DNA from: a virus
Lineage: Duplodnaviria > Caudoviricetes
Length of the DNA stretch: 63,582 bases
Virus record (IMG/VR): IMGVR_UViG_3300036846_000316
Location: 1-63,582 of that record
Strand: one strand, 5' to 3'
A program made the translations under genes and the position numbers. Below the pieces are notes generated by a model. That model worked only from the letters and a program-made list of their open reading frames with translations, was not told the origin of the DNA and ran no database searches. Below, piece by piece: positions 1 through 63,582 of this stretch (its first letter is position 1; each line of letters opens with the position of its first letter).

Positions 1-192
1 GCCATCGACATGGCCCGTCACATGCACCCACCAAAGGAGACGAAACACTAACAGCACTCAGCAAGCGTAAACGTAAACGTAAAACGTTGGAGGAACTAAT
101 GTCTAAAGTGAAAAGAGGAACCAATGGGATTGATCTATATCGGAATGGCCTTGATCGCCATCTTGGGGATGGGGGGCGGGGTGGTCGGCTAT
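1..192. repeat. Terminal direct repeat, left copy (circular overlap)
   Basis: 1-192 is identical to 63385-63582 except for one extra CGTAAA unit in the right copy. Confidence 0.95.
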
Positions 193-306
193 CTCAGTCT
201 GGTGATGCCGATCCCAATTATCGGTTGGCTGGAGCAGTACATGGTTGTGCTGTTGATCCTGTCGATCATTTGCAGCTTGCTGCTCATTAACGCCAGCCCG
301 TACTAA
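124..306 (+). CDS. Small membrane protein
   Basis: 60 aa, two hydrophobic segments, AGAGGA RBS. Confidence 0.6.
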   Translation: MGLIYIGMALIAILGMGGGVVGYLSLVMPIPIIGWLEQYMVVLLILSIICSLLLINASPY

Positions 307-317
307 GGGGAGTTACC

Positions 318-890
318 ATGACGATCTATACTGGGGCACAGGACACCGCGATGGAATTATTCCAGACCGGCGATCCGAAGGCACTGCACAAGTTCCTCAC
401 GCGTTGGCGCGAAGGACTGGAGAAGGTGTCGACCGAATATATCCTCGCGGTCATCGAGTACTACAACTCGCTGACCAACGACAAGGAGATGCCTGACATC
501 AACATCGGGCCGCTGCGGATCAACCGTAGCAGCCAACGCGTGTTCTGGAATGGACACGACGTCGACCTGACGATGACGGAGTTCCGTGTCGTCAAGCTGT
601 TCGCCGACAACATGGGCGAGTGGCTGACCTATCGCAAGGTGTACGACGTCGTGCACTACTCCGGCTTCACCGCAGGCTGGGGTTGCGAAGGCTACCGCAC
701 CAACGTGCGCTCGATCATCAAGCGGCTACGCCGCAAGTTCATGTGCATCGAGCCGACGTGGGACGTGATCGAGAACTACAGCGGCTATGGCTACCGCTGG
801 GCCAAGCCGCCGATGCCGACCATCGTCACGCCCATTGCCGGGGTGACGGTGACGATTGACAGTCCAGCACCGATCATCGCGGCCAAGTAG
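318..890 (+). CDS. OmpR/PhoB-type winged-helix DNA-binding protein (ChvI-like effector domain, no receiver domain)
   Basis: VFWNGHDVDLTMTEF...NVRSIIKRLRRKF...IENYSGYGYRW is the Trans_reg_C signature; GGGAG RBS. Confidence 0.85.
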   Translation: MTIYTGAQDTAMELFQTGDPKALHKFLTRWREGLEKVSTEYILAVIEYYNSLTNDKEMPDINIGPLRINRSSQRVFWNGHDVDLTMTEFRVVKLFADNMGEWLTYRKVYDVVHYSGFTAGWGCEGYRTNVRSIIKRLRRKFMCIEPTWDVIENYSGYGYRWAKPPMPTIVTPIAGVTVTIDSPAPIIAAK

Positions 891-917
891 GAACAACCAT
901 GTTCACAGGAGCAACCT

Positions 918-1202
918 ATGTGCGACATAGACGATACCGACAACACGATGTTCGCCCTGACGTGGCACGGGCGCGGGGGCCCCCTGTACTGGTCCACGCA
1001 CAAGGGATGGACGCCTGACGTAGACAAGGCGTGGGTGCTGTCGGCCGTGCTGGTCGACAGTATCGAGGCAGACGACAAGCTGATGAGTATGTTGCCGCAA
1101 CACAAGGAGCGGCGAGACGGGGCGAACTGGGAACCCATCTATCTTCGGTTAGCGCATCACGCCCCGGGCGTGACCGATGATGACTTCATGGAGAATAGAT
1201 AA
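918..1202 (+). CDS. Hypothetical protein
   Basis: AGGAG RBS; stop overlaps next start; carries a palindrome copy (HAPGVT). Confidence 0.6.
   Translation: MCDIDDTDNTMFALTWHGRGGPLYWSTHKGWTPDVDKAWVLSAVLVDSIEADDKLMSMLPQHKERRDGANWEPIYLRLAHHAPGVTDDDFMENR
1157..1173. repeat. 17-bp palindrome TCACGCCCCGGGCGTGA (copy 1)
   Basis: Exact match; near the 3' end of ORF 918-1202, upstream of the next RBS. Confidence 0.95.
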
Positions 1203-1648
1203 TGGCAAAAGGTATGTACGATCTTCCGGTAAGCGACGCCAAGCGAGACTTGGTGGTGCATCTCACAGACGCCGACGTGAAGGGAAGCAAGCGTGCCGAC
1301 CAAGACTACTGCGCGGTCGCGAACGCTCTCTGTCGGCAAGAGCACTTCAAGACCGCAAGGGTGCACAAGGGCGTGACCTACGTCATGAAGACGGACGGCA
1401 CGGTCGACCGCTACATCACACCGCGAGACCTGTACATCGAACTGATGATCTTCGACCGTGGGGGGAAGATGGAAGCGAGGGACTACAAGCTGCAAGCACC
1501 GCGAGGGAGCAAGCGGCTTGGCCATCACGAGAAGCCCAAGGGCAAGAAGGGCAAGACAGGCAAGCCCTCGAAGATCGTCCATCTCGTCAAGTCAGTCCGC
1601 GAGGATGCGCCGAAGGGCATCAAGTCGCTGCAGTCGTTGTTCGAGTGA
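1202..1648 (+). CDS. Hypothetical basic protein
   Basis: 148 aa, GGAG RBS, phage-like codon usage. Confidence 0.7.
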   Translation: MAKGMYDLPVSDAKRDLVVHLTDADVKGSKRADQDYCAVANALCRQEHFKTARVHKGVTYVMKTDGTVDRYITPRDLYIELMIFDRGGKMEARDYKLQAPRGSKRLGHHEKPKGKKGKTGKPSKIVHLVKSVREDAPKGIKSLQSLFE

Positions 1649-2205
1649 CGGCGGATCGGCGAGCGGACCATGTGTGGAACTACACGGGTCCGCTGGCCGA
1701 GGCGGAGAAGAACCCGGAGTTGGTTGACACGATCATTGTCAACTATCTCCGGGCTGGCGGTGTGCCAGATGCCGAAGCTCTCGCCATGGTCGAAGCTGAA
1801 CGAAAGAAGGTCAATGAAAGGGTGGCTGCATATGGAAAGGTCACGCGTACGAAAGGAACACAAGCTGTGCATGGTCTGCAACAAGAGGTACTTCACGGGG
1901 GCGATGCTCATCTTCGTGGGAAAGGCCCCCGCCGAAGAAAAGGCATGGGGGCTATGCCCCGCCCACCGGAAGCTAAGAGAGCGCAATCTGATCGCACTCG
2001 TCGAAGTCGATCCGACCAAGTCGATGCCGACCAGCTTCGACACGATGCTGCCGGACCAAGCCCAACGAACGGGACTGGTGATCTACCTGTCCCGTTCGAT
2101 CTTCAACCTGATCTTCCAAGGCGAGCCACCCGACAGCGGCGTGGCCTTCGTGCCGCCGGAAGTGGTAGCAATCCTGCAGAAGATTAAGCAAGGCGGCACT
2201 CAGCA

Positions 2206-2234
2206 TTGACATCGCCGTTCGTGGGGGGCAAACT
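2206..2234 (+). promoter_or_regulatory. Putative sigma70 promoter
   Basis: TTGACA-17 nt-CAAACT upstream of the AGGAG RBS of ORF 2253. Confidence 0.4.
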
Positions 2235-2252
2235 TCAACTAGGAGTATAGTC

Positions 2253-2498
2253 GTGCCACTAACAACTCACGTAGAGTTCGAGGCATCGTTCGTCGGCCGA
2301 CCGGGTGACGCCCGGGACAAGGCCGCCGAGAGCATCGTGCACATGTACGACGGCTCGATACTGGGAGCGGGAACGTTCCTGCCAGAAAGCATACGCGACC
2401 TCCAGATCAGGGTGCCGCGTATCCACGAACGCCATCTCAAGGACGCCCTGCGCAAGGCCGGGCTGAAAGTCGAGGACGCGTTCACGCCCCGGGCGTGA
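2253..2498 (+). CDS. Hypothetical protein
   Basis: AGGAG RBS, GTG start; its stop codon is the TGA of palindrome copy 2. Confidence 0.6.
   Translation: MPLTTHVEFEASFVGRPGDARDKAAESIVHMYDGSILGAGTFLPESIRDLQIRVPRIHERHLKDALRKAGLKVEDAFTPRA
2482..2498. repeat. 17-bp palindrome (copy 2)
   Basis: Exact; supplies the stop codon and is followed by CAGGAGG RBS. Confidence 0.95.
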
Positions 2499-2509
2499 CA
2501 GGAGGCGTA

Positions 2510-2929
2510 ATGACCACGCTCATGGAGGTAGTAAGACCGATGCTGTTACCAGACCCGTACGACGCCGACTGGGACTTGTGCCTAGCCGCGTATCGCTTCA
2601 ACCGAACAGTCTGCATGAACAGGCTGTACAACGTCGCCCGCCAGTTGACCAAGCTGGAGGATCGCGTCGCCGAGATCGAGGATCGCGGCGGCCCAACACC
2701 GGACGAGGACCGCGAGGTCACTGACCGGCTCAGGGTGCAGAACATCCTGCAGAATATCGACCGGCAGGCCCTCGTTGGCCTGCGGTTCTATCTCGACCTC
2801 GCCCGAGTGGTCCACAAGAAGGCCGACCGGGGGTCGTACGAACTGATCTACCGCAATGCGCGCGACCACGGCATCCCACCCTACCTCACGCGCAAGATGC
2901 TGGACGAGACCATCAGCAGGAACAACTGA
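2510..2929 (+). CDS. Hypothetical protein
   Basis: AGGAGG RBS before ATG 2510; coiled-coil-like segment. Confidence 0.65.
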   Translation: MTTLMEVVRPMLLPDPYDADWDLCLAAYRFNRTVCMNRLYNVARQLTKLEDRVAEIEDRGGPTPDEDREVTDRLRVQNILQNIDRQALVGLRFYLDLARVVHKKADRGSYELIYRNARDHGIPPYLTRKMLDETISRNN

Positions 2930-3183
2930 TGGGCCGATCCAAACGCGACACGGTCGTCATCGTTCGCGATGTGGCCAAGGCGATGGGGGCAACTGTGCTG
3001 GAAGTGAAGAAGTCGTTACGGCATCCGGGCATTCGTCTCCGCACCGCTGAAGGTGTCGAGTTTTGGATGCGAGTAAGCCAAGGCAAGGTCGAGCCCTACA
3101 AACAACGGGGCTGGGTCCGCCAAGCTATCCGACGTGCCAACAAGCGAAAGGCTAACGACAATGGAGTTGAGCCGAATTATTGA
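2929..3183 (+). CDS. Hypothetical basic protein
   Basis: TGATG coupling with the upstream gene. Confidence 0.55.
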   Translation: MGRSKRDTVVIVRDVAKAMGATVLEVKKSLRHPGIRLRTAEGVEFWMRVSQGKVEPYKQRGWVRQAIRRANKRKANDNGVEPNY

Positions 3184-4285
3184 GTTGCTTCCGCACTACA
3201 TCACGGCGGGCGTCTGCATCGAGATACGCGGACGCTCCGGCATCGGCAAGACGGACATGGTTCGCCAGTTCGTCTTCGACCAGAACCGACGCTCCGGCAA
3301 AAGCTGGGGCATCGGTGCACACTTCGCGGCAACGTGGACGCCGCCCGACGTGACGGGGTACCTGATGCCCCGCACGGTCAAGGTCACCATGCCGGACGGC
3401 ACCGTGCAGGAGCAGACCATCTCCGAGTGGTCGGCTCCGGTATGGCTGCGTGCCGACCCCGGCCAGCAGTCGACGTGGCTCAACGACTACGACGTCCCGG
3501 TGCTGGTGTTCGAGGAGTTCGACAAGGCGAACCCCGAGGTCAAGAAGGCAGCAGCACCAGTCATCCTGTATGGGGGGATTGGCAACTGGTACCTCAAGCG
3601 CGGAGCCGCTCGCATCCTGCTGACCAACCACGCCGACGATGGACGGCAGGGCTCGACCAAGGAGTTCGACTTCATCATCAACAGGAAGGTGCTGTTGAAC
3701 GCGACCCAGACCGTTGCTGCGTGGATGGACTGGGCCGACAAGAACGACGTCCACCCGATGTTCAAGGCGTTCGCCGAGCAGCATCCGGCGGTCGTGTTCG
3801 GAGGCGACCTGCCGGAGAAGCAGGGCCCGTACTGCACGGCACGCTCGCTGGTGATGCTGGAGAGCGTGGCCAAGCAAGGGATGATGACGCTGGATGGCGC
3901 GCTCACCCATCCCGAGGACTTCAACGAGACGGCGGCTGGTGCGATTGGTGCGCCTGCCGCGCGTGACCTTGTGACGTTCCTCAAATTCAAGGACGACATC
4001 CCCGACTGGGCGGACATCGTGCGCAGCCCAAGCCGGGCCAAGGTGTCCAGCAATGCCGGGGCACAATTGATGGCGGCGCACTTCGCCGCCTACAACGTCG
4101 ACGACAAGACCATCGAGCAGGGCGTGACCTACGTCAAACGCCTGCGCCCCGAGTTCCACATCACGTTCGCCAAGGCTGCGGCCCGCCGCAACTTCCGGCT
4201 GGTCAACAGCAAGCCGTTCGCGAAGTGGACCAACGATCAACCTGAACTGGTCGCCCTGATCAACGCATTGGGAGGAGCCCGCTGA
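3161..4285 (+). CDS. MoxR-like AAA+ ATPase
   Basis: Walker A GRSGIGKT, Walker B LVFEEFD; DUF2201/vWA partner gene downstream. Confidence 0.85.
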   Translation: MELSRIIELLPHYITAGVCIEIRGRSGIGKTDMVRQFVFDQNRRSGKSWGIGAHFAATWTPPDVTGYLMPRTVKVTMPDGTVQEQTISEWSAPVWLRADPGQQSTWLNDYDVPVLVFEEFDKANPEVKKAAAPVILYGGIGNWYLKRGAARILLTNHADDGRQGSTKEFDFIINRKVLLNATQTVAAWMDWADKNDVHPMFKAFAEQHPAVVFGGDLPEKQGPYCTARSLVMLESVAKQGMMTLDGALTHPEDFNETAAGAIGAPAARDLVTFLKFKDDIPDWADIVRSPSRAKVSSNAGAQLMAAHFAAYNVDDKTIEQGVTYVKRLRPEFHITFAKAAARRNFRLVNSKPFAKWTNDQPELVALINALGGAR

Positions 4286-4485
4286 TGGGTAACAACGGCA
4301 AGAAGGTAGACCACACGATGAAGGCCACCATCGAGCAGATGGATAACGGGGCCTACATGATCATCCGCAAGCACTCGTCGGCAACGACGCAAGGCGTCAT
4401 CATGCTGAAGAAAGTCTACATGGACTTCGACAGCCTTTCCAAGGACCTCAAGGATCACATGCACTTCAACTTCGACAAGAAGTGA
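4285..4485 (+). CDS. Hypothetical protein
   Basis: Coupled start, GGAGG RBS; palindrome copy 3 follows the stop. Confidence 0.55.
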   Translation: MGNNGKKVDHTMKATIEQMDNGAYMIIRKHSSATTQGVIMLKKVYMDFDSLSKDLKDHMHFNFDKK

Positions 4486-4487
4486 TG

Positions 4488-4504
4488 TCACGCCCCGGGC
4501 GTGA
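4488..4504. repeat. 17-bp palindrome (copy 3)
   Basis: Exact; 2 bp after a stop codon. Confidence 0.95.
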
Positions 4505-4513
4505 TCTACTGCT

Positions 4514-4539
4514 GGCTAGGAGGCAGTCGCCTCCTAGCC
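4514..4539. terminator. GC-rich hairpin without U-tract
   Basis: GGCTAGGAGGC-agtc-GCCTCCTAGCC, 11-bp stem. Confidence 0.45.
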
Positions 4540-4574
4540 TGCATAGGGAGCCAACGTCAAGTGGAGGAGAACAA

Positions 4575-4772
4575 ATGAGCAAGACCAAGTTCGTCGGGAT
4601 GCGGTTCGTCGTCGTCCCCGGCATGAAGCCACTGATCATGGTCGAGGAGGATACCAGCGACGGTCTCCTGCAGATCAGCGTCAACGAGACCTTCAGCAGG
4701 CTACCGCCCATGGTGGCAGCCGATGCGCTGGACAAGGAACTGACGAAGCTACTCGACAAGAAGGAGGACTGA
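4575..4772 (+). CDS. Hypothetical protein
   Basis: GGAGGAG RBS before MSKTKF. Confidence 0.6.
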   Translation: MSKTKFVGMRFVVVPGMKPLIMVEEDTSDGLLQISVNETFSRLPPMVAADALDKELTKLLDKKED

Positions 4773-4774
4773 GC

Positions 4775-5011
4775 ATGGCGATGATCAACCTGAGCATCAA
4801 CCTGATCTACGACGTCAAGGACGGCGTCGACATGGACACGGCGGTCTCTGCCGTGACGGGCGCGACGTCGGCATTGATGTCGATTGCTGGCATCAAGGAC
4901 GGCAGGCCGGACGGCAGCGAGACGGTGCCGCTGTTCTGGCCAAAGGCAATCCGCCAAGCGGTCGACCTGACCGAGGTCAAGCAACTGATGGTGATCAGCG
5001 ATGGCGACTAA
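4775..5011 (+). CDS. Hypothetical protein
   Basis: AGGAGG RBS, packed in operon. Confidence 0.55.
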   Translation: MAMINLSINLIYDVKDGVDMDTAVSAVTGATSALMSIAGIKDGRPDGSETVPLFWPKAIRQAVDLTEVKQLMVISDGD

Positions 5012-5210
5012 GCGGTTCCACATCGAACTGGAGATCGTCGGCATCGACAGCAACGACCGCATGCAGGCCATCGTCGAGGCGGTGCAAGAGGCGGGACGGC
5101 AGCTTCACGCTGCCGCTACACTGATCTGCGGCGACGCCTCGCCGCCCAAGATCATGCTGTACGGGGAGGACTTCAGTGAAGGCAAGACGGATATCAAGCT
5201 GGGAGCGTAG
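5001..5210 (+). CDS. Hypothetical protein
   Basis: Overlapping operon packing. Confidence 0.55.
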   Translation: MATKRFHIELEIVGIDSNDRMQAIVEAVQEAGRQLHAAATLICGDASPPKIMLYGEDFSEGKTDIKLGA

Positions 5211-5214
5211 GCCC

Positions 5215-5484
5215 ATGAACGACAACAAGGCTCTGGTGTTCACACCCGAGCAGGTACAGGCCCTGTGGATGTACCAGTTCGGCCCATGGCGCGATCCATG
5301 GGCTCCCGAGAAGGACCCCGAACGGCCCTTCCCGATGCACCCGTTCACCTGCCCCAATCGGGGCTTGCATCCCGAAATGGCAGGCGACAAGGGCATCCTC
5401 GTGCCGACGGTGCGGGGATGGGTATGCCCGTTCTGCGACTATACCCAAAGCTGGGCTCATGACTTCATGCTGGGGACACGCTAA
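5215..5484 (+). CDS. Small putative Zn-binding protein
   Basis: HPFTCPN...WVCPFCDYTQSWAH. Confidence 0.6.
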   Translation: MNDNKALVFTPEQVQALWMYQFGPWRDPWAPEKDPERPFPMHPFTCPNRGLHPEMAGDKGILVPTVRGWVCPFCDYTQSWAHDFMLGTR

Positions 5485-5894
5485 TGACAGCGACACTGAG
5501 GAAGGTAAGCTCGAAGCAAGTCATCGCCATTCATACGTTGATGGCGCAACACTGCAAGACCGTGGACGGCTATGCCGTCTACGAGGAGGGATGGGACGAC
5601 GCCCGCATCCTCCGCGAGATCAGTGCCAGCAACCCCGAACCGGACCGGGCGATCAGCAACACGTCGGTCAGTCGCTTGCGGGTCGAAAACTTCGGCCGGT
5701 TCAAGAAACAGTTGGACGATGTAGGCACTGCAGCGATAATGGCGCGCATTGATCAAGTGGAAGCGGATTACCGGGACCTGCTCGACTGGACCTTGCGCGT
5801 CGCCAAGTTCCTGCAGGAGAAGTTCCCTGCGCAACGCGAACGCTACACCCCGCCGATTGGCCGACCACAATCGGCACCCCGCATGGAGGACTAG
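5484..5894 (+). CDS. Hypothetical protein
   Basis: TAATG coupling, 136 aa. Confidence 0.65.
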   Translation: MTATLRKVSSKQVIAIHTLMAQHCKTVDGYAVYEEGWDDARILREISASNPEPDRAISNTSVSRLRVENFGRFKKQLDDVGTAAIMARIDQVEADYRDLLDWTLRVAKFLQEKFPAQRERYTPPIGRPQSAPRMED

Positions 5895-6083
5895 ATGCTG
5901 ACACTAGGCGAACGCACCATGCTGCGGGCGAAGATACGCGAGGTCCAAGAGACCGTCGAAGACCTGCGCGCCTGCCTGCGCAGCGGGGATCACATCACCA
6001 TGGAAGAGGCAACGCGCCGCAGCATCGCTGCGCGCAACGCCATCGCTGAACTGAAGCGGTACATGGAGGACGACCTGTCATGA
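5895..6083 (+). CDS. Hypothetical coiled-coil protein
   Basis: GGAGG RBS, directly after the previous stop. Confidence 0.55.
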   Translation: MLTLGERTMLRAKIREVQETVEDLRACLRSGDHITMEEATRRSIAARNAIAELKRYMEDDLS

Positions 6084-6219
6084 ACCTCTACGCGCTGCTC
6101 ATAGTCCCGTTCGTAGGCTTGTGGATTTGCGCGATCCTGCGATGGCCGCGAGCAACACTTCTCGCGTTCGCGCTCGCCTTCATGGCGGGCTGGGCAATCT
6201 TCAAGATGACGAGGATACA

Positions 6220-7512
6220 ATGACAACCCAAGGCAGAGGCATGCTCAAGCGGATCAAGCTCGATCCATCGCAGCGCCGCTACTGGCAGGATACGTTGGCG
6301 GCACTCAGTTGGATCGCGCCGGGCTTCGTGCATGTGATCTATACCATGCTGAACAACACGGGCGACGACGACGTCGCGCTGTTCACCGAGGACGGCATCA
6401 TGGCCAACCACACGGGGGCGACCGATGGCTGGCAATTGATCTTCAATCCCACACGGTTCTTCAAGTATGACCTGATGGAGCGCTGCTTCATCGTCCTGCA
6501 TGAGGTCATGCATGAAGCGCTCAACCACGTCCGCATGGGCTACCACTTCAAGCAACGCGGCGTGATCACAGTCGGCGGCAAGTCGCTGCCGTACAGCCAC
6601 GACTTCGCCAACATGATGCAGGACTACGTGATCAACGCCATCCTCGTCGCATCGAAGCTGGGCAAGTTCAACAAGGACTGGCTGCTCAACACCGGCATCG
6701 CCGACGAGAACTCGACGTGGATCGAGACCTACTTCAAGCAATGGGTGAACGTGAAGGTCCTGACGGTTAACGTGAACCTGAACGGCGGCGTCTACTGGGG
6801 ACAGATCGGCGTCCATCTCGATCCGCACCAGACCAGCGGCAAGGAGGAAGTCCCGGCGCGCAACGATCAGGCGTGGGAGATCGTCATGAACCAAGCGGCC
6901 GAGATACAGCGGGCGCAGGGCAAGATGCCTGCGGCGCTGCAGCGGTTCTTTGACAGCATCCTCAAGCCCAAGGTCGACTGGACCGACCATGTGCGCGGGC
7001 ACATCACCCGCATCATGGGCTCCGGCGCGTACGACTTCCGCAGGCTCGACCGGCGGCTGGTCACACGCGGCGTCGGCGCACCGGGCATGAGCGGTCACGG
7101 GGCCGGGCTGGTGGTGATCGGCGGCGACACGAGCATGAGCGTGTTCGCGTCGGCCGACCGGGTGCACCGCTGGATCGGCGAGATCGCCGGGATGATCGAG
7201 GACGTGCAGCCCGAGGAGACGCACGTCGTATGGTGCGATACCGTGGTCAAGCGGGTCGACATCTGCACCGACGTGACCGACGTCCGGCACATGATCTATC
7301 GCGGCATCCCCGGCGGCGGCGGCACGATCTTCATGCCGGTCTTCAAGTACATCGAAGACAACGACCTGCGTCCTGATGTACTCCTCTACTTGACAGATGG
7401 TGACGGCACGTTCCCAAAGCACGAGCCCGACTATCCAGTGATCTGGGGAGACATCAGTGGCGAAGCGCAAAAATACCCGTTCGGTTCAGTCGTTCATATC
7501 CCGGGAGATTAA
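6220..7512 (+). CDS. DUF2201-type metallopeptidase plus vWA domain protein
   Basis: HEVMH zincin motif; DTSMS MIDAS-like motif, GGGGTIF and LYLTDG vWA motifs. Confidence 0.88.
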   Translation: MTTQGRGMLKRIKLDPSQRRYWQDTLAALSWIAPGFVHVIYTMLNNTGDDDVALFTEDGIMANHTGATDGWQLIFNPTRFFKYDLMERCFIVLHEVMHEALNHVRMGYHFKQRGVITVGGKSLPYSHDFANMMQDYVINAILVASKLGKFNKDWLLNTGIADENSTWIETYFKQWVNVKVLTVNVNLNGGVYWGQIGVHLDPHQTSGKEEVPARNDQAWEIVMNQAAEIQRAQGKMPAALQRFFDSILKPKVDWTDHVRGHITRIMGSGAYDFRRLDRRLVTRGVGAPGMSGHGAGLVVIGGDTSMSVFASADRVHRWIGEIAGMIEDVQPEETHVVWCDTVVKRVDICTDVTDVRHMIYRGIPGGGGTIFMPVFKYIEDNDLRPDVLLYLTDGDGTFPKHEPDYPVIWGDISGEAQKYPFGSVVHIPGD

Positions 7513-7782
7513 CCGGGAGATCGTCAAGGCTCCGGTCGTGGTGACCCGCGCGAACGCTGCGTTCGCGCGGCTCTGCCATCCCACGCGGTACGGCGTCTAT
7601 TACAACAAGGACGACGCGGTCAACCCATGGGTCGAGCACGGCTACACGCGCTGGACGATCATGGAATGGGAAGGCTTGTTCGGCGCAGCGTTCGATCAGG
7701 CGGGCTCAGACCCGACGCACGATCCCGAGCGCAAGTGGGAGTTCTTCGGCTACACGATCCCGCTCTACAACGATCCCAAGAC

Positions 7783-7811
7783 TTGACATACTAGCAGGGA
7801 TACGGTAAATA
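7783..7811 (+). promoter_or_regulatory. Putative sigma70 promoter for the HTH gene and replication block
   Basis: TTGACA then 16-17 nt then GTAAAT/TAAATA, followed by GGAGG RBS. Confidence 0.5.
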
Positions 7812-7833
7812 GAAAGTCAGCGTGGAGGCACGC

Positions 7834-8136
7834 ATGGCGAGGAAACATTTGACTATCCCCGAGTGTCGAGGCGCGTTGCGCGTAATTGCCAGAGACTTGC
7901 GTAACCTTGGTAACCCGATTACAGCTAGGCGTATAGAAGGGGTGATACTGCAAATGGTACGACGACCCGCCGTCCGCACCACACCTATCAAGCACCGACC
8001 GCTGACGCCACGCCTCAGGGCGGCGATCCGCAATTACGCGAAGCTGCAGCCCGACGCTTCGCAAGTCCAGATCGGCCGGAAGTTCGGCGTGAACCCCGGT
8101 CGTGTGTCCGAGGCTCTTGCAGGCAAACGTAGATGA
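7834..8136 (+). CDS. Small basic protein with C-terminal helix-turn-helix
   Basis: SQVQIGRKFGVNPGRVSEAL fits the HTH pattern; very Arg-rich. Confidence 0.7.
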   Translation: MARKHLTIPECRGALRVIARDLRNLGNPITARRIEGVILQMVRRPAVRTTPIKHRPLTPRLRAAIRNYAKLQPDASQVQIGRKFGVNPGRVSEALAGKRR

Positions 8137-8153
8137 TCACGCCCCGGGCGTGA
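8137..8153. repeat. 17-bp palindrome (copy 4)
   Basis: Exact; abuts the HTH gene stop, followed by CAGGAGG RBS. Confidence 0.95.
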
Positions 8154-8165
8154 CAGGAGGAAACA

Positions 8166-8414
8166 ATGCCTATCTCCGCCAAGCCAACGCATCCTACCCC
8201 GCTCTCGCCCGCCGAGGCTGCTGTCCCGCGCAACACGGGCGGCAAGGGCTGGCAAGCCGGAGGCCGCTTCGTCTGGGTCTCGCACTTCGGCAGCAAGCGC
8301 ACCAACACCGGCAGCCGCGAGGGCGGCAAGGGGCGCGGCAACCTGATGGGCAAGGCCGCGCCACCCGCCAAGTCGACCATCGTTCCCCACTGGGCGCGCA
8401 AGTATCAGGAGTAG
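8166..8414 (+). CDS. Hypothetical basic protein
   Basis: AGGAGG RBS. Confidence 0.55.
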   Translation: MPISAKPTHPTPLSPAEAAVPRNTGGKGWQAGGRFVWVSHFGSKRTNTGSREGGKGRGNLMGKAAPPAKSTIVPHWARKYQE

Positions 8415-8416
8415 CC

Positions 8417-9148
8417 ATGACCAAACGGAAGATACATCCACCCTTGAAGAACAAGATGTTGCTGGCGATCATGAACGCCATCGACCGCATGGAGACCAAG
8501 CAAGTGGCGCTGGCGAAGCAACCCTTCTCGATGCAGGACCTGCTGACCCTGTTCATCGACCCAGCGATGCACGAGCCACTGACCTACGCGTATCGGGTGT
8601 GCGAACCCAGCGGGCATACGCAGGACCTGTTCGTCTTCCGCCCGCTCGGGCCGGAGCACAACGCAGGCTCGGCGTACGTCCGCTTCTACTGGCATGGCAC
8701 CATCGAGAACGGCTTCTATGTCCCGTTCGACAAAGGGGCGCAGAAGCGCTACCCGGCAACGATCCGCGATGAAGCGCCCGCCGAACTGGTCGAGCGCTTC
8801 CACCAGTCCGCTGGCGATCTCGTCGACATCCACTACAGCTTCTCGCTGGTGCGGCGCGCGCTGCACGGGCTGAACGTTCCCGGGGTCTGTCCGTCGATAG
8901 CCTCGCTTCGCTACCACTGGCCATGTATCGTGCCGCTGTTGAACGCGGCACGGTATTCACCCATGGCCGAGGAACTGATCCATCACAACGTCAAGGAAGG
9001 CGACCGGGCGCGGCTATCGCCGACGCTGCGACGGCTGCTCGGGCCGTCCAACCAGACGGTGGCTCGGCACCAACTGATCGACGAACTGGAGCCACCGACC
9101 CAGCCGCCGGTCGCCTACGAACTGCAACACGACTTCAAGCAATCCTGA
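8417..9148 (+). CDS. Hypothetical protein
   Basis: AGGAG RBS before MTKRK; 243 aa. Confidence 0.7.
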   Translation: MTKRKIHPPLKNKMLLAIMNAIDRMETKQVALAKQPFSMQDLLTLFIDPAMHEPLTYAYRVCEPSGHTQDLFVFRPLGPEHNAGSAYVRFYWHGTIENGFYVPFDKGAQKRYPATIRDEAPAELVERFHQSAGDLVDIHYSFSLVRRALHGLNVPGVCPSIASLRYHWPCIVPLLNAARYSPMAEELIHHNVKEGDRARLSPTLRRLLGPSNQTVARHQLIDELEPPTQPPVAYELQHDFKQS

Positions 9149-9196
9149 GGTTGGCGCATGGTCTCCGTCACTGCATATCTTTCCGGTGCGGAGACC

Positions 9197-11059
9197 ATGC
9201 CGCAATCACGCCCCGGGCGTGACGACTTAGAATTTTGGTTCGTCGACTTCGAGACATTTTACTCATCCGATTACACACTGCGCTCGCTCGATCCTCCCAG
9301 TTACATTCTGGACCCCCGCTTTGAGGCGATCTGCCTCGGCGCGGCACGCGGCTTCACCGAGCCGCCCCGGATCGTCGACGGCCCAGACATCCCCCACTTC
9401 CTCGCCAACCTGCCACCCAACGTGGCGATGTGCTCGCACAACGCCCTGTTCGACATGGCCATCCTGTCATGGGTCTACGGCTACGTGCCGAAGCTGATCG
9501 TCGACACCTTGGCGATGGCCCGCACCCTGCTGGCGCACATCCTGAAGCGGCTCGATCTCGGCACCATCGCCCGGCACATCGGGCTGGTGAAGGGCGACAT
9601 GGTGCAGAAGGTCAAGGGCATGACCCGCGCCGACATCATCGCCAACGGCCTGTGGGATGACGAGGTCTCCTACTGCCTGCAGGACACTGCGATCTGCCGC
9701 GCCATCTTTCTCCACCTGCTGCCGCTGCTGCCGCCCGAGGAACTGATCCTGCACGACATCATTGCTAGGTGCACAATAGAACCGGCACTCAGGCTCGATG
9801 TCGATCTGCTGTACCAGCATCTCGGCGAAGTCCAATGGGACAAGCAAAAGCTGTTCATGCACGCGATGTTCGCCGGGCTGGAGGACAAATCCCAACTCAT
9901 GAGCAACCAGCAGTTCGCCGAACTGCTGCGCAACTATGGCGTCGAGCCACCGATGAAGGTCAGCAAGTCGACCGGGCTGATGACCTTCGCCTTCGCCCGC
10001 ACTGATCCGGCCTTCCTCGAACTGATCGACCACGAAGACCCGCGCGTCGGTGCGCTGGTCGAGGCAAGGCTGGGCCACAAATCCACCATCGAAGAGACGC
10101 GCACCCAGCGCATGCTCAACATCGCTTCGCTCGACTTCCCCCACCATGGCGGCACGGGCGTGATGCCGATCCCGCTGATCGTCGGCGCGGCGCACACCCA
10201 TCGGCTGGGCGGCGGCTGGAAGCTGAACTGCCAGAACTGGGGGCGCACGTCGCCGATCCGCAAGTCGATCAAGGCACCGCCCGGCCATAAGCTGGTGGTT
10301 GCCGATGCCCGCCAGATCGAGTGCCGGACCAACGCCGAGTTCTGCCATCAGGAGAACTTGCTGGAGGAGTTCCGCCGCAACGAGGACGTCTACCTCAACT
10401 TCGCCAACGAGATCGGCGTGATCCGCTTCATCGGCAAGATCGGTGTTCTCCAACTCGGATATCAGGCGAGCGGCGGCCGGTTCCAGCAAAGCGTGTGGGT
10501 CGAGAGCTTCAAGGCGGGCGGCGATCCGGTGTGGCTCGACGACATCGAGAGCGAGCGCGTGGTGCAGGGGTTCCGCCGCCGCTACAGCCGCATCAGGGAC
10601 ATGTGGTACTGGCTGCCGCGCATGTTCGGTATCCTCGCTGGCCACGCCCCGCCGGTCGAGTACGGGCCGATCCGGTTCGAGAAGGGCCGCATCGTCGGAC
10701 CGACCGGGCTGTGTCTGTACTATCCGAACATGCGCTACGAGGACGGAGAATGGTTCTTCGACCAAGGTGGCGTGAAGACCAAAATTTATGGCGGCAAGAT
10801 GCTGGAGAACATCATCCAGTTCCTCGCCCGGTGCAACACGATGTCAGTTGCCGTGCGGCTCAAGAAGCCGCTGCTGGAACATAGTTCCCGCTTGACACAT
10901 ACATCCCATGACGAGTTAGTATACGCCGTGCCGGACAGGTTCGTAGACACGGTCAAGCCAATCATCCACGCCGAAATGTGCCGCCCCCCGCTCTGGATGC
11001 CGACCATCCCGCTCGACTGCGAGATCGGCGTCGGCGATACCTACGGAGAAGCCAAGTGA
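9197..11059 (+). CDS. Family A DNA polymerase with 3'-5' exonuclease
   Basis: Exo I DFETF, Exo II HNALFD, Exo III YCLQD; motif A DARQIECR, motif B RFIGKIGVLQLGY, motif C SHDEL. Confidence 0.93.
   Translation: MPQSRPGRDDLEFWFVDFETFYSSDYTLRSLDPPSYILDPRFEAICLGAARGFTEPPRIVDGPDIPHFLANLPPNVAMCSHNALFDMAILSWVYGYVPKLIVDTLAMARTLLAHILKRLDLGTIARHIGLVKGDMVQKVKGMTRADIIANGLWDDEVSYCLQDTAICRAIFLHLLPLLPPEELILHDIIARCTIEPALRLDVDLLYQHLGEVQWDKQKLFMHAMFAGLEDKSQLMSNQQFAELLRNYGVEPPMKVSKSTGLMTFAFARTDPAFLELIDHEDPRVGALVEARLGHKSTIEETRTQRMLNIASLDFPHHGGTGVMPIPLIVGAAHTHRLGGGWKLNCQNWGRTSPIRKSIKAPPGHKLVVADARQIECRTNAEFCHQENLLEEFRRNEDVYLNFANEIGVIRFIGKIGVLQLGYQASGGRFQQSVWVESFKAGGDPVWLDDIESERVVQGFRRRYSRIRDMWYWLPRMFGILAGHAPPVEYGPIRFEKGRIVGPTGLCLYYPNMRYEDGEWFFDQGGVKTKIYGGKMLENIIQFLARCNTMSVAVRLKKPLLEHSSRLTHTSHDELVYAVPDRFVDTVKPIIHAEMCRPPLWMPTIPLDCEIGVGDTYGEAK
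9206..9222. repeat. 17-bp palindrome (copy 5, in the polymerase N-terminus)
   Basis: Exact; read as SRPGRD. Confidence 0.95.
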
Positions 11060-11061
11060 CC

Positions 11062-11286
11062 ATGCAGCCCCGGAACTGGTTCAAATGCGACCGCTGCGGC
11101 GACGAGGCATACGTCAGCTTCGGCAACACGCCGACGACCGTGCGGAACCTGCCGCCGGAAGGCTGGGTTATGTTGCGAACCGGGGACGATCCGTCACAGC
11201 CTGCGCAGCACCTGTGCCCGCCATGCTCATTCGGATTGACCGGCTACCTCAAAGGGGGATCGCTCGGCCAAGCGAGCGGTTCATGA
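11062..11286 (+). CDS. Small C4 zinc-finger protein
   Basis: CDRC...HLCPPC. Confidence 0.65.
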   Translation: MQPRNWFKCDRCGDEAYVSFGNTPTTVRNLPPEGWVMLRTGDDPSQPAQHLCPPCSFGLTGYLKGGSLGQASGS

Positions 11287-11289
11287 TGA

Positions 11290-11340
11290 CCTCCCGGCAG
11301 CCTGCCTTCCCCTCATCTACCGGCTGCCGGGAGGATTTTT
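11290..11340 (+). terminator. Intrinsic terminator-like hairpin
   Basis: CCTCCCGGCAGCC...GGCTGCCGGGAGG followed by ATTTTT, then palindrome copy 6. Confidence 0.55.
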
Positions 11341-11341
11341 G

Positions 11342-11358
11342 TCACGCCCCGGGCGTGA
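11342..11358. repeat. 17-bp palindrome (copy 6)
   Basis: Exact, intergenic. Confidence 0.95.
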
Positions 11359-11434
11359 CGTGAGTACGACTGGTGTCATTAGGAACTGGGCCCGGTTCGT
11401 AGAAACCATGGCGTCGAGCATTAGGGACACATCC

Positions 11435-12151
11435 ATGAGCACCACAACCTTCGACGGCCGACCTATCGAGAAGCCGTTCGCGTGGTCGTTCAGCGCGCTC
11501 GACAACTTCGAGACATGCGCTAAGAAGTACTACCACGGCAAGATCAAGAAGGACTTCCCCGACAAGCCCGGACCCGACGCGTCGTGGGGTCTCAAGGTAC
11601 ATGCCGCGATGGCCGACCGGATCATGAAAGCGAAGCCGTTGCCCGACGGCATGCAGCAGTGGGAGAAGTGGGCGGACTGGGCGATGGAGAACAGCGACCG
11701 CACGCAGGTGATCATGCGCTGCGAGCACAAGCTGGCTGTTACCGAACGCCTGCAACCCTGCGAGTACTTCGACAAACAGTTACAGCCGTGGTTCCGCACC
11801 GTGGCCGACGTGATCAAGATCAGGATGCCGTACCTCAGGATCATCGACTGGAAGACCGGCAACTTCAAGGAAGGCAGCGACCAGCTTCTGCTCACCGCCG
11901 CCACCGCGTTCGCCCACTATCCCGAGGCGACGCATGCCCTTTGCCAGTTCGTCTGGCTGAAGGACGACCTCAAGACCGAGGAACTGTTCGCCCGCTCCGA
12001 GATGCCCTACCTGTGGGCACGTTACGCCCCGCGCGTGACAAGGATGAAGGAAGCGGCGCTGACCAGCGAATATCCCCCCAACCCGAGCGGCCTATGCAAA
12101 CGCCACTGCCCGGTGACTTCATGCCCCTACTTCGGCAAAGGGTCCTACTGA
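11435..12151 (+). CDS. PD-(D/E)XK (Cas4/RecB-like) exonuclease
   Basis: WSFSAL..FETC, GLKVH, ADV...IIDWKTG, C-terminal CKRHCPVTSC cluster. Confidence 0.85.
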   Translation: MSTTTFDGRPIEKPFAWSFSALDNFETCAKKYYHGKIKKDFPDKPGPDASWGLKVHAAMADRIMKAKPLPDGMQQWEKWADWAMENSDRTQVIMRCEHKLAVTERLQPCEYFDKQLQPWFRTVADVIKIRMPYLRIIDWKTGNFKEGSDQLLLTAATAFAHYPEATHALCQFVWLKDDLKTEELFARSEMPYLWARYAPRVTRMKEAALTSEYPPNPSGLCKRHCPVTSCPYFGKGSY

Positions 12152-12477
12152 TGGCCCGGCGCGAGGTTCTGGAGCGCGAGATCAAGAAGCGCATCTCGGC
12201 GTACCTCGACAGCCTGTCGTCAGCGAGCGTGCCGGTGTACTACCGGATGCACGTCCCGTTCGGGTACGGCAAAAAGAGCATCGACTACGAAGGCTGCATC
12301 TGCGGGCGGTTCTTCGGGATCGAGGCCAAGTCGCCAGACAACGCCGCCGGTCTGACGGTCCAGCAGCGAGACACCTGCTTGGACATTCTGGCGGGCGGCG
12401 GCAAGGTGTTCATCATCTCGGACCATGTCGGTCTGAGCGCGTTCATGCGGTGGGTAGAGCGATGCTGCAGAACCTGA
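12151..12477 (+). CDS. VRR-NUC domain nuclease / Holliday junction resolvase
   Basis: ERE...DYEGC..GRFFGIEAK...LTVQQ...GGKVFII. Confidence 0.8.
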   Translation: MARREVLEREIKKRISAYLDSLSSASVPVYYRMHVPFGYGKKSIDYEGCICGRFFGIEAKSPDNAAGLTVQQRDTCLDILAGGGKVFIISDHVGLSAFMRWVERCCRT

Positions 12478-13877
12478 GGGCAATGGGCGTCGCGGCGCAC
12501 CCGCACATCTCCCAATCCAACTACGACTGGTGCGGCGGCAAGCCGTTCGACATCCAGAAGAAGACGGTGGAATTGCTGACCGAGCATCCACGCGCCTACG
12601 TCCTCAACTCTATGGGCACCGGGAAGACGAAATGTGCGCTCTGGGCCTTCGATTATTTGCGGCGCTCGACTTCCTGTCGGCGCATGTTGGTCGTTGCACC
12701 GCTGTCGACGCTGCGCTTCACTTGGGGCCGCGAGATTTTTCTGACGACGCCGCAGTACAAATTCAACGTGCTGCATGGCACCACGGAAAAGCGCCTGAAG
12801 CTGCTGGCCGAACCCACGGACATCTACATCGTCAACCACGACGGCCTCAGGATCATCGCCGACGCGGTCGCTAAGCGGCCTGACATCGACGTCATCTGCA
12901 TCGACGAACTGGCGACCTACCGCAACCGCACCAAGAAGACCCGGATCGCCGAGGACCTGTGCCGACGCAAGCCCATCGTCTGGGGCATGACCGGCGCGCC
13001 CACCCCCAATGCCCCGACCGACGCCTTCCAGCAGGCGAAGATCATCACGCCCCATACAGTGCCCAAGTACTTCGGCTCCTTCCGCGACGCGACCATGTAC
13101 CGGATCAACCAGTTCAAGTTTGCGCCGCGCCCGGGGGCGCGCGAGACCGTGCTGGCGGCGCTGCAGCCCAACGTGCGCTTCACGCTCGACGACGTGATGG
13201 AGTTGCCGCCCTTCATTAGCCGCGTCACCGACGTGGACATGGGACCGAAGCAAGAACAGATATACAAGGCGGTGAAGAAGGACTGCTATGCGCTGCTGCA
13301 GCAGGGCAAGATCAAAGCGGCGAACGCGGGCGCGGTCATGTCCAAGCTGCTGCAGATCAGCTTGGGCTGGGTCTATCTCGATGACAAGAGCGTCGCCCAA
13401 CTCGACAACGAGGCACGCAATCAGGCGCTGCTCGATACGGTGCAGGCGGCCGAGCGCAAGGTGCTGGTGTTCGTGCCATTCAAGCACGCGCTGCGGGGCA
13501 TCCATAACCTGCTGGGCAAGAATGCGATTAGCAACGCAATGGTAAGTGGTGATACGCCACTGAAGGAACGCGACGAAATCTTCCGCGCCTTCCAGTTCGG
13601 TGACGATCCCAAGGTGATCGAGGCGCACCCCGAGTGCGTCAGCCACGGCATCACGCTGACAGCGGCGGACACTGTCATCTGGTACGGGCCGATCACGTCG
13701 ACCGAGATTTACGATCAGGCGAACGCGCGCATCCGCCGCGTCGGCCAGCACAGCAAGCAACTGTTCCTGCACCTGCAGGCCACGAAGTCTGAGCGGCACA
13801 TCTACAATCTATTGATGCGCAAGATCACCATACAGGACGAACTGCTCAAGATGTTGGAACGGGAGAGCGCGCCATGA
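12462..13877 (+). CDS. SNF2-like superfamily 2 helicase
   Basis: MGTGKT, IDE, MTGAP, HGITLT, QANARIRRVGQ. Confidence 0.92.
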   Translation: MLQNLRAMGVAAHPHISQSNYDWCGGKPFDIQKKTVELLTEHPRAYVLNSMGTGKTKCALWAFDYLRRSTSCRRMLVVAPLSTLRFTWGREIFLTTPQYKFNVLHGTTEKRLKLLAEPTDIYIVNHDGLRIIADAVAKRPDIDVICIDELATYRNRTKKTRIAEDLCRRKPIVWGMTGAPTPNAPTDAFQQAKIITPHTVPKYFGSFRDATMYRINQFKFAPRPGARETVLAALQPNVRFTLDDVMELPPFISRVTDVDMGPKQEQIYKAVKKDCYALLQQGKIKAANAGAVMSKLLQISLGWVYLDDKSVAQLDNEARNQALLDTVQAAERKVLVFVPFKHALRGIHNLLGKNAISNAMVSGDTPLKERDEIFRAFQFGDDPKVIEAHPECVSHGITLTAADTVIWYGPITSTEIYDQANARIRRVGQHSKQLFLHLQATKSERHIYNLLMRKITIQDELLKMLERESAP

Positions 13878-14266
13878 ACGACAACACGCTCAACGAGATG
13901 ATCACCAGCTACATCGCCCTGCGAGACAAGAAGGCGTCCATCGAGAAAGAGCAGAAGGCAGTGATCAAGAACTACGACGATGCGATGGACCAGATCGAAA
14001 ACTTCTTGATGGGACACCTGCGTCAGCAGAAGCTGACCAACATGGCTTGCGAGGCAGGCGTCGCCTTCATCAAGCGCAAGCGCAGCGCGACTGTCGGCGA
14101 TACCCAGACTTTTCGTGAGCACGTAATATCAACAGGGAACTTTGACTTGTGTGACTTTCGTGCTAAACCTGAAGCCGTCGAGGACTATGCCAAAGACCAT
14201 GACGGCGAGGTGCCACCCGGCGTCAACTTTCGCACCTACGATGCCGTTCAAGTAAACCGCAAATAA
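13874..14266 (+). CDS. Conserved phage coiled-coil protein of the replication module
   Basis: ATGA coupling; YIALRDKK coiled coil and C-terminal GEVPPGV. Confidence 0.7.
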   Translation: MNDNTLNEMITSYIALRDKKASIEKEQKAVIKNYDDAMDQIENFLMGHLRQQKLTNMACEAGVAFIKRKRSATVGDTQTFREHVISTGNFDLCDFRAKPEAVEDYAKDHDGEVPPGVNFRTYDAVQVNRK

Positions 14267-14277
14267 GGGAGCGTCCC

Positions 14278-15627
14278 ATGAGCAACGGCGAACTGACGAT
14301 CTTCAAACAGGGCGGGCAGGTCTCGACGGCCTTCCAAGGCGTGACCCTGCCGAGCCAGCGGCTCGACGATGGCGTGAGCGCAGGCTTCGCCAAGCTGAGT
14401 TACAAGGGCTCCAAGTGGGGCATCAAGTATCAGGGCGCGTATCATCCGGTGCAGGCCCGCATGCCGGACGGCACGATCATCCAGTCGCCCTTCCTCGACG
14501 TGGTGATCCTGCGCGCCGCCGGGCATCCGTCGAAGGCGTGGTACGAAGGGCTGTACTCGGAAGGCGACAACTCGCCGCCCGACTGCTGGTCGACCAACGG
14601 GCTCAAGCCCGATGTCGGAGTGCCGAAGATACAGTGCGCCACCTGCATCGGTTGCCCGTGGAACGTGTGGGGCAGCAAGGTCAACCGCGATACCGGCGAG
14701 GCGACGCGCGGCAAGGCGTGCATGGACAGCAAGCGGCTGGCCGTCGTGCCGGTCGGCGACATCGAGAACAAGTACTACGGCGGGCCGATGATGCTGAACG
14801 TGCCGCCGACGTCGCTGAAGCGGCTGGGCCCCTACCAGAACGCGCTGGAGGCGAACACCATCCACTATACGCAGGTCTGGACCCGCATCACGTTCGAGGG
14901 TCAGTCGGCCTACCCGCTGTTCATCTTCGACGCCATGCAGGCGCTGAACGACGTGCAGGCGGCGCAGGTGGTCAAAATGATGAACCACCCGCTGATCGAC
15001 CGCATCCTGAACACCGAGTTGCGCACCGCCGAGGCGTGGGACGATCCGTCGATCCAGCCGCAGGGCCAGCCGCAGCAGACGGCGACGGTGCACCAGCTTC
15101 ATCCGCAGGCTCAGGCGCAGCCCCAGCCGTCGGTGATCGTCACCCCGCCGCCCGCCCAGCAGCCCGAGGACGATCTCAAGCCGCCGGGGTTCCTGCAGCG
15201 CCAGCCCGAGCAGCAGGCTCCTCCGGCCCAGCCGGTCGCACCCCCGCCGCCCACGGCCGCCGCACCCCAGACCCCGGCTCACCAGCCCGTGCAGGAGGTC
15301 ATGCCGCCGCCTGCCCATCAGGCTCCGACCCTGCCGCCGGGTATGACCCTGCCGCCCGGGATGACCCCCGAGATGGCCGCCGCGTTCATGGCCCAGATGC
15401 AGCCCAAGGCGACCAGCCGGGGCCGGGGACGGCCGCGCACCCCACCGGTCCAGCCGACCAACATGGACAGCAGCCAGCCTCAGGCGGCTGCCGAACCGGC
15501 TACCCCGGTGGCTGCCGCCACCATGGTGACCCCCAGCGGGCCGCCTGCCGCCCCTCAGGCGAACGGCGCAGCCGCGCCTGACGCCGCCGTGTCGTCGATC
15601 ATGAGCACGGTCAAGAACCTGCTCTAG
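14278..15627 (+). CDS. Putative ssDNA-binding / recombination protein with Pro/Gln-rich tail
   Basis: PDCWS...CATCIGCPWN..GS...GKAC core typical of phage SSB-like proteins at this position; function inferred. Confidence 0.6.
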   Translation: MSNGELTIFKQGGQVSTAFQGVTLPSQRLDDGVSAGFAKLSYKGSKWGIKYQGAYHPVQARMPDGTIIQSPFLDVVILRAAGHPSKAWYEGLYSEGDNSPPDCWSTNGLKPDVGVPKIQCATCIGCPWNVWGSKVNRDTGEATRGKACMDSKRLAVVPVGDIENKYYGGPMMLNVPPTSLKRLGPYQNALEANTIHYTQVWTRITFEGQSAYPLFIFDAMQALNDVQAAQVVKMMNHPLIDRILNTELRTAEAWDDPSIQPQGQPQQTATVHQLHPQAQAQPQPSVIVTPPPAQQPEDDLKPPGFLQRQPEQQAPPAQPVAPPPPTAAAPQTPAHQPVQEVMPPPAHQAPTLPPGMTLPPGMTPEMAAAFMAQMQPKATSRGRGRPRTPPVQPTNMDSSQPQAAAEPATPVAAATMVTPSGPPAAPQANGAAAPDAAVSSIMSTVKNLL

Positions 15628-15638
15628 CTGATGTCCCT

Positions 15639-15670
15639 GTCACACTGCGCAGTTAATTGCGCAGTGTGAC
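15639..15670. other. 32-bp near-perfect palindrome upstream of the primase gene
   Basis: GTCACACTGCGCA-gttaat-TGCGCAGTGTGAC. Confidence 0.8.
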
Positions 15671-15691
15671 CGTCCTTCGAGGGGAAGGTCG

Positions 15692-18600
15692 ATGTCGGAT
15701 ATCGCCAAATTTCTGGCACGCGTAGTGCCGTGGCCATCGGCGTCGGTGGCGGGCTTCGTCAACGTCCACTGGCCGTTCATTGGTCGAGACGGTAAAGACC
15801 ATTGGGCCGGACAGGCGTTCACCGACCAGCAGACGGCGACGAAGTACGTCAACGGCATGTTGCGGAACAGCAAGGACCTGTTCCTGTGCATGAGCCTGCA
15901 GCGCAACGCCCAGCAGCAGAAGCCTAACGCTCAAGGGAAGCTGCGCCGGAAGGCGGTTCGAGCCAGTGCGAACGCCATCTTCCTACGGGCGTTCTGGCTC
16001 GACGTCGATCTGTGGAAGCCGGGCGACCTCAACGATAAGAAGTATCGCACTACTGACGAAGCGCTGAAGGCGTTTGTCGAGTGGCGTCAGAAGACTGGCT
16101 TACCGCCTGTCAGTCTGATCGTGTTCACTGGCTCTGGTGGTTTCCATGTCTACTGGGTGCTGCACGAGCCGATCACGGTCGAGGCGTGGCAGCCCATCGC
16201 CGAGGCGCTGAAGGCCGCCTGCCAGCAGGGTGGGTTCGAGGCGGATCACGGTCGCACCGCCGTCCCGGCGCAGGTGCTGCGCATCCCCGGCACCAGCAAC
16301 CACAAACATAACCCTCCGCGTCTAGCGGTAATCGCGCACGAGGGACCAGACATCGCGCTGGCCGACATCGAGACGCCGCTGTTGACTTATAAGTCAACTC
16401 ACGCCCCGGGCGTGACATTCGTCAATCCCCGTCAGATGTCGTTAAAACTCGGCAGCATCTCCCCGGCGTTCGCGGGCGTCACCCTGCCCGGCCGCCTCGA
16501 TGCCGGGCTCGACGCCTACGTGCCGACCATCGAAGAAGTCGCCGACGAGTGCCCGTGGGTCGACGCTCTGCTGCAGACCGGCGGCGCGCAGCGCGGCGAG
16601 AACGAATGGCGCGAGAGTTTGCGGGTCGCCTACTATGTGCAGGATGGAGCCGAGGTCGCGCACGAATTGAGCGACGGCCATGCGACCTACGCCGAGCAGG
16701 ACACCGACGCCAAGTTCGCTGCCATCGAGCACAGCCACGGCAACGGCCGGATCGGCTGGCCGCAGTGCCGCACGATCCACGATATAGGCGCTGGCGAATG
16801 CAAGTACTGTCCGCACCTACCTAAGGGCAAATCGCCGCTCAACTTCGCAATTCCCAAAGCCGTCGTCGCGGTTGCCGCTGCGACCGCAATTGCTGTTTCC
16901 CCCATAACGTCGGCCATGCCGACCCAGCCTGAGTGGTTGCCGCCGTCGTACTACCATGACGCAAGGCGCTGTATCTTTCGGGAGATCGAAGACCCGAAGG
17001 AAGAAGGCAAGTTGCTCCGCAATGAAATCTTCCCCTTGCCGCTCTATAACTTCCACGTCTACGACAAGGCGGCGGTCGGCGGCAGGCATGTACTGGACTT
17101 CGATTGCGCGGTCACGTCGATTATAATTAGGAGGGTAGAGGCAATTAGCTTCACCGATATGATCGACCTTCGTAAGTTGGGAGAGAAGCTGACCGACTAC
17201 GGCATCCCTGCGCTCCCGCACCAACTCCAAGATTTGAGGACGTTCATGGTCTCGTTCGTGCAGAAACTGGAGCAGGCCAAAGGTCGGGTCACAATCTACC
17301 GTAGCGCGCCATTCGGCTGGCTGGAAGTCGACAGAAAGGTCGCTGGCTTCGTCTATAACCGCAAGCTGTTCAATAGCAAGGACCCGGTTCCGATCCAACC
17401 ACTGCGGTCGGTGGCGGGCATGGCCTACGAGCCAACCGGCGATCTGGCGGCGTGGAAGAACGTCATGAAGTTGATCACCGATCAGAAGCGGCCAGAACTG
17501 ATCGTGCCGATCTGCGCCAGCATCGGCACCCCGTTGCTTCCTATGACAGGCATCGACGGCGCGGTTCTTCACCTGTGCGGCCCTAGTGGCAGCGGCAAAT
17601 CCCGAGCCTTGCAGTCCGCACAGTCGGTCTGGGGGAGCCCAGCGAAGATCAGCAACTATGATGACACGGTGGCCAACATCGACCTCAAGCTGCAGCAATT
17701 GCACAACTTGCCCAAGGTCTACGATGACGTGTCCTTGACCATGGACAAGAAGCTGATCGGCCTGTTCATGCGTGTCAGCATGGGCGTAGGCCGGGGTAAG
17801 GCGCAGCGCAGCGGGCAAGACATCGCCGAGAGCCACGATTGGTGCACGCTGATGATATCGGCATCGAACCTTGAAGTGCATGCCCACATCAATGAGTTCG
17901 AGACGACCAACGTCGCCGCGATGAACCGAGTGTTCGAGTACCATGTCGGGAAGAACAAAAGCCGGTTCGGCATGCTCGACACGGGCTCCGAGGCGGAGCG
18001 CATGTATGCTTTGCTGAAGCGAAACTATGGTGTCGCCGGATTGGAGATTGCCAAGTATTACGGCAACAACCATGACAACCTCGACATGGTCGTCGCCAAG
18101 CTGTGCCAGATGGTCCACCAGCGCGGGCAATGCGGGGACGACGACCGCTACTACATTCCGATCATCGCAGTATCTCTTGCTGGTGCGCTCGTGGGCACCA
18201 AGTTGGGGTTGATCGACGTGGATACAGATCAGTTGGAAGGTTTCCTGATCGAGCAACTGCAGGAGCAGCGACGGCAGCGTAAGTCGTCGTCTAGCAATCT
18301 CACCGAACAGGCGAACGTCGAGGGGTTGATCAGCGAGTTTGTGAAATCCTGCCGCGACCGGACCCTGATCAGTGACACGGTCTGGACCCTCCAGTCACGT
18401 CCGCCGACTACCTACAAGCCGACTTGGCTCAATCAGTTTGACTTCAAAGGCCAGCAGATCGACGTTCGCGTCGCGCGCGACGACAAGATCGTCCGGGTGT
18501 CGATGCCCGCGCTGAATGACTGGCTGAAGAAGAACAGGCACATGACCGTCGGCAACCTCAAGCCCGCCATCAAAATGCTGATGCCGAACACGCGCATCAG

Positions 18601-18694
18601 CCAGTTCGATCTTGGCCACGGTTTCAAGAACCTCCAGCAGCCGCGCATCTGGTGCCTTGAGATCGTCGACCCGACCTTCTGGGACTTCAACTAG
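15692..18694 (+). CDS. Primase (AEP/RepB-like) fused to DUF927-type helicase/ATPase
   Basis: WLDVD, TGSGGFHVYW, LRIPGT primase motifs; CxxC region; Walker A GPSGSGKS. Confidence 0.85.
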   Translation: MSDIAKFLARVVPWPSASVAGFVNVHWPFIGRDGKDHWAGQAFTDQQTATKYVNGMLRNSKDLFLCMSLQRNAQQQKPNAQGKLRRKAVRASANAIFLRAFWLDVDLWKPGDLNDKKYRTTDEALKAFVEWRQKTGLPPVSLIVFTGSGGFHVYWVLHEPITVEAWQPIAEALKAACQQGGFEADHGRTAVPAQVLRIPGTSNHKHNPPRLAVIAHEGPDIALADIETPLLTYKSTHAPGVTFVNPRQMSLKLGSISPAFAGVTLPGRLDAGLDAYVPTIEEVADECPWVDALLQTGGAQRGENEWRESLRVAYYVQDGAEVAHELSDGHATYAEQDTDAKFAAIEHSHGNGRIGWPQCRTIHDIGAGECKYCPHLPKGKSPLNFAIPKAVVAVAAATAIAVSPITSAMPTQPEWLPPSYYHDARRCIFREIEDPKEEGKLLRNEIFPLPLYNFHVYDKAAVGGRHVLDFDCAVTSIIIRRVEAISFTDMIDLRKLGEKLTDYGIPALPHQLQDLRTFMVSFVQKLEQAKGRVTIYRSAPFGWLEVDRKVAGFVYNRKLFNSKDPVPIQPLRSVAGMAYEPTGDLAAWKNVMKLITDQKRPELIVPICASIGTPLLPMTGIDGAVLHLCGPSGSGKSRALQSAQSVWGSPAKISNYDDTVANIDLKLQQLHNLPKVYDDVSLTMDKKLIGLFMRVSMGVGRGKAQRSGQDIAESHDWCTLMISASNLEVHAHINEFETTNVAAMNRVFEYHVGKNKSRFGMLDTGSEAERMYALLKRNYGVAGLEIAKYYGNNHDNLDMVVAKLCQMVHQRGQCGDDDRYYIPIIAVSLAGALVGTKLGLIDVDTDQLEGFLIEQLQEQRRQRKSSSSNLTEQANVEGLISEFVKSCRDRTLISDTVWTLQSRPPTTYKPTWLNQFDFKGQQIDVRVARDDKIVRVSMPALNDWLKKNRHMTVGNLKPAIKMLMPNTRISQFDLGHGFKNLQQPRIWCLEIVDPTFWDFN
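16399..16415. repeat. 17-bp palindrome (copy 7, inside the primase gene)
   Basis: Exact; directly preceded by a second perfect palindrome at 16381-16398. Confidence 0.95.
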
Positions 18695-18705
18695 AGGAAG
18701 AAGCG

Positions 18706-18897
18706 ATGGACGTACCCTACCGAGTAGAGCCTGCCCACCGCAGCGCCGACCGGCCGCTGTCCTACGAGATCGTCACCGCCCGCGACGGCGTGCTGTGCAG
18801 CAGCCCCGACATCGTGTTCCTGCATCGCCTTGTCGACCTGCTGAACGCCGACGAAGCTAGTCGACTTTCCGGTAAGTCCCGTCCGCCTGCCGCTTGA
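18706..18897 (+). CDS. Hypothetical protein
   Basis: GAGGA RBS; last + strand gene before the convergence point. Confidence 0.5.
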   Translation: MDVPYRVEPAHRSADRPLSYEIVTARDGVLCSSPDIVFLHRLVDLLNADEASRLSGKSRPPAA

Positions 18898-19177
18898 TGT
18901 GGATCGGCACGTAGCCGGGATCGTGCAGGAAGGACTTGTCGGCCCGGTTGTCGTGCACCGACCGGGGCCGCCAGTTCGAGGGATCGTTCGACCCACCCGC
19001 CGCCAGCGGCTTGATGTGATCGAGGTCCATCCCTTTGTACTCGGCACCCTCGCCGTACTTCTTGATCGCCCAGTAGCGCGCCTTCATCCGGGCGCGCTGC
19101 TTGGCGTTGTCGTACTTGGCGTACTCGCGGTCGTACGGCCGGTAGGTGTGCTTCCGCCCCGTGCCTTCCTGCGCCAT
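18857..19177 (-). CDS. HNH endonuclease
   Basis: DLDHIKPLAAGGSN...NWR...HDNRAD. Confidence 0.8.
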   Translation of the reverse strand: MAQEGTGRKHTYRPYDREYAKYDNAKQRARMKARYWAIKKYGEGAEYKGMDLDHIKPLAAGGSNDPSNWRPRSVHDNRADKSFLHDPGYVPIHIKRQADGTYRKVD

Positions 19178-19323
19178 CACTTCCTCTTGATCTTGCCGCC
19201 CTTCTTCATCGCGGCCATCTGCTTCTTGTCGAGGGCGATGTCGGCCTTCGACCCTTCCTTCACGCCCTTGGGATCGACGTCCTTGCCGGACTTCTCGAAC
19301 GACTTCAGTGTCATCTTCGCCAT
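19177..19323 (-). CDS. 48-aa Lys-rich protein with C-terminal MKKGGKI motif (not in ORF track)
   Basis: [48 protein letters not shown]; TGATG coupling at both ends. Confidence 0.7.
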   Translation of the reverse strand: MAKMTLKSFEKSGKDVDPKGVKEGSKADIALDKKQMAAMKKGGKIKRK

Positions 19324-19667
19324 CACTTGCTCCATGTTTTGTGGTTCATCACTTTGCCGCCACGCGCGAACAGTTGCTTGGGATCGTAGACGCCTGTGCG
19401 GATCGCGTCGCCCCAGTTGTCGACCTTGTGCCGTATCCGGCCTTTCAGATCGTCGGAGTACTCGTAGACCGGGCGGTTGTTCGGCGGGGCATCCGGCTTG
19501 GTCGGCGGGGTCTTGGGAACGCTGCCGCCATCCTCGAACCGGACGCCCTGCTTCTTGTCGGCGTTAACGAAGTCGCGGCCGACCTTCTGGCTGACGCCGC
19601 CGTAGCCGCCCGGTGTGTGGGCAGCGGCGCGCATCAGGTTCTGTTGGGGCTTGGATACGGTGGGCAT
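19323..19667 (-). CDS. Small basic protein with FEDGG and FARGG motifs
   Basis: GGAGG RBS before [12 protein letters not shown]. Confidence 0.7.
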
Positions 19668-19669
19668 GG

Positions 19670-19849
19670 TTACCTCCAGTGGTAGTCCCCGAGCCCGCCG
19701 CCGAAGAACAGCACCACGAGGACCAGCAGGATGATCAGGAACACGCCGGACGGCCAGTAGCCATAGCCGTAGCTGGTCATGTACGGCCACGACGGCAGGG
19801 CTCCGAAGATCAGGACCAGCAGCACGACGAGCACGAGGATGGCGATCAT
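19670..19849 (-). CDS. DUF3309-like small membrane protein
   Basis: [28 protein letters not shown] pattern. Confidence 0.75.
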
Positions 19850-19850
19850 G

Positions 19851-20063
19851 TCAGTCTCCCTTGTCGACGCAGTGGCAGCCGACGTGCGTACCCCCAATTG
19901 ATATCGCATACTTAGACCCGACGTTCCACTCGATCACGTTGCACTTGACCTCGTGCTCACACTTCAGGGTCGGCGTGACCTGCACCACGTCGACCTGCTT
20001 GGAACAGCCAGCGAGCATCAGCATGATCACGCCCCGGGCGTGACTAAGGGCTTTTCTTCCCAC
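19851..20063 (-). CDS. Possible small Cys-rich lipoprotein (start uncertain)
   Basis: MLMLAGC lipobox-like sequence. Confidence 0.4.
   Translation of the reverse strand: MGRKALSHARGVIMLMLAGCSKQVDVVQVTPTLKCEHEVKCNVIEWNVGSKYAISIGGTHVGCHCVDKGD
20027..20043. repeat. 17-bp palindrome (copy 8)
   Basis: Exact; abuts the stop of ORF 20044-20244. Confidence 0.95.
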
Positions 20064-20244
20064 TCAACGCCTTCCGCACATTGCGGTCCGCGCCGACGTT
20101 GGACATGCCGCCGATCATCGCCGACACCTTCACGTCGGTGCCCGCTCCCTTCAGCGGCTTGTCGCTGATCTCCTTGGTCTTGGCCTTCTTGCCGACCCGG
20201 CTGCTCATGTCCCTGTCGGCGTTGCCGAACTTCTGCGCGACCAT
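20044..20244 (-). CDS. Small Lys-rich protein
   Basis: AGGAGG RBS before MVAQKFG. Confidence 0.6.
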   Translation of the reverse strand: MVAQKFGNADRDMSSRVGKKAKTKEISDKPLKGAGTDVKVSAMIGGMSNVGADRNVRKALSGKKSP

Positions 20245-20252
20245 GGTTCCTC

Positions 20253-23200
20253 CTACTGAACGTTGTACATGCTGTAGCGCGGCATCAGCGTCTGATTGCG
20301 CCGGGACATCGTCACCCCGAGCATCGACGGGTCGGCGGTCTGCTTCGCGGCGTAGCGCTGGCGGGCCTTGTACAGGTCGCCGAGCGTCATCTTGCTCTCG
20401 GGCCACTTCGCATTGAAGCTGTCGATCAGGTTGCGGCCGACCGAGACCCGCTCCTTGTCGCTGGCGTTGGCGTAAATCTCGAACGCCCGGTTCTTGTCGG
20501 TCGAGATTTGCCGGATGTCCTCGCGCATCGCATGGCGCTTGTCGCCCGCCCGCTGCTGGCGCGAGGTCTGCGCGCCCAGCGCCTGCACGCCGGTCTCCCA
20601 CCACTCGGGCTGGATGCCCTGCGGCAGGCCGGTCGGCGTCCTGAACTGCGGCCCACCCAACTGCCTGCGGAGCGCAGCCGACGTGTCGGCGATGGTCTTG
20701 ACCGGCAGCAGGCGTTCCGCCCCGTTGAAGAACGAATGTTCCGCTTCGGTGTAGCGTCCGTTCACCAGATGGCCGACGCTGTTGGTCATGTCGCTCAGCC
20801 CCTGAATGGCGTCGACCGCGTAGCCCCCGGGCGCGCCCGCCACGAAGTGACCAGCCGCCTGCCACCAGTCGCTCGGCCGGTTGCCCAGCGCGCCGAAGGT
20901 CCACAGGCTGTCGTAGCCGGTGCGCTGGCCGATGCCGAGACCGGCGTAGCGGAAGCCGCCCTTGGACAGAAACTCGCCGAGGTCTGGGCCCAAGTACTTC
21001 AGCGACGCCTCGTAGGCCATGCGCTCGGCGTCGTCGCTGTTGAAGCCGGTGAACGGCGACATGACGTTGATCACCGCCTTGATCGGTTCGGTCGGCAGGC
21101 CGAGGTAGCCCGAGGTCATCACCGCCGTGCCGACCATGTAGGCAAGCTGCCGGTACGCCGCCGCCTTCTGCTCGGGCGGCAGGTTGCGGATGTGCGCCGT
21201 CGCCGCGCCGTAGATCGCCCGCATCCAGTGAGACGACATGCGCCCGGCGTAGCGCTTGAACTGGAACATCGGCCGGAACAGCGGGTTGTTGAAGATCGGA
21301 GCCGAGGCGTAGGCGTTGTAGTTGCCCGCCGTCTCGTGGACCGTCTTGCGGGTGTACTCCAGCGCTTCCTCGTGGCTCAGCGTCTTGCCGTTGACGCCGT
21401 GCTCCTTAGCCAGCCGGTAGGCCGCCAGTCCGATGCCCGCGCGGTTCACGCCTTCGATGTGGCTGTTGATCTGGCGCGACATGTGATCGGACCAGTCGAG
21501 GACGCTGCCTCTGCGCGACGGGTCGTACATCTGCTCCAGTTCGAGCCCAGCGTTGCGGTCCAACTGGCTATGCTGCTCCATGTGCTGCAGCACCTTCACC
21601 GCCTCGGGATCGTGGCGGACGTTGTCGATCAGCCTGCCGTACAGGTCGCCCTGCCGCAGCGCCGACCGCCACGGCCGGAACGACGGGGTGTCGCCGCCGA
21701 TGAACGACTTGCCCGCTCCCTTGAAGCCCGCGCCGATGGTCTCGTACTTGCGCACGTCGCGGAGCGCCCGCCACAGCGCCGGGTAGGCACGCCAGCCGAA
21801 CTGGCCCGCCAGCGCCGGAGCCGTCGCGGTCCACGGCTCGATGGTCTGCAAAATCCAGAAGAACGGCGACGCCAGCTTGTCGAGGTAGGACATGCGCAAC
21901 AGCGTCGTCAGCTTCTTCGACCACCACGGATCGACCACCTCGTTGGGATGGCGCATCGCCCGCTTGTGCAGCGTCGCTTGGACCCGGGCGTTCGTGATAC
22001 CGAACTTGCCCTGCGGATCGGTCGGCGACCCGTGGTAGCTGTTGTCCCTGACGTAGTCGTCCATGCCCTTCAGCGCGTCCGCCAGTTCGGTCCGGTGCTC
22101 CAGCCCGGCCAAGGTGTGCGCGGTGTTCTTGTGATACTCAAGGAAGTTGCGGATCATGTCCTTGCGCGCGCCTTGGGCGAAGGTCCGCTTCATCATGGTC
22201 GAGCGCGCCGACGTCGACATCATGGTGCGGATGCCCGCCTCCTTGAGATCGCGCAGCAACATTGCCCGGCTGGTCTCGTCCATGTCCCGGTAGCCTTTGC
22301 CGTTGATCACCCCGCGCTCCATCTCGCGGTAGATGCGGTCGGCCTTCGCCGGGTCGACGTAGGTCCTGTTGTGGTCGCGGATCGGCGCGACGTGGTTCAG
22401 CATCAGGTGGCCCAGATTGGCTTCGGTCTGCAGTTCGCGATGCCGGGCTTCGGCTTCGGCCTGCCGCTCGTGGAACTCCAGCAGCAGCGGGTTGAAGCTG
22501 CTGCGGTACTTGACGATCCCTTCGTCGCCCGCGTCCTTGGGCTTCACGCGCTTGGCCAGCCCCTCGGTGGTCGTCGTGTGGTAGCCCGGCTCCAGTTCGT
22601 CGCCGGTCGTGCGGGTGCGCTCGCCATACTCGGTCAGCAGGATCGGCTTGCCGTTGGTGTCGCGCATCATGTGGCCGTTCTCGTCCTTGGCGTAGACCAC
22701 GTCACTGTTGCCGTTGAAGTGCACACCCTTGAACCGGGGGTCGTTCATGACCTCGCGGATGAAAGCGGCACGCTCCTCCGGGGTGTCGTGCTCGAACTCG
22801 CCGCTCGGCCGACCGTCGTCGCGAGCAATCTGAGAGCCGCGTCCCTTCAGGCTGTCCATGTCGTAGCGGGCTTCGGTCACCCAGTCGCCGCGCCGCATCG
22901 ACGGAGCCCACACCGGCAAGGTGCGGAACATCGGGTTCGCCCTGATCTGGGCAACCTCGCGCCGGAAGTACGCGTGCTGCGCCGTGTCGGTCGGATCGTA
23001 GCCCGGCACGAACCGGGTCAGCGCCCGCTGCTCGCGCTCGCTGAGCGCCTTGTCGCCGTGCAGGATGTAGGTCATCAGCCGAGGCTTGATGCCGCCCGGC
23101 GCGCCGTCGGCGACCAGACCCTTGGCGTCGATCAATCCGCTCATGGTGTGCTGCAGCATCGCCTCGTGCTTGTCGTCGAACGACTTCTGCATGTCCTCCC

Positions 23201-26200
23201 AAAGCTGGTGCTGGACCGGCGTCATGGCGTCCCAGCGCGCCTTCAGTTCCGGGTACATCTCGCGCTGCTGGATGTGGGCGTCACTGTCGGTGATGTGGGC
23301 GTTGCGCCCCTCGCCCAGCGGATCGCCGCCGTGCATCGTGTAGTGGTTCGCCAAGTCCTGATAGTCCTGCAGTTCGTCGTACGCCCGGCTGTTGACCCGC
23401 TCCACATCGGACACCCGCTCGCCGAGCGCTTCGATCTCGGGGTTGTACTGGTGGCGGCGGCCGGTGGCATTGATGCGATCCAGCACCCCGCTGACGTTGC
23501 TTGCGTGCCCCTGCATGCCTGTGTCGCCCCGGTGCTCGACGTCGCTCAGGTTATGCAGGTCGAGCGGCAGGTTGCCGCTCTTGAGATAGGTCTTGAGCGC
23601 ACTGAAGCGGTTGTTGGCGTCGGCCGACTTGCGCAGCGCGTACTCCTTCGCCTCGGTCATCGAGATCGGCCGGGCGACGTCGGTCGGCGTCGGGCGCTGC
23701 CGTCCACCCTCGCGGATGCTCTGGAACAGATCGAGCGAGTTGATCACCGCGTCGTTCAGCAGGCGCTTCTTGCTGACCAAGAAGAACAGTTTGGACATCG
23801 CCCGCTTGAGCAGGCCCAGCGTGCGGGCCAGCATGGTGGTGCGCTCGGCAGGGGGCGCGAACGCCTCGCGCTCGCCCCGGCTAGTCTGCACCCGCGACAG
23901 AGCGTCCATCAGCCTGCCGTCGTCGGAGTACAGGTGCGACAGGAACTCGTGCACGTTGCTGAGCGACTGCGGCAGGTCCTCGTTGCCCAGCACCGCCCGC
24001 AGTTCCGGGTTCGCGAACTCGCCGCGCGCGTTCCGGCCGTAGTACATGTCGGACAACGTCTGACGCACGGCGTCGAGACGGTTGGCGATCTCGGGGAACT
24101 TCTCGATGGCGACCTCGGTCATCGGGTGACCGAACTCGTGCAGCAGGACCTCGCGCAGCCGCGCCGGGTTGGCGGCTATCGTACGGTCGATCAGAATGCG
24201 ATGAGTGCGCGCATCGTAGAACCCTTCGGTCCCCTCCGGCATGGCGCGCCGCTCGTTCGCCAGCCGCATCTGCTCGCCGGTCAGCATGACCACGTCGGCG
24301 TCGCCTGCGACCTCGTGGACGATGTCGAGGTAGTGGTTGCGCAGCACCGCCTGCTCGGATCGGTCGCCCGGGTCCGGCCGCAGCCGGAGATGCTTCAGGG
24401 CTCTGCCGTTGAGCAGGTTGTCGACGCTGCGCACCGTCGCCCCGGCGGGCAGGTGCGCGCGGTTGCTCAGGTCACCCGCCGGGTCGAGCACGCGGCCCAG
24501 CCCGTAGTCCTCGTTGACCATGCGCGGCGACATCTCCATCCGCAGCCGCCGGGTCTGGGTTTCGAGATCGCGCAGTTCCTCCTGCAGGGCCACCCGGTGT
24601 TCGGTGTTCTCCCGCAACTGGGTCGCCCGTTCGAGCGAGCCTTCCGGGGCCGTTGGGTACTGCGGGTCGAGTTGCAGTTCGTCGTTGATCTCCTCGGCCC
24701 GCACCTGCAGGTCGGCCATCCGCTGCTCGCGGTCCTGCTGCGTCGGCTCGCTCGGCTGTTCGTGCGCCAGCCTGCGCTTGGCGCTGTCCTGCCGCGTGCG
24801 GGCAAGCTCGCGTTCCCGCTGGATGCCTTCCGCCTCGGTGTCACCCGTCAGGAAGCGGTTCGCCCACTCCAACTGCAGCCGCCGCATGTGGGTGTGCATG
24901 TCGCGGTACATCCGGTCGTTCTGCAGATCGGTGAGCCCCGGGATGTTCTCCAAGAACTGGGTCGGGTCGTAGTCGCGACCGCCGATGTCCTCGATCCCCT
25001 CCTGCATGTCGAGCACGCGCGCAAGTTCGGACTTGAGTTGGCTGATCGACCGCTTGCGGTTGAACGTGGCGTCGGGCGACGTGTCGGTCGGCTTCTCCGC
25101 CTGCATCGCATCCAACTGCCGCTGCAGGTTGTTGGCGCGCTGCTTCAGCCAGTCGTATGCCTCCTCCTGCTTGTTGCGGCTGTAGACGTCGGCCACGTCG
25201 TACCGCCCTTGAGCCATCAGCTTCTCGCGCACGAGGACGTCGTGCATGACGTCGCGCAAGTGCTCCAAGTTCAGCAGCGCCAGCTTCTGGGGACTGTCCT
25301 TGGTACGGTCCACGCCGACCAACTGGCGCAGGGTCGCGGCCTGCTTCTTGAGATCGAACAGGCGGCCGTACCATTCGTACAGCTTGCTGCGCGTGCCCGG
25401 CACGCCCCAGCCCACCGGCTTCTCGCCTTGCGCCACCATCCGGTCGCGCGTGGCCTTCATCTCGCCGGTGATGCGATTGACCTGCTGCTCCAGCAACGAC
25501 GCAATGGCGCGCCCCGCCTCCATCGCCCGCTGCTTGCTGATCTTCGTCGGGTCGGAAAAGATGTCGGGCTCGTCCTTCGACGGCGACGCCAGCAGCTTCT
25601 CGATGGCGTCGGCAGTCTCCTTCTGTCCCGACGTGTAGGCGTTCTCGATCACCCGCTCCCGCTCCCGGTAGGCTGGTGCCCGGACAGCCCGCTTGCGCGC
25701 CGCGTCGGTCTCCTTCCGCCGGGCTTGGTCGTGCAGGTAGAAGGTCATCGCGCGGACCTTGGGGTTCTGCGCGATCAGGTCCTTGAACGTCTTGTCGAGG
25801 ATGTTCCGCGCCCGCGCGGTCCGTTCGTTGTCGGCGAGTTCACGGTTGATGCGCGCCGAAACTTCTCTGATCGTCGCGTCCTTGGCTTCTGCTTCGGTGA
25901 CCGGCGCGCGGCGCGCTTCCTGCAACTCGATGTGCTCCTTGAGCCGCCGCGTTTCGGCGATCCGCTCAAGCTCGTGCGCCGAGATGCCCTCGGGCTCCTC
26001 GGGTTCCTCGCCGCGCTTGCGCGCTTCGTACTCTCGCTCCTGCCGCGCTTCCTCGGCCGCATGCTCCTCGGCGGTGAGCCCTTCGCGCTTCGGTTCGGTG
26101 ATGATGCGCCTGCCTTCACCTTCCTGCGGTTGACGGACGTTGCGCCGGGCAGCCGCCAACTCCTCCTCGGTCCGGGGCTCGCGCGGCTCGGAGACCGGCG

Positions 26201-28520
26201 TGGCAATAGGATGTTCGACGTCAGTGAGAACTCGCGGCCCCCGTTCGTCACGCCCGGGGCGTGACACGCCTGCCGCTTCGTCGCGTTGCGCCGCCCGCTG
26301 GGCAGCCGCCTCGCGCTCCTCGTTGATCATCTGCTGTTCGCGCGCTTCGGCGCGCTGACGAGCCCGGCGGATCAGAGCCTGACCGCGCGTCGGCGTGCGC
26401 GGGCCGGTCGCCCGCAGCGGCTCGCCGGTCAGACTTGCCATGCGAGCGGCTGTGCCGGGGGCGAAGCGGCCTTGTGGTGTCAGGCCAATGTCTTCCAGCC
26501 GTCCTTTGCGCGGCCGTCCTGCAGCGCCGCGCAGGTAGGGCTTCTCCTCTGAAACCGGCCGGGCTTCGCCGTACTCACCCGTCGGCTCGCTCGGCCGGTT
26601 CAGCGGGCCTTGGTAGCCGCGCCGCTGCTCGGGGGTTAGCGCTTGCTCTTGCGCCCGGTACGCTTGGTCTTCGACGTCCGACGAGAGGCCCCGGTACGCT
26701 TCGGGCGGGACTTCGCGGCGGTCTTGCGCTTGGGCTTCGGCTTGCGGCCTAGAGACGGGGGCATGGGGTTCCTGTTCTGCTGGGGGAGCGATGGGCTCCG
26801 GTTCGGCGATCCGCGCGCCTTCGCGGCCGAGCAGAGTGTCGATCACCCCTTGGGGATCACGCGCCACCGCATCCACGACCGCGCGATGATCCTCGGGGGA
26901 CAAGGTATCGCGCATCACGCGCTTCATCGACGGATGAAGCCTGTTCCACATAACTCTGGATACACCTTTGTCAAGTGCGCTCTGAATGGAAGATGCCCAC
27001 TGTTGGCGCACTGCATGAGGCACGCTCTGCGCTATCGCTTCCAGCGGCGACGGCGGCGGCTTGTACAGATCGTCGGCGGCGGTGTTCTCCGGTCCTTCCG
27101 GCCAGCGCTGCTGCCACTGCGGGTCATGCGCTGCCGGAGGCGGAGGCGGCTTTGGCGGCTCCCTGAAATCCTCCGGCCCCCACTGGCCCGGCGGACGCGG
27201 CGGCGTCACCGGAGGCCGGGGAGACGGCGTGGTCATGTCACTCCAATCCTCCCGCCCGGCCGGGGGTGCCGCCGGTTGTTCGGGCATTCCCGGCCGCTGC
27301 GGCTGCGGCTCGGTCGGTCTCGTCGGCTGCTCGGTCGGCTTCGGCTGAGCCAACTGGCTGGTCGCTGCCGCCGTGATGTCCTCGCCCAGATCGTTAGCGT
27401 CCGTGGTGCCCTTGACCGTCGCCGGTCGCGTCGGTCGCGTCGGCGTCCCTTCGTATGCCGCCTGCGGATTGTCCGGGTTCATGATCATCGCCGCTTCTTC
27501 CGGCGACACCGGCCGAGGCGTGCCCGGGTACTTGCGAACCTCCGCCGTCGGGCCGTACTCCCGGTACGGCCGTGCACGCGGACCGCCGATCAGACCCATC
27601 GGACCGAACACCGCCGCACCCTCGCCCGCTTGCGCCGCGACCGTGCCCCAGTCGATGCTCTTGTTCGGATCGAGGTTGGTGCCCTGCATCTGGCTGGACA
27701 GTGCGCTGCCACCCTGCTGCGCAGCACCACCGAGCGCCGCTTCCACGCCCCCCACCCCCGCGCGCTGCGCCATGCCCTTCGTCGACAGGGCGTCGAGGTT
27801 CTTCAGCACGTTAGTGGTCAGCCAGTCCCCGACAGTGCGTTGCGCGGCTCGGGTCAGCAGGACCTTGGCCGCGCCCGCGCCAATCGCACTGCCCGCCACG
27901 TTCGGCAACGCCGTCAGCAGGTTCTTCATCTTGGTCGGGTCGTTGTTGCGAGCGAACAGGTTGTCGCGCGCTTCGTCGTCCGACACACCGTTGGAAATAT
28001 CCTGTGCGTAGCCCGGGTCGTTCTTCAGGTCGTCGGGCGTCGCTTCCCTGATCCGCTTGTGCAGTTCGGCCTGCACCTGCCCATAGCCGATCCCGGCAGC
28101 GACGAACGGCGCGGCATAGCCGGTCGCTGCCACAGGAGCGAACGGCACCAGCCCGGTGGCCGTCCGAGTGAGTTCGTCGACCGGCGTCTTGGTCCAGCCG
28201 TGCGCCTCGGGGTGTTCCTCGCGATACTGCCCCGTCGCCGACTTGCCGCTCTTGAGCCATGTGTCGAGGTCTTCAAGTGCCGTCAGGTTCTCATTCTGCG
28301 TCTTCCTGTCCACCATGTCGGGAGCGGCCGTGCTGATCGCCGCCTTGGCCCCCGTCGTCGCTCCTGCAAGGCCGACCACGCCCCGCGCAACGTCGATGCC
28401 GGTGTCCTTCGCGTAGCCCCACAGGCCGCGCTCGGGCGGCGGCTTATCCTCGGGAGCGGTGTTCGCCCCCATGCCAGCGGTGTTGAACTGGAAGTCGTCG
28501 TACGGCGTCTTGTCAGCCAT
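20253..28520 (-). CDS. Large internal virion / ejection protein, polyvalent-type (zincin motif, PLxRFG-like region)
   Basis: 2755 aa at the end of the virion module; GFYD...EVLLHEFGH...HEF zincin; WAPSMRRGDW resembles PLxRFG. Confidence 0.75.
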   Translation of the reverse strand: MADKTPYDDFQFNTAGMGANTAPEDKPPPERGLWGYAKDTGIDVARGVVGLAGATTGAKAAISTAAPDMVDRKTQNENLTALEDLDTWLKSGKSATGQYREEHPEAHGWTKTPVDELTRTATGLVPFAPVAATGYAAPFVAAGIGYGQVQAELHKRIREATPDDLKNDPGYAQDISNGVSDDEARDNLFARNNDPTKMKNLLTALPNVAGSAIGAGAAKVLLTRAAQRTVGDWLTTNVLKNLDALSTKGMAQRAGVGGVEAALGGAAQQGGSALSSQMQGTNLDPNKSIDWGTVAAQAGEGAAVFGPMGLIGGPRARPYREYGPTAEVRKYPGTPRPVSPEEAAMIMNPDNPQAAYEGTPTRPTRPATVKGTTDANDLGEDITAAATSQLAQPKPTEQPTRPTEPQPQRPGMPEQPAAPPAGREDWSDMTTPSPRPPVTPPRPPGQWGPEDFREPPKPPPPPAAHDPQWQQRWPEGPENTAADDLYKPPPSPLEAIAQSVPHAVRQQWASSIQSALDKGVSRVMWNRLHPSMKRVMRDTLSPEDHRAVVDAVARDPQGVIDTLLGREGARIAEPEPIAPPAEQEPHAPVSRPQAEAQAQDRREVPPEAYRGLSSDVEDQAYRAQEQALTPEQRRGYQGPLNRPSEPTGEYGEARPVSEEKPYLRGAAGRPRKGRLEDIGLTPQGRFAPGTAARMASLTGEPLRATGPRTPTRGQALIRRARQRAEAREQQMINEEREAAAQRAAQRDEAAGVSRPGRDERGPRVLTDVEHPIATPVSEPREPRTEEELAAARRNVRQPQEGEGRRIITEPKREGLTAEEHAAEEARQEREYEARKRGEEPEEPEGISAHELERIAETRRLKEHIELQEARRAPVTEAEAKDATIREVSARINRELADNERTARARNILDKTFKDLIAQNPKVRAMTFYLHDQARRKETDAARKRAVRAPAYRERERVIENAYTSGQKETADAIEKLLASPSKDEPDIFSDPTKISKQRAMEAGRAIASLLEQQVNRITGEMKATRDRMVAQGEKPVGWGVPGTRSKLYEWYGRLFDLKKQAATLRQLVGVDRTKDSPQKLALLNLEHLRDVMHDVLVREKLMAQGRYDVADVYSRNKQEEAYDWLKQRANNLQRQLDAMQAEKPTDTSPDATFNRKRSISQLKSELARVLDMQEGIEDIGGRDYDPTQFLENIPGLTDLQNDRMYRDMHTHMRRLQLEWANRFLTGDTEAEGIQRERELARTRQDSAKRRLAHEQPSEPTQQDREQRMADLQVRAEEINDELQLDPQYPTAPEGSLERATQLRENTEHRVALQEELRDLETQTRRLRMEMSPRMVNEDYGLGRVLDPAGDLSNRAHLPAGATVRSVDNLLNGRALKHLRLRPDPGDRSEQAVLRNHYLDIVHEVAGDADVVMLTGEQMRLANERRAMPEGTEGFYDARTHRILIDRTIAANPARLREVLLHEFGHPMTEVAIEKFPEIANRLDAVRQTLSDMYYGRNARGEFANPELRAVLGNEDLPQSLSNVHEFLSHLYSDDGRLMDALSRVQTSRGEREAFAPPAERTTMLARTLGLLKRAMSKLFFLVSKKRLLNDAVINSLDLFQSIREGGRQRPTPTDVARPISMTEAKEYALRKSADANNRFSALKTYLKSGNLPLDLHNLSDVEHRGDTGMQGHASNVSGVLDRINATGRRHQYNPEIEALGERVSDVERVNSRAYDELQDYQDLANHYTMHGGDPLGEGRNAHITDSDAHIQQREMYPELKARWDAMTPVQHQLWEDMQKSFDDKHEAMLQHTMSGLIDAKGLVADGAPGGIKPRLMTYILHGDKALSEREQRALTRFVPGYDPTDTAQHAYFRREVAQIRANPMFRTLPVWAPSMRRGDWVTEARYDMDSLKGRGSQIARDDGRPSGEFEHDTPEERAAFIREVMNDPRFKGVHFNGNSDVVYAKDENGHMMRDTNGKPILLTEYGERTRTTGDELEPGYHTTTTEGLAKRVKPKDAGDEGIVKYRSSFNPLLLEFHERQAEAEARHRELQTEANLGHLMLNHVAPIRDHNRTYVDPAKADRIYREMERGVINGKGYRDMDETSRAMLLRDLKEAGIRTMMSTSARSTMMKRTFAQGARKDMIRNFLEYHKNTAHTLAGLEHRTELADALKGMDDYVRDNSYHGSPTDPQGKFGITNARVQATLHKRAMRHPNEVVDPWWSKKLTTLLRMSYLDKLASPFFWILQTIEPWTATAPALAGQFGWRAYPALWRALRDVRKYETIGAGFKGAGKSFIGGDTPSFRPWRSALRQGDLYGRLIDNVRHDPEAVKVLQHMEQHSQLDRNAGLELEQMYDPSRRGSVLDWSDHMSRQINSHIEGVNRAGIGLAAYRLAKEHGVNGKTLSHEEALEYTRKTVHETAGNYNAYASAPIFNNPLFRPMFQFKRYAGRMSSHWMRAIYGAATAHIRNLPPEQKAAAYRQLAYMVGTAVMTSGYLGLPTEPIKAVINVMSPFTGFNSDDAERMAYEASLKYLGPDLGEFLSKGGFRYAGLGIGQRTGYDSLWTFGALGNRPSDWWQAAGHFVAGAPGGYAVDAIQGLSDMTNSVGHLVNGRYTEAEHSFFNGAERLLPVKTIADTSAALRRQLGGPQFRTPTGLPQGIQPEWWETGVQALGAQTSRQQRAGDKRHAMREDIRQISTDKNRAFEIYANASDKERVSVGRNLIDSFNAKWPESKMTLGDLYKARQRYAAKQTADPSMLGVTMSRRNQTLMPRYSMYNVQ
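26248..26264. repeat. 17-bp palindrome (copy 9, inside the 2755-aa gene)
   Basis: TCACGCCCGGGGCGTGA; read as SRPGRD. Confidence 0.95.
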
Positions 28521-28523
28521 GGA

Positions 28524-31500
28524 TCAACCCGTCGGTGGGAACGAGAACGGGATATTCTCCTCGGGCACCTTGTAGGTCGGCGCGAGGTCGAGGATCGCCT
28601 TGCCAGCCCGAGAACCCAAGTTCTTCTTGGCCGTCTCAAGCTCTTTGTCCTTCCGGCCCTGCTCGGTCTGCAGCTTCTGGTATCCGGTCCAGTTCTTCTT
28701 CTGCAGGGCGTGCACGTCGTTGAACGTGTTGCCGTTGACCAGAACCTTGTCGCCCGAATGCAGGGTCAGCACGTAGCCGCGCGGCCCATTCTGACGCGCC
28801 GAGAACTGCAGCGCGTCGACCCCGCTGCCGTGGTTCATCGGGCTCTTGCCGGTCGGCGAGATCGCCGTCAGCGCCAGCGCCGCGTTGGCAGCATCCTCCG
28901 CCGTCATGCCAGAGTTCTGCTGCCATAGATGCAGGGCGAGGCCGTGCAGCGGTGCGCGGTCCCGGTCGGTGTACAGGTTCTCCAGCGCCGAGTTCGTCAG
29001 TGACGGGTCCTTGTTGGTCTCGACGTCGGTGAACCGCTTGGCGATGAGGTCCTGCGTATCCTTCAGGTCGGCACCATGGGGCATCGTGCGCGGCTTGCTC
29101 TCGGTCGTCTGCAGGTCCTGCCCCTTCTCCATGCGCTCGCGCTTGTGCTTGAAGTCCTCGTCGAGCCCTTTGATCTTGGCGTCCCACCGCGCCTTCTGCG
29201 CCGCCAGCGCCGGGGTGACCGACTTGCTCCATTCATTCTTCGGCACGATCTTCTCGGCGTAGGCGAGGTAGCGCTCGCGCTCCTGCTCGTACTGATCGCG
29301 GATCATGTTCTTCGCCTGCTGGTAGCTCAGTTGGAGCCCCTGCGATTGGTAGTCTTCAATAGACTGCAGCGGCTCGCGCGGAGCCTTTTCCATCTGCTGT
29401 TGTTCCAACTCTTCGATGGTCGGCTGCTTCGGCTGCTGCGGTTGCTGCCCCGCCCCCGGCTGCTGCGTTTGCGCTGGCTGTGTTTGAGCAGGCGGGGGCG
29501 GGGGCTTCGGCCCGGCTCCGGCCTGAGGCGGCGGGGGCGGGGCTGGAACAACAGGACGGACACCCTGCTGCGGCGGCTGTGGACCGCCGCCGGGATGCAC
29601 CGGGGCAAGCGCCGACGGGTCCGGCTCCATGTTCGGCTGGCCAGTCGGGGTCTGGGTGGCGCTCGCTCCTCCTGAAGCCTGAGCGACCTGTGGAGCGGGA
29701 GCCTGCGGGGCTGGTGCGGCCGGGGGTTGCGTCGGCCCAGCCGGAGCCGCTGAAGGCTGGGCCGCAGGACGGGTCGTACCCGGCACCTGCGGCTGGGTCT
29801 GTATCGCTGGAGCTTGGGGCGGTGGCGCAGCAGGCTGGGGCGGGTCGTAGCCCATCACGTCCCAACCGAGCTTGCCAGTCGCCATGCCGAGCGACAGGTT
29901 CATGATGGTCTGCTGGGTGAGCGGCATGCTCATCGTCGTCTTCCCGTTCTTGTCGAGGACGATGATTTGGTTGCCGTGCACCACGGCGTGCTTTTGGTCC
30001 GGCAGGTACTGGTAGCCTTGCGTCAGCAACTGCGCGGCCTGCTGCAGATTACCCGACTGCGCCGCCTTCGCAGCGGCGACACCGAAGGGGCGGCTCTGCT
30101 GTACGCCGAACTGGGCGACGTCGTACGCCGCATGGTCCGCCAACTCAGGATGGCCCTGCTGCATGTACCATTCGTGCGTCGACTTGATCGCCGCTTCCAT
30201 GCGCTGCTGCGGCGTCATCGAGCCCTGCGGGTCGATGGTGCGCATCAGATCGCCCATGGTCTTGTTGTCCGGCGCGTCGGTGCCGTCGTAGACCTGCTGC
30301 GGGTGCTGCGCGCCGACCTGATGGGCGACCTTCACGGCCCCCGACATATAGTCGGTGCCAGTCTCCATGTGGCCGCCGGGCACCGGGTTCTCGACCCGGA
30401 TCGTCTTGCCGTTCGCGTCCATGATCACGCGCTGGCCGACATGCGGCTGGGTGCGCCCCTCGCGGTCCACCGCTGCGATGTTGTCGGGATCGAGCGCGTC
30501 CTTGACCGGATCGTACGCCTCGTCGCGGGTCTGGTCGGTTAGCGCCTTCCACGGATGGCCAGTCGCGATGCCCTGCCGCTGGCCGCCGTCGCCGCGCTTC
30601 GCCGTCACCGTGATGGCAGGCAACTGGCCGCCTTTGGTTCTTGCCGCATAGCTCGGATCGTCTTGGTAGTACTGGTCCGGGCTGTCGTTTTGTGGGCGGT
30701 TGTCCGGCATCTCAGTCGGCCCGCCCGTCTCGCCGGGGTCACGCACCACTTGATCGGTCGGCACGTCGCGGCGTCCCGTCCGGTAGCCACCGGGGGTCGC
30801 GCCGCCGTAGGTCGCGCCACCGAACCTGTTGCCACCGAACCTGTTGCCGCCGGGGGTCGCGCCGCCGGGGGTCGCGCCGCCGTACTTGTTGCCGCCGTAG
30901 GTCCCGCCGCCGTAGCGCGGCTCCTCCTCGACCGGCACATCGGGTCCGCCGGACTGCAGCCACACCGGCTTGCCCTGTTCGTCGTAAACGACCCGCCCTT
31001 CCGGCGGCGTGGTGTCGCCGCCATCGGCGAAGCTGCGCACCGTGCCGCCCCGGCGGTAAGCCTGCTCCCGTCCCGTCGGCGGACCCGGCGGCGAGAGGTA
31101 GTCGTTCTGCTCGCGCAGCGACCTGTCGATGTTCGTGTTGTCAGGCTTGGCCGCTCGGTCGACCATCGCGTCCCGCTGCGCCTGCCACGCCTTGTCGACC
31201 GAGCCACCCTTGGCGAATTGTGGGGCCTGCTCGCGTCGATACACGCCCGTGTTCCCACGCTGCGACGGCGGGGTGATCTCGCCCTCACTGCGGTCCGGTC
31301 GGTCCGGCGTCCTGTCACCGTAACTGCGCTGCCGCGTCGGGTCCGACTTATCGACCGGACCGCCGTCGGCGAAGCGGCGCACCGCGCCGCCCTTGCGATA
31401 GCCCGCTCGTGTGATCGCACTCTCCGCATTGCGATAGTCGATCATCGACTTGGCTGCTTTCGAGCGGTTAACCGACATCATCGGATCGTGGTAATACTCC

Positions 31501-32417
31501 CAAGCAGGCGGCCTCACAGGACGACTACCTGCGGTCGACCGATTGACTTCCTGAGCGAGCGGGTCGTCATCGACAGGACCACCGTCGGCGAACTTGCGCA
31601 CACCCCGCTTGCGGATGCGACCGCCCCGGCGCGCTACGTCCATGCCTGCACCAGCGTCGTAGCTCGACGTGTCCGGCGGGCTGTAGTCCGTCGAGATCGC
31701 CTGAGTGACCGGCGGCGCTGCAGTGTCACCGTACCCAGAACCCGGGCCATTCGTTCCTGCGCTGGGCTGCAGCGGCGTGGGATCGCCCGTCGCCGGTTGG
31801 GGGGAGAGGTCGGTCGACGGACCCCGCGTGATGGTCGGTTGCGCAGGCGCAGGCGGATTGCCCGCCTGCTTATTCATCTTGTTCGCCGCGTTGATGCCCG
31901 CCGTCATCATCGACGACATCAACTGCTGACGTCGCGCCTTGCCGCCCGAGGCGAACCGCTGCGGTGGGATTTTGCCACCGCGTGCGTCGGACGACACATC
32001 CGTCGGCGCGTCGGGCGTACTGTCGCCGCCGCCACCATCGCTGTTATTGTTGATGACCGTCGTGCCGCCGCTGTCCGGCGGAGGCGAGCCGACATCGCCA
32101 TGCTGCGCGGCGTAGCTCATGAACTGCTGCGACCCCGGCGAGAGCGTCGCGCCGCCCGCGCCGCCACCGCCGCCTCTCGGCTGCCAGCGGTTCGCCTTGT
32201 TGGCGTTCGCCGACGCGAGGTTCACGTACGCGTCGGTCTTGGCTTTGTTGAGCCCGTAGGTCTGGCTGTACTTGTAGGCGTCGAGCTTGTTCTTCTCGCG
32301 GGCGATGTCGCGGGCATCCTTGCGGTCCTGCGCCTTGGATGCGAACTCCATCCAACTGTTGCCGATCTGTGCGCCCTTGGTGAAGTTGTCGACGAAGTGC
32401 TGGAGAGCCTTGCTCAT
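28524..32417 (-). CDS. Putative internal virion / ejection protein with repeated FAxGG motifs
   Basis: 1297 aa, low complexity; repeated RRGG/FADGG pairs; position among ejection genes. Confidence 0.7.
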   Translation of the reverse strand: MSKALQHFVDNFTKGAQIGNSWMEFASKAQDRKDARDIAREKNKLDAYKYSQTYGLNKAKTDAYVNLASANANKANRWQPRGGGGGAGGATLSPGSQQFMSYAAQHGDVGSPPPDSGGTTVINNNSDGGGGDSTPDAPTDVSSDARGGKIPPQRFASGGKARRQQLMSSMMTAGINAANKMNKQAGNPPAPAQPTITRGPSTDLSPQPATGDPTPLQPSAGTNGPGSGYGDTAAPPVTQAISTDYSPPDTSSYDAGAGMDVARRGGRIRKRGVRKFADGGPVDDDPLAQEVNRSTAGSRPVRPPAWEYYHDPMMSVNRSKAAKSMIDYRNAESAITRAGYRKGGAVRRFADGGPVDKSDPTRQRSYGDRTPDRPDRSEGEITPPSQRGNTGVYRREQAPQFAKGGSVDKAWQAQRDAMVDRAAKPDNTNIDRSLREQNDYLSPPGPPTGREQAYRRGGTVRSFADGGDTTPPEGRVVYDEQGKPVWLQSGGPDVPVEEEPRYGGGTYGGNKYGGATPGGATPGGNRFGGNRFGGATYGGATPGGYRTGRRDVPTDQVVRDPGETGGPTEMPDNRPQNDSPDQYYQDDPSYAARTKGGQLPAITVTAKRGDGGQRQGIATGHPWKALTDQTRDEAYDPVKDALDPDNIAAVDREGRTQPHVGQRVIMDANGKTIRVENPVPGGHMETGTDYMSGAVKVAHQVGAQHPQQVYDGTDAPDNKTMGDLMRTIDPQGSMTPQQRMEAAIKSTHEWYMQQGHPELADHAAYDVAQFGVQQSRPFGVAAAKAAQSGNLQQAAQLLTQGYQYLPDQKHAVVHGNQIIVLDKNGKTTMSMPLTQQTIMNLSLGMATGKLGWDVMGYDPPQPAAPPPQAPAIQTQPQVPGTTRPAAQPSAAPAGPTQPPAAPAPQAPAPQVAQASGGASATQTPTGQPNMEPDPSALAPVHPGGGPQPPQQGVRPVVPAPPPPPQAGAGPKPPPPPAQTQPAQTQQPGAGQQPQQPKQPTIEELEQQQMEKAPREPLQSIEDYQSQGLQLSYQQAKNMIRDQYEQERERYLAYAEKIVPKNEWSKSVTPALAAQKARWDAKIKGLDEDFKHKRERMEKGQDLQTTESKPRTMPHGADLKDTQDLIAKRFTDVETNKDPSLTNSALENLYTDRDRAPLHGLALHLWQQNSGMTAEDAANAALALTAISPTGKSPMNHGSGVDALQFSARQNGPRGYVLTLHSGDKVLVNGNTFNDVHALQKKNWTGYQKLQTEQGRKDKELETAKKNLGSRAGKAILDLAPTYKVPEENIPFSFPPTG
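30787..30915 (-). repeat. 15-bp tandem repeat encoding GG(AT/NK/NR)(P/Y/F) pentapeptides
   Basis: YGGGTYGGNKYGGATPGGATPGGNRFGGNRFGGATYGGATPGG. Confidence 0.85.
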
Positions 32418-33745
32418 GTGCGCGCTCCTTCCGACCGGAACTGCGGCGGCATCGTATCGAGTGCAGCCATCTGCTGGCCATCCATCGCGTGCTCCTCGGG
32501 CTGAGCCGGGGAGTTCTTCTGCTGATCGTTGTCCGCCTTCATGATCAGGTTCTGGAAGAACTTCTCGCCATACCAGTCGACTGTGCGCTCGGGAACCACG
32601 AACTCTCCGGCGTTCACCATGGCGTGCACATCGTCGGTATTCTGACCGCCGCTCGGCGACATGCTGGGATCGACGAAGTGCGAAGGATCGTCGCCACCAC
32701 CGCCCATCGGTGGCGGCCCCGTGTCGATGGCCCCACCCTGTGCGTAGCGCGGGACGCGCCGACCCCGCGCCGGAATTTTACCACCCGTCGCAGCCGTCGC
32801 TGCCGCACCCGCCGCCTTGCCGAGGCTCGATCCGACCGCGCTGCCCATCGGGCCGAAGAACGATCCCGCGATGCCACCCGCCAGCGGCAGGATCGTGCTC
32901 ATGAACCCGCCATCGCTGTTCTCGGCGTTCAGCTTTTGCGCCTGCAGTTCCTGATTGTAGGAGTTCGACATCGTGTTGCCCCACTGCTGCATGTAGGGCT
33001 CGGCCGAATTGTAGTAGCCCATCGACGGCGCGTACGCGCCCGCCGTGGTGGTGACCGCCGTCTCGGGGGCCTGCACCTGCTGGGTGCGGTTCGCCGTCGC
33101 CAGACCCGCCTGCTGGCCGCCCACGCCCGCCTCGCCCTGCTCGCTTGTCAGCGCGCCCGTCGTCACGTTGCGTGCCTCGGTGCGCGCCTGCATGCGGCCC
33201 TGTTCGGCCGCCGCCGTGGTCGCCGCCGCGCGGCCGATCCGCGCCTGCGTATCCAGCGCCGTCGAAGCGACGCCCGGCGAGATGCCCATCGACGTCTGCT
33301 TGCGCTGCTCGGCCTGCAGTTGCTGGTCGATGCCGGTCGCGGCGTCCGCGCCGTACTTGCCCGCGTAGCTCTCCTCGGTCTGCGGCAGGTTCTTGATCAT
33401 GCGCGTCGCATCGTCGGCCTGCGCCTGATAGAGCGGCTGCGACTGCTGCTGCCAGTTCTGCATGGTCGTGTCGGACACACCCTGCTGCCCGGTCGCCGCC
33501 GTGCCTGCCGCCCCGCTGACCGTCTTCGCCAAGCTGCTAAGATCGAGCCCCTGCTGTTGCGCCCAACTGTAGAGATCGCGGCCGTAGCCGGTCAGCGTGT
33601 TGCCCGTCGCCGTCATCGCGGCGATGTAGTTGCTGTAGTCCGGCGGCTGGCCGACCGTCGCCCCGCCCCCGCCGCCGTAGCAGATGTTGCGATGCAGCCG
33701 GTAGTCGTCCGGTCCGTCGATAGGCTGCCAATTACGCATAGACAT
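32414..33745 (-). CDS. Putative DNA-transfer / ejection protein
   Basis: Ala/Gln-rich helical body, Gly-rich hydrophobic segment, C-terminal YAQGG...TDDVHAMVNAGEFVVP motif also seen in tape-measure proteins. Confidence 0.7.
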   Translation of the reverse strand: MSMRNWQPIDGPDDYRLHRNICYGGGGGATVGQPPDYSNYIAAMTATGNTLTGYGRDLYSWAQQQGLDLSSLAKTVSGAAGTAATGQQGVSDTTMQNWQQQSQPLYQAQADDATRMIKNLPQTEESYAGKYGADAATGIDQQLQAEQRKQTSMGISPGVASTALDTQARIGRAAATTAAAEQGRMQARTEARNVTTGALTSEQGEAGVGGQQAGLATANRTQQVQAPETAVTTTAGAYAPSMGYYNSAEPYMQQWGNTMSNSYNQELQAQKLNAENSDGGFMSTILPLAGGIAGSFFGPMGSAVGSSLGKAAGAAATAATGGKIPARGRRVPRYAQGGAIDTGPPPMGGGGDDPSHFVDPSMSPSGGQNTDDVHAMVNAGEFVVPERTVDWYGEKFFQNLIMKADNDQQKNSPAQPEEHAMDGQQMAALDTMPPQFRSEGART

Positions 33746-34193
33746 CCTCCCCTCGACGGTGGCCGTTAACCTGCAGGAAGCGCTTACGCAGGTTAAGCCA
33801 TCGACAGTTCTCGCGCAGCATGGAAAACAGGATCAGGTCCCCGTCTGGGATGGCGTCCTCAATTGTGTACTCGTGCGTAAATCCCGCCCGCTGGACCTGC
33901 TGCAGGGAGGGGATATTGCTGGAACCAACCGTGCACAGAACCTTCTTCACACCCAGTTGCTCGAAGCAATAGTCGAACAGGACCCACATCAGGAGCGGGC
34001 TGCACCAGTGGCCGCCGACCCCCGCCATGTGGGTCATGACCGACGCCCCGGTGAAGTTGGTCAGGATGAAGCCGCCGAGGAAGTTGCCGTCGTGGTCGAG
34101 CCGACTGAGGCACTTGTCGACGTCCGGGTCGAACCCGGTGCGCGCCGCGCGGGCGATCAGGCCGCCATGACGGATATCGCCGGACCAGATCAT
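33732..34193 (-). CDS. GNAT-fold acetyltransferase-like virion assembly protein
   Basis: FDYCFEQLGVKK...N..S......GFTHE; position between nozzle and ejection genes. Confidence 0.75.
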   Translation of the reverse strand: MIWSGDIRHGGLIARAARTGFDPDVDKCLSRLDHDGNFLGGFILTNFTGASVMTHMAGVGGHWCSPLLMWVLFDYCFEQLGVKKVLCTVGSSNIPSLQQVQRAGFTHEYTIEDAIPDGDLILFSMLRENCRWLNLRKRFLQVNGHRRGEDVYA

Positions 34194-34465
34194 ACGAGGT
34201 TCCCCACGATGCGCCAGTTGCCGCCCAGCGCAACGCTGAGCGTTGTCGTCTCGGCCGAGTGTAGCCAGAAGTCACCATCGGCGAATTTGGTCGGCTGGGT
34301 CGGCTGAAGGAACATCACGGGTCGGCGCGCACTGCCCATTGGACTGGGCGCGCGCATCATGCGTTCGACCTGCTGCTTCAGCGCCACGCACGTCGCGGTC
34401 AAGGCGGTCAAATCGGGTCGCGGCACCGGGATGGCGGGGACGATGACAGGCGCTTGTTCCATCAC
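34190..34465 (-). CDS. Hypothetical virion-module protein
   Basis: Coupled ORF; PT..ADGDFW module. Confidence 0.6.
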   Translation of the reverse strand: MMEQAPVIVPAIPVPRPDLTALTATCVALKQQVERMMRAPSPMGSARRPVMFLQPTQPTKFADGDFWLHSAETTTLSVALGGNWRIVGNLV

Positions 34466-36261
34466 ACCTTCCTCAATTCATGCGGGGTCTGCGCGCAATG
34501 GATCGCGTCGATCACGGCGTAGCCTTCGACCTCGAACTGGTAGTACAGCGCCTTGTAGCCAGACGGCAGCCGGAACATCTCGCCCGACTGGTCCAGCTTG
34601 CGCTCGTAGCGCAGCGGCAGACCCTCGTCGGTCGAGAGCGCGTGGTCACTGGCGTACACCCGGAACATGGTCGGGTTCGGCTGCGTCGAGGGATCGGAGG
34701 GCGTGAAGTAGACCTTCGCCGCGCCGAGGTTCTGCAGATAGGGCAGAGTGAAAATCTTCGAGCGCCAGCGGTAGCTGGCGTAGGGCGCAAGCTGACGGGT
34801 GTCGACGAGGTAGACCACGCCGTCGCGCAGCACCATCGTCTCGCCGTTGAAGATGTCGGTGATCACGTTGATCACGATGTCAGGGGTCGGATCGAGCGTC
34901 GTGATCGCCAACCGCTGGTCGGCCAGCGAGATGAACGCTCCCGGCCGTCGACCGTAGAAGCTCTCCTGCTGGAAGGCATCCTGCTGGAACGCCGTGAAGG
35001 CGTCGCCGCCCTCGACCGAGTTCTGGAACACGCCGGGCGAGGTCCCCGAGTAGCAGTAATAGGCTTGGCTCAGGATCGAGGCCATGACGGTCGACAGGTT
35101 CAGCCGCGCCGCCCACTGGCTCTTGAGGATCATCTGCGCCGTGAGGTTCACCGCGCCGGACGGCGTGATGTTGATCAGCCCGTTGGGCGAGCAGTAGAGC
35201 ACGCCGTTGGGCGTATTGACGATGGAGCGCATCGACGTGCACGGCTCCAGCGGCTGGATTTTCGCCAGCGCCATCTGACCCGGAGCCGTGCCGGTCGCCC
35301 CGTAGGGCTGGCCTTCGCACAGGATGATCAGCGACTGATCGTACACCCCGAGGCCGACGATCTTCGGGTCGACGCCGATCACGTACTGGATCGGCCACGC
35401 GTGCGGGTACCACGGTTCGCAGAACCAGACTTCATTGTCGCGCCAGCCCGCCACCATCCCGTTGGGCATGGTGATCAGCCCCTGCAAGTCGGCAGGCGGC
35501 GCGGACCATGTCGTCGTCGTGAGTTGGTCGTTGTTGACGATGATGCCATCCGTGTTGACGGTGCAATCGTCATCGTAGGTCGTTGTGGCAATTGGCAACT
35601 CGACGACAAAGAAGAACGTCGACACACCCTGCGCGCTGACCACCGTGCGGTAGACCCGCAGCAATGTCAGGTCGCGGTTGTCGGTGTCCGCCGTAGTCGG
35701 CGGCGTAAAGGTGAGATGGTAAGTAGCATCGAGCAGGCCGACGGTGTTCGACGGCGGCGATGGCGGGCCTTCTTCGCCGTTCGCCGTCACCCACGTATAG
35801 ACGTAGTCAACCGTTTTACTTTCACTACTCACCCCTCCCGACGATGTGACGCCGGGCGCGACCGACGGCGGCGGCACCCCCAGCAGGAAAGGCGCGTCGC
35901 CGTTCTTGATCATCGTCTCGGTCATCATCTTCGGCGCGACGCCGTCCGCCCAGTAGTACCGGGGATCAGTCTGCCCCACGACCGGGCTCTTGATCACCCG
36001 AACGTTGTCGTTCTGAAACTCCAGCCAGTAGCTGTCGACCATGTTGTCGACGCCGGGATCGCCCTTGGGCACCCGGAAGAAAGAACGGCTCGCTGCATTT
36101 TGGAGCGTGTAGATAGGCTGCAGCGAGCGCACAGGTTCGATCCGCCCCGAAAGCAACCATGCATTGATGCTGTCGGCCGCTTGGGTATTCCCGATCAGGC
36201 GTTCGTCGATGGCAGGGACCTCGCCACCAAACTCCGCAATTGCAATCGGAGGGATCGGCAT
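34462..36261 (-). CDS. Tail nozzle / tubular protein B-like
   Basis: FGGEVP.IDERL start, YVYTWVT..GEEGPPS, MPNGMVAG...FCEPWYPHAWP, RWRSKIF. Confidence 0.75.
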   Translation of the reverse strand: MPIPPIAIAEFGGEVPAIDERLIGNTQAADSINAWLLSGRIEPVRSLQPIYTLQNAASRSFFRVPKGDPGVDNMVDSYWLEFQNDNVRVIKSPVVGQTDPRYYWADGVAPKMMTETMIKNGDAPFLLGVPPPSVAPGVTSSGGVSSESKTVDYVYTWVTANGEEGPPSPPSNTVGLLDATYHLTFTPPTTADTDNRDLTLLRVYRTVVSAQGVSTFFFVVELPIATTTYDDDCTVNTDGIIVNNDQLTTTTWSAPPADLQGLITMPNGMVAGWRDNEVWFCEPWYPHAWPIQYVIGVDPKIVGLGVYDQSLIILCEGQPYGATGTAPGQMALAKIQPLEPCTSMRSIVNTPNGVLYCSPNGLINITPSGAVNLTAQMILKSQWAARLNLSTVMASILSQAYYCYSGTSPGVFQNSVEGGDAFTAFQQDAFQQESFYGRRPGAFISLADQRLAITTLDPTPDIVINVITDIFNGETMVLRDGVVYLVDTRQLAPYASYRWRSKIFTLPYLQNLGAAKVYFTPSDPSTQPNPTMFRVYASDHALSTDEGLPLRYERKLDQSGEMFRLPSGYKALYYQFEVEGYAVIDAIHCAQTPHELRKV

Positions 36262-36262
36262 G

Positions 36263-36279
36263 TCACGCCCCGGGCGTTA
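36263..36279. repeat. 17-bp palindrome variant (copy 10)
   Basis: TCACGCCCCGGGCGTTA; includes the TAA stop of the upstream gene and lies 1 bp before the next ATG. Confidence 0.9.
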
Positions 36280-36813
36280 CGGACGCGTCCGGTGCTGCTC
36301 CGGCTGCTGGCCGGTATGCGGCTCGTGCCCCGGTTCGTACGTCCGAGGCGCAGCCGATGCAGGCTGCGGCGGTGGTGCGACCGGCTTCTGGTCCTTGTTG
36401 GGCTTCATCATCTCAAGCTGCTCGGCGAGGGTGGGCGGCGGCGGAGGCGGCAGGTACCGGCTCTCGACCTCGCGTCCGACGATCAGCGCGTCGGCGTCGT
36501 CCATCATCAGCGGGATGGTCGAGACCGTACGCTTGGCAGCCTCCTCGGCCTGCTCCTTCCAGTTGACGTCTTCGATGGGCAGGACCGGATACGGGCTGCC
36601 CATCATGTTGCGGGACGTCACGCTCAACTCGTCCTTGCCCGCGAACGCCTTGGTCGGCTCGGGCTTCGCCGGAGCCGTCGGCTGCACACCCTGATGCGTG
36701 GTCGGCGCGTTCGGATCATGCGTGGTCCCCGAGTGCGCAGGCTGGTGCTGGGCCTGATGCTGCCCACCGTGCTGCGCGTTGTGCTGCGTGTCGTGTTCGT
36801 GCTTGTCGGCCAT
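36277..36813 (-). CDS. Hypothetical His/Gln/Pro-rich protein
   Basis: AGGAG RBS, 178 aa. Confidence 0.65.
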   Translation of the reverse strand: MADKHEHDTQHNAQHGGQHQAQHQPAHSGTTHDPNAPTTHQGVQPTAPAKPEPTKAFAGKDELSVTSRNMMGSPYPVLPIEDVNWKEQAEEAAKRTVSTIPLMMDDADALIVGREVESRYLPPPPPPTLAEQLEMMKPNKDQKPVAPPPQPASAAPRTYEPGHEPHTGQQPEQHRTRP

Positions 36814-36822
36814 CGTGATCTC

Positions 36823-37704
36823 CTAAATCTTGATGATCGCGTTGCGGATGATCGTCTTCTGGACGACCGGGAATGCCTGCGTGTCGCCAGTCACCGTGAA
36901 CGTATGGGTGTGGTTGCCGACCGCAGGACCGCTGCCGACAATACCGAGATTACCGCCCGGAGCGTTGCCGTCAGTAGTTCCACCAATAACCATGTGCGCC
37001 GTCTGGGTCGTACCGCCTGCGCCGACCAGCGTGCCGGTCTTGGTCGTGTCGCCGGGCAGGAAGTTCGAGGCTGCTTCGCCCATCGCCGCCACGGTGCCGC
37101 GCTCGTCCATCAACTGGATCGGCTTGTGATTGCCCCAGTCGGTTGTTGCGTCGGGCCCGCGTCCGCCGGTCACCGGCATGAGGATCGGCAGGTTCCACAC
37201 ATGGGTATAAAGCGACTGGTACATGTTGTCGGCGTGCGTCGCACCCGACGACGCGTCACCGAAGGTGTCGCCGTTCAGTAGCAACCATCCAGCAGGTGGC
37301 GTCGCCGGGTACCAGCCCATGATCAAGCCGGTGAACATTGGCGAGCCGCCTACCAGCAGCGGCTGCCACGCTCCGCCGATGAAGACTTCGGGCAAGCTGA
37401 TGTCGGTATTGAACCTGATCTCACCGGGCTGCGGAGCCGCCGGACGCTGGCCTGACGATCCCGATGGCAGGCCAAACGAGCCGACCACATTGGCAATCCA
37501 TCGGCCAATCGCGCCGACGGCGGAGTAGGCGAGCGGCAGTTCCTGCAGCGGGCCGGGACCGGACGTATCGCGGCCAACCACCATGCCGCCCGCGCCATCG
37601 GTCTCGACGTCGTGGGTGTCGTTCCAGTCGGACGGCTTGGCCAGCGTGCTGTCGGGGCCGTCGGCCTTCTCGCTGATGAAACGATGGACGATCTTCAGAG
37701 CCAT
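36823..37704 (-). CDS. Short tail fibre with collar-like domain
   Basis: G.IRFNT; TGLIMGW....PPAGWLLLNG collar motif; HTHT; C-terminal NAIIKI. Confidence 0.8.
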   Translation of the reverse strand: MALKIVHRFISEKADGPDSTLAKPSDWNDTHDVETDGAGGMVVGRDTSGPGPLQELPLAYSAVGAIGRWIANVVGSFGLPSGSSGQRPAAPQPGEIRFNTDISLPEVFIGGAWQPLLVGGSPMFTGLIMGWYPATPPAGWLLLNGDTFGDASSGATHADNMYQSLYTHVWNLPILMPVTGGRGPDATTDWGNHKPIQLMDERGTVAAMGEAASNFLPGDTTKTGTLVGAGGTTQTAHMVIGGTTDGNAPGGNLGIVGSGPAVGNHTHTFTVTGDTQAFPVVQKTIIRNAIIKI

Positions 37705-38348
37705 CAGGTCCATCCTTTCTTGTGGTACACCGCGAAGCTCTGCGGAAACGCCCAACGCTGGCCGCCGAAGACGTTCGAGTGCAGGGCGTCGGCGCGCGCC
37801 TTGCTGCGCTCCGAGACGTAGACCTGCCAGTTCTGTGACCCCAGCTTGGGGTTCGAGTAGGGCTTGGCGGGCATCGCCTGCAGGCGGCCGAGCACGCCAT
37901 AGTGCAGCCCGTCGCCATACTTATGGATGATCCACTCGTCGCTCGGGTCGATCTCCGGGTAACCATTGGCGTCGGGATCGTCGTAGTTCTTGGCGACCAC
38001 CGCGACCCACGTCCCGGCGTTCGGCTGGTAGCGCACGGTGATGATCCCCGGCACGTACATCTCGATGCCACTCTGCACCCAGTTCTGCGACGGCGACATG
38101 GCAGCTTGGTCATAGACCAGCAGCAGCCGATGTATCTGTCCGAACTTCGCGGGCGTGATGGGATACTGTAAAGTGTTAGGGTCAACATCAAATGGGATTT
38201 GCTCGATCCAGATGTTCGTCCGGTCGGTGAAGTCGCCCCACACCTGCAGCAGCATCTGCTTGAACACCGCATCGGTGACGCCGGGGATTTGGATTTTCAC
38301 ATCGTCGTAGATGCGGCTCCAGACCGTCTTGGGGTTCGGTGTGCTCAT
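37704..38348 (-). CDS. Head-tail adaptor / tail tubular protein A-like
   Basis: G.LGRLQAMP.KPYSNP motif; position. Confidence 0.65.
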   Translation of the reverse strand: MSTPNPKTVWSRIYDDVKIQIPGVTDAVFKQMLLQVWGDFTDRTNIWIEQIPFDVDPNTLQYPITPAKFGQIHRLLLVYDQAAMSPSQNWVQSGIEMYVPGIITVRYQPNAGTWVAVVAKNYDDPDANGYPEIDPSDEWIIHKYGDGLHYGVLGRLQAMPAKPYSNPKLGSQNWQVYVSERSKARADALHSNVFGGQRWAFPQSFAVYHKKGWT

Positions 38349-38830
38349 CCCAGTGACCCCGTGATGATTGCAGACTGGAAGACCTTGAGGAAGCCGGTCG
38401 CCCGGCTGTCTTGGTTCTGCTCGTCGTCGCGCGCCTGCGTGAGGCCGACCACGTAGTAGACGATGGCGGGCATGTACTGCGGCTCGATGCCGATCTGGAC
38501 GTCGAGGTTCTGGGTGTCGAACTGCGGCAACACGAAGCCCACTTCGAGGAACAGGTCCGGCCGAAGCCGGTAGGTCTCCATCATGCACTGGTTGAGGTTG
38601 GTGATCAGGCTGTCGGTCGAGTAGCGATACGCGCCCGCCAGATTGTCGGTATCCTGCAGGAGCGTGCGCACCTGCTCGATCACTTCGCCGACCGTGCCGA
38701 TCTTCTGGGTGTTGCTGTCGTAGTAGCCGACGGTCCACGCCACGCCGTCATAGACATACACCTGCCCGTTCGGCGCAGTGTACTTCTGGCCGGTCGCCGG
38801 GCTAGAGGGGAAGTCCATCGGAGTAGCCAT
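38345..38830 (-). CDS. Adaptor-like protein (DUF6682-like) with N-terminal fibre-type module
   Basis: VRTLLQD....YRYSTDSL...LN.......RLRPDLF. Confidence 0.65.
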   Translation of the reverse strand: MATPMDFPSSPATGQKYTAPNGQVYVYDGVAWTVGYYDSNTQKIGTVGEVIEQVRTLLQDTDNLAGAYRYSTDSLITNLNQCMMETYRLRPDLFLEVGFVLPQFDTQNLDVQIGIEPQYMPAIVYYVVGLTQARDDEQNQDSRATGFLKVFQSAIITGSLG

Positions 38831-38841
38831 GGATCATCCTA

Positions 38842-41064
38842 TCATGGAGCGCGCTCGAAGACGTTGAACCACGACTGCATGCCCGCCTGTGGTGGCGTCG
38901 TCGAGCCGTTGTTGATCTGGTTCACGCCGAACGACTGTCCACTGTTCGTGCCGATGCGCAGCGTGTAGGTGCGCGCCGTCGTGCCGGGCGATGGGCAACT
39001 CGTCCTGAACGGCAGCGTCTCTTGACACCCCGCGCCATTGATCACGTAGTACCCCGCACAGTCGATCAGCGTGTTGCCGTCGAACAAGGCCAGCATGACG
39101 ATCTGATTGGCGCTGTAGGCGATCCCCTTCACGACAACGTCGAAGTCGATGCGGCTGCCCGCCGACTGCGGCGTGAGATTGATCGTTCCCAGCAGTGCAC
39201 CGCCCGCCGTCGTCGGAGCCGCGCCAGTCGACGTCGGGTAGGCCCCGGTGTAGGTACCACCCGCGAGGGTGTTGTACTGCTTCTGCAGGACGTCGTTACT
39301 GCTGCCCGCCGGTCCCTGCGGTCCCACCGCGCCGACGCCAATCTCGCGGATCGTCATGGTGGTGCGCTGGTTGCCACCGCCCATTTGCGCAGCGTTAGTA
39401 CCGTTCAAATAACCCGCCGCACCCGAAGACCCAAAGCGCAGCATGAACGTGTGCGGGCCTGCCGATAGTACGCCTTGCCAACGAAGGCCGAGTGTGCCGT
39501 TCCAATTCGTGTTCGTAACGATCTGTTCCTGCGCCACCGCGTTGGTCGCGCCGTCAATGAACAGCGCCAACGTCTGCCACGACGCCCCACCCGAGTTGCC
39601 TGCCGACCCCAGAACGGCAACTTCGATGGGGTGCGAAGCGTCCACCGCCGTGAAGGAGCGCGAGAAGACTTGCTGGCCTTGCGTGATCAACGCAGGCGTG
39701 TTGGCGGCACCGCCGAGCCCGGTGTTGTTGTCCAGCAGCAAGGTACCGAGGCTGTCGAACGTCGGGGCCGTAACCGGACCGCCCGTCGGCCCTGGCGGGC
39801 CCTGCGGTCCCACCGCGCCGATGCCGATCTCGCGGATCACCATCGAGTTCTTCTGCGCGCTACCGCCTGTGTGGCCGCCGTCGCTCATGTTGGTGTAGAT
39901 GCCGCTGGTATTCAGCGAGCCCAGCCGCAGCGTGAAGGTGTGCATCCCCGCTGCCAGCGTCCCCTGCCAATACAGCCGGGCTTCAGTCGCTGACCCAGTC
40001 GACGCCGACACCAAGCCTTGCGCGACGGCCGCCGTCGCGCCGTCGACGAACAACCCAATGATGCCGTGCGCTGCGTTGGCGTTCGGCGCTTGCAGCCAAA
40101 CGCTGGCGTCAACCTCGATAGGATGCGTCGCGTCGGTTGCCGTGAAATTACGACTGAAGACTTGCGTCCCATTCGTAATTTGCATGGCGGTGTCGCCGCC
40201 AGCCCAGAAATTCGAGCCGCTGGCAAACCCAGCCGACGACTGGTCGACAGTCGGCGTCGCGACCGCCGGAACCATCGGCCCCGTCGGGCCTACTGGACCT
40301 TGTGCACCTGTCGCGCCTGTCGCGCCTGTCGGGCCCGGCGGTCCGGTGTTGCCAATCGGGCCTTGCGTACCCGTCGCGCCCGTCGCGCCGACTGGACCCT
40401 GTGGGCCAGCCGGACCGACATTCCCCTGATCGCCCTTCGGTCCCTGCGAACCCGTCGCGCCCGTGTTGCCGATGGGACCTTGGACGCCCTGTATGCCCTG
40501 ATCGCCCTTCGGTCCCTGTGGACCGACCGGGCCGACATCGCCCTGTGGTCCCTGTGCACCCGTGTCGCCCTGTGGTCCCTGCGCGCCCGTCGCCCCCGTT
40601 GGTCCGTCAGGGCCCACTGGACCCGGCACGCCTTGGTCCCCTTGCGGTCCCGGCGGACCAACGGGGCCGTCCGGCCCCGGTTGTCCCTGCGGTCCCTGCT
40701 TGCCCGACCCGTAATTCGACAGCACCCACTGGTACGTGTTGCCGTCGTAGAAGTACGTGTACTGCTGCCCGTCGATGGTGCTCCACCACAGATCACCAGC
40801 CAGCGCGCCGCCGGGCGCAACCGCCGAGATCGTCAGGTTCGGCGTGCGCGTGACATCGTTCGGGCCGACCACCGGCACAGGCGGCGGCGGCACGATCTCG
40901 GGGACCACCGGAACAACCGCCACCGCCGACGGCTGGGTCTGCACCCACGTCGAGTTCGACGGGCCGATGTACCAGACGTACTCGCGACCCGTCGTGGTGT
41001 TGAACCAGAGATCGCCATCCGCTGGCGTAGCAGGCGGCGTCGGCGCGTTCGTAACCGTGGGCAT
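38842..41064 (-). CDS. Collagen-like tail fibre with repeated C-terminal domains
   Basis: Long G-X-Y run ([10 protein letters not shown]); GDLWF/GDLWW N-terminal modules. Confidence 0.85.
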
Positions 41065-41086
41065 CGTCCCTCCATGCGTCGGGGGA

Positions 41087-41103
41087 TCACGCCCGGGGCG
41101 TGA
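41087..41103. repeat. 17-bp palindrome (copy 11), extended to GGGA-...-TCCC
   Basis: Between the major capsid stop and the fibre start. Confidence 0.95.
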
Positions 41104-41125
41104 TCCCTGCGCCGTCAGAGGACCC

Positions 41126-42145
41126 TTAGACCGGCACCGGCTCGGTGATGACCGCCTGCGACAGTGCGATGCCGTCGATCACCTTGTAGCCGAACACCTG
41201 CAGGCCACGGAGCAGCGTGCCGAAGGTAAACTCCGACCGCAGCGTCTCGACCTTGCTGATCTGCGACGCGAAGGTCAGGCCGTGCGCGTGGCCCGCGTAG
41301 ACCACCCACTCGCCCGCCGCCAACGCCGGAGGCCCAGTGACCGGGCCCTTGGGCAGGAGGTTCGACACGTACAGGGTGAAGCGGTCGATCATGCCGAGGC
41401 GACCGTTGCGCAGGATCGACTGGTCGTCGCCCGACAGGTACGCCTGCCGGAGTTCCGACCCCTTGATCAGCGCGGCGGCCCATGCCGGGATCACCACCCA
41501 GCGCCCGGTCTCGGGGATGTTCTGCTCGTCGAGCACCAGCCCCATGCGCAGGATCAACTGCAGGATGGTCACCTGCCCGGCGACCGGCGGGGTCGCCTGA
41601 TTGGCGACAACCGGGATCGGCGTGCCGGTGACACCGAGGTTGATGTTGCCGGAAATCTTGCCTGCGGTCGCGCCTTGGTTCTGCGCGGCGCACTGGCCGA
41701 GGATGCCGAGCAGGACAATCTGGTCGACCTGAATTTTCATCTGCTGGGCGGCGTCGTCGGACCAGATGCCCATCAGGTTGATGTCGCTCTGGATTTCCAT
41801 GACGTCGTCCAAAATCTCGTTGAAGTAGAGACCTTGGTCGATCTTGAGATCGACGATGTTGGACGCGGGCCGGTCGACCGAAAGCTGACCGCCGACCAGA
41901 TACGGCCGGATGGTGATCGTCGGCTTCGTGCGAATGTGAACGGTGTCGCCTTGGTTCTTGATCTCGCCTTCGTAGTCGGTGTTCGAGATCGCGGCGAGGA
42001 CGGTCGAAGCGTAGAACTTCTCGATCAGCTTGCCCGACCAAATCTCGGGAATGAACGTGCCGGAGTACGGCGGGTTCGGCTGTACTGAGCCTGTCGGGAA
42101 GATAGGCGGAACAGTGCCGGAACCAGCGAGCGGATAGCCTGCCAT
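41126..42145 (-). CDS. Major capsid protein
   Basis: [15 protein letters not shown]...[10 protein letters not shown]...GDTVHIR; [10 protein letters not shown]; follows scaffold. Confidence 0.9.
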
Positions 42146-42185
42146 CGTGCGCTCCTAAGGGTTGGCCGATCCAACCCCTGAGCGG

Positions 42186-43316
42186 CTATCGGTTGCCGTT
42201 CCAGTCCATGGGGCGGACCGTGCGTTGATCAGGAATGATCCGCCCTTCGTGCTGTGCAGCGATGATGTCGGCGTCGATGGCTGCCCTGTCTGCCTCGCGC
42301 GTCCGCCACTTCCCTGCAGCACACTCGGTGTAGAACCGAGAAATGTCTTGGGCGGTGTACATCGGCTTATCGGCGGGCATCTGCGCGCTCGACTGGGCTC
42401 TGCCGGGAGCCGCGAGTTGATCCAGCGACAGGCGCGTCCCCAGTGGCACCCCGGGCACCGCAGGCGGCATTCCCGGCTGCGGCGATGCAGGGTACGGCTG
42501 CTGGGGCGGGCGTGCGCTGGCACGCGGGTCGACGGCAGCCTCCTCTGCAAGATAAGCCCGGAAGAACGCCGCCACCCGATGGGCGTCACCGCTGTTCCAC
42601 GCGTCTTGCATCAACTGTTGACGCATAGCACCGGAAAAGAGATCAGGCAACTGGACCCATTGCACGAAGCGGGGGTCTCTGTTCAGGTCCTGCCAATTGG
42701 GCACGAGACCGCCAACGGTGGCGTTCATGCGCGTCAGGAAGGCGTTGCCGGTCTCCTGCTGGACATGGCCCAGCCGACCGCGCAGTTCCTGCACTTCGGC
42801 ATGCAGCGGCGCGGCGATCTCGGTCGCGGCGCGGCGCACCACGTCGATGAACTCGGGGCCATAGTCCTGCATCTCCTGCTCGGTGAGCAGGTTGCCCATC
42901 GGCATCGGCTGCGCAGGCGGCGGCGTACTGCGCAGCGTCGCGTTCTCGCTCTGCAGATGCTGCATCTGGTCGCCCATCTGCGCCATCATTTGCTCAGCGC
43001 GCTGGAAACGTCCCTGCATAGCGAGAAAGCGGTTGCGCCATTCCTCGGGCGGAAGCTCGGGTTCAGGAGGAGCCGCCGCAGACGGTGTGGGAGGGGCCGA
43101 CGGGGGTAACGCCGGAGGAGCCTGCGGCGGCGTAGGTGCGCCCTGTTCAGTAGGTTCGAGCACAGACGGTTCGGCCTGCCCGACCAAAGCCTGCTGCACG
43201 ATCTCAGCACGCTTGCTCGCATCGCGCACAGCCTTGGGAACGACAAGGTTGGGATCGACCTGAGCCATCGGGCCCTTGCCGCGAAGTGTCTCAGCCGAAA
43301 TGGGCGTGTCTGCCAT
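42186..43316 (-). CDS. Capsid scaffolding protein
   Basis: Coiled coil plus Pro-rich segments, C-terminal AQHEGRI; between portal and capsid. Confidence 0.7.
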   Translation of the reverse strand: MADTPISAETLRGKGPMAQVDPNLVVPKAVRDASKRAEIVQQALVGQAEPSVLEPTEQGAPTPPQAPPALPPSAPPTPSAAAPPEPELPPEEWRNRFLAMQGRFQRAEQMMAQMGDQMQHLQSENATLRSTPPPAQPMPMGNLLTEQEMQDYGPEFIDVVRRAATEIAAPLHAEVQELRGRLGHVQQETGNAFLTRMNATVGGLVPNWQDLNRDPRFVQWVQLPDLFSGAMRQQLMQDAWNSGDAHRVAAFFRAYLAEEAAVDPRASARPPQQPYPASPQPGMPPAVPGVPLGTRLSLDQLAAPGRAQSSAQMPADKPMYTAQDISRFYTECAAGKWRTREADRAAIDADIIAAQHEGRIIPDQRTVRPMDWNGNR

Positions 43317-43324
43317 ATAATCCC

Positions 43325-43567
43325 CTAGCGTTTCTCGTAATTCTTGCGCTGTTCCATGCAGTTCACAAGCCGGTCGCGGATCGAAATCGCAAGGTTCGTC
43401 CGACCCTGCGCGCCCATGATCCCTTCGGTCCCTGCCGCCAACAGCCCCTTGGTTTCCTTGTCGGTCACCAGTTGAACCGCCCTCACCAGTGCCTCGAACT
43501 GGTCAGGTGCAGCGACCTTGAGGTTCGAGGCGGCGATGGTCAGATGAAACCAAGGATCGTCGCTCAT
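43325..43567 (-). CDS. Hypothetical protein (portal-scaffold interval)
   Basis: Coupled; AQGR motif. Confidence 0.6.
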   Translation of the reverse strand: MSDDPWFHLTIAASNLKVAAPDQFEALVRAVQLVTDKETKGLLAAGTEGIMGAQGRTNLAISIRDRLVNCMEQRKNYEKR

Positions 43568-43776
43568 CGCACTCGCGTGCCGCGCAAGCCCATCTGGATC
43601 AACTGCGGATAGGTCTGCGGCGCGGTCAGTCCGTCCGGCGTCAGCCGCGCCAGATCGAGCACGGTCGGCGGCGGGTTGCCGGGCTGCGGCTTGGTCAACT
43701 GGTTCATGGCTGCCCGGTTCGGCAGCATCACTTCCTTGCCGGGCTTGCCCTTGTTGCGGTTCGGCAATCTGATCAT
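43564..43776 (-). CDS. Hypothetical protein
   Basis: MIRLPNR..., coupled at both ends. Confidence 0.55.
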   Translation of the reverse strand: MIRLPNRNKGKPGKEVMLPNRAAMNQLTKPQPGNPPPTVLDLARLTPDGLTAPQTYPQLIQMGLRGTRVR

Positions 43777-44048
43777 CAGAACGTCTTCGTCGAGATGACC
43801 TTGCCGCCCTTGCAGAAGTCCTGCGTCGGCAGCCCGGTGCCCATCGGCGCGGACGAGCGCGGCGGGCGCTTCATCGCCATGGGGTCGCCGCTTGCCGCGC
43901 CGAACGGTGAGGACGCGGCGGTCGCCGACTTGTTCGGCGCGTCGGCCGCCTTGCCGATCCCGCCGAAGTTCTTGCTCCCGGCGGGGCTTGCACGGCCGAC
44001 CAGCGCGGGCAGCTTGGGCGGGGTCGTGCTGAGACGAGGCGGGCGCAT
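43776..44048 (-). CDS. Small basic disordered protein with C-terminal FCKGGKV
   Basis: MRPPRL..., coupled TGATG. Confidence 0.6.
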   Translation of the reverse strand: MRPPRLSTTPPKLPALVGRASPAGSKNFGGIGKAADAPNKSATAASSPFGAASGDPMAMKRPPRSSAPMGTGLPTQDFCKGGKVISTKTF

Positions 44049-44407
44049 CAGCCGCCATCCGGTCCGGTGCAGCCCGGCCGCGAAGGACGACTGCCGCGAT
44101 TGCCGAACATCTTGGTGGTCCCGCCGTGCGCGAAGCCGTCTTGTCGCGCGCCAGTCACCGCCGACCCACCGGGCTCTTGCGGACCCGCACCGAACGAGTT
44201 CTTCGCCTCGTTCTTGCTGTAGCCCATCACGCCGCTCGGCCCCGCCTGCGGCTCGATGCTCGTGCGCGAGCCCGAGTGGCCCTCCTGCGACGTGCGGTCC
44301 GGCGTCTGGGTGCCGGTCGGCGCAAAGCCGTGCATCTTGTTGCTGCCCCCGAGCTTGCCCCAGTTGGCACCCTTCTCCGGCGACTTCTTGTTCGCAACCA
44401 TCATCAC
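44048..44407 (-). CDS. Small basic disordered protein with FAHGG
   Basis: GGAGG RBS; coupled. Confidence 0.6.
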   Translation of the reverse strand: MMMVANKKSPEKGANWGKLGGSNKMHGFAPTGTQTPDRTSQEGHSGSRTSIEPQAGPSGVMGYSKNEAKNSFGAGPQEPGGSAVTGARQDGFAHGGTTKMFGNRGSRPSRPGCTGPDGG

Positions 44408-44664
44408 CTCCGTTTGAACAGGTTGTCGTGTGACACGCTGCCCGACCGGGGCAGTGCAGACCCACCGGAAGCGAACGGGTTCGGTCTGATCTTGCCGCCC
44501 TTTCGGTGGTAGTACTCGCCGGGCCCCGGCTTGTCGCGCCCGGCGTAGTCGTCGATCATCGCATCGGGCACCTGCAGGAACTTGGCCCGAACCTCAGGGT
44601 TCGGGCTCTCGTAGACCTTCTCGCCGTGGCCGATGTCCGACACGGTATACGGGTTCTTTGCCAT
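44404..44664 (-). CDS. Small protein with RKGGKI...FASGG
   Basis: AGGAG RBS directly after the portal gene. Confidence 0.65.
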   Translation of the reverse strand: MAKNPYTVSDIGHGEKVYESPNPEVRAKFLQVPDAMIDDYAGRDKPGPGEYYHRKGGKIRPNPFASGGSALPRSGSVSHDNLFKRR

Positions 44665-44673
44665 CGCTCGCTC

Positions 44674-46920
44674 CTACGGTCCGGCCGTCCGTCGACCGAC
44701 AAGGTTCGTCCGTGGTCCCATGTCCTGTGACGATCTCTGCGGGGCCTGTCCACCCCCCGCGCCACCCGGGCCTGCAGGCGGTGGTCCGGCGGCACGCCGC
44801 TGGCCACCACCCGGCGGTCCACCCGGTGGCGCACCCGGTGGAGGCGGCGGCTGCTGCGTCGCACCGGGCATGCCCTGCTGCTGCGCCGACGCTTCCGCCT
44901 GCTTCTGCTGGGCTTCCATCTCGTCCTCGCTGGGCACGATCTCCTCGCCGTCGAGGCCGATGCCGGTCGAGACCGCGCGCAGCACGGCAGCGCGTCCCTT
45001 CGGGCCAATGATCTGCATGTCGATGGGGTTCCCGGTCAGTTGCAAGAACTCAAGCTGGCGCTGACGCATCGTCTCGCGCTGGACGGCGACGGCGACGCCC
45101 TTGGGCACCACCTCCTCTTCGCCGGTCAGCAACCCTGAACTATCGGTCATCAGCACGAGGTCGAGGAGATCGCGCAGCAGCGGGTCCATCACGTCGTCGT
45201 CTATGTTCGCACAGACCGTCTGTAGTATTTTCGACGCGTTGCCCATGAGCATGGCAAGACCCGACGCCGTGCGCCCAGCGCCTCCACCCGGCGAGTTACC
45301 CGAAAGGTATTTCGGAATGGCTGAGACGTCGTCCGCAAGACCATAGAAAGCATTGAACACCCCCAGCAGTTCTTGCGCGTTCGACTGCGGCTGGAAGAAG
45401 TCGATGGCCTTCTCGGTCGAGCCCGCCACCGCCGGGTTGGTCGTACGCCAGCGCTTCCACGGGTACATCTCGTCGGCGTTCTCTTGCCCCGCCAGACGGT
45501 CCTCGTTGACCACCACCTGTGGGCCGGACGCGATGGACATGTTGTTCACCACGGCGCGCAGCGTCGCGTTACAGACCTCTTGCAGGTCGCTGATGATGTC
45601 GGGAATGCCGTTGCCGATGGGCGACCCGGGCTGCTTCTCGAAACTGGTCACGTAGAACGGCTTGCGGCGGCGCGGGTTGGGATTGAGTTGTACCTTGATC
45701 AGGTACTGGCCGATCAGCCACGCCTGCACGGCGTAGTCGCGCAACGGGTCGGGGATTTGCTGTGGCGAGAAGCCGTAGTCCATCAGCATCCGCCCCTGCA
45801 CGTTGCCGTTGAACTCCAGCGTCGTGATCAAGTTGGACTGGTTCATCACCGGGTTTTCCCGGTTCTCCATGATGGCCCGAGAAGCATCCGTGCTGTCCCA
45901 ATTCTCGTTGAGCCCAGCGGTACCATAGAACTGCAGCACGGCGCGGATGTTCTCGGTGTTGTACCCCGGCATGCCGATCACATCATTCAGATCGGTGCGG
46001 GTGACCCGGAGACGGTGGATCATCTCGGCCGCCTCGATGTGCGTGACGCCGGGTGTCCACCAGATATCAAATGGGGAGACGCGTTCCCACCACAGCTTGG
46101 CCCGCCGGGTCTGGGTCGGCTGGTTGCCCTGCCATGTGATGTCGGTGACCATGCGCACCGTCGGCCCTTTGATGCAGGCGAACGGGTAGCTCGGGATGTC
46201 GATCAGCAATTCGGCGAGCGCGGTGTAGAAATTCCCCTGCACGAGGATTTCGTCGATCTTGTCCTCGGCGATCAGGGTCTGCTCGTGCGCATGCTTCTTG
46301 GCCGCCTGCCGCGCTGCCTCCATCAACTGGAACACGCGCTTCTGGATCACCGTCGGATCGGGCGGCGTACCGGGCACCGGAGGCACGGGCGGCACGCCGG
46401 GCGATTGGCCGGTCGGGTCGGGCGCGCCGGGGAAGCCGGGTGCGCCGATGGCCGCCGACTGCGCTTCCAAGGTCACCATCTTCTCGATGCTGGTCAGCGC
46501 CTCGCTGGGAATGGTCGGGTCCGAAGGCTCCTGCAGCCCCCACGCGCGGTCGGCCCCGAGGTAGACGTCACGCAAGAGGGACGTCGCTCCCCGGCACTTC
46601 GCTGCGATCAGGCGCGCGTAGACTTCGGACCCGCCAAACTTCCTGATCTCAGCCAACTTCTGCGGCTCGTACACGCCTTGCATGGCGCGCAGGCTGGACA
46701 GCAGCCGATCTGTCCAGCCGTTCACCGTATTGCGATGGCGCACCATCATGTCCCACTGCTGCCGAATGTAGCCAGCGAGACCGATGAATTGGGTGGTGTT
46801 GGGGAGTAGCTGGCGTTGCTGTTCCTGCTCGCGCCGCTCGGCCGCCATCATCTCGGCGTTGGACATAGTCCGAACGAGACCCGGCTGCTGCTGGCGCGGG
46901 AACGGCACGAGGTCAGCCAT
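44674..46920 (-). CDS. Portal protein
   Basis: 748 aa; RVSPFD, G.GIP.II.DLQ..CNA, GAGRTASGLAMLM; first gene of the head module. Confidence 0.88.
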   Translation of the reverse strand: MADLVPFPRQQQPGLVRTMSNAEMMAAERREQEQQRQLLPNTTQFIGLAGYIRQQWDMMVRHRNTVNGWTDRLLSSLRAMQGVYEPQKLAEIRKFGGSEVYARLIAAKCRGATSLLRDVYLGADRAWGLQEPSDPTIPSEALTSIEKMVTLEAQSAAIGAPGFPGAPDPTGQSPGVPPVPPVPGTPPDPTVIQKRVFQLMEAARQAAKKHAHEQTLIAEDKIDEILVQGNFYTALAELLIDIPSYPFACIKGPTVRMVTDITWQGNQPTQTRRAKLWWERVSPFDIWWTPGVTHIEAAEMIHRLRVTRTDLNDVIGMPGYNTENIRAVLQFYGTAGLNENWDSTDASRAIMENRENPVMNQSNLITTLEFNGNVQGRMLMDYGFSPQQIPDPLRDYAVQAWLIGQYLIKVQLNPNPRRRKPFYVTSFEKQPGSPIGNGIPDIISDLQEVCNATLRAVVNNMSIASGPQVVVNEDRLAGQENADEMYPWKRWRTTNPAVAGSTEKAIDFFQPQSNAQELLGVFNAFYGLADDVSAIPKYLSGNSPGGGAGRTASGLAMLMGNASKILQTVCANIDDDVMDPLLRDLLDLVLMTDSSGLLTGEEEVVPKGVAVAVQRETMRQRQLEFLQLTGNPIDMQIIGPKGRAAVLRAVSTGIGLDGEEIVPSEDEMEAQQKQAEASAQQQGMPGATQQPPPPPGAPPGGPPGGGQRRAAGPPPAGPGGAGGGQAPQRSSQDMGPRTNLVGRRTAGP

Positions 46921-46968
46921 CGCTACATCCTGTAGAACTATCCCCTACAGCCTACTAAGGTAATTGAC

Positions 46969-47478
46969 ATGTCGGAACAAAACAATCCCGTCGAGACCCC
47001 AGTGAACGTCGAGTTGCTGGCCTCCCGGTTGGCTCGCGAGATCGCCCGCGACCTGATCCCGCTCGACCAGATTTGCGAGCGCTACAGCGTCGATGAGGAG
47101 ACCTACCAGCGCATCCTGCGCCACCCGCTGTTCCAGCAGCGGCTGCAGGAGGAGACCGATATCTGGAACGCCTCGACGCCGCGCGCCATCACAGAGCGGA
47201 TCAGCGCCAAGGCCGCGACCATGATCGAAGAGAGCCTGATCGAGGTCTACGAACTGGTGCACGACAAGAACCAGCCGATGTCGGCCAAGATCGAGGCGCT
47301 GAAGTGGGCGTCGAAGTTGGCGGGCGTCGGCGAGCGCGAAGCCAAGGACATGCTGCCGGGCGAGCGCGTGCGCTTCAACATCTACATCGGCGACAAGAAG
47401 GTCAGCCTCGAAAAGGAAGTCGTGCCGACGACCATCGAAGGCAGTGCCATTCTAGTGGATAAAGACCCTTCACTTTAA
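46969..47478 (+). CDS. Terminase small subunit (putative)
   Basis: N-terminal HTH-like region, helical core, C-terminal FNIYIG strand; directly upstream of TerL. Confidence 0.7.
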   Translation: MSEQNNPVETPVNVELLASRLAREIARDLIPLDQICERYSVDEETYQRILRHPLFQQRLQEETDIWNASTPRAITERISAKAATMIEESLIEVYELVHDKNQPMSAKIEALKWASKLAGVGEREAKDMLPGERVRFNIYIGDKKVSLEKEVVPTTIEGSAILVDKDPSL

Positions 47479-47479
47479 G

Positions 47480-47496
47480 TCACGCCCCGGGCGTGA
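47480..47496. repeat. 17-bp palindrome (copy 12)
   Basis: Exact; between the TerS stop and the TerL RBS. Confidence 0.95.
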
Positions 47497-47511
47497 CATC
47501 GGAGTTTCCAT

Positions 47512-48951
47512 TTGGACATCAACTATCATGCCCCACCGACCGTCTCGCAGTTCATGCAGTCGGAGGCGTTCTTCCGGCTGATCGCCGGGCCAGTTGGTTC
47601 AGGAAAGACAACGGGTCTAATCTTTGAACTGATGCGGCGGGCGCTGACCCAAGGCACGTCGCTTGACGGCTTCCGCTACACCCGCTTCGCTCTCCTGCGC
47701 CAGACGCTGCAGCAGTTGAAGCAGACCGTGCTCAAGGACATCAGCCACTGGTTCTCTGGGATTGCGCACTGGAAGGTGTCCGAGAGCACGATCTACTTCA
47801 ACTTCGGCGACGTCCGGTCGGAATGGATACTTCTGCCGCTGGAGGAGCCCGAGGACCGCAGGCGGTTGCTGTCGATGAACCTGACCGGCGCGCTGGTCTC
47901 GGAGTGCATCGAGATCGACTACGATTTGATGGACGACGTCGCCGGTCGCTGCGGTCGCTACCCGATGGCCACCGATGGCGGTCCGACATGGTTCGGCATC
48001 ATCGCCGACACCAACATGCCGCCGGAAGGCACACCATGGCATAGCGCCATGGTGGTCCCCCCGGTAGACTGGGAGGTCTTCACGCAGCCGGGAGGTCTGA
48101 CCCCCAATGCGGAAAATCTCGACTGGCTTGTCCAGACGGCGGAGACGCTACGACTTCCTATCGGCCATCCTGAACGCCACGCCCAAGGGCGGCGCTACTA
48201 CGAGCGGCTGGCGCGGTCGAACAACCAGAATTGGGTCAAGCGCTACGTCCACGCCGAGTTCGGCCCTGATCCGTCCGGCACCGCCGTCTACGCCGGATCG
48301 TTCCGCATAAAGTTCCACGCCGTCGACAATCTGGAGCCGCACCCCAACACCACGCTGTACATCGGGCAGGACTTCGGCCGCGACCCGTGGTCGATCATCA
48401 TGCAGTTGGACTATCGCGGTCGGCTGCTGGTGCTGGAGGAAGTGCCCGCCGAGGACATCGGCCTGCGTACTCATCTGCGCACCAACCTCCGGCCCAAGCT
48501 GGCTGACCCGCGCTACCAGAACCGCCCGGTCGTCGTGATCGGCGATCCGGCGGGCGTTGCGAAAAGTCAATATGACGAGGTCAACGCCTTCGACGTCCTG
48601 AAGCAGGAGGGATTTGCGTGCGTCCCAGCCGGTACAAACGATATCGACACGAGGCTGCGCACCGTCGAGGAATGGCTGCTGCAGCAGCGCGATGGTGGTG
48701 CCGCCATGGTGTTCGACAAGACCCGCTGCCCCACGCTCGTGCACGCCATGAACGGCATGTACCGCTACAGCAAGACCAACCTCGATGTGTCGAAGCCGCT
48801 GCCCGACAAGAACCGCTGGTCGCACCCGGCTGATGCGCACCAGTACGGCGTTCTAGGAACGAAGGGCAACACGGCGCGATCCATCGCCCGGCTGGTCGCC
48901 GGACGTCGGCCGCGCAACGGTCAGCGTGTCTCGGCGGCCGGGTGGACGTGA
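47512..48951 (+). CDS. Terminase large subunit
   Basis: GPVGSGKT Walker A, DTNMP, IGQDFGR nuclease Asp, SHPADAHQY; TTG start with GGAG RBS. Confidence 0.92.
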   Translation: MDINYHAPPTVSQFMQSEAFFRLIAGPVGSGKTTGLIFELMRRALTQGTSLDGFRYTRFALLRQTLQQLKQTVLKDISHWFSGIAHWKVSESTIYFNFGDVRSEWILLPLEEPEDRRRLLSMNLTGALVSECIEIDYDLMDDVAGRCGRYPMATDGGPTWFGIIADTNMPPEGTPWHSAMVVPPVDWEVFTQPGGLTPNAENLDWLVQTAETLRLPIGHPERHAQGRRYYERLARSNNQNWVKRYVHAEFGPDPSGTAVYAGSFRIKFHAVDNLEPHPNTTLYIGQDFGRDPWSIIMQLDYRGRLLVLEEVPAEDIGLRTHLRTNLRPKLADPRYQNRPVVVIGDPAGVAKSQYDEVNAFDVLKQEGFACVPAGTNDIDTRLRTVEEWLLQQRDGGAAMVFDKTRCPTLVHAMNGMYRYSKTNLDVSKPLPDKNRWSHPADAHQYGVLGTKGNTARSIARLVAGRRPRNGQRVSAAGWT

Positions 48952-49206
48952 CTTCTCCTCGGCGACCACCTGATCGTACCAATCCTGATTGCCCACGACC
49001 CAGCGCGGGATGCCGCTCATCTCGATCAACTGCTTCTCCAACCGCTCCATCAGTTGCAGCATCTGCTGCGTCGGCAGGTCGAACGGACGGTCAGGCGTCG
49101 GGATGATCAGCTTCGGCGGCTTGACGATGAAGAACGACTTGGGCGGCGGCACAATCAGTGCCGCCGCCGCGCCGAAACAGAAGAACCGCCGTGATACGTC
49201 GATCAT
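48853..49206 (-). CDS. Hypothetical protein with twin-arginine-like N-terminus
   Basis: MIDVSRRFFCFGAAAALIV; overlaps the TerL 3' end. Confidence 0.5.
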   Translation of the reverse strand: MIDVSRRFFCFGAAAALIVPPPKSFFIVKPPKLIIPTPDRPFDLPTQQMLQLMERLEKQLIEMSGIPRWVVGNQDWYDQVVAEEKSRPPGRRDTLTVARPTSGDQPGDGSRRVALRS

Positions 49207-49337
49207 TGCTTGGGGACCTTGACCGGCGGGCCCTGCGGCACCGCCCGACCGGGTTGGGCGGGCTTCGATCCTTCGCCGCCGCCCTTGGGTTTCGACTTCT
49301 TGGAGACCGGCGTCTTGGTCTTTTTGCTGACGCTCAT
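49203..49337 (-). CDS. 44-aa Lys/Pro-rich protein (not in ORF track)
   Basis: MSVSKKTKTPVSKKSKPKGGG...; ATGA coupling at both ends. Confidence 0.5.
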   Translation of the reverse strand: MSVSKKTKTPVSKKSKPKGGGEGSKPAQPGRAVPQGPPVKVPKQ

Positions 49338-49654
49338 CGCCGACCCGAATTGATCTGGACGAAGTCAAGGTTGCCGTTGAGCACCGACGCCTTGCCCGGC
49401 GACCCGGGGACGTCGCTGCCCAACTCGCTCACCACCCGGACGCTGTCGTTATTGGCGACGATCACGCTGTCGGCCGGAAGTTCAGTCGGCGGCTGCTGGG
49501 ACATCATGTACTCGAAGGTCGCCTGCAGTTCCGGCGGGACCTGCCGCTGCATCCATTCGACCTTGTGCGCCTCGGCCTGCTCGTTGAGTTGGGCGAACTT
49601 CTTGTCGACCTCGTCCTGCGTATAGCCGGGAGGGAGTGGGGGTGCGGTTGCCAT
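49334..49654 (-). CDS. Hypothetical protein
   Basis: MATAPPLPPG...; packed operon. Confidence 0.6.
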   Translation of the reverse strand: MATAPPLPPGYTQDEVDKKFAQLNEQAEAHKVEWMQRQVPPELQATFEYMMSQQPPTELPADSVIVANNDSVRVVSELGSDVPGSPGKASVLNGNLDFVQINSGRR

Positions 49655-49656
49655 GA

Positions 49657-50019
49657 CTACCATCCTTCGGTTTGTCGCGTCTTGAGCACGAAGCCCATGA
49701 GGGGCCAAAGCTGCTTGAACGCCTGATCGTAGGCCAGCTTCTTGCCAAGGTCGAAGTTGTAGTTTTCGGCGCTGGCCGGTGTCGAGTGTCCAATCACCAT
49801 GAAGCCGTTCTTCATCATGATGGTGCAGATCGTCATCAGCCGCGCCCGCTCGTAGACTTCGGTGTCGGTGTAACTGTCGACCTTGATCTCGGCATGGTCG
49901 AGCAGGTGATCGCCGGTCTGGTAGAAGACGCCGAAGATGTAGCCCTCGATGTCGGTCAGCCGCACGCGCGGGGCCGTCGCGTTCGCGGCGGCCAGCTTCT
50001 CGATCTCTTCAGCGTTCAT
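49657..50019 (-). CDS. Phage gp49/66 family protein (candidate nucleotide sponge)
   Basis: TAPRV...I; MTICTIMMKNGFMVIGHS.PASAENYNFDLGKKLA....F.QLWPLMGF.L. Confidence 0.82.
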   Translation of the reverse strand: MNAEEIEKLAAANATAPRVRLTDIEGYIFGVFYQTGDHLLDHAEIKVDSYTDTEVYERARLMTICTIMMKNGFMVIGHSTPASAENYNFDLGKKLAYDQAFKQLWPLMGFVLKTRQTEGW

Positions 50020-51155
50020 TTCACCACCCTCATGGGATTGCCACCGGCTCCGTAATAGCTGCAGTGATTGTACTGCTGCTCGACGCTGCCCGGCTGGTTC
50101 ATCAGGTAGAGCATCGGTGCTCCGACGTTCACCCACTGGCTGCCGTCCCACTTGCGGCAACAGGTGGACCCGTCCGAGGAACATTCGCAGGCGAACACCA
50201 CGGAGCCGTAGCCATTGGAACCGAGGTCGATGCCACATTGGGACGGCCCCGCCGTGTTCTCGAAGTTGGCGAAGGCGATGGAGCGCAGCCCGTCGGGAGC
50301 GTCGATACCACGTCCATTGAGCACGAACGACCCGCCGACCATCGACACCGAGTAGACCGTCTTGAGGCCCGCCCCGAGATTGCGCGACGCGTTCAGATGG
50401 TTGACGTGGATGTTCGACACCACGGCCTGCCCGGGCTGGCCGAGGTTCATGTGCTGCATCAGCATGCCGTCGCCCGAACAGTTCTCGATCTGCAGGTTGT
50501 CGGCTACGCCTTCGTAGACGCCGCCCTCCAGCACGATCCCGTTCACCGCCCCGGCGGCGTAGATGTCGCGCAAGTTGAACTGGTAGATCGGCCCGTAGTC
50601 GCCCAACGGCGCGCTCAAGGTCAAGGCACGTCTTGCGCCATTGCCCGACAGGCTGCCAATGTCACCGCCGTCGAAGTAGAGCCCAGTCAGGGTGAGGCCC
50701 CGGCAGTTGCTCCCCTCGCTGCCGACGATGGTCAGCATGTCCTCGCCCTTGTTGCCCTTCCAGCGCAGCTTGGCCCCGTTGCCGTAGACCCCCCACGGAC
50801 TGCCCGAGTTGGGCGCGTCGAGGCTGATCGTCGACGACAGGTCGATGACCGTGCGCGGGTCGAGCAGGCCGATGCGCTGCTCGTTCTTGTAGGTATTCAA
50901 GGCGTCGACAAGCTGCGATTGGTCGGTCGGGTAGTCCATGCTGCCTCCGGGGCTGGGATTGGGGTCGGGCGGGATCGGCTCGGGCGGATCGGGCGTGTCG
51001 CCCGGTCGCTGGTAAGCCCCGCTGGAAATGCGCGTGTCGGGCGCGCTCGGCTGCGGCCCGGCATAGACCTCGATGAACTCGCCCGGATCGGTGTCCATGC
51101 CCGAGAAGATCGTCTCGCCGGTCGCCTCGTCGACCAGTTTGTAGGGAGGGTTCAT
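50016..51155 (-). CDS. Right-handed beta-helix (pectin-lyase-like) protein
   Basis: YGNGAKL, LTGLYFDG and repeated N/G-rich beta rungs. Confidence 0.6.
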   Translation of the reverse strand: MNPPYKLVDEATGETIFSGMDTDPGEFIEVYAGPQPSAPDTRISSGAYQRPGDTPDPPEPIPPDPNPSPGGSMDYPTDQSQLVDALNTYKNEQRIGLLDPRTVIDLSSTISLDAPNSGSPWGVYGNGAKLRWKGNKGEDMLTIVGSEGSNCRGLTLTGLYFDGGDIGSLSGNGARRALTLSAPLGDYGPIYQFNLRDIYAAGAVNGIVLEGGVYEGVADNLQIENCSGDGMLMQHMNLGQPGQAVVSNIHVNHLNASRNLGAGLKTVYSVSMVGGSFVLNGRGIDAPDGLRSIAFANFENTAGPSQCGIDLGSNGYGSVVFACECSSDGSTCCRKWDGSQWVNVGAPMLYLMNQPGSVEQQYNHCSYYGAGGNPMRVVK

Positions 51156-51328
51156 CAGTAATGCCGCTCCTTCGGTTGTTTGTAGTCCTTGGGCGGCACA
51201 CCGGGATGGCCGTGGCTGTAGTCGCCTGCGGGCTGCTGCTCGGGCTGCTGCTCAGGCTTCGGGGCCTGCGCTCCCTCCTCCGTCCGGTGCTGCGCCTGCC
51301 TGATCTCCCTCTCGCGTTCCCTCGACAT
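51155..51328 (-). CDS. Small hypothetical protein
   Basis: MSREREREIR...; coupled to the next gene. Confidence 0.45.
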   Translation of the reverse strand: MSREREREIRQAQHRTEEGAQAPKPEQQPEQQPAGDYSHGHPGVPPKDYKQPKERHY

Positions 51329-52265
51329 GGTGACCCTTCCAATCCTGCGGCGTGGTGAAACCGGCTGCATGGGCGTGGCCGCCGCCACCCATCGCCTTGG
51401 CGATCTCGCTGACATCCGGGCCGCCGTCGATGCTGCGCATCGACCACGCCCGCTTGCCATCCTTCATGTCGATGTAAGTCGCGCCGCACTTGCACTCGTG
51501 GGTCTGCGACAGGCGGTTGCCAATGTCGCTGGCGAGGAAGTTGGGAGCGTTGACCACTGGCATCTTGGTGCCGCCAAGGGTCAGGAACTGCACGCCATGG
51601 GCGATCATGCTCTCGACGTGCTTGGCCTGCTGGCGCTCCAGCCCGATGCCTTGGATGATCATGTGGCGCTGGCCGTCGTTGGTCTCGCAGGTCTTGACCA
51701 TTTCGTCCCACGTATCGAAGTCGAACGCCTGACTATACGCCAAGGTGTTGATCTCGCGCGTTCCGGGGATCGCGAAGCGCCACAGGTCGCGATCCTGTAC
51801 ATGGGCGACGAACCGGGGCATCGGCACACCGGGATTGAAGAAGTCCCAGCACAGGCCCGCGCCCGAGCGGTTCATGTCGAAGAACGCGATGCATTCGCCG
51901 GGCACCGGGAAGTAGGGGAACGCCTGCACCTTGTCGGCGCGCGCTTGGTATCCTGCCAGATCGGCTTCGGCGGTCTTGTGATGGTCGAGGATCAGGATCG
52001 CCCGCGCCGTCTTGCGCATCTCCTCGATCACGTCCTTCTTGTAGCTAAAGTCGACCATCAGCACGTTGCGGTCGGTCACGTCAGGCGGAGCCTCCTGATA
52101 GACCCCGCCGAAGTGCTCGACCTCGCCGTTGAAGAAGCGGTCGACCACCCACGCGCTGGTGAAGCCATCGAGGCAGCCCTTGTGCCAGATGCAAAGCGGC
52201 GGCGGCGGTTGACTGCGCGGCGGGTCGTACGGCTTATCGTCCCTCGGCATCGGCTGTGCGTCCAT
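51252..52265 (-). CDS. DHH/DHHA1 phosphoesterase (NrnB-like)
   Basis: WHKGCLDG, MVDF, ILDHH, RSGAGL, QDRDLW, GGGHAHAAGF. Confidence 0.9.
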   Translation of the reverse strand: MDAQPMPRDDKPYDPPRSQPPPPLCIWHKGCLDGFTSAWVVDRFFNGEVEHFGGVYQEAPPDVTDRNVLMVDFSYKKDVIEEMRKTARAILILDHHKTAEADLAGYQARADKVQAFPYFPVPGECIAFFDMNRSGAGLCWDFFNPGVPMPRFVAHVQDRDLWRFAIPGTREINTLAYSQAFDFDTWDEMVKTCETNDGQRHMIIQGIGLERQQAKHVESMIAHGVQFLTLGGTKMPVVNAPNFLASDIGNRLSQTHECKCGATYIDMKDGKRAWSMRSIDGGPDVSEIAKAMGGGGHAHAAGFTTPQDWKGHHVEGTREGDQAGAAPDGGGSAGPEA

Positions 52266-52491
52266 CCTCGATCTCCTTCTCCAGCAGTCGGATATAGCGC
52301 TCGGCAAGCTGCAGCTTGGCAATCGCTCCCTGTCTGAATACCGACGTCGGCGGGCCGCCGGGACGCTGCATGCCGAGCACGGTGGCAAACTGGCCGAGCC
52401 ACGCCGCATGGTCGATACGGCGCAGCGCCTCGTCGGTGATCTTGGACGCCGCCTTCGCGATGTCGGGCGGCGCGCCGTTGACCTCAGGCAT
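52234..52491 (-). CDS. Hypothetical protein
   Basis: GGAGG RBS, 85 aa. Confidence 0.55.
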   Translation of the reverse strand: MPEVNGAPPDIAKAASKITDEALRRIDHAAWLGQFATVLGMQRPGGPPTSVFRQGAIAKLQLAERYIRLLEKEIEDGRTADAEGR

Positions 52492-52900
52492 AGTAGACCT
52501 CCTCGTCGCGCGGGTCCTCGCTCTGGCTGATGTGCACCCACTCGCCGTACTCGCGGATCAACTGGTCGTAGGGGATCGGCGGGTCGGCGTTCTGCAGGAA
52601 GTCGTAGATTTGATCGGGTGTGCCGAAGTCGGGGGCGATGAAGTCGGCAGCCTGCCCGGTCATGTGCTGACTATCGGGCACGCCACCAACCTCTTCGTTC
52701 AGTTCGTCGCAGCGATAGCCCGACGTGATGAAGACCTCGACGTCACCGAGCGCGGTCCGAACCTTTTCCATAAGCTCGGCGGTCTTGCGGAGTTCGTCGA
52801 TCACTTCCGGCGGCGGCGTGTTGTCGATCTCGCACGCGTCGGCGGTGTCGGATGCGATGAACTCCTCAAGGGTGAAGTGCTCGGTGAGTTGGGTCATCAT
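52484..52900 (-). CDS. Peptidase M15 family endolysin
   Basis: LTEHFTLEEF, ITSGYRC..LN..VGG...SQH..GQAADF, WVHIS. Confidence 0.9.
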   Translation of the reverse strand: MMTQLTEHFTLEEFIASDTADACEIDNTPPPEVIDELRKTAELMEKVRTALGDVEVFITSGYRCDELNEEVGGVPDSQHMTGQAADFIAPDFGTPDQIYDFLQNADPPIPYDQLIREYGEWVHISQSEDPRDEEVYYA

Positions 52901-53223
52901 GCCTCGGTGGGCTGCAGCGGGGTCTTGCCGTCGGCGTGATACTCGCCCGGTTTGACCGGGTCCGCCATCTCCCAATCGTCCGCCAAGAGATCGGCCTGCG
53001 TGATGGTCCACGGCGCGAGCGGACCGTGCTTGCGTTTGATCATGAGGAACGGCCCGGTGTCGTTGCCTGCACCGAACTTCTGCGGCACCTGCACCGATCC
53101 AGCCGGAACGTAGGCGACGAACTCGATCCGCCCGTGCCAGCCCTTGCGCTTCATCGGATGACCGTGGAGCATCAGCCCGACCGCCCATCCAATTGAACTA
53201 TACTTACTTGTTGATCCTTCCAT
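52897..53223 (-). CDS. DUF2829 family protein (Tad2-like anti-defence sponge)
   Basis: IGWAV..M..G..MKRKGWHG...PFLMIK...PWTITQADLLADDWE. Confidence 0.82.
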   Translation of the reverse strand: MEGSTSKYSSIGWAVGLMLHGHPMKRKGWHGRIEFVAYVPAGSVQVPQKFGAGNDTGPFLMIKRKHGPLAPWTITQADLLADDWEMADPVKPGEYHADGKTPLQPTEA

Positions 53224-53243
53224 CCTTCTCTCCTCTGTTGAAC

Positions 53244-53317
53244 TGGAGTGAGCGGCAGGAATTGAACCTGCGTCTTCGGGATCACAACCCACTGCTCTAC
53301 CTCTGAGCTACGCCCAC
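53244..53317 (-). tRNA. tRNA-His (GUG), CCA encoded
   Basis: GTGGGCG-TA-GCTC-AGAGGTA-GAGC-A-GTGGG-TTGTGAT-CCCGA-AGAC-GCAGG-TTCAATT-CCTGC-CGCTCAC-T-CCA cloverleaf. Confidence 0.9.
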
Positions 53318-53318
53318 G

Positions 53319-53335
53319 TCACGCCCGGGGCGTTA
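53319..53335. repeat. 17-bp palindrome variant (copy 13)
   Basis: TCACGCCCGGGGCGTTA; includes the upstream TAA stop and ends 1 nt before the tRNA 5' end. Confidence 0.9.
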
Positions 53336-53869
53336 CACGCCCGCCCTCTCCGCCTCACGCTCCTTGCGCGCGGCCTGCTTGCCTTGGTGCCATCTCGGCG
53401 CGGGCGGCTCCAGTCCCAACGCCTGCTCGACCGTCCAACCGCGTTCGAGGCGGCGATAGGCGGTGAGATACTTGACCTTGGAGTGATCGCGCACCGCTTC
53501 GGCCAAGGTCATGCGCTTGCCCTTCACCGTGACCATCGGGCTTTCCGCCCGCTGGCCGCCGATGATGCGGTAGCCCTTGGCCATGAACTTCTTCTGCGCC
53601 CGCGCCACCATCTCCAGCGGATCGTTGACCCCGTCCATGTGGAGCGACATCACCTTGAAGGTGAACTCGTCACTCGGGTGTTTCGGAAGATCGCGGATCG
53701 GCCAGTAGACCTTCGCGTCGGCGTCATGGGACAGCAGCATATGGCTCATGCTGTGGCTGCGCTTCTGCAGGTTGCTGGTGTAGCTCACGTAGGCGAACCG
53801 CCTCTTGCGGTTCAGCAGGGCGAACACCCCCGCCTGCAAGGGGATTACATCAGGTTCACGGTACATCAT
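53333..53869 (-). CDS. Degenerate GIY-YIG-like protein with C-terminal DNA-binding module
   Basis: GVFALLN....AYVSYTSNLQKR resembles GIY..YIG.S.NL..R; C-terminal TLAEA....Y.T...RL.RGW..EQAL as in phage homing endonucleases. Confidence 0.6.
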   Translation of the reverse strand: MMYREPDVIPLQAGVFALLNRKRRFAYVSYTSNLQKRSHSMSHMLLSHDADAKVYWPIRDLPKHPSDEFTFKVMSLHMDGVNDPLEMVARAQKKFMAKGYRIIGGQRAESPMVTVKGKRMTLAEAVRDHSKVKYLTAYRRLERGWTVEQALGLEPPAPRWHQGKQAARKEREAERAGV

Positions 53870-54547
53870 CTAGTGTGCTCCTAGTTCCCGCAGCGCCGCC
53901 TCGCGCGCGAGATTGAGATCGAGTAAACGGCCTTCGTCAGTTGACGCTGCCTTGGCCAGTGCCCGGTAATTCACCTGCACGTCATCCTTCGAGACCTTGG
54001 CCGTCGGGTGGAAGCGGAGAACGCTGCGCCACGGCGGCCGGTTGTCGGCAGATGGGGGCGGCAGGGCGTCGTATCCAGTGAACGCTTGCGCAAGAGTTCC
54101 CACGCCGTAGCGGTCGACCCGGCGCAGGCAGTCGATGTGGTTGGCGATGGCGCAGATATTCTCCTGCACGGTCAACCACTTGTCGCAGGCCAGCACGCGC
54201 TCCTTGCCGTCGAGGACAAAGTACGCCGCCGCACCGACATCGTCGGGCGCGCGCCGATCTGCACGAGGCTCACCGCCGAGCGTCAGTTCGAGGTTGGTCG
54301 ATAGCACGATGTCGGTCGCGCCCAGCCGCTCGAACTGATCCTGCAGGCGAACGCAGGCAGTACGGAGCGTGACGGTCTTGTGTCCCCTATGGTCCTTGCC
54401 CACCCGCTGGTACGACCCGTTGACGGTCTCATAGCCGAACCGCTGGACAATCGCTGCCTCGGTGAAGGCCGAACGCTTGCGGTCGGCCGCCGGGGTACGC
54501 TTCCAGCCGAACGGCCACTGGAGAGGATAGCGAGGGTCTTCCTTCAT
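53870..54547 (-). CDS. Phage DnaJ-related protein with degenerate J domain
   Basis: YPLQWP.GWKRT, ACDKW....N...I...I..LR...RYG, AF.GY.ALP, WRSVL...YRALAK; HPD absent. Confidence 0.7.
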   Translation of the reverse strand: MKEDPRYPLQWPFGWKRTPAADRKRSAFTEAAIVQRFGYETVNGSYQRVGKDHRGHKTVTLRTACVRLQDQFERLGATDIVLSTNLELTLGGEPRADRRAPDDVGAAAYFVLDGKERVLACDKWLTVQENICAIANHIDCLRRVDRYGVGTLAQAFTGYDALPPPSADNRPPWRSVLRFHPTAKVSKDDVQVNYRALAKAASTDEGRLLDLNLAREAALRELGAH

Positions 54548-54728
54548 AATGTGGGGGGACTTAGAGGCTTGGAAGGGGGGTGTCAAGTAGGTAGGGAATA
54601 AGTTTCCAGTTGACGGAAGCGGAATTTTTGGAACGCATATTTTCAAAGCGGATAAACGCCGCCATCGGGGGCCCCCGGCCTGTCCATATGGGGGTGGCCG
54701 CGTCCAGCCACGCTTGACGTTGACTAGA

Positions 54729-54745
54729 TCACGCCCGGGGCGTGA
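54729..54745. repeat. 17-bp palindrome (copy 14)
   Basis: Exact (G-centre); in the divergent intergenic region. Confidence 0.95.
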
Positions 54746-54809
54746 GCCGCGCGGACTGTCCCCCAAACAGTAGAGACACCAATCATGGGTCTCATTGAAA
54801 GGAACTGTT

Positions 54810-55601
54810 ATGTCTAAGGTTGTTAAGAAGTCTGCAAAGAAGATTGATCACGCCCCGGGCGTGACGGACGCCCCGCACATGAAGAACGTTGTGCTGACCG
54901 CTCCCGTTGGCATCGCTGGCATTGTGCCAACGAAGCCTGTCACGAACATGGAAGGCGGTTCGCTCGTCAAGGCGATTGCCAACGATGCGAAGATACAGAT
55001 TGCGCAAGGCAAGAACGCGCTTCTCCGCATGGCTCCCTACATTTCGGCCGTTGCGGCGGGCGAGATCAAGGACATTGACGCGGATGCGAAACCGCTCCTG
55101 AACAAGGTGCGTGACGCTATCGTGGCTCATCGCGCGTCGCTTGTTCCGCCGGATACGCGCGAGGTGGCGGAAGTGTCGACCACGCGCAGCGGCGAGTTTA
55201 AGCACGTTCTGCGCCTTGGCACGTACGCGTGCCACAAGGACGTTATCGCCATGTTTGACGGGTACGACGTCAATCTGGACAACGTCGTGACGATTGCGAA
55301 ATTCATTGCGGAGACCGTCAAGGAAAAGAACGGTCCGGCCCCCGCACGCGAGGCGGTCTTTGCCAAGCTTGCGGAACGCAAGGGTTCGCGTCGTGGTTCG
55401 GAAGGCATGGCGGGTGACGAAGCCCAACCGACGAAGCCTGCAGGTGCCGTGCTGAAAGGCATCGGCAAGCGCGTCGACGGTTGGCGCTTGTGGTTCGGGC
55501 TTCCGAACGCGAGCAAGGTCAAGGACGAAGCATCCGCCAAGCTTGACGAACTGAAGGGTTTGCTGGCCAGCATTGAACGCTTGGCCAAGGCGGTACCCTG
55601 A
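54810..55601 (+). CDS. Hypothetical Lys/Ala-rich protein, monocistronic
   Basis: AAGGA RBS, own terminator, many T-ending codons. Confidence 0.75.
   Translation: MSKVVKKSAKKIDHAPGVTDAPHMKNVVLTAPVGIAGIVPTKPVTNMEGGSLVKAIANDAKIQIAQGKNALLRMAPYISAVAAGEIKDIDADAKPLLNKVRDAIVAHRASLVPPDTREVAEVSTTRSGEFKHVLRLGTYACHKDVIAMFDGYDVNLDNVVTIAKFIAETVKEKNGPAPAREAVFAKLAERKGSRRGSEGMAGDEAQPTKPAGAVLKGIGKRVDGWRLWFGLPNASKVKDEASAKLDELKGLLASIERLAKAVP
54848..54864. repeat. 17-bp palindrome (copy 15, in CDS)
   Basis: Exact; read as HAPGVT. Confidence 0.95.
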
Positions 55602-55611
55602 TACAACGAAC

Positions 55612-55642
55612 GGGAGCGGCAGAAATGCCGCTCCCTTTTTTT
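55612..55642 (+). terminator. Intrinsic terminator
   Basis: GGGAGCGGCA-GAAA-TGCCGCTCCC-TTTTTTT. Confidence 0.9.
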
Positions 55643-55696
55643 GCCTGCGATTTATCCTATCCCCCCGCGCCGCAAGGCGACGGGGGATTTTTGCGT

Positions 55697-55713
55697 TCAC
55701 GCCCCGGGCGTGA
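55697..55713. repeat. 17-bp palindrome (copy 16)
   Basis: Exact, intergenic. Confidence 0.95.
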
Positions 55714-55739
55714 GATCGGGTCGGCACGCGCGGAATTAA

Positions 55740-56170
55740 ATCAGGCACTCAGAAACTACATGTGCAGCCCAAGCTTTACGCAAGAACTGCACGGAGTGTA
55801 CACTCCGGCAGTGCACATAAAACCGTGTGTATTCAAGGCGTTAGCGTAACTGTACATGGCCAGATGTTCACTTAATTAAATACCAACCCATTGATATTAC
55901 TGCATAATCTGGGGAACTGCATATAATATAACTGTATATGTGAATAGAGAGTATATAGGGGGGTGTCTACCCTAGCACCCTAACTAATAATACGGCTAGG
56001 GTCGTAGGGTAGACACCTCCACGCCTCTTATCTTTTCGTTTCCATGTACACTTCCGCGCACCACGCTAACACGTTGGTGCAGAACGCTAATTCGCGCCGA
56101 TATCTGCACATGAGCACCGTGAGTAGATACCTGTGCAGTTCGTCAATGCTGACCCTAACAATTAAAACTG
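55740..56170. other. AT-rich non-coding region with iterated motifs and inverted repeats (putative origin or control region)
   Basis: Appears to be the most AT-rich stretch; ACTG(C/T)A repeats; 13-bp IR at 55962-55974 / 56005-56017. Confidence 0.55.
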
Positions 56171-56178
56171 AGGGATTT

Positions 56179-56535
56179 ATGGACACAGAAGCCATCCGCA
56201 AGAAGGTGCAGGAGGTTGACCCTAAGCGATACCAGTACCTGCTGGACCTTGAGAAGGAGGCCGACTTCGCCTTCACTGAACACGCTGAAGGTGTAACCTT
56301 CGTCTGGTCCGATGCCTACGGGCACACCGTCGAATGGGGTCAGGCCGTAGGTTGGCACGACGCCAAGGCGGAATGTCTGCGGCGGTCGATGCAAGACAAT
56401 GGCTGGATCGCAGGCGAGCATCGCTTCACCCCTGACACGTTCGTTGTGGTCGAGGGATCACACTTGGCTGACATCGTGCGCTCCCTCGTGCCGATGGTAC
56501 GCAGCAAATACACAGAGATACCTGCAGGCACCTAA
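56179..56535 (+). CDS. Hypothetical protein
   Basis: GAGGGA RBS before MDTEAIR. Confidence 0.65.
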   Translation: MDTEAIRKKVQEVDPKRYQYLLDLEKEADFAFTEHAEGVTFVWSDAYGHTVEWGQAVGWHDAKAECLRRSMQDNGWIAGEHRFTPDTFVVVEGSHLADIVRSLVPMVRSKYTEIPAGT

Positions 56536-56570
56536 GCCTCCATCCACGAGGCTGGGGCTGCAGGTCACTT

Positions 56571-56612
56571 GGCGGCCCAACCTTGCTCCCCCGAGGTTGG
56601 GCCGTCCTTTTT
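56571..56612 (+). terminator. Intrinsic terminator-like hairpin
   Basis: GGCGGCCCAACCT...AGGTTGGGCCGTC followed by a T-run. Confidence 0.6.
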
Positions 56613-56656
56613 AGGTGGGGACCGTGCCCTTTGGCACGGTAAATAGGAACTAAATC

Positions 56657-56932
56657 ATGTCAAAGTACATCGTCGGCTACAGTGCCAGTCTCTTGCTGGC
56701 GCTCGGTATCTTCATGCCGAGTGACAACCTAAGCACCAGTCTGGCCAAGCTATGGCTAGCCGGGCTGGGCACCGCCCTGATCTACGTCTTCATCGCCATC
56801 ATGGTGCTGGAGGAACGGGGAAGCAGCACTCAGCACGACGCACAACGTCACCGCGCAGGTATGCGCGGCGCTGGATATGTCGACGCTTCGCGTCGGCGCA
56901 TGTCGTCCCGCATGATGCGGGGCATGGAGTAA
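56657..56932 (+). CDS. Membrane protein
   Basis: Two hydrophobic segments, AGGA RBS. Confidence 0.6.
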   Translation: MSKYIVGYSASLLLALGIFMPSDNLSTSLAKLWLAGLGTALIYVFIAIMVLEERGSSTQHDAQRHRAGMRGAGYVDASRRRMSSRMMRGME

Positions 56933-56942
56933 CAACCCTAGG

Positions 56943-56959
56943 TCACGCCCGGGGCGTGA
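56943..56959. repeat. 17-bp palindrome (copy 17)
   Basis: Exact (G-centre), intergenic. Confidence 0.95.
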
Positions 56960-56980
56960 TCAATAGAAAGGATTTGTCAA

Positions 56981-57139
56981 ATGGATCACTCAATAAGCGT
57001 CCTGCTGTCATTCGTGATCGGCCTGCCGTTGTTCTTCTGGTTCGTCGGCACCAAGGCGTTCGAGGTACTGGGTGCAATCAGCATCATGCTGTACCCGGTG
57101 CTTCTCCTAGTTGTCATTAGTATGGCTATCTTTCACTGA
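56981..57139 (+). CDS. 52-aa membrane protein (not in ORF track)
   Basis: MDHSISVLLSFVIGLPLFFWFV...; AAGGA RBS. Confidence 0.6.
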   Translation: MDHSISVLLSFVIGLPLFFWFVGTKAFEVLGAISIMLYPVLLLVVISMAIFH

Positions 57140-57153
57140 ACGAGGACACAACA

Positions 57154-57513
57154 ATGAACACGACAATCAAGCCAAGGAAGATGACCGTTGCCGAGGTCAG
57201 GAAGAAGTTCGGCATCAGCGTACCCGACGCGGTCGGCGCGCTGCAGAAGGAGCACATGGCGGCGATCATCATCTCTGCCACGGGCGAAGCCCAGATGGTC
57301 GATTGGCTGCGCGCAGTGATGCCGACCAAGGTCGGCATGATCGTCGGCGTGATCACCGAGCCAGTCACGCCCGAGCCCGTGCTGACCGGCCAGAAGGCGC
57401 ATGCCGCCATCAACGAGGCGCGCAGCGAAGCCCGCCTGTTCATCGACCGGCCAACCACCGAGACGCGTCATCGTCTGCAGTTGGCGATCAAGAAGCTGGA
57501 GAACACGCTGTGA
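57154..57513 (+). CDS. Hypothetical protein
   Basis: GAGGA RBS. Confidence 0.65.
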   Translation: MNTTIKPRKMTVAEVRKKFGISVPDAVGALQKEHMAAIIISATGEAQMVDWLRAVMPTKVGMIVGVITEPVTPEPVLTGQKAHAAINEARSEARLFIDRPTTETRHRLQLAIKKLENTL

Positions 57514-57818
57514 TCGTCACCAAGGACTACGACGGTCGCTCGATCTATGGCGTCGGACCGAAGCAATCGGGCGTCGCCTACACCATCGTGCTGAACAAGG
57601 CACACGACAGCGAGGACTGCACCTATGTGCTGTTCTATCCGACACGGCTCAACGCCAACGGCAAACGCTGCTGGAAAGACAACGAGCAACTGTACAGCGA
57701 GCGCGACTATCGCTGGATCGAACGCATCGTCATCGCCTACCAACAGGGCGAGCAACGCGCACGCGAGGACGCCGAAGGCTGGACGTCCGATGCCAACGTG
57801 GCGAAGCTCAAGGCATGA
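57510..57818 (+). CDS. Hypothetical protein
   Basis: GTGA coupling, GGAG RBS. Confidence 0.55.
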   Translation: MIVTKDYDGRSIYGVGPKQSGVAYTIVLNKAHDSEDCTYVLFYPTRLNANGKRCWKDNEQLYSERDYRWIERIVIAYQQGEQRAREDAEGWTSDANVAKLKA

Positions 57819-58150
57819 AATGGTTGGCTGCGATCCTGATCGTGCTGGCCTGCAATACCGAGTGCAAGGCGGCTGATCCTGTACCGATCAGGCGGGATTG
57901 CCCGGCATGGAAGCCAACGCGCAGCCGCGAGGTCACGCTGGCCTTTCAGCGGCTGCATCCCTGTCCGGCAACCGGGCTGCGCTACGGCGCATGCCCGGGA
58001 TACCAGAAGGATCACATCGTCGCGCTGTGTCGGATGGGACCTGACACGGTGGAGAACCTGCAGTGGCTGACCATCGCAGAGCATGAGCGCAAGACCGTGC
58101 ACGACATTCAGTTGTGCAAGGAATACCGACGTGAACATCACTGCAACTGA
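57815..58150 (+). CDS. HNH-like nuclease with signal-peptide-like N-terminus
   Basis: MKWLAAILIVLAC; F...HPCPATG...GACPGY..DHIVAL...GPD...NLQW.....H..KT. Confidence 0.75.
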   Translation: MKWLAAILIVLACNTECKAADPVPIRRDCPAWKPTRSREVTLAFQRLHPCPATGLRYGACPGYQKDHIVALCRMGPDTVENLQWLTIAEHERKTVHDIQLCKEYRREHHCN

Positions 58151-58393
58151 GAAGGAGTTGGAAAGTGATAAGGTTCCTGATCGGCTGCGCCCTGATCCCG
58201 TTCGCACTGCTCGGGATCGCCAGCCTAATCATCGTGATCGCCGCGTTGTGCGGCGTTCCGATCAAGTAAGCACTCAGAATTTTGGCGTCTCGCGAGCGGG
58301 GGCGGAGCCCACGTATAGCGAGCGAGCGTAAGTGTACAGGTGTACCGGGCCACGCGGAACAGTGGATGCAATGTAAACTGATTGGATACTAAA

Positions 58394-59110
58394 ATGTCTA
58401 CCAAGATGGTACGGCGGGCAATGCTGCTCGCATTGATGGGAATGGTCCCTGCAGTGGCCCTTGCGAAGGGCGGTGGAGGCTCAGGTGGTGGCTCTGGTGG
58501 CGCTGGCGGTGGCAGCGGTGGCAGCGGTGGTGGCGGTTCGGGCGGCAGCGGCGGGAGCGGTGGCGGCTCGGGCGGCGGCTCAGGCGGCGGTGGAGGCGGA
58601 TCGGGTGGCGGCTCTGGCGGGTCTGGTTCCGGTGGTTCGGGCGGCTCCGGTGGCGGCTCGGGCGGCGGTGGTGGCAGCGGTGGCGGCTCAGGTGGCGGTG
58701 GAGGCGGCTCGGGCGGCGGTTCAGGCGGCGCTGGTGGCGCTGGTGGCGGTAGCGGTGGCGGCGGCTCTGGCGGTGGGTCCGGCGGCGGCTCAGGTGGCAG
58801 CGGGTCCGGTGGATCAGGAGGCGGCGGTGGCGGCGGCTCAGGCGGCGCTGGCGGTGGTGGCAGTGGCTCTGGTGGCGGCTCTGGCGGTGCTGGCAGCGGC
58901 GGCGGCGGGGCTGGCGCTGGTGGCGGAGGCTCGGGATCGGGCGCGTCCGGCGGCGCTGGCAGCGGCGGCGCTGGTGCTGCTGGCGGCACTGGCTCTGCTA
59001 GTGGCGGCGCTTCTGCCAGCAGTTCATCTAGTGGCAGCGCGGCTGACGGAGTGAACGACGTCAACGCCTACTTCAGGCAGCGTCGCTATCGTCTGTCGGT
59101 CCCGCAATAA
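58394..59110 (+). CDS. Exported Gly/Ser-rich low-complexity protein
   Basis: RR-containing signal peptide ending ALA, then about 190 aa almost entirely G/S/A. Confidence 0.7.
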   Translation: MSTKMVRRAMLLALMGMVPAVALAKGGGGSGGGSGGAGGGSGGSGGGGSGGSGGSGGGSGGGSGGGGGGSGGGSGGSGSGGSGGSGGGSGGGGGSGGGSGGGGGGSGGGSGGAGGAGGGSGGGGSGGGSGGGSGGSGSGGSGGGGGGGSGGAGGGGSGSGGGSGGAGSGGGGAGAGGGGSGSGASGGAGSGGAGAAGGTGSASGGASASSSSSGSAADGVNDVNAYFRQRRYRLSVPQ

Positions 59111-59133
59111 CCTCGAACGTTGCGCCCCGGGCA

Positions 59134-59150
59134 TCACGCCCGGGGCGTGA
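59134..59150. repeat. 17-bp palindrome (copy 18), preceded by a partial copy
   Basis: GCGCCCCGGGCA then TCACGCCCGGGGCGTGA. Confidence 0.95.
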
Positions 59151-59306
59151 CAACGCGACAAGGAGACAGGCAATGACAATGCGAAAGCTAGTGATCGGCT
59201 GGGCGTTGAACGCAGCGGCCATCGTCGCGTTCTTCATGTTCTGGATCATCGTCGGCATCGCCAAGGTGGACTGGAGCGTGATGACCTACATCCATGGGGG
59301 GCCGCG

Positions 59307-59516
59307 ATGAGAAGCATCCGGCCACCGCACTTCGACATATGGTTCTGGCTACTGGTCGTGTGGTCGTTCCTCGTGCCGTACCTCTATGACGCGGGTCACG
59401 CTCGAAGCTGTAGCGAACGTGGTCAGGTCACGTTCTACACCATCACGTCGTGGTGGACCGACGACGAGATCACGACGTTCAAGTGCAGCCCGGCACCGCA
59501 GGGAGAACAGCTATGA
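59307..59516 (+). CDS. Small membrane protein
   Basis: Hydrophobic N-terminal segment. Confidence 0.5.
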   Translation: MRSIRPPHFDIWFWLLVVWSFLVPYLYDAGHARSCSERGQVTFYTITSWWTDDEITTFKCSPAPQGEQL

Positions 59517-59729
59517 ACTGGATCGTTGAGATACTGTGGGCCATCGAACTGCACATCATGTTCAAGCGCTGGCTCGACATCCGCAAGATCGACAAGTCGT
59601 GGCTTGACGACCTCGACATGCGGCGAACGTGGGTACGCATGAACATGCGCTTGGGCGATCACGCATCGCACAGGATCACGGCACTCAGGCAATCTGGCGC
59701 AACGCCGTGCATCAAGGGAGGAGACGACG

Positions 59730-59930
59730 ATGAACCAAGAGTTGGTCGGCAAACGCATTCGACTGACAGCGATGGTCGATCTTGATCCGATCCCGGTCGG
59801 CAGTGAAGGCGAGGTCACATGGGTCAACCGTGTGCCGTCGCTCGGCTTCACCCAGATCGCGGTGAAGTGGGACAATGGCAGGACGCTGATGCTCAGCATC
59901 CCGCCCGACAAGTACGAGGTCGTGCCATGA
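59730..59930 (+). CDS. DUF4314-like SH3-fold protein
   Basis: G.RIRL..M.D..PIP.G..G.V..V.....QI.V.WDNG..L.L. Confidence 0.75.
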   Translation: MNQELVGKRIRLTAMVDLDPIPVGSEGEVTWVNRVPSLGFTQIAVKWDNGRTLMLSIPPDKYEVVP

Positions 59931-60066
59931 AGGAATTGATCATGACGGCGTTGACGTTGGTAGCGTTCTGGTTGCTTGCCGAAGCGATAGACCTGATGTC
60001 ACCGACGCCGAGCCGCGTGATCAGCGACGTCGAGCCGGTGGCATTCATCAAGCAAGGGAGCAACTG

Positions 60067-60294
60067 ATGAACTATCTTTTATGGCTTGGTTTTTGGATCA
60101 TCGTTGCGGTGATCGTCGACCTGCGGTCGAACCGGAAGCATCGACTGCCGCCACCTCCTGCGCCGCCTGCGCAGCCGTACCAACCGACCTTCGGTCCGCC
60201 GGGTCGCTACGTGCACAAGGGCAATTACCACAACCGATACTGGACATCGGGCAATCTCAACAAGATCGCCCCATGGGAAAATCACAAACGTTGA
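60067..60294 (+). CDS. Small membrane-anchored protein
   Basis: N-terminal TM segment, Pro-rich linker. Confidence 0.55.
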   Translation: MNYLLWLGFWIIVAVIVDLRSNRKHRLPPPPAPPAQPYQPTFGPPGRYVHKGNYHNRYWTSGNLNKIAPWENHKR

Positions 60295-60348
60295 CGCCGT
60301 CGCCGTACGGCGACGATGTAACAACGGCGCGGACAGCGCCCGGGGCAA

Positions 60349-60365
60349 TCACGCCCGGGGCGTGA
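60349..60365. repeat. 17-bp palindrome (copy 19), preceded by a partial copy
   Basis: CGCCCGGGGCAA then TCACGCCCGGGGCGTGA. Confidence 0.95.
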
Positions 60366-60417
60366 CGTGAGTAGCGTAAGCGTACAGCGTACCAACCTCA
60401 AAATGTGGAGTGTCAAA

Positions 60418-60942
60418 ATGTGTGAAGGTTCGATCCATGTCGCACACCGGCAGGCCAAGGAACAGGAGACCTTGGTCGTGCAGACGATCCCCCACCACGG
60501 GATCAAGGGCTACTACCCGGCCGATGGCCAGCCCAACAGCAAGCTGGTCTGCATCCGGGGCATCACCAAGGACGCCGTGATCCACGAACTGCGGATCATG
60601 GAAGGTCAGCGCTGCCCGCGCGGCTTCGAGAAGTATGTCGGGCAGAAGAACCTCAAGGTCACGCTGATCCATGCGGGCTACGCCGACTGGATCGTGTTCG
60701 GTGACGACAACGTCAACGATGCGAATAAGCGGCTCGCGCTCGGCTTCGTCGCCGACGGCGTGCGCGTCGACATCGGCATCCCGGCGATCACCGGGGACAA
60801 GGGCGTCGACGCGGTCAAGGCCGCGCTCGTCGAGCAGGACAAGATCGGCGTCGAGAAGACCGGTCTCAGCATGACCGCGAACGCGATCCGCAAGCGGCTC
60901 GCGCGGTTCAATGCCAAGGTCAAGGCGCAGGCCAAGGTCTAG
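60418..60942 (+). CDS. Hypothetical protein
   Basis: GGAG RBS before MCEGS. Confidence 0.7.
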   Translation: MCEGSIHVAHRQAKEQETLVVQTIPHHGIKGYYPADGQPNSKLVCIRGITKDAVIHELRIMEGQRCPRGFEKYVGQKNLKVTLIHAGYADWIVFGDDNVNDANKRLALGFVADGVRVDIGIPAITGDKGVDAVKAALVEQDKIGVEKTGLSMTANAIRKRLARFNAKVKAQAKV

Positions 60943-60956
60943 CACTCAAACGCGAT

Positions 60957-60985
60957 GGGTGGGGCGGCTTCGGCCGCCCCATTCA
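60957..60985 (+). terminator. UUCG-loop hairpin, terminator-like
   Basis: TGGGGCGGC-TTCG-GCCGCCCCA; weak U-tract. Confidence 0.55.
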
Positions 60986-61050
60986 TTAGAAACTGACTTG
61001 CATATGAATACTAATGTAGTAATATCCAGTCACTCAAACGGAGGACGACA

Positions 61051-61890
61051 ATGTCAGTGGCCAAGGCACACGCGGCGATGACCAGCCCACTATCGACCCC
61101 GTCACCGCACGACAATCTCGAACCCTTCAGGCAAAGCTTCTTCGACCAGTGTGAACAGTTCGGCAGCAACGCCGGGGCAGGTGACACGTCGAAGGTTGGC
61201 TGGTTTCAGGCGACATGTGAAGCGGCGTGGCAAGGCTACGTGTCGCCGGGCGCGCGCCGCAAGCCGGGCGATCCGCCCAACGATGCCGAGATCGCCTACA
61301 CGCGCTACGCCAACGCCCGCCAGAAGAAAGCGGGCGAGTTGGGCCGCAAGCTGCAGGGTGCCGATCCCAAGAACACCGACTATCGTACGCGGGTCAACGA
61401 AGCCAACACCATGATCAAGCTGGGCTCGATGCCAATCATCCACGACACCGATCAGGGTGGGCTGGGCGTGTTCAATCGCACGCTGCAGATCATCCGCACG
61501 ACCGAGGAGATCAAGGGTCAGGTCGACGACATGCTGCTCAACATTGCGCGCGCCCAGTTCGACAAGCCCGACGTGCCGCTCAATGACGACGAGATCAGGC
61601 AGGTGCTGATCCCCGAGAAGGAGGACGACAAGCCGCCGACGCCCGAGGTCGAACTGTGGGGTAACGTGATGCGCCAGATCGAGAGCATCATGCACAAGAA
61701 ATTCCCCGAGACGTCGGGCACCAGTCAGGATGCCAAGACGGCACTCAATGCCACGATCCGCCAGATCGACAAGCTGGGTGGCACGGCGGCCATGGCCAAG
61801 GCGCGCGCCAAGGCGGCAGAGAAGGACGCCAAGGACAAGGCGGCGCGGCAGGTGCAGCGGCAAGGCGCGCGAAAAGGTAAAAAGAAGTAA
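61051..61890 (+). CDS. Hypothetical protein with basic C-terminus
   Basis: GGAGG RBS; AT-rich promoter-like sequence at about 60998-61025. Confidence 0.75.
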   Translation: MSVAKAHAAMTSPLSTPSPHDNLEPFRQSFFDQCEQFGSNAGAGDTSKVGWFQATCEAAWQGYVSPGARRKPGDPPNDAEIAYTRYANARQKKAGELGRKLQGADPKNTDYRTRVNEANTMIKLGSMPIIHDTDQGGLGVFNRTLQIIRTTEEIKGQVDDMLLNIARAQFDKPDVPLNDDEIRQVLIPEKEDDKPPTPEVELWGNVMRQIESIMHKKFPETSGTSQDAKTALNATIRQIDKLGGTAAMAKARAKAAEKDAKDKAARQVQRQGARKGKKK

Positions 61891-61892
61891 CG

Positions 61893-62100
61893 AGGTCTGA
61901 CGCCCGTCCGCCTACAGACGGACAGACCAAGCAATGCCCGGCTGGGGATAAGACCGAGAAGCCGGGTGTGGATGGGGGTGGCGAGTAGCCGTCTAAGGGG
62001 ATCACATCCCGATGACGTTAGCCACCCCCGTTCGTGGTCACGCACTCGGCGCAGGTATGCGCCGACGTGTACAACGGGGCGTTCACGCCCCGGGCGTGAC
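61893..62100 (+). ncRNA. Candidate structured non-coding RNA
   Basis: Four consecutive stem-loops in the intergenic gap; no family recognised. Confidence 0.35.
62083..62099. repeat. 17-bp palindrome (copy 20)
   Basis: Exact. Confidence 0.95.
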
Positions 62101-62132
62101 ATGTGAACCCAATGACAAGTGAGGATTGTACA

Positions 62133-62690
62133 ATGCAGGCCAAGCCAGCAACCAAGGAGTTCGTCGAATGGCTCCGCAAGAATGTCGGCGAGTTGATCCC
62201 GATGACCAAGAAGCTGATCGCCAGTGGTGAGCCGCATGTGCCCGCGCTGTTCGTCTTCCCCAAGGACGGCGAACTCAGCGTGCAGATCATGTCGATGGCT
62301 CCGTTCTTCGAGGCCGGGACAGAAGGCAAGGACTTGGTGTCGATGCTCCATCAGAAGGTCGGCGAGGACGATGAGGTCGAGTGCGCCGTGCTGGTGGTCG
62401 AAGCCTACGTGATCCACGCCAAGATCAACGACCCGCGCGCCAAGGAGATCGACATGACCAAGTCTCTCGCCGATCACCCAATGCGGGAAGAAGCGGTGAC
62501 GTTCAACGCCATCAACCATGGCATGCAGTTGATCGCGACCTACATCATCAAGCGACCGGACAACACGATCAACGACACATGGGATCACCTGATGGACCCG
62601 CGCGTCGGCATCCTCGAAGGCGAGGGGGCGGGCGAAGGCGTGACCGCTGCCGTCGGTCGCATGGTGCTGGACGACCGCAACATTCACTAG
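62133..62690 (+). CDS. Hypothetical protein
   Basis: GAGGA RBS before MQAKP. Confidence 0.7.
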   Translation: MQAKPATKEFVEWLRKNVGELIPMTKKLIASGEPHVPALFVFPKDGELSVQIMSMAPFFEAGTEGKDLVSMLHQKVGEDDEVECAVLVVEAYVIHAKINDPRAKEIDMTKSLADHPMREEAVTFNAINHGMQLIATYIIKRPDNTINDTWDHLMDPRVGILEGEGAGEGVTAAVGRMVLDDRNIH

Positions 62691-62700
62691 GGGGGCTGCG

Positions 62701-62907
62701 ATGATACTCGTTTGGATACTACTGTTCATCGTCATCGTGCTGGCCGGTGCGGTGGTCGGCATGGGGTTCAAGATGCAACGCATGGAGGAGACGCAGCAGG
62801 CGATCATGGACTGGCTGATCGTCGAGTTCCGCAACAGCCGCAAGCCGCAGTACTCGCTGAAGATCGGCGACAAGGTCATCATCCCGGGGGCGATCAATGA
62901 GCGTTGA
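62701..62907 (+). CDS. Small membrane protein
   Basis: N-terminal TM segment. Confidence 0.55.
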   Translation: MILVWILLFIVIVLAGAVVGMGFKMQRMEETQQAIMDWLIVEFRNSRKPQYSLKIGDKVIIPGAINER

Positions 62908-63154
62908 CGACTATCCCCTGCGCGCCAAGGACGGGCTGGCGATCACCGTGACCGAGACCTACCTGAAGCTGGTCGACCTCACGGTAGCGACGCAGAACCC
63001 CAACACGCTGCGTCTGTTCATGGACATGATGAACGTGCCCGGCGAGGATCGGCTGGCCTTCCTCGAATGCCTGTCGGACCGCAAGGCCCGGCTGCAGGAC
63101 ACGTTGCGCCAGCAGATCAGCATGGTCGCCACCTTGAAGCGTCAAGCGCAATGA
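62897..63154 (+). CDS. Hypothetical protein
   Basis: Overlapping operon packing. Confidence 0.55.
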   Translation: MSVDDYPLRAKDGLAITVTETYLKLVDLTVATQNPNTLRLFMDMMNVPGEDRLAFLECLSDRKARLQDTLRQQISMVATLKRQAQ

Positions 63155-63435
63155 AGGATTACCCGATCCCGACCTGCTTCTGCTTGAAGTGTGGCCACAC
63201 CTTCGACCGCAGCAGCAACCTGACCGGCAGGGGATCGCCCGACCCGGGCGATCTCACGCTCTGCATCCAGTGCGGCAGCATGCTGAAGTTCAACGCCGAC
63301 ATGACGGTGGGCTTGGTCGACGAGGCGACCGAGCTACGCGATATGCCTATCGAGAAGCGCGCCTTCATCGAGAAGGCGAAGTGGGCCATCGACATGGCCC
63401 GTCACATGCACCCACCAAAGGAGACGAAACACTAA
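63151..63435 (+). CDS. Zn-ribbon protein
   Basis: CLKCGH...P.PGD.TLCIQCG; ATGA coupling. Confidence 0.65.
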   Translation: MKDYPIPTCFCLKCGHTFDRSSNLTGRGSPDPGDLTLCIQCGSMLKFNADMTVGLVDEATELRDMPIEKRAFIEKAKWAIDMARHMHPPKETKH

Positions 63436-63582
63436 CAGCACTCAGCAAGCGTAAACGTAAACGTAAACGTAAAACGTTGGAGGAACTAATGTCTAAAGTG
63501 AAAAGAGGAACCAATGGGATTGATCTATATCGGAATGGCCTTGATCGCCATCTTGGGGATGGGGGGCGGGGTGGTCGGCTAT
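63385..63582. repeat. Terminal direct repeat, right copy
   Basis: Matches 1-192 plus one extra CGTAAA. Confidence 0.95.

Follow-up and report, generated by a model that had tools for sequence, protein, structure and literature searches.

Copies of a palindrome across the window

The window, which is the entire 63,582-nucleotide stretch of viral DNA that was analysed, contains 18 exact matches to the 17-bp palindrome TCACGCCCSGGGCGTGA, and there are none in 100 dinucleotide-preserving shuffles. Exact matching confirmed all 18 coordinates given in an earlier note made from the sequence alone. A fuzzy scan permitting up to three mismatches recovers 21 copies in total (18 exact and three near) where 0.83 are expected. 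The near copies are those already flagged in that note, namely 12022 with two mismatches and 36263 and 53319 with one each, the latter two ending in TTA, and nothing else emerges. Rescanning the window with other spacings or shorter arms gave essentially no extra variants. The central base is only ever C or G, in both orientations, and the two forms are therefore one identical duplex site, flipped. The phage carrying the TCACGCCCSGGGCGTGA array is a soil phage.

The sites are listed here without strand, and their contexts rest on a gene map made by heuristic gene calls.

1157..1173, exact, centre C; in the 3' end of ORF 918-1202, 28 nt before ATG 1202
2482..2498, exact; TGA of the site is the stop of ORF 2253-2498, with AGGAGG and an ATG 11 nt on
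4488..4504, exact; 2 nt past the stop of ORF 4285-4485
8137..8153, exact; adjoins TGA of ORF 7822-8136, 12 nt upstream of ATG 8166
9206..9222, exact; DNA polymerase gene (ATG 9197), codons 4-9, read S-R-P-G-R-D
11342..11358, exact; after a terminator-like T-run, upstream of a PD-(D/E)XK nuclease gene
12022..12038, two mismatches, TTACGCCCCGCGCGTGA; within the nuclease gene
16399..16415, exact; within the PrimPol-helicase gene; G001 site at offset +3
20027..20043, exact; between minus-strand genes, adjoining the TAG stop of 20044-20244, 2 nt before ATG 20024
26248..26264, exact; within the gene for a 2755-aa virion protein
36263..36279, one mismatch; TTA supplies the TAA stop of minus-strand 36277-36813; 1 nt, then ATG 36261
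41087..41103, exact; between the stop of the major capsid gene and the gene that follows, stem extended GGGA...TCCC
47480..47496, exact; between a TerS-like gene and TerL, whose start is 15 nt on
53319..53335, one mismatch; TTA supplies the TAA stop of minus-strand 53333-53869; tRNA-His starts 1 nt beyond
54729..54745, exact; divergent intergenic region; Logan-covered
54848..54864, exact; ORF 54810-55601, codons 13-18; Logan-covered
55697..55713, exact; directly after a terminator-like hairpin with a T-run; Logan-covered
56943..56959, exact; stop 10 nt before the site, ATG 56981 21 nt after; Logan-covered
59134..59150, exact; 22 nt upstream of ATG 59173, partial copy in front; Logan-covered
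60349..60365, exact; 37 nt upstream of ATG 60403, partial copy in front; Logan-covered
62083..62099, exact; 33 nt upstream of ATG 62133; Logan-covered

The array is not an assembly artefact, a possibility that the earlier note had raised. Logan contigs from run X1 match the seven covered sites with no differing letters at a depth of about 110-175, and this run is possibly the source sample, which makes the control one of another assembler and not of another sample.

The statement that most copies abut or overlap a stop codon proved too strong. On the heuristic gene map, three sites contain a stop codon (2482, 36263 and 53319), four lie within 2 nt of one (4488, 20027, 47480, and 8137 if ORF 7822-8136 is real) and six of the 21 are intragenic (1157, 9206, 12022, 16399, 26248 and 54848). 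The TTA ends of 36263 and 53319 do form the TAA stops of the two minus-strand ORFs, as had been proposed. There are 11 sites located 1-37 nt upstream of a start codon, and one more lies 1 nt before tRNA-His. The divergent intergenic region holds one site (54729), and terminator-like T-runs precede two (11342 and 55697). Flanks had been described as unrelated, which holds for most copies but not for 11342 and 60349, which have the 3' flank CGTGAGTA in common, nor for 59134 and 60349, each of which directly follows a degenerate partial copy.

A family-wide dyad and its concerted switch between the window and a sister contig

Sequence comparison reveals the window palindrome to be the local dialect of a family-wide TTAC-N7-9-GTAA array, and it is not unique to this phage. 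The dispersed dyad is present at 18-69 copies per genome in eight relatives, including the cultured Rhizobium phage RHph_TM27A. Counts at the three spacings (N7/N8/N9) were judged against a reversed control, which yields 0-2 per spacing:

TM27A: 14/32/1
G001 (sister contig): 1/0/17
G003: 19/49/1
G004: 42/15/0
G005: 2/47/0
G006: 20/0/0
G007: 12/6/1
G002: 13 dyad copies at N8

The longer form GTTACC-N5/6-GGTAAC occurs 57 times in TM27A (55 copies with at most one mismatch and two in which both outermost bases are changed), and the reversed control at up to one mismatch gives zero. Across 75 related loci totalling 1.24 Mb there are 922 motif matches versus 27 control matches. Even within the subclade formed by the window, G001, G002 and G413, the dyads differ four ways, the G413 array consisting of six copies. 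Sites are found both inside and between genes, and their spacing is more even than random in all eight genomes, significantly so in four. In some relatives a start codon follows 0-12 nt after about one third of the sites, as judged from gene calls that are likewise heuristic, and such sites also fit a translational role.

When orthologous genes are aligned, the sites lie at orthologous places in G001 and their sequence has switched in concert. This contig carries TTACGCCCSGGGCGTAA at 12 of the window's site places, each within 50 bp of the expected position, and six of the 12 are aligned through the site. All 12 exhibit replacement of TTAC/GTAA in G001 by TCAC/GTGA in the window, which turns T:A into C:G at the second position and again at the second-last. 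The counterpart of 1157 is ATACGCCCGGGGCGTAA at the same place, that of 2482 is at the matching place, and that of 47480 is 2 nt before the G001 TerL gene. At 9206 the orthologous site is TTACGCCCTGCGCGTAA, read L-R-P-A-R-N, and the switch thus alters DNA polymerase residues (S..D versus L..N). The copy at 12022 is half-switched, with TTAC retained on the left and GTGA on the right, and the aligned place in G001 is TTACGCCCCGCGCGTAA. A counterpart of 26248 was looked for in G001 and was not found.

The motif is not an abundant ordinary repeat in the bacterial genomes searched, a concern raised in the earlier note. A search of IMG/VR returned one other contig with a single copy of the window motif, bacterial genomes of many phyla hold scattered single copies, and 400 further Alphaproteobacteria genomes hold none. 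The family dyad occurs zero to one times in each of five alphaproteobacterial genomes. These results bear on the possibility that the palindrome is a selfish or passive repeat, such as a miniature mobile element, a REP-like host repeat or a set of cassette-boundary recombination sites. The window copies are identical, two of them have a degenerate partial copy alongside, and deletions between repeats are described in the report on Cluster O mycobacteriophages (PMC4351075). Against this, the unit spans just 17 bp and has no terminal repeats other than itself, the phages share sites at orthologous places that have been altered there instead of moving, and the motif is abundant in none of the bacterial genomes searched. 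The absence of target duplication and transposase, together with mostly unrelated flanks, also sustains the view that this is neither a CRISPR nor a MITE. We regard a selfish origin as scarcely credible.

Duplex DNA or RNA hairpin

One possibility is that the motif acts at the RNA level as a hairpin in polycistronic mRNA, or in single-stranded DNA, where it might stabilise 3' ends, guide processing or gate translation. As RNA, the window motif folds stably into a 7-bp stem and a 3-nt loop (-10.6 to -17.2 kcal/mol, z -3.5 to -5.1), and, counting the copy that adjoins a tRNA and that would suit a processing signal, 12 of the 21 sites lie 1-37 nt ahead of a start codon or tRNA. Some hairpin is located downstream of the capsid gene in every relative examined, and its extended stem differs yet stays paired (GGGA/TCCC versus GGACC/GGTCC). 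The central base is biased on the sense strand, being C in 14 of 18 assignable window sites (15 of 20 sites by hand count, two-sided binomial about 0.04), which hints at a strand-aware constraint. In addition, the half-site spacing shifts by 1 bp inside single genomes (N7 and N8) and would-be loops vary by 1 nt among relatives, variation that is uncommon with a rigid dimer and would fit a hairpin loop.

However, several features of the window copies argue against a hairpin. The 8-1-8 form is unable to pair fully, CCCGG and CCGGG centres both occur on the sense strand, and none of the copies is followed by a U-tract. A loose terminator pattern matches one of eight sites in 53000-63582, and does so on the antisense strand.

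The tests that distinguish a hairpin from a duplex site were run on relatives only, because all window copies are perfect. Where arm positions vary, the number of Watson-Crick-compatible pairs does not rise above what independent arms would give in any of 16 position-by-genome tests. An excess is never significant, and observed values are at or below expected values in 12 of 16 (for example, 13 versus 23.9 at position 6 of G003). Thus, compensatory covariation is absent throughout. Sense-strand mismatches are as often G·U as C·A (84 versus 87, p = 0.88). In TM27A, single uncompensated mismatches are common, including transversions in mid-stem, and never fall at positions 4-5. In G005 the would-be loop positions are conserved as Y/R-symmetric sequence. 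Since the arms vary independently, with neither compensatory pairing nor a G·U strand bias, the motif is read as duplex DNA, and the pattern of variation supports a site that would be recognised by a symmetric protein rather than a hairpin. The RNA processing signal entertained in the earlier note is accordingly disfavoured by the covariation and G·U/C·A tests on relatives, and we judge a hairpin as the primary function to be quite unlikely. The same note's preference for a dyad-symmetric site of a dimeric protein, kept genome-wide, gains from the independent half-sites, the C:G centre in both directions and the concerted orthologous switch.

Possible readers and roles of the array

Several genes in the window, all on the plus strand, encode proteins that merit consideration as readers of the dyad:

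318..890, plus strand; OmpR/PhoB-type winged-helix protein, a lineage-restricted candidate reader
3161..4285, plus strand; MoxR-class AAA+ ATPase with NorQ/CbbQ-like fold (PHROG ATPase; pLDDT 86.5; NorQ E 1e-7)
6220..7512, plus strand; DUF2201 protein, a putative metallopeptidase with a VWA-like domain, the presumed partner of the MoxR-type ATPase
15692..18694, plus strand; AEP PrimPol joined to a SaPI-Rep/Cch-like helicase; weakened as a candidate reader

The genes for the MoxR ATPase and the VWA/metallopeptidase protein are the only two found in all nine array genomes and in none of five others. G007 has the array and this pair, and its array-less sisters (82-90% MCP identity) lack both. Among 75 ATPase-bearing loci, 66 have the TTAC array, and a different dyad is present in several of the remaining nine. 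The pair was not detected in G413, which has a dyad array and whose record is only 86% complete. This association is confounded by shared ancestry and perhaps reflects one or two independent events. To our knowledge, the fold of the ATPase is known from protein remodelling and not from DNA recognition. That the reader is this pair, or works with it, is consequently a tentative proposal and the weakest step of our interpretation.

Two binders suggested earlier are poor candidates: the winged-helix gene is present in only three of nine array-bearing genomes, and two phages that differ in dialect have TerS proteins that are 85% identical. Nevertheless, the winged-helix protein is the only recognisable DNA-binding regulator found in the window, and its presence favours a stoperator- or CIR-like network wherein an immunity-type repressor binds all sites and silences or blocks transcription, a dialect switch then signifying changed immunity specificity. 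Stoperators (PMC9283540, PMC6550527) are likewise dispersed, numerous and intergenic near starts and stops, and the sites here are enriched in short intergenic regions of this kind. Close relatives differ in dialect, as expected under heteroimmunity selection, and 54729 and 54848 lie on either side of the point at which the first gene of the divergent early region starts. However, there is no integrase or recognisable repressor among about 64 window ORFs scanned, many sites lie deep within long genes, spacing is even, and the sites are symmetric, unlike stoperators, which are asymmetric and oriented. For a comparable repeat, the Cluster O authors consider a transcriptional role unlikely (PMC4351075). 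We therefore view a silencing network as unlikely, if the foremost of the alternatives.

The 1000-aa PrimPol-helicase raises the possibility of dispersed loading or priming sites, serving as many small origins or lagging-strand start signals. It is related to the SaPI Rep and SCCmec Cch initiators, which read specific origin repeats, and at a palindrome two helicases would be loaded in head-to-head orientation. In several relatives the sites recur evenly, at intervals of about 1 kb. The protein is only 43% identical to its G001 version (81-87% for Pol, SNF2, ATPase, TerS and TerL), a divergence that coincides with the dialect switch, and neither DUF927 nor the array is present in five distant relatives. 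Unfortunately for this proposal, array-less relatives also encode the protein. The complete relatives G414-G417 share the replication module and encode a full-length homologue, yet have no array (5-12 dyad matches versus 2-18 in the control), and 80 helicase-bearing loci include a dyad-less group, several members of which have full-length homologues. A priming role thus seems improbable.

More improbable still are partition or condensation sites of the parS, KorB-operator or matS type, with which the phage chromosome would be organised or segregated. The sites are palindromic, have C/G at the centre and are spread evenly over a replicon of about 60 kb, much as KorB operators are in IncP plasmids and dispersed centromere sites in N15. 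However, no ParA, ParB or KorB-like domain was found among the scanned proteins, nothing points to a plasmid-prophage lifestyle, and up to 69 sites per genome is far above known centromere arrays.

The reading we prefer, at about even chances of being correct, is that the palindrome is a duplex recognition site of a two-fold symmetric, sequence-specific protein, and that the dispersed array marks the phage genome. The binder would be dimeric or paired, and we infer that the phage itself encodes it. In this phage's dialect of the family dyad, as in relatives with 18-69 copies per genome of about 60 kb, copies lie at fixed, orthologous places. A change in reader specificity would then cause all sites to be switched, even at an amino-acid cost. 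Perhaps the array provides genome-wide self-recognition, an 'identity mark' at regular density, instead of gene-by-gene operators. Transcripts across a site will also carry the stable 7-bp hairpin, and in intergenic copies the G-rich arm with TGA/TAA is reused as a stop codon or ribosome-binding-like element; we consider both to be secondary uses.

None of the specific roles floated in the earlier note (stoperator, parS or cassette exchange) was confirmed. The array of this phage family was not found in the literature searched. Its description as an undescribed system is nonetheless overstated as a category, because close analogues are in print: stoperators, and the 17-bp dyad repeats that the Cluster O report describes (PMC4351075). 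The closest described analogue of the window array, itself unexplained, is this 17-bp repeat of the Cluster O mycobacteriophages.

The dispersed palindrome of the window

There are 18 exact matches to the 17-bp palindrome TCACGCCCSGGGCGTGA in the window and none in 100 shuffles, and each of the 18 exact copies listed in the earlier note was recovered in place by a pattern search. When up to three mismatches are allowed, only copies 12022, 36263 and 53319 (named by their start coordinates) are added, all three of which had already been reported, bringing the total to 21 compared with 0.83 expected. Scans of the window for other spacings or shorter arms yield essentially no further variants, and thus the motif is rigid in this genome. 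The record is rated complete in IMG/VR at 63,582 bp. Logan contigs of sequencing run X1 cover seven motif sites at a depth of about 110-175 and match them letter for letter, which excludes an assembler artefact, and these contigs are no independent sample because X1 may be the source sample. A second run, X2, contains no more than a diverged relative, at low depth, and was left out of the comparison. The observation is real, and it is broader than a reading of the sequence alone could show.

The positions of the copies relative to genes were taken from our own codon-usage heuristic, combined with the flanking sequence of each copy.

Table. Placement of copies of the palindrome in the window
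2482, 36263 and 53319: include the stop codon of the gene before them (3 copies)
Within 2 nt of a stop codon: 4 copies
From 1 to 37 nt ahead of a start codon: 11 copies
53319: 1 nt ahead of tRNA-His (1 copy)
Within genes (DNA polymerase codons 4-9, nuclease, PrimPol-helicase, giant protein, two small ORFs): 6 copies
In the divergent early region: 1 copy
After terminator-like T-runs: 2 copies

Enrichment at gene junctions is strong, as 15 of the 21 sites fall between genes or at their ends in a genome with about 7% non-coding sequence. The statement that most copies abut a stop codon was an overstatement, since three of the 21 contain one and four lie within 2 nt of one. Flanks had also been called unrelated, and this is mostly so. 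However, a degenerate partial copy, GCGCCCSGGGCA, stands directly ahead of both 59134 and 60349 (59120-59133 and 60335-60348), and copies 11342 and 60349 have the 3′ flank CGTGAGTA in common (11359-11366 and 60366-60373).

Several familiar classes of repeat do not fit these features. The distance between copies ranges from 119 bp to 10 kb across the entire genome, unlike the regular short spacing of a CRISPR array. A MITE or REP element is contradicted by the unit of only 17 bp, by the unrelated flanks, by orthologous positions in the sister contig G001 and by scans that found no transposase, and so the earlier dismissal of both CRISPR and MITE is borne out. An intrinsic terminator is likewise rejected, because a T-run follows none of the 21 copies; a loose terminator pattern matches one of the eight sites in 53000-63582, on the antisense strand.

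Among other IMG/VR contigs, there is one with a single copy of the exact motif. In bacterial genomes the motif occurs in at least 120 stretches scattered over many phyla, and 79 of the 80 matches listed are single-copy while one is two-copy; by our own arithmetic, a few hundred matches would be expected by chance in 596 Gb of bacterial DNA. There are no exact copies in 400 further Alphaproteobacteria genomes, and TTACC-N6-GGTAA has 0-1 copies in each of five alphaproteobacterial genomes. Thus, the host count proposed in the earlier note indicates that the motif is not a host repeat in the genomes searched.

Family searches describe the phage as podovirus-like, and its source DNA comes from soil metagenomes. 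The closest cultured relative is Rhizobium phage RHph_TM27A (hereafter TM27A), with a portal identity of 54%, and a megablast of window positions 1-20000 against GenBank phages found no near-identical phage. Its principal genes are as follows.

Virion and packaging genes: major head protein, portal/adaptor, large terminase, internal virion proteins
Replication genes: family A DNA polymerase, PD-(D/E)XK nuclease, SNF2 helicase
15692-18694: PrimPol-helicase, 1000 aa
20253-28520, minus strand: virion protein without recognisable domain, 2755 aa
53244-53317, minus strand: tRNA-His, anticodon GTG, starting 1 nt after copy 53319

No integrase or classical repressor was found among the approximately 64 ORFs scanned, a search that small diverged regulators could escape. 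The tRNA-His as annotated lacks an extra 5′ G, a form typical of Alphaproteobacteria, and this fits a rhizobial-type host. The 2755-aa protein has no match in Pfam or PDB; its C-terminal part resembles viral hypothetical proteins only, and the closest named clusters have LPD38/LPD39 'polyvalent protein' domains. An ORF at 58485-59054 has a G+C content of 0.99 at first codon positions, which suggests a glycine-rich, repeat-like product. Many alternative joints and inserted letters in the Logan contigs at about 58540-58950 mark a repetitive, population-variable stretch. Canonical intrinsic terminators distinct from the palindrome are present in the early region at 55612-55642 and 56571-56616, with T-runs after stems of 10 and 15 bp, respectively. 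Two promoter-like matches were found in 53000-63582, compared with 2.8 expected.

Related arrays and rewritten sites

Every relative has a palindrome of its own at the place downstream of the capsid gene, and many of these have the outer letters TTAC...GTAA in common. There are 57 copies of GTTACC-N5/6-GGTAAC in TM27A, of which 55 have at most one mismatch and two have both outermost bases changed, and the reversed control gives none. These copies are found both at gene junctions (22 of 57) and inside annotated genes (35 of 57). Counts of the bare pattern TTAC-N7/8/9-GTAA over whole relatives are given below; the reversed control gives 0-2 matches per spacing.

Table. Matches to TTAC-N7/8/9-GTAA in related phage genomes (N7, N8, N9)
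TM27A: 14, 32, 1
G001: 1, 0, 17
G003: 19, 49, 1
G004: 42, 15, 0
G005: 2, 47, 0
G006: 20, 0, 0
G007: 12, 6, 1
G002 (N8): 13

The relatives carry 18-69 copies per genome, and in 75 related loci, each 8 kb or longer, the pattern occurs 922 times compared with 27 for the control. Five more distant phages (phiM6, CRP-212, CHOED, RHph_N3_13 and HMO-2011) exhibit no enrichment. Counting in related phages, a check that the earlier note had proposed, therefore reveals the dyad array across relatives in differing versions, and the window motif with its TCAC...GTGA form is one lineage-specific dialect of an array found throughout the family. In eight of eight genomes the sites are spaced more evenly than random placement would give, significantly so in G003, G005, G006 and G007; evenness in the window is not significant (p = 0.22). 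From this even spacing, and from the location of sites within long genes as well as between genes, we infer a role that is genome-wide rather than gene-by-gene.

The contrast between dialects is sharpest between the window and G001, which is collinear with it at a DNA identity of 65-82% and has a DNA polymerase that is 81% identical. G001 has 17 exact matches to TTACGC-N5-GCGTAA, mostly TTACGCCCSGGGCGTAA, or 26 counting variants, and none with TCAC/GTGA. For twelve window sites, a counterpart in G001 lies no more than 50 bp from where it would be expected, and six of these are aligned through the site; copy 47480, just before TerL, is a thirteenth matched site by gene context. Every matched site has T:A in G001 and C:G in the window at positions 2 and 16. 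Even the DNA polymerase follows this change, reading S-R-P-G-R-D at its site in the window and L-R-P-A-R-N in G001. Copy 12022 is half-switched, copies 36263 and 53319 retain the TAA stop, and the centre base differs between the orthologous sites at 1157.

The alignment of orthologous genes, also suggested beforehand, thus finds sites at the same places in G001, rewritten in place. This rewriting points to a trans-acting reader, meaning a protein that would recognise the dyad, whose specificity has changed. There are four different dyads in the subclade formed by the window, G001, G002 and G413. The G413 genome (loci L319-L321), whose DNA polymerase is 57-59% identical, has six copies of a 16-bp palindrome quite different from the window motif, TTCCTCGTACGAGGAA, compared with 0.06 expected (e.g. 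1018, 1107, 33705, 40046, 49937 and 53558). As a separate observation, G001 (loci L210-L213) has about 11 one-sided variants on the plus strand at 19429-32641 and 58148, which end in GCGTAT, GCGGAA or GCGTAC and have a perfect other arm. All of them deviate on the same strand, and relative to the local genes the altered arm is the 5′ one.

Probable duplex half-sites and candidate readers

Because the window copies are identical, they cannot discriminate between a site on duplex DNA and a hairpin, and the relatives were used instead. Compensatory pairing at variable arm positions exhibits no significant excess over independent arms in any of 16 position-by-genome tests, and pairing is often rarer than expected (13 compared with 23.9 at position 6 in G003). 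Mismatches on the sense strand are of the G·U type in 84 cases and of the C·A type in 87 (p = 0.88). In TM27A, single uncompensated changes are tolerated, transversions included, and never at positions 4-5. The positions of the would-be loop are conserved as symmetric Y/R. In the window and G001 the centre is C at some sites and G at others, in either orientation, and on duplex DNA these two are one site turned around. Rfam finds tRNA only among structured RNAs. Judged from these substitution patterns, the array is most simply two half-sites on double-stranded DNA, and not a hairpin of RNA or single-stranded DNA. The dimeric protein-binding site predicted in the earlier note fits this half-site behaviour in the relatives.

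There are nevertheless features that favour a function in RNA. Spacing differs by one bp within single genomes, and as RNA the window motif would form a stable hairpin (7-bp stem, 3-nt loop). Read on the sense strand, 14 of 18 sites have a central C, a bias rather than a strict rule. Many sites in relatives are located 0-12 nt before a start codon, and there the RRGGTAA arm also supplies a TAA stop and an element resembling a ribosome-binding site. We take these features to be secondary uses of the duplex site, or constraints of a compact genome.

A related possibility is suggested by phage N4, which has three hairpin promoters for its virion RNA polymerase at one genome end. Points of similarity are the potential stem-loop of the window motif and two proteins of the phage, the giant virion protein and a member of the N4 gp49 family. 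However, the relatives lack a pairing constraint, and 20-70 sites are found throughout the genomes. Searches of Pfam, PDB, PHROG and Atlas show no polymerase signature in the 2755-aa virion protein and give no support to it as an RNA polymerase.

Candidate readers were sought among the phage proteins. Two of the binders proposed in the earlier note fare poorly and were rejected, the winged-helix protein at 318-890 as the conserved reader because it is present in only three of nine array genomes, and TerS because it is 85% identical between two dialects. TerS, DNA polymerase, SNF2 helicase and nuclease are all 81-87% identical between the window and G001. The PrimPol-helicase stands apart at 43%; it has relatives among initiator helicases, and its allele looks replaced or fast-evolving. 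As a reader it is weakened by the complete relatives G414-G417, which have the gene without the array. A ParB-like domain was not found by sequence-level search in the proteins scanned.

A presence/absence profile returned only two genes that are found in nine of nine array genomes and in none of five others.

3161-4285: MoxR-class AAA+ ATPase, array-tracking gene
6220-7512: DUF2201 metallopeptidase/VWA protein, array-tracking gene

The model of the ATPase (pLDDT 86.5) matches NorQ and CbbQ, which are MoxR-class partners of VWA proteins, and MoxR ATPases are protein remodellers. The model of the DUF2201 protein (mean pLDDT 62.3) is too poor for a fold search. PDB sequence searches with both proteins gave nothing significant, and no relevant literature was found for DUF2201. 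G007 has the array and the gene pair, whereas its sisters G414-G417 (MCP identity 82-90%) have neither. Among ATPase-bearing loci, 66 of 75 have a TTAC array and several of the other nine have another dyad. In G413 (86% complete) the dyad is present and the pair was not detected. We consider the putative link between the MoxR/VWA pair and the array as a lead, in which association is confounded by ancestry.

Proposed reading and comparison with known systems

The array is best read, on present sequence comparisons, as a set of duplex protein-binding sites with lineage-specific dialects. The MoxR/VWA link and the following self-identity reading are offered as hypotheses, and the latter we judge to be unlikely. 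Perhaps the dyad is a 'self-identity code' read by a phage machine that is built around, or served by, the MoxR-type AAA+ ATPase and the VWA/metallopeptidase protein, with dialects driven by rivalry during co-infection. A dyad every 1-3 kb, running through genes and gaps, would mark the phage's own DNA, which the machine would handle differently from the unmarked DNA of the host or a rival phage, for instance by sparing it, replicating it or packaging it. Relatives that compete in the same infected cell would drive rapid dialect switches, each followed by the rewriting of every site, and the TCAC...GTGA of the window would be one such switch caught beside its TTAC...GTAA sister.

Dispersed near-invariant phage dyads were known before from Cluster O mycobacteriophages and were never explained. 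The question becomes testable with a large natural family that includes the cultured phage TM27A on Rhizobium phaseoli, and with a small number of candidate partner genes. Close relatives also differ by natural switches in specificity, so that the reader can be sought by swap experiments and by covariation. A self-recognition code, if true, would be a new viral way to separate own DNA from that of hosts and competitors, and a regulatory or identity word would override protein-coding constraint genome-wide. If the array is instead an operator network, stoperator-like control would extend to a distant phage group. No description of this family's array was found in the literature searched, and no paper was found for TM27A by name. 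The motif letters matched only primers, and the Cluster O paper was the one relevant work found on dispersed palindromes in phages.

Chi sites and DNA uptake sequences are short, asymmetric identity words of chromosomes by which a machine tells own from foreign DNA. They occur about once per kb or per few kb, also inside genes, and are evenly spread with lineage-specific 'dialects'. Here, in contrast, the word is a dyad of 15-17 bp in a phage, and its reader is putative. Similarly dispersed palindromes are the KorB operators of IncP plasmids and the CIRs of Streptomyces phage phiC31, which are 13-17 bp long, number about 12-18 copies in mobile genomes of 40-60 kb, and are each read by one global DNA-binding protein (a ParB-family protein and a phage repressor, respectively). 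No homologue of these readers was detected here, and the relatives have several times as many copies.

Stoperators of Cluster A mycobacteriophages are described as asymmetric, transcription-oriented sites bound by a monomeric immunity repressor in temperate phages (PMC9283540, PMC6550527). As in those phages, there are many sites across the genome, often in short intergenic gaps, with a specificity that co-evolves with the reader. However, the window site is a perfect palindrome except for its centre rather than an asymmetric, transcription-oriented one, many sites are inside long genes, and the ORFs scanned gave neither a repressor nor an integrase.

The closest described case is the 17-bp dyad TGTTCGGNNNCCGAACA of Cluster O mycobacteriophages, which has a 7-3-7 form and 34 copies in phage Corndog (PMC4351075), and the likeness is one of kind only. 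According to the passage on this dyad, it is found between and inside ORFs, near 5′ ends and in short intergenic regions, and is absent from hosts; its authors proposed a DNA-binding protein that acts as a dimer, considered a role in transcription unlikely and did not establish the function (PMC4351075). Judged from that passage, both systems have 17-bp dyads in tens of near-invariant intergenic and intragenic copies per genome, with centre orientation independent of transcription, positions kept among relatives and no presence in host genomes. The sequences are unrelated, as are the phages (Mycobacterium siphoviruses compared with podovirus-like phages of Alphaproteobacteria), and the window form is 8-1-8. 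Dialect switching, spacing variants and a link to a gene pair are found here and are not reported in the PMC4351075 passage, and the family described here spans many metagenomic lineages with different dialects.
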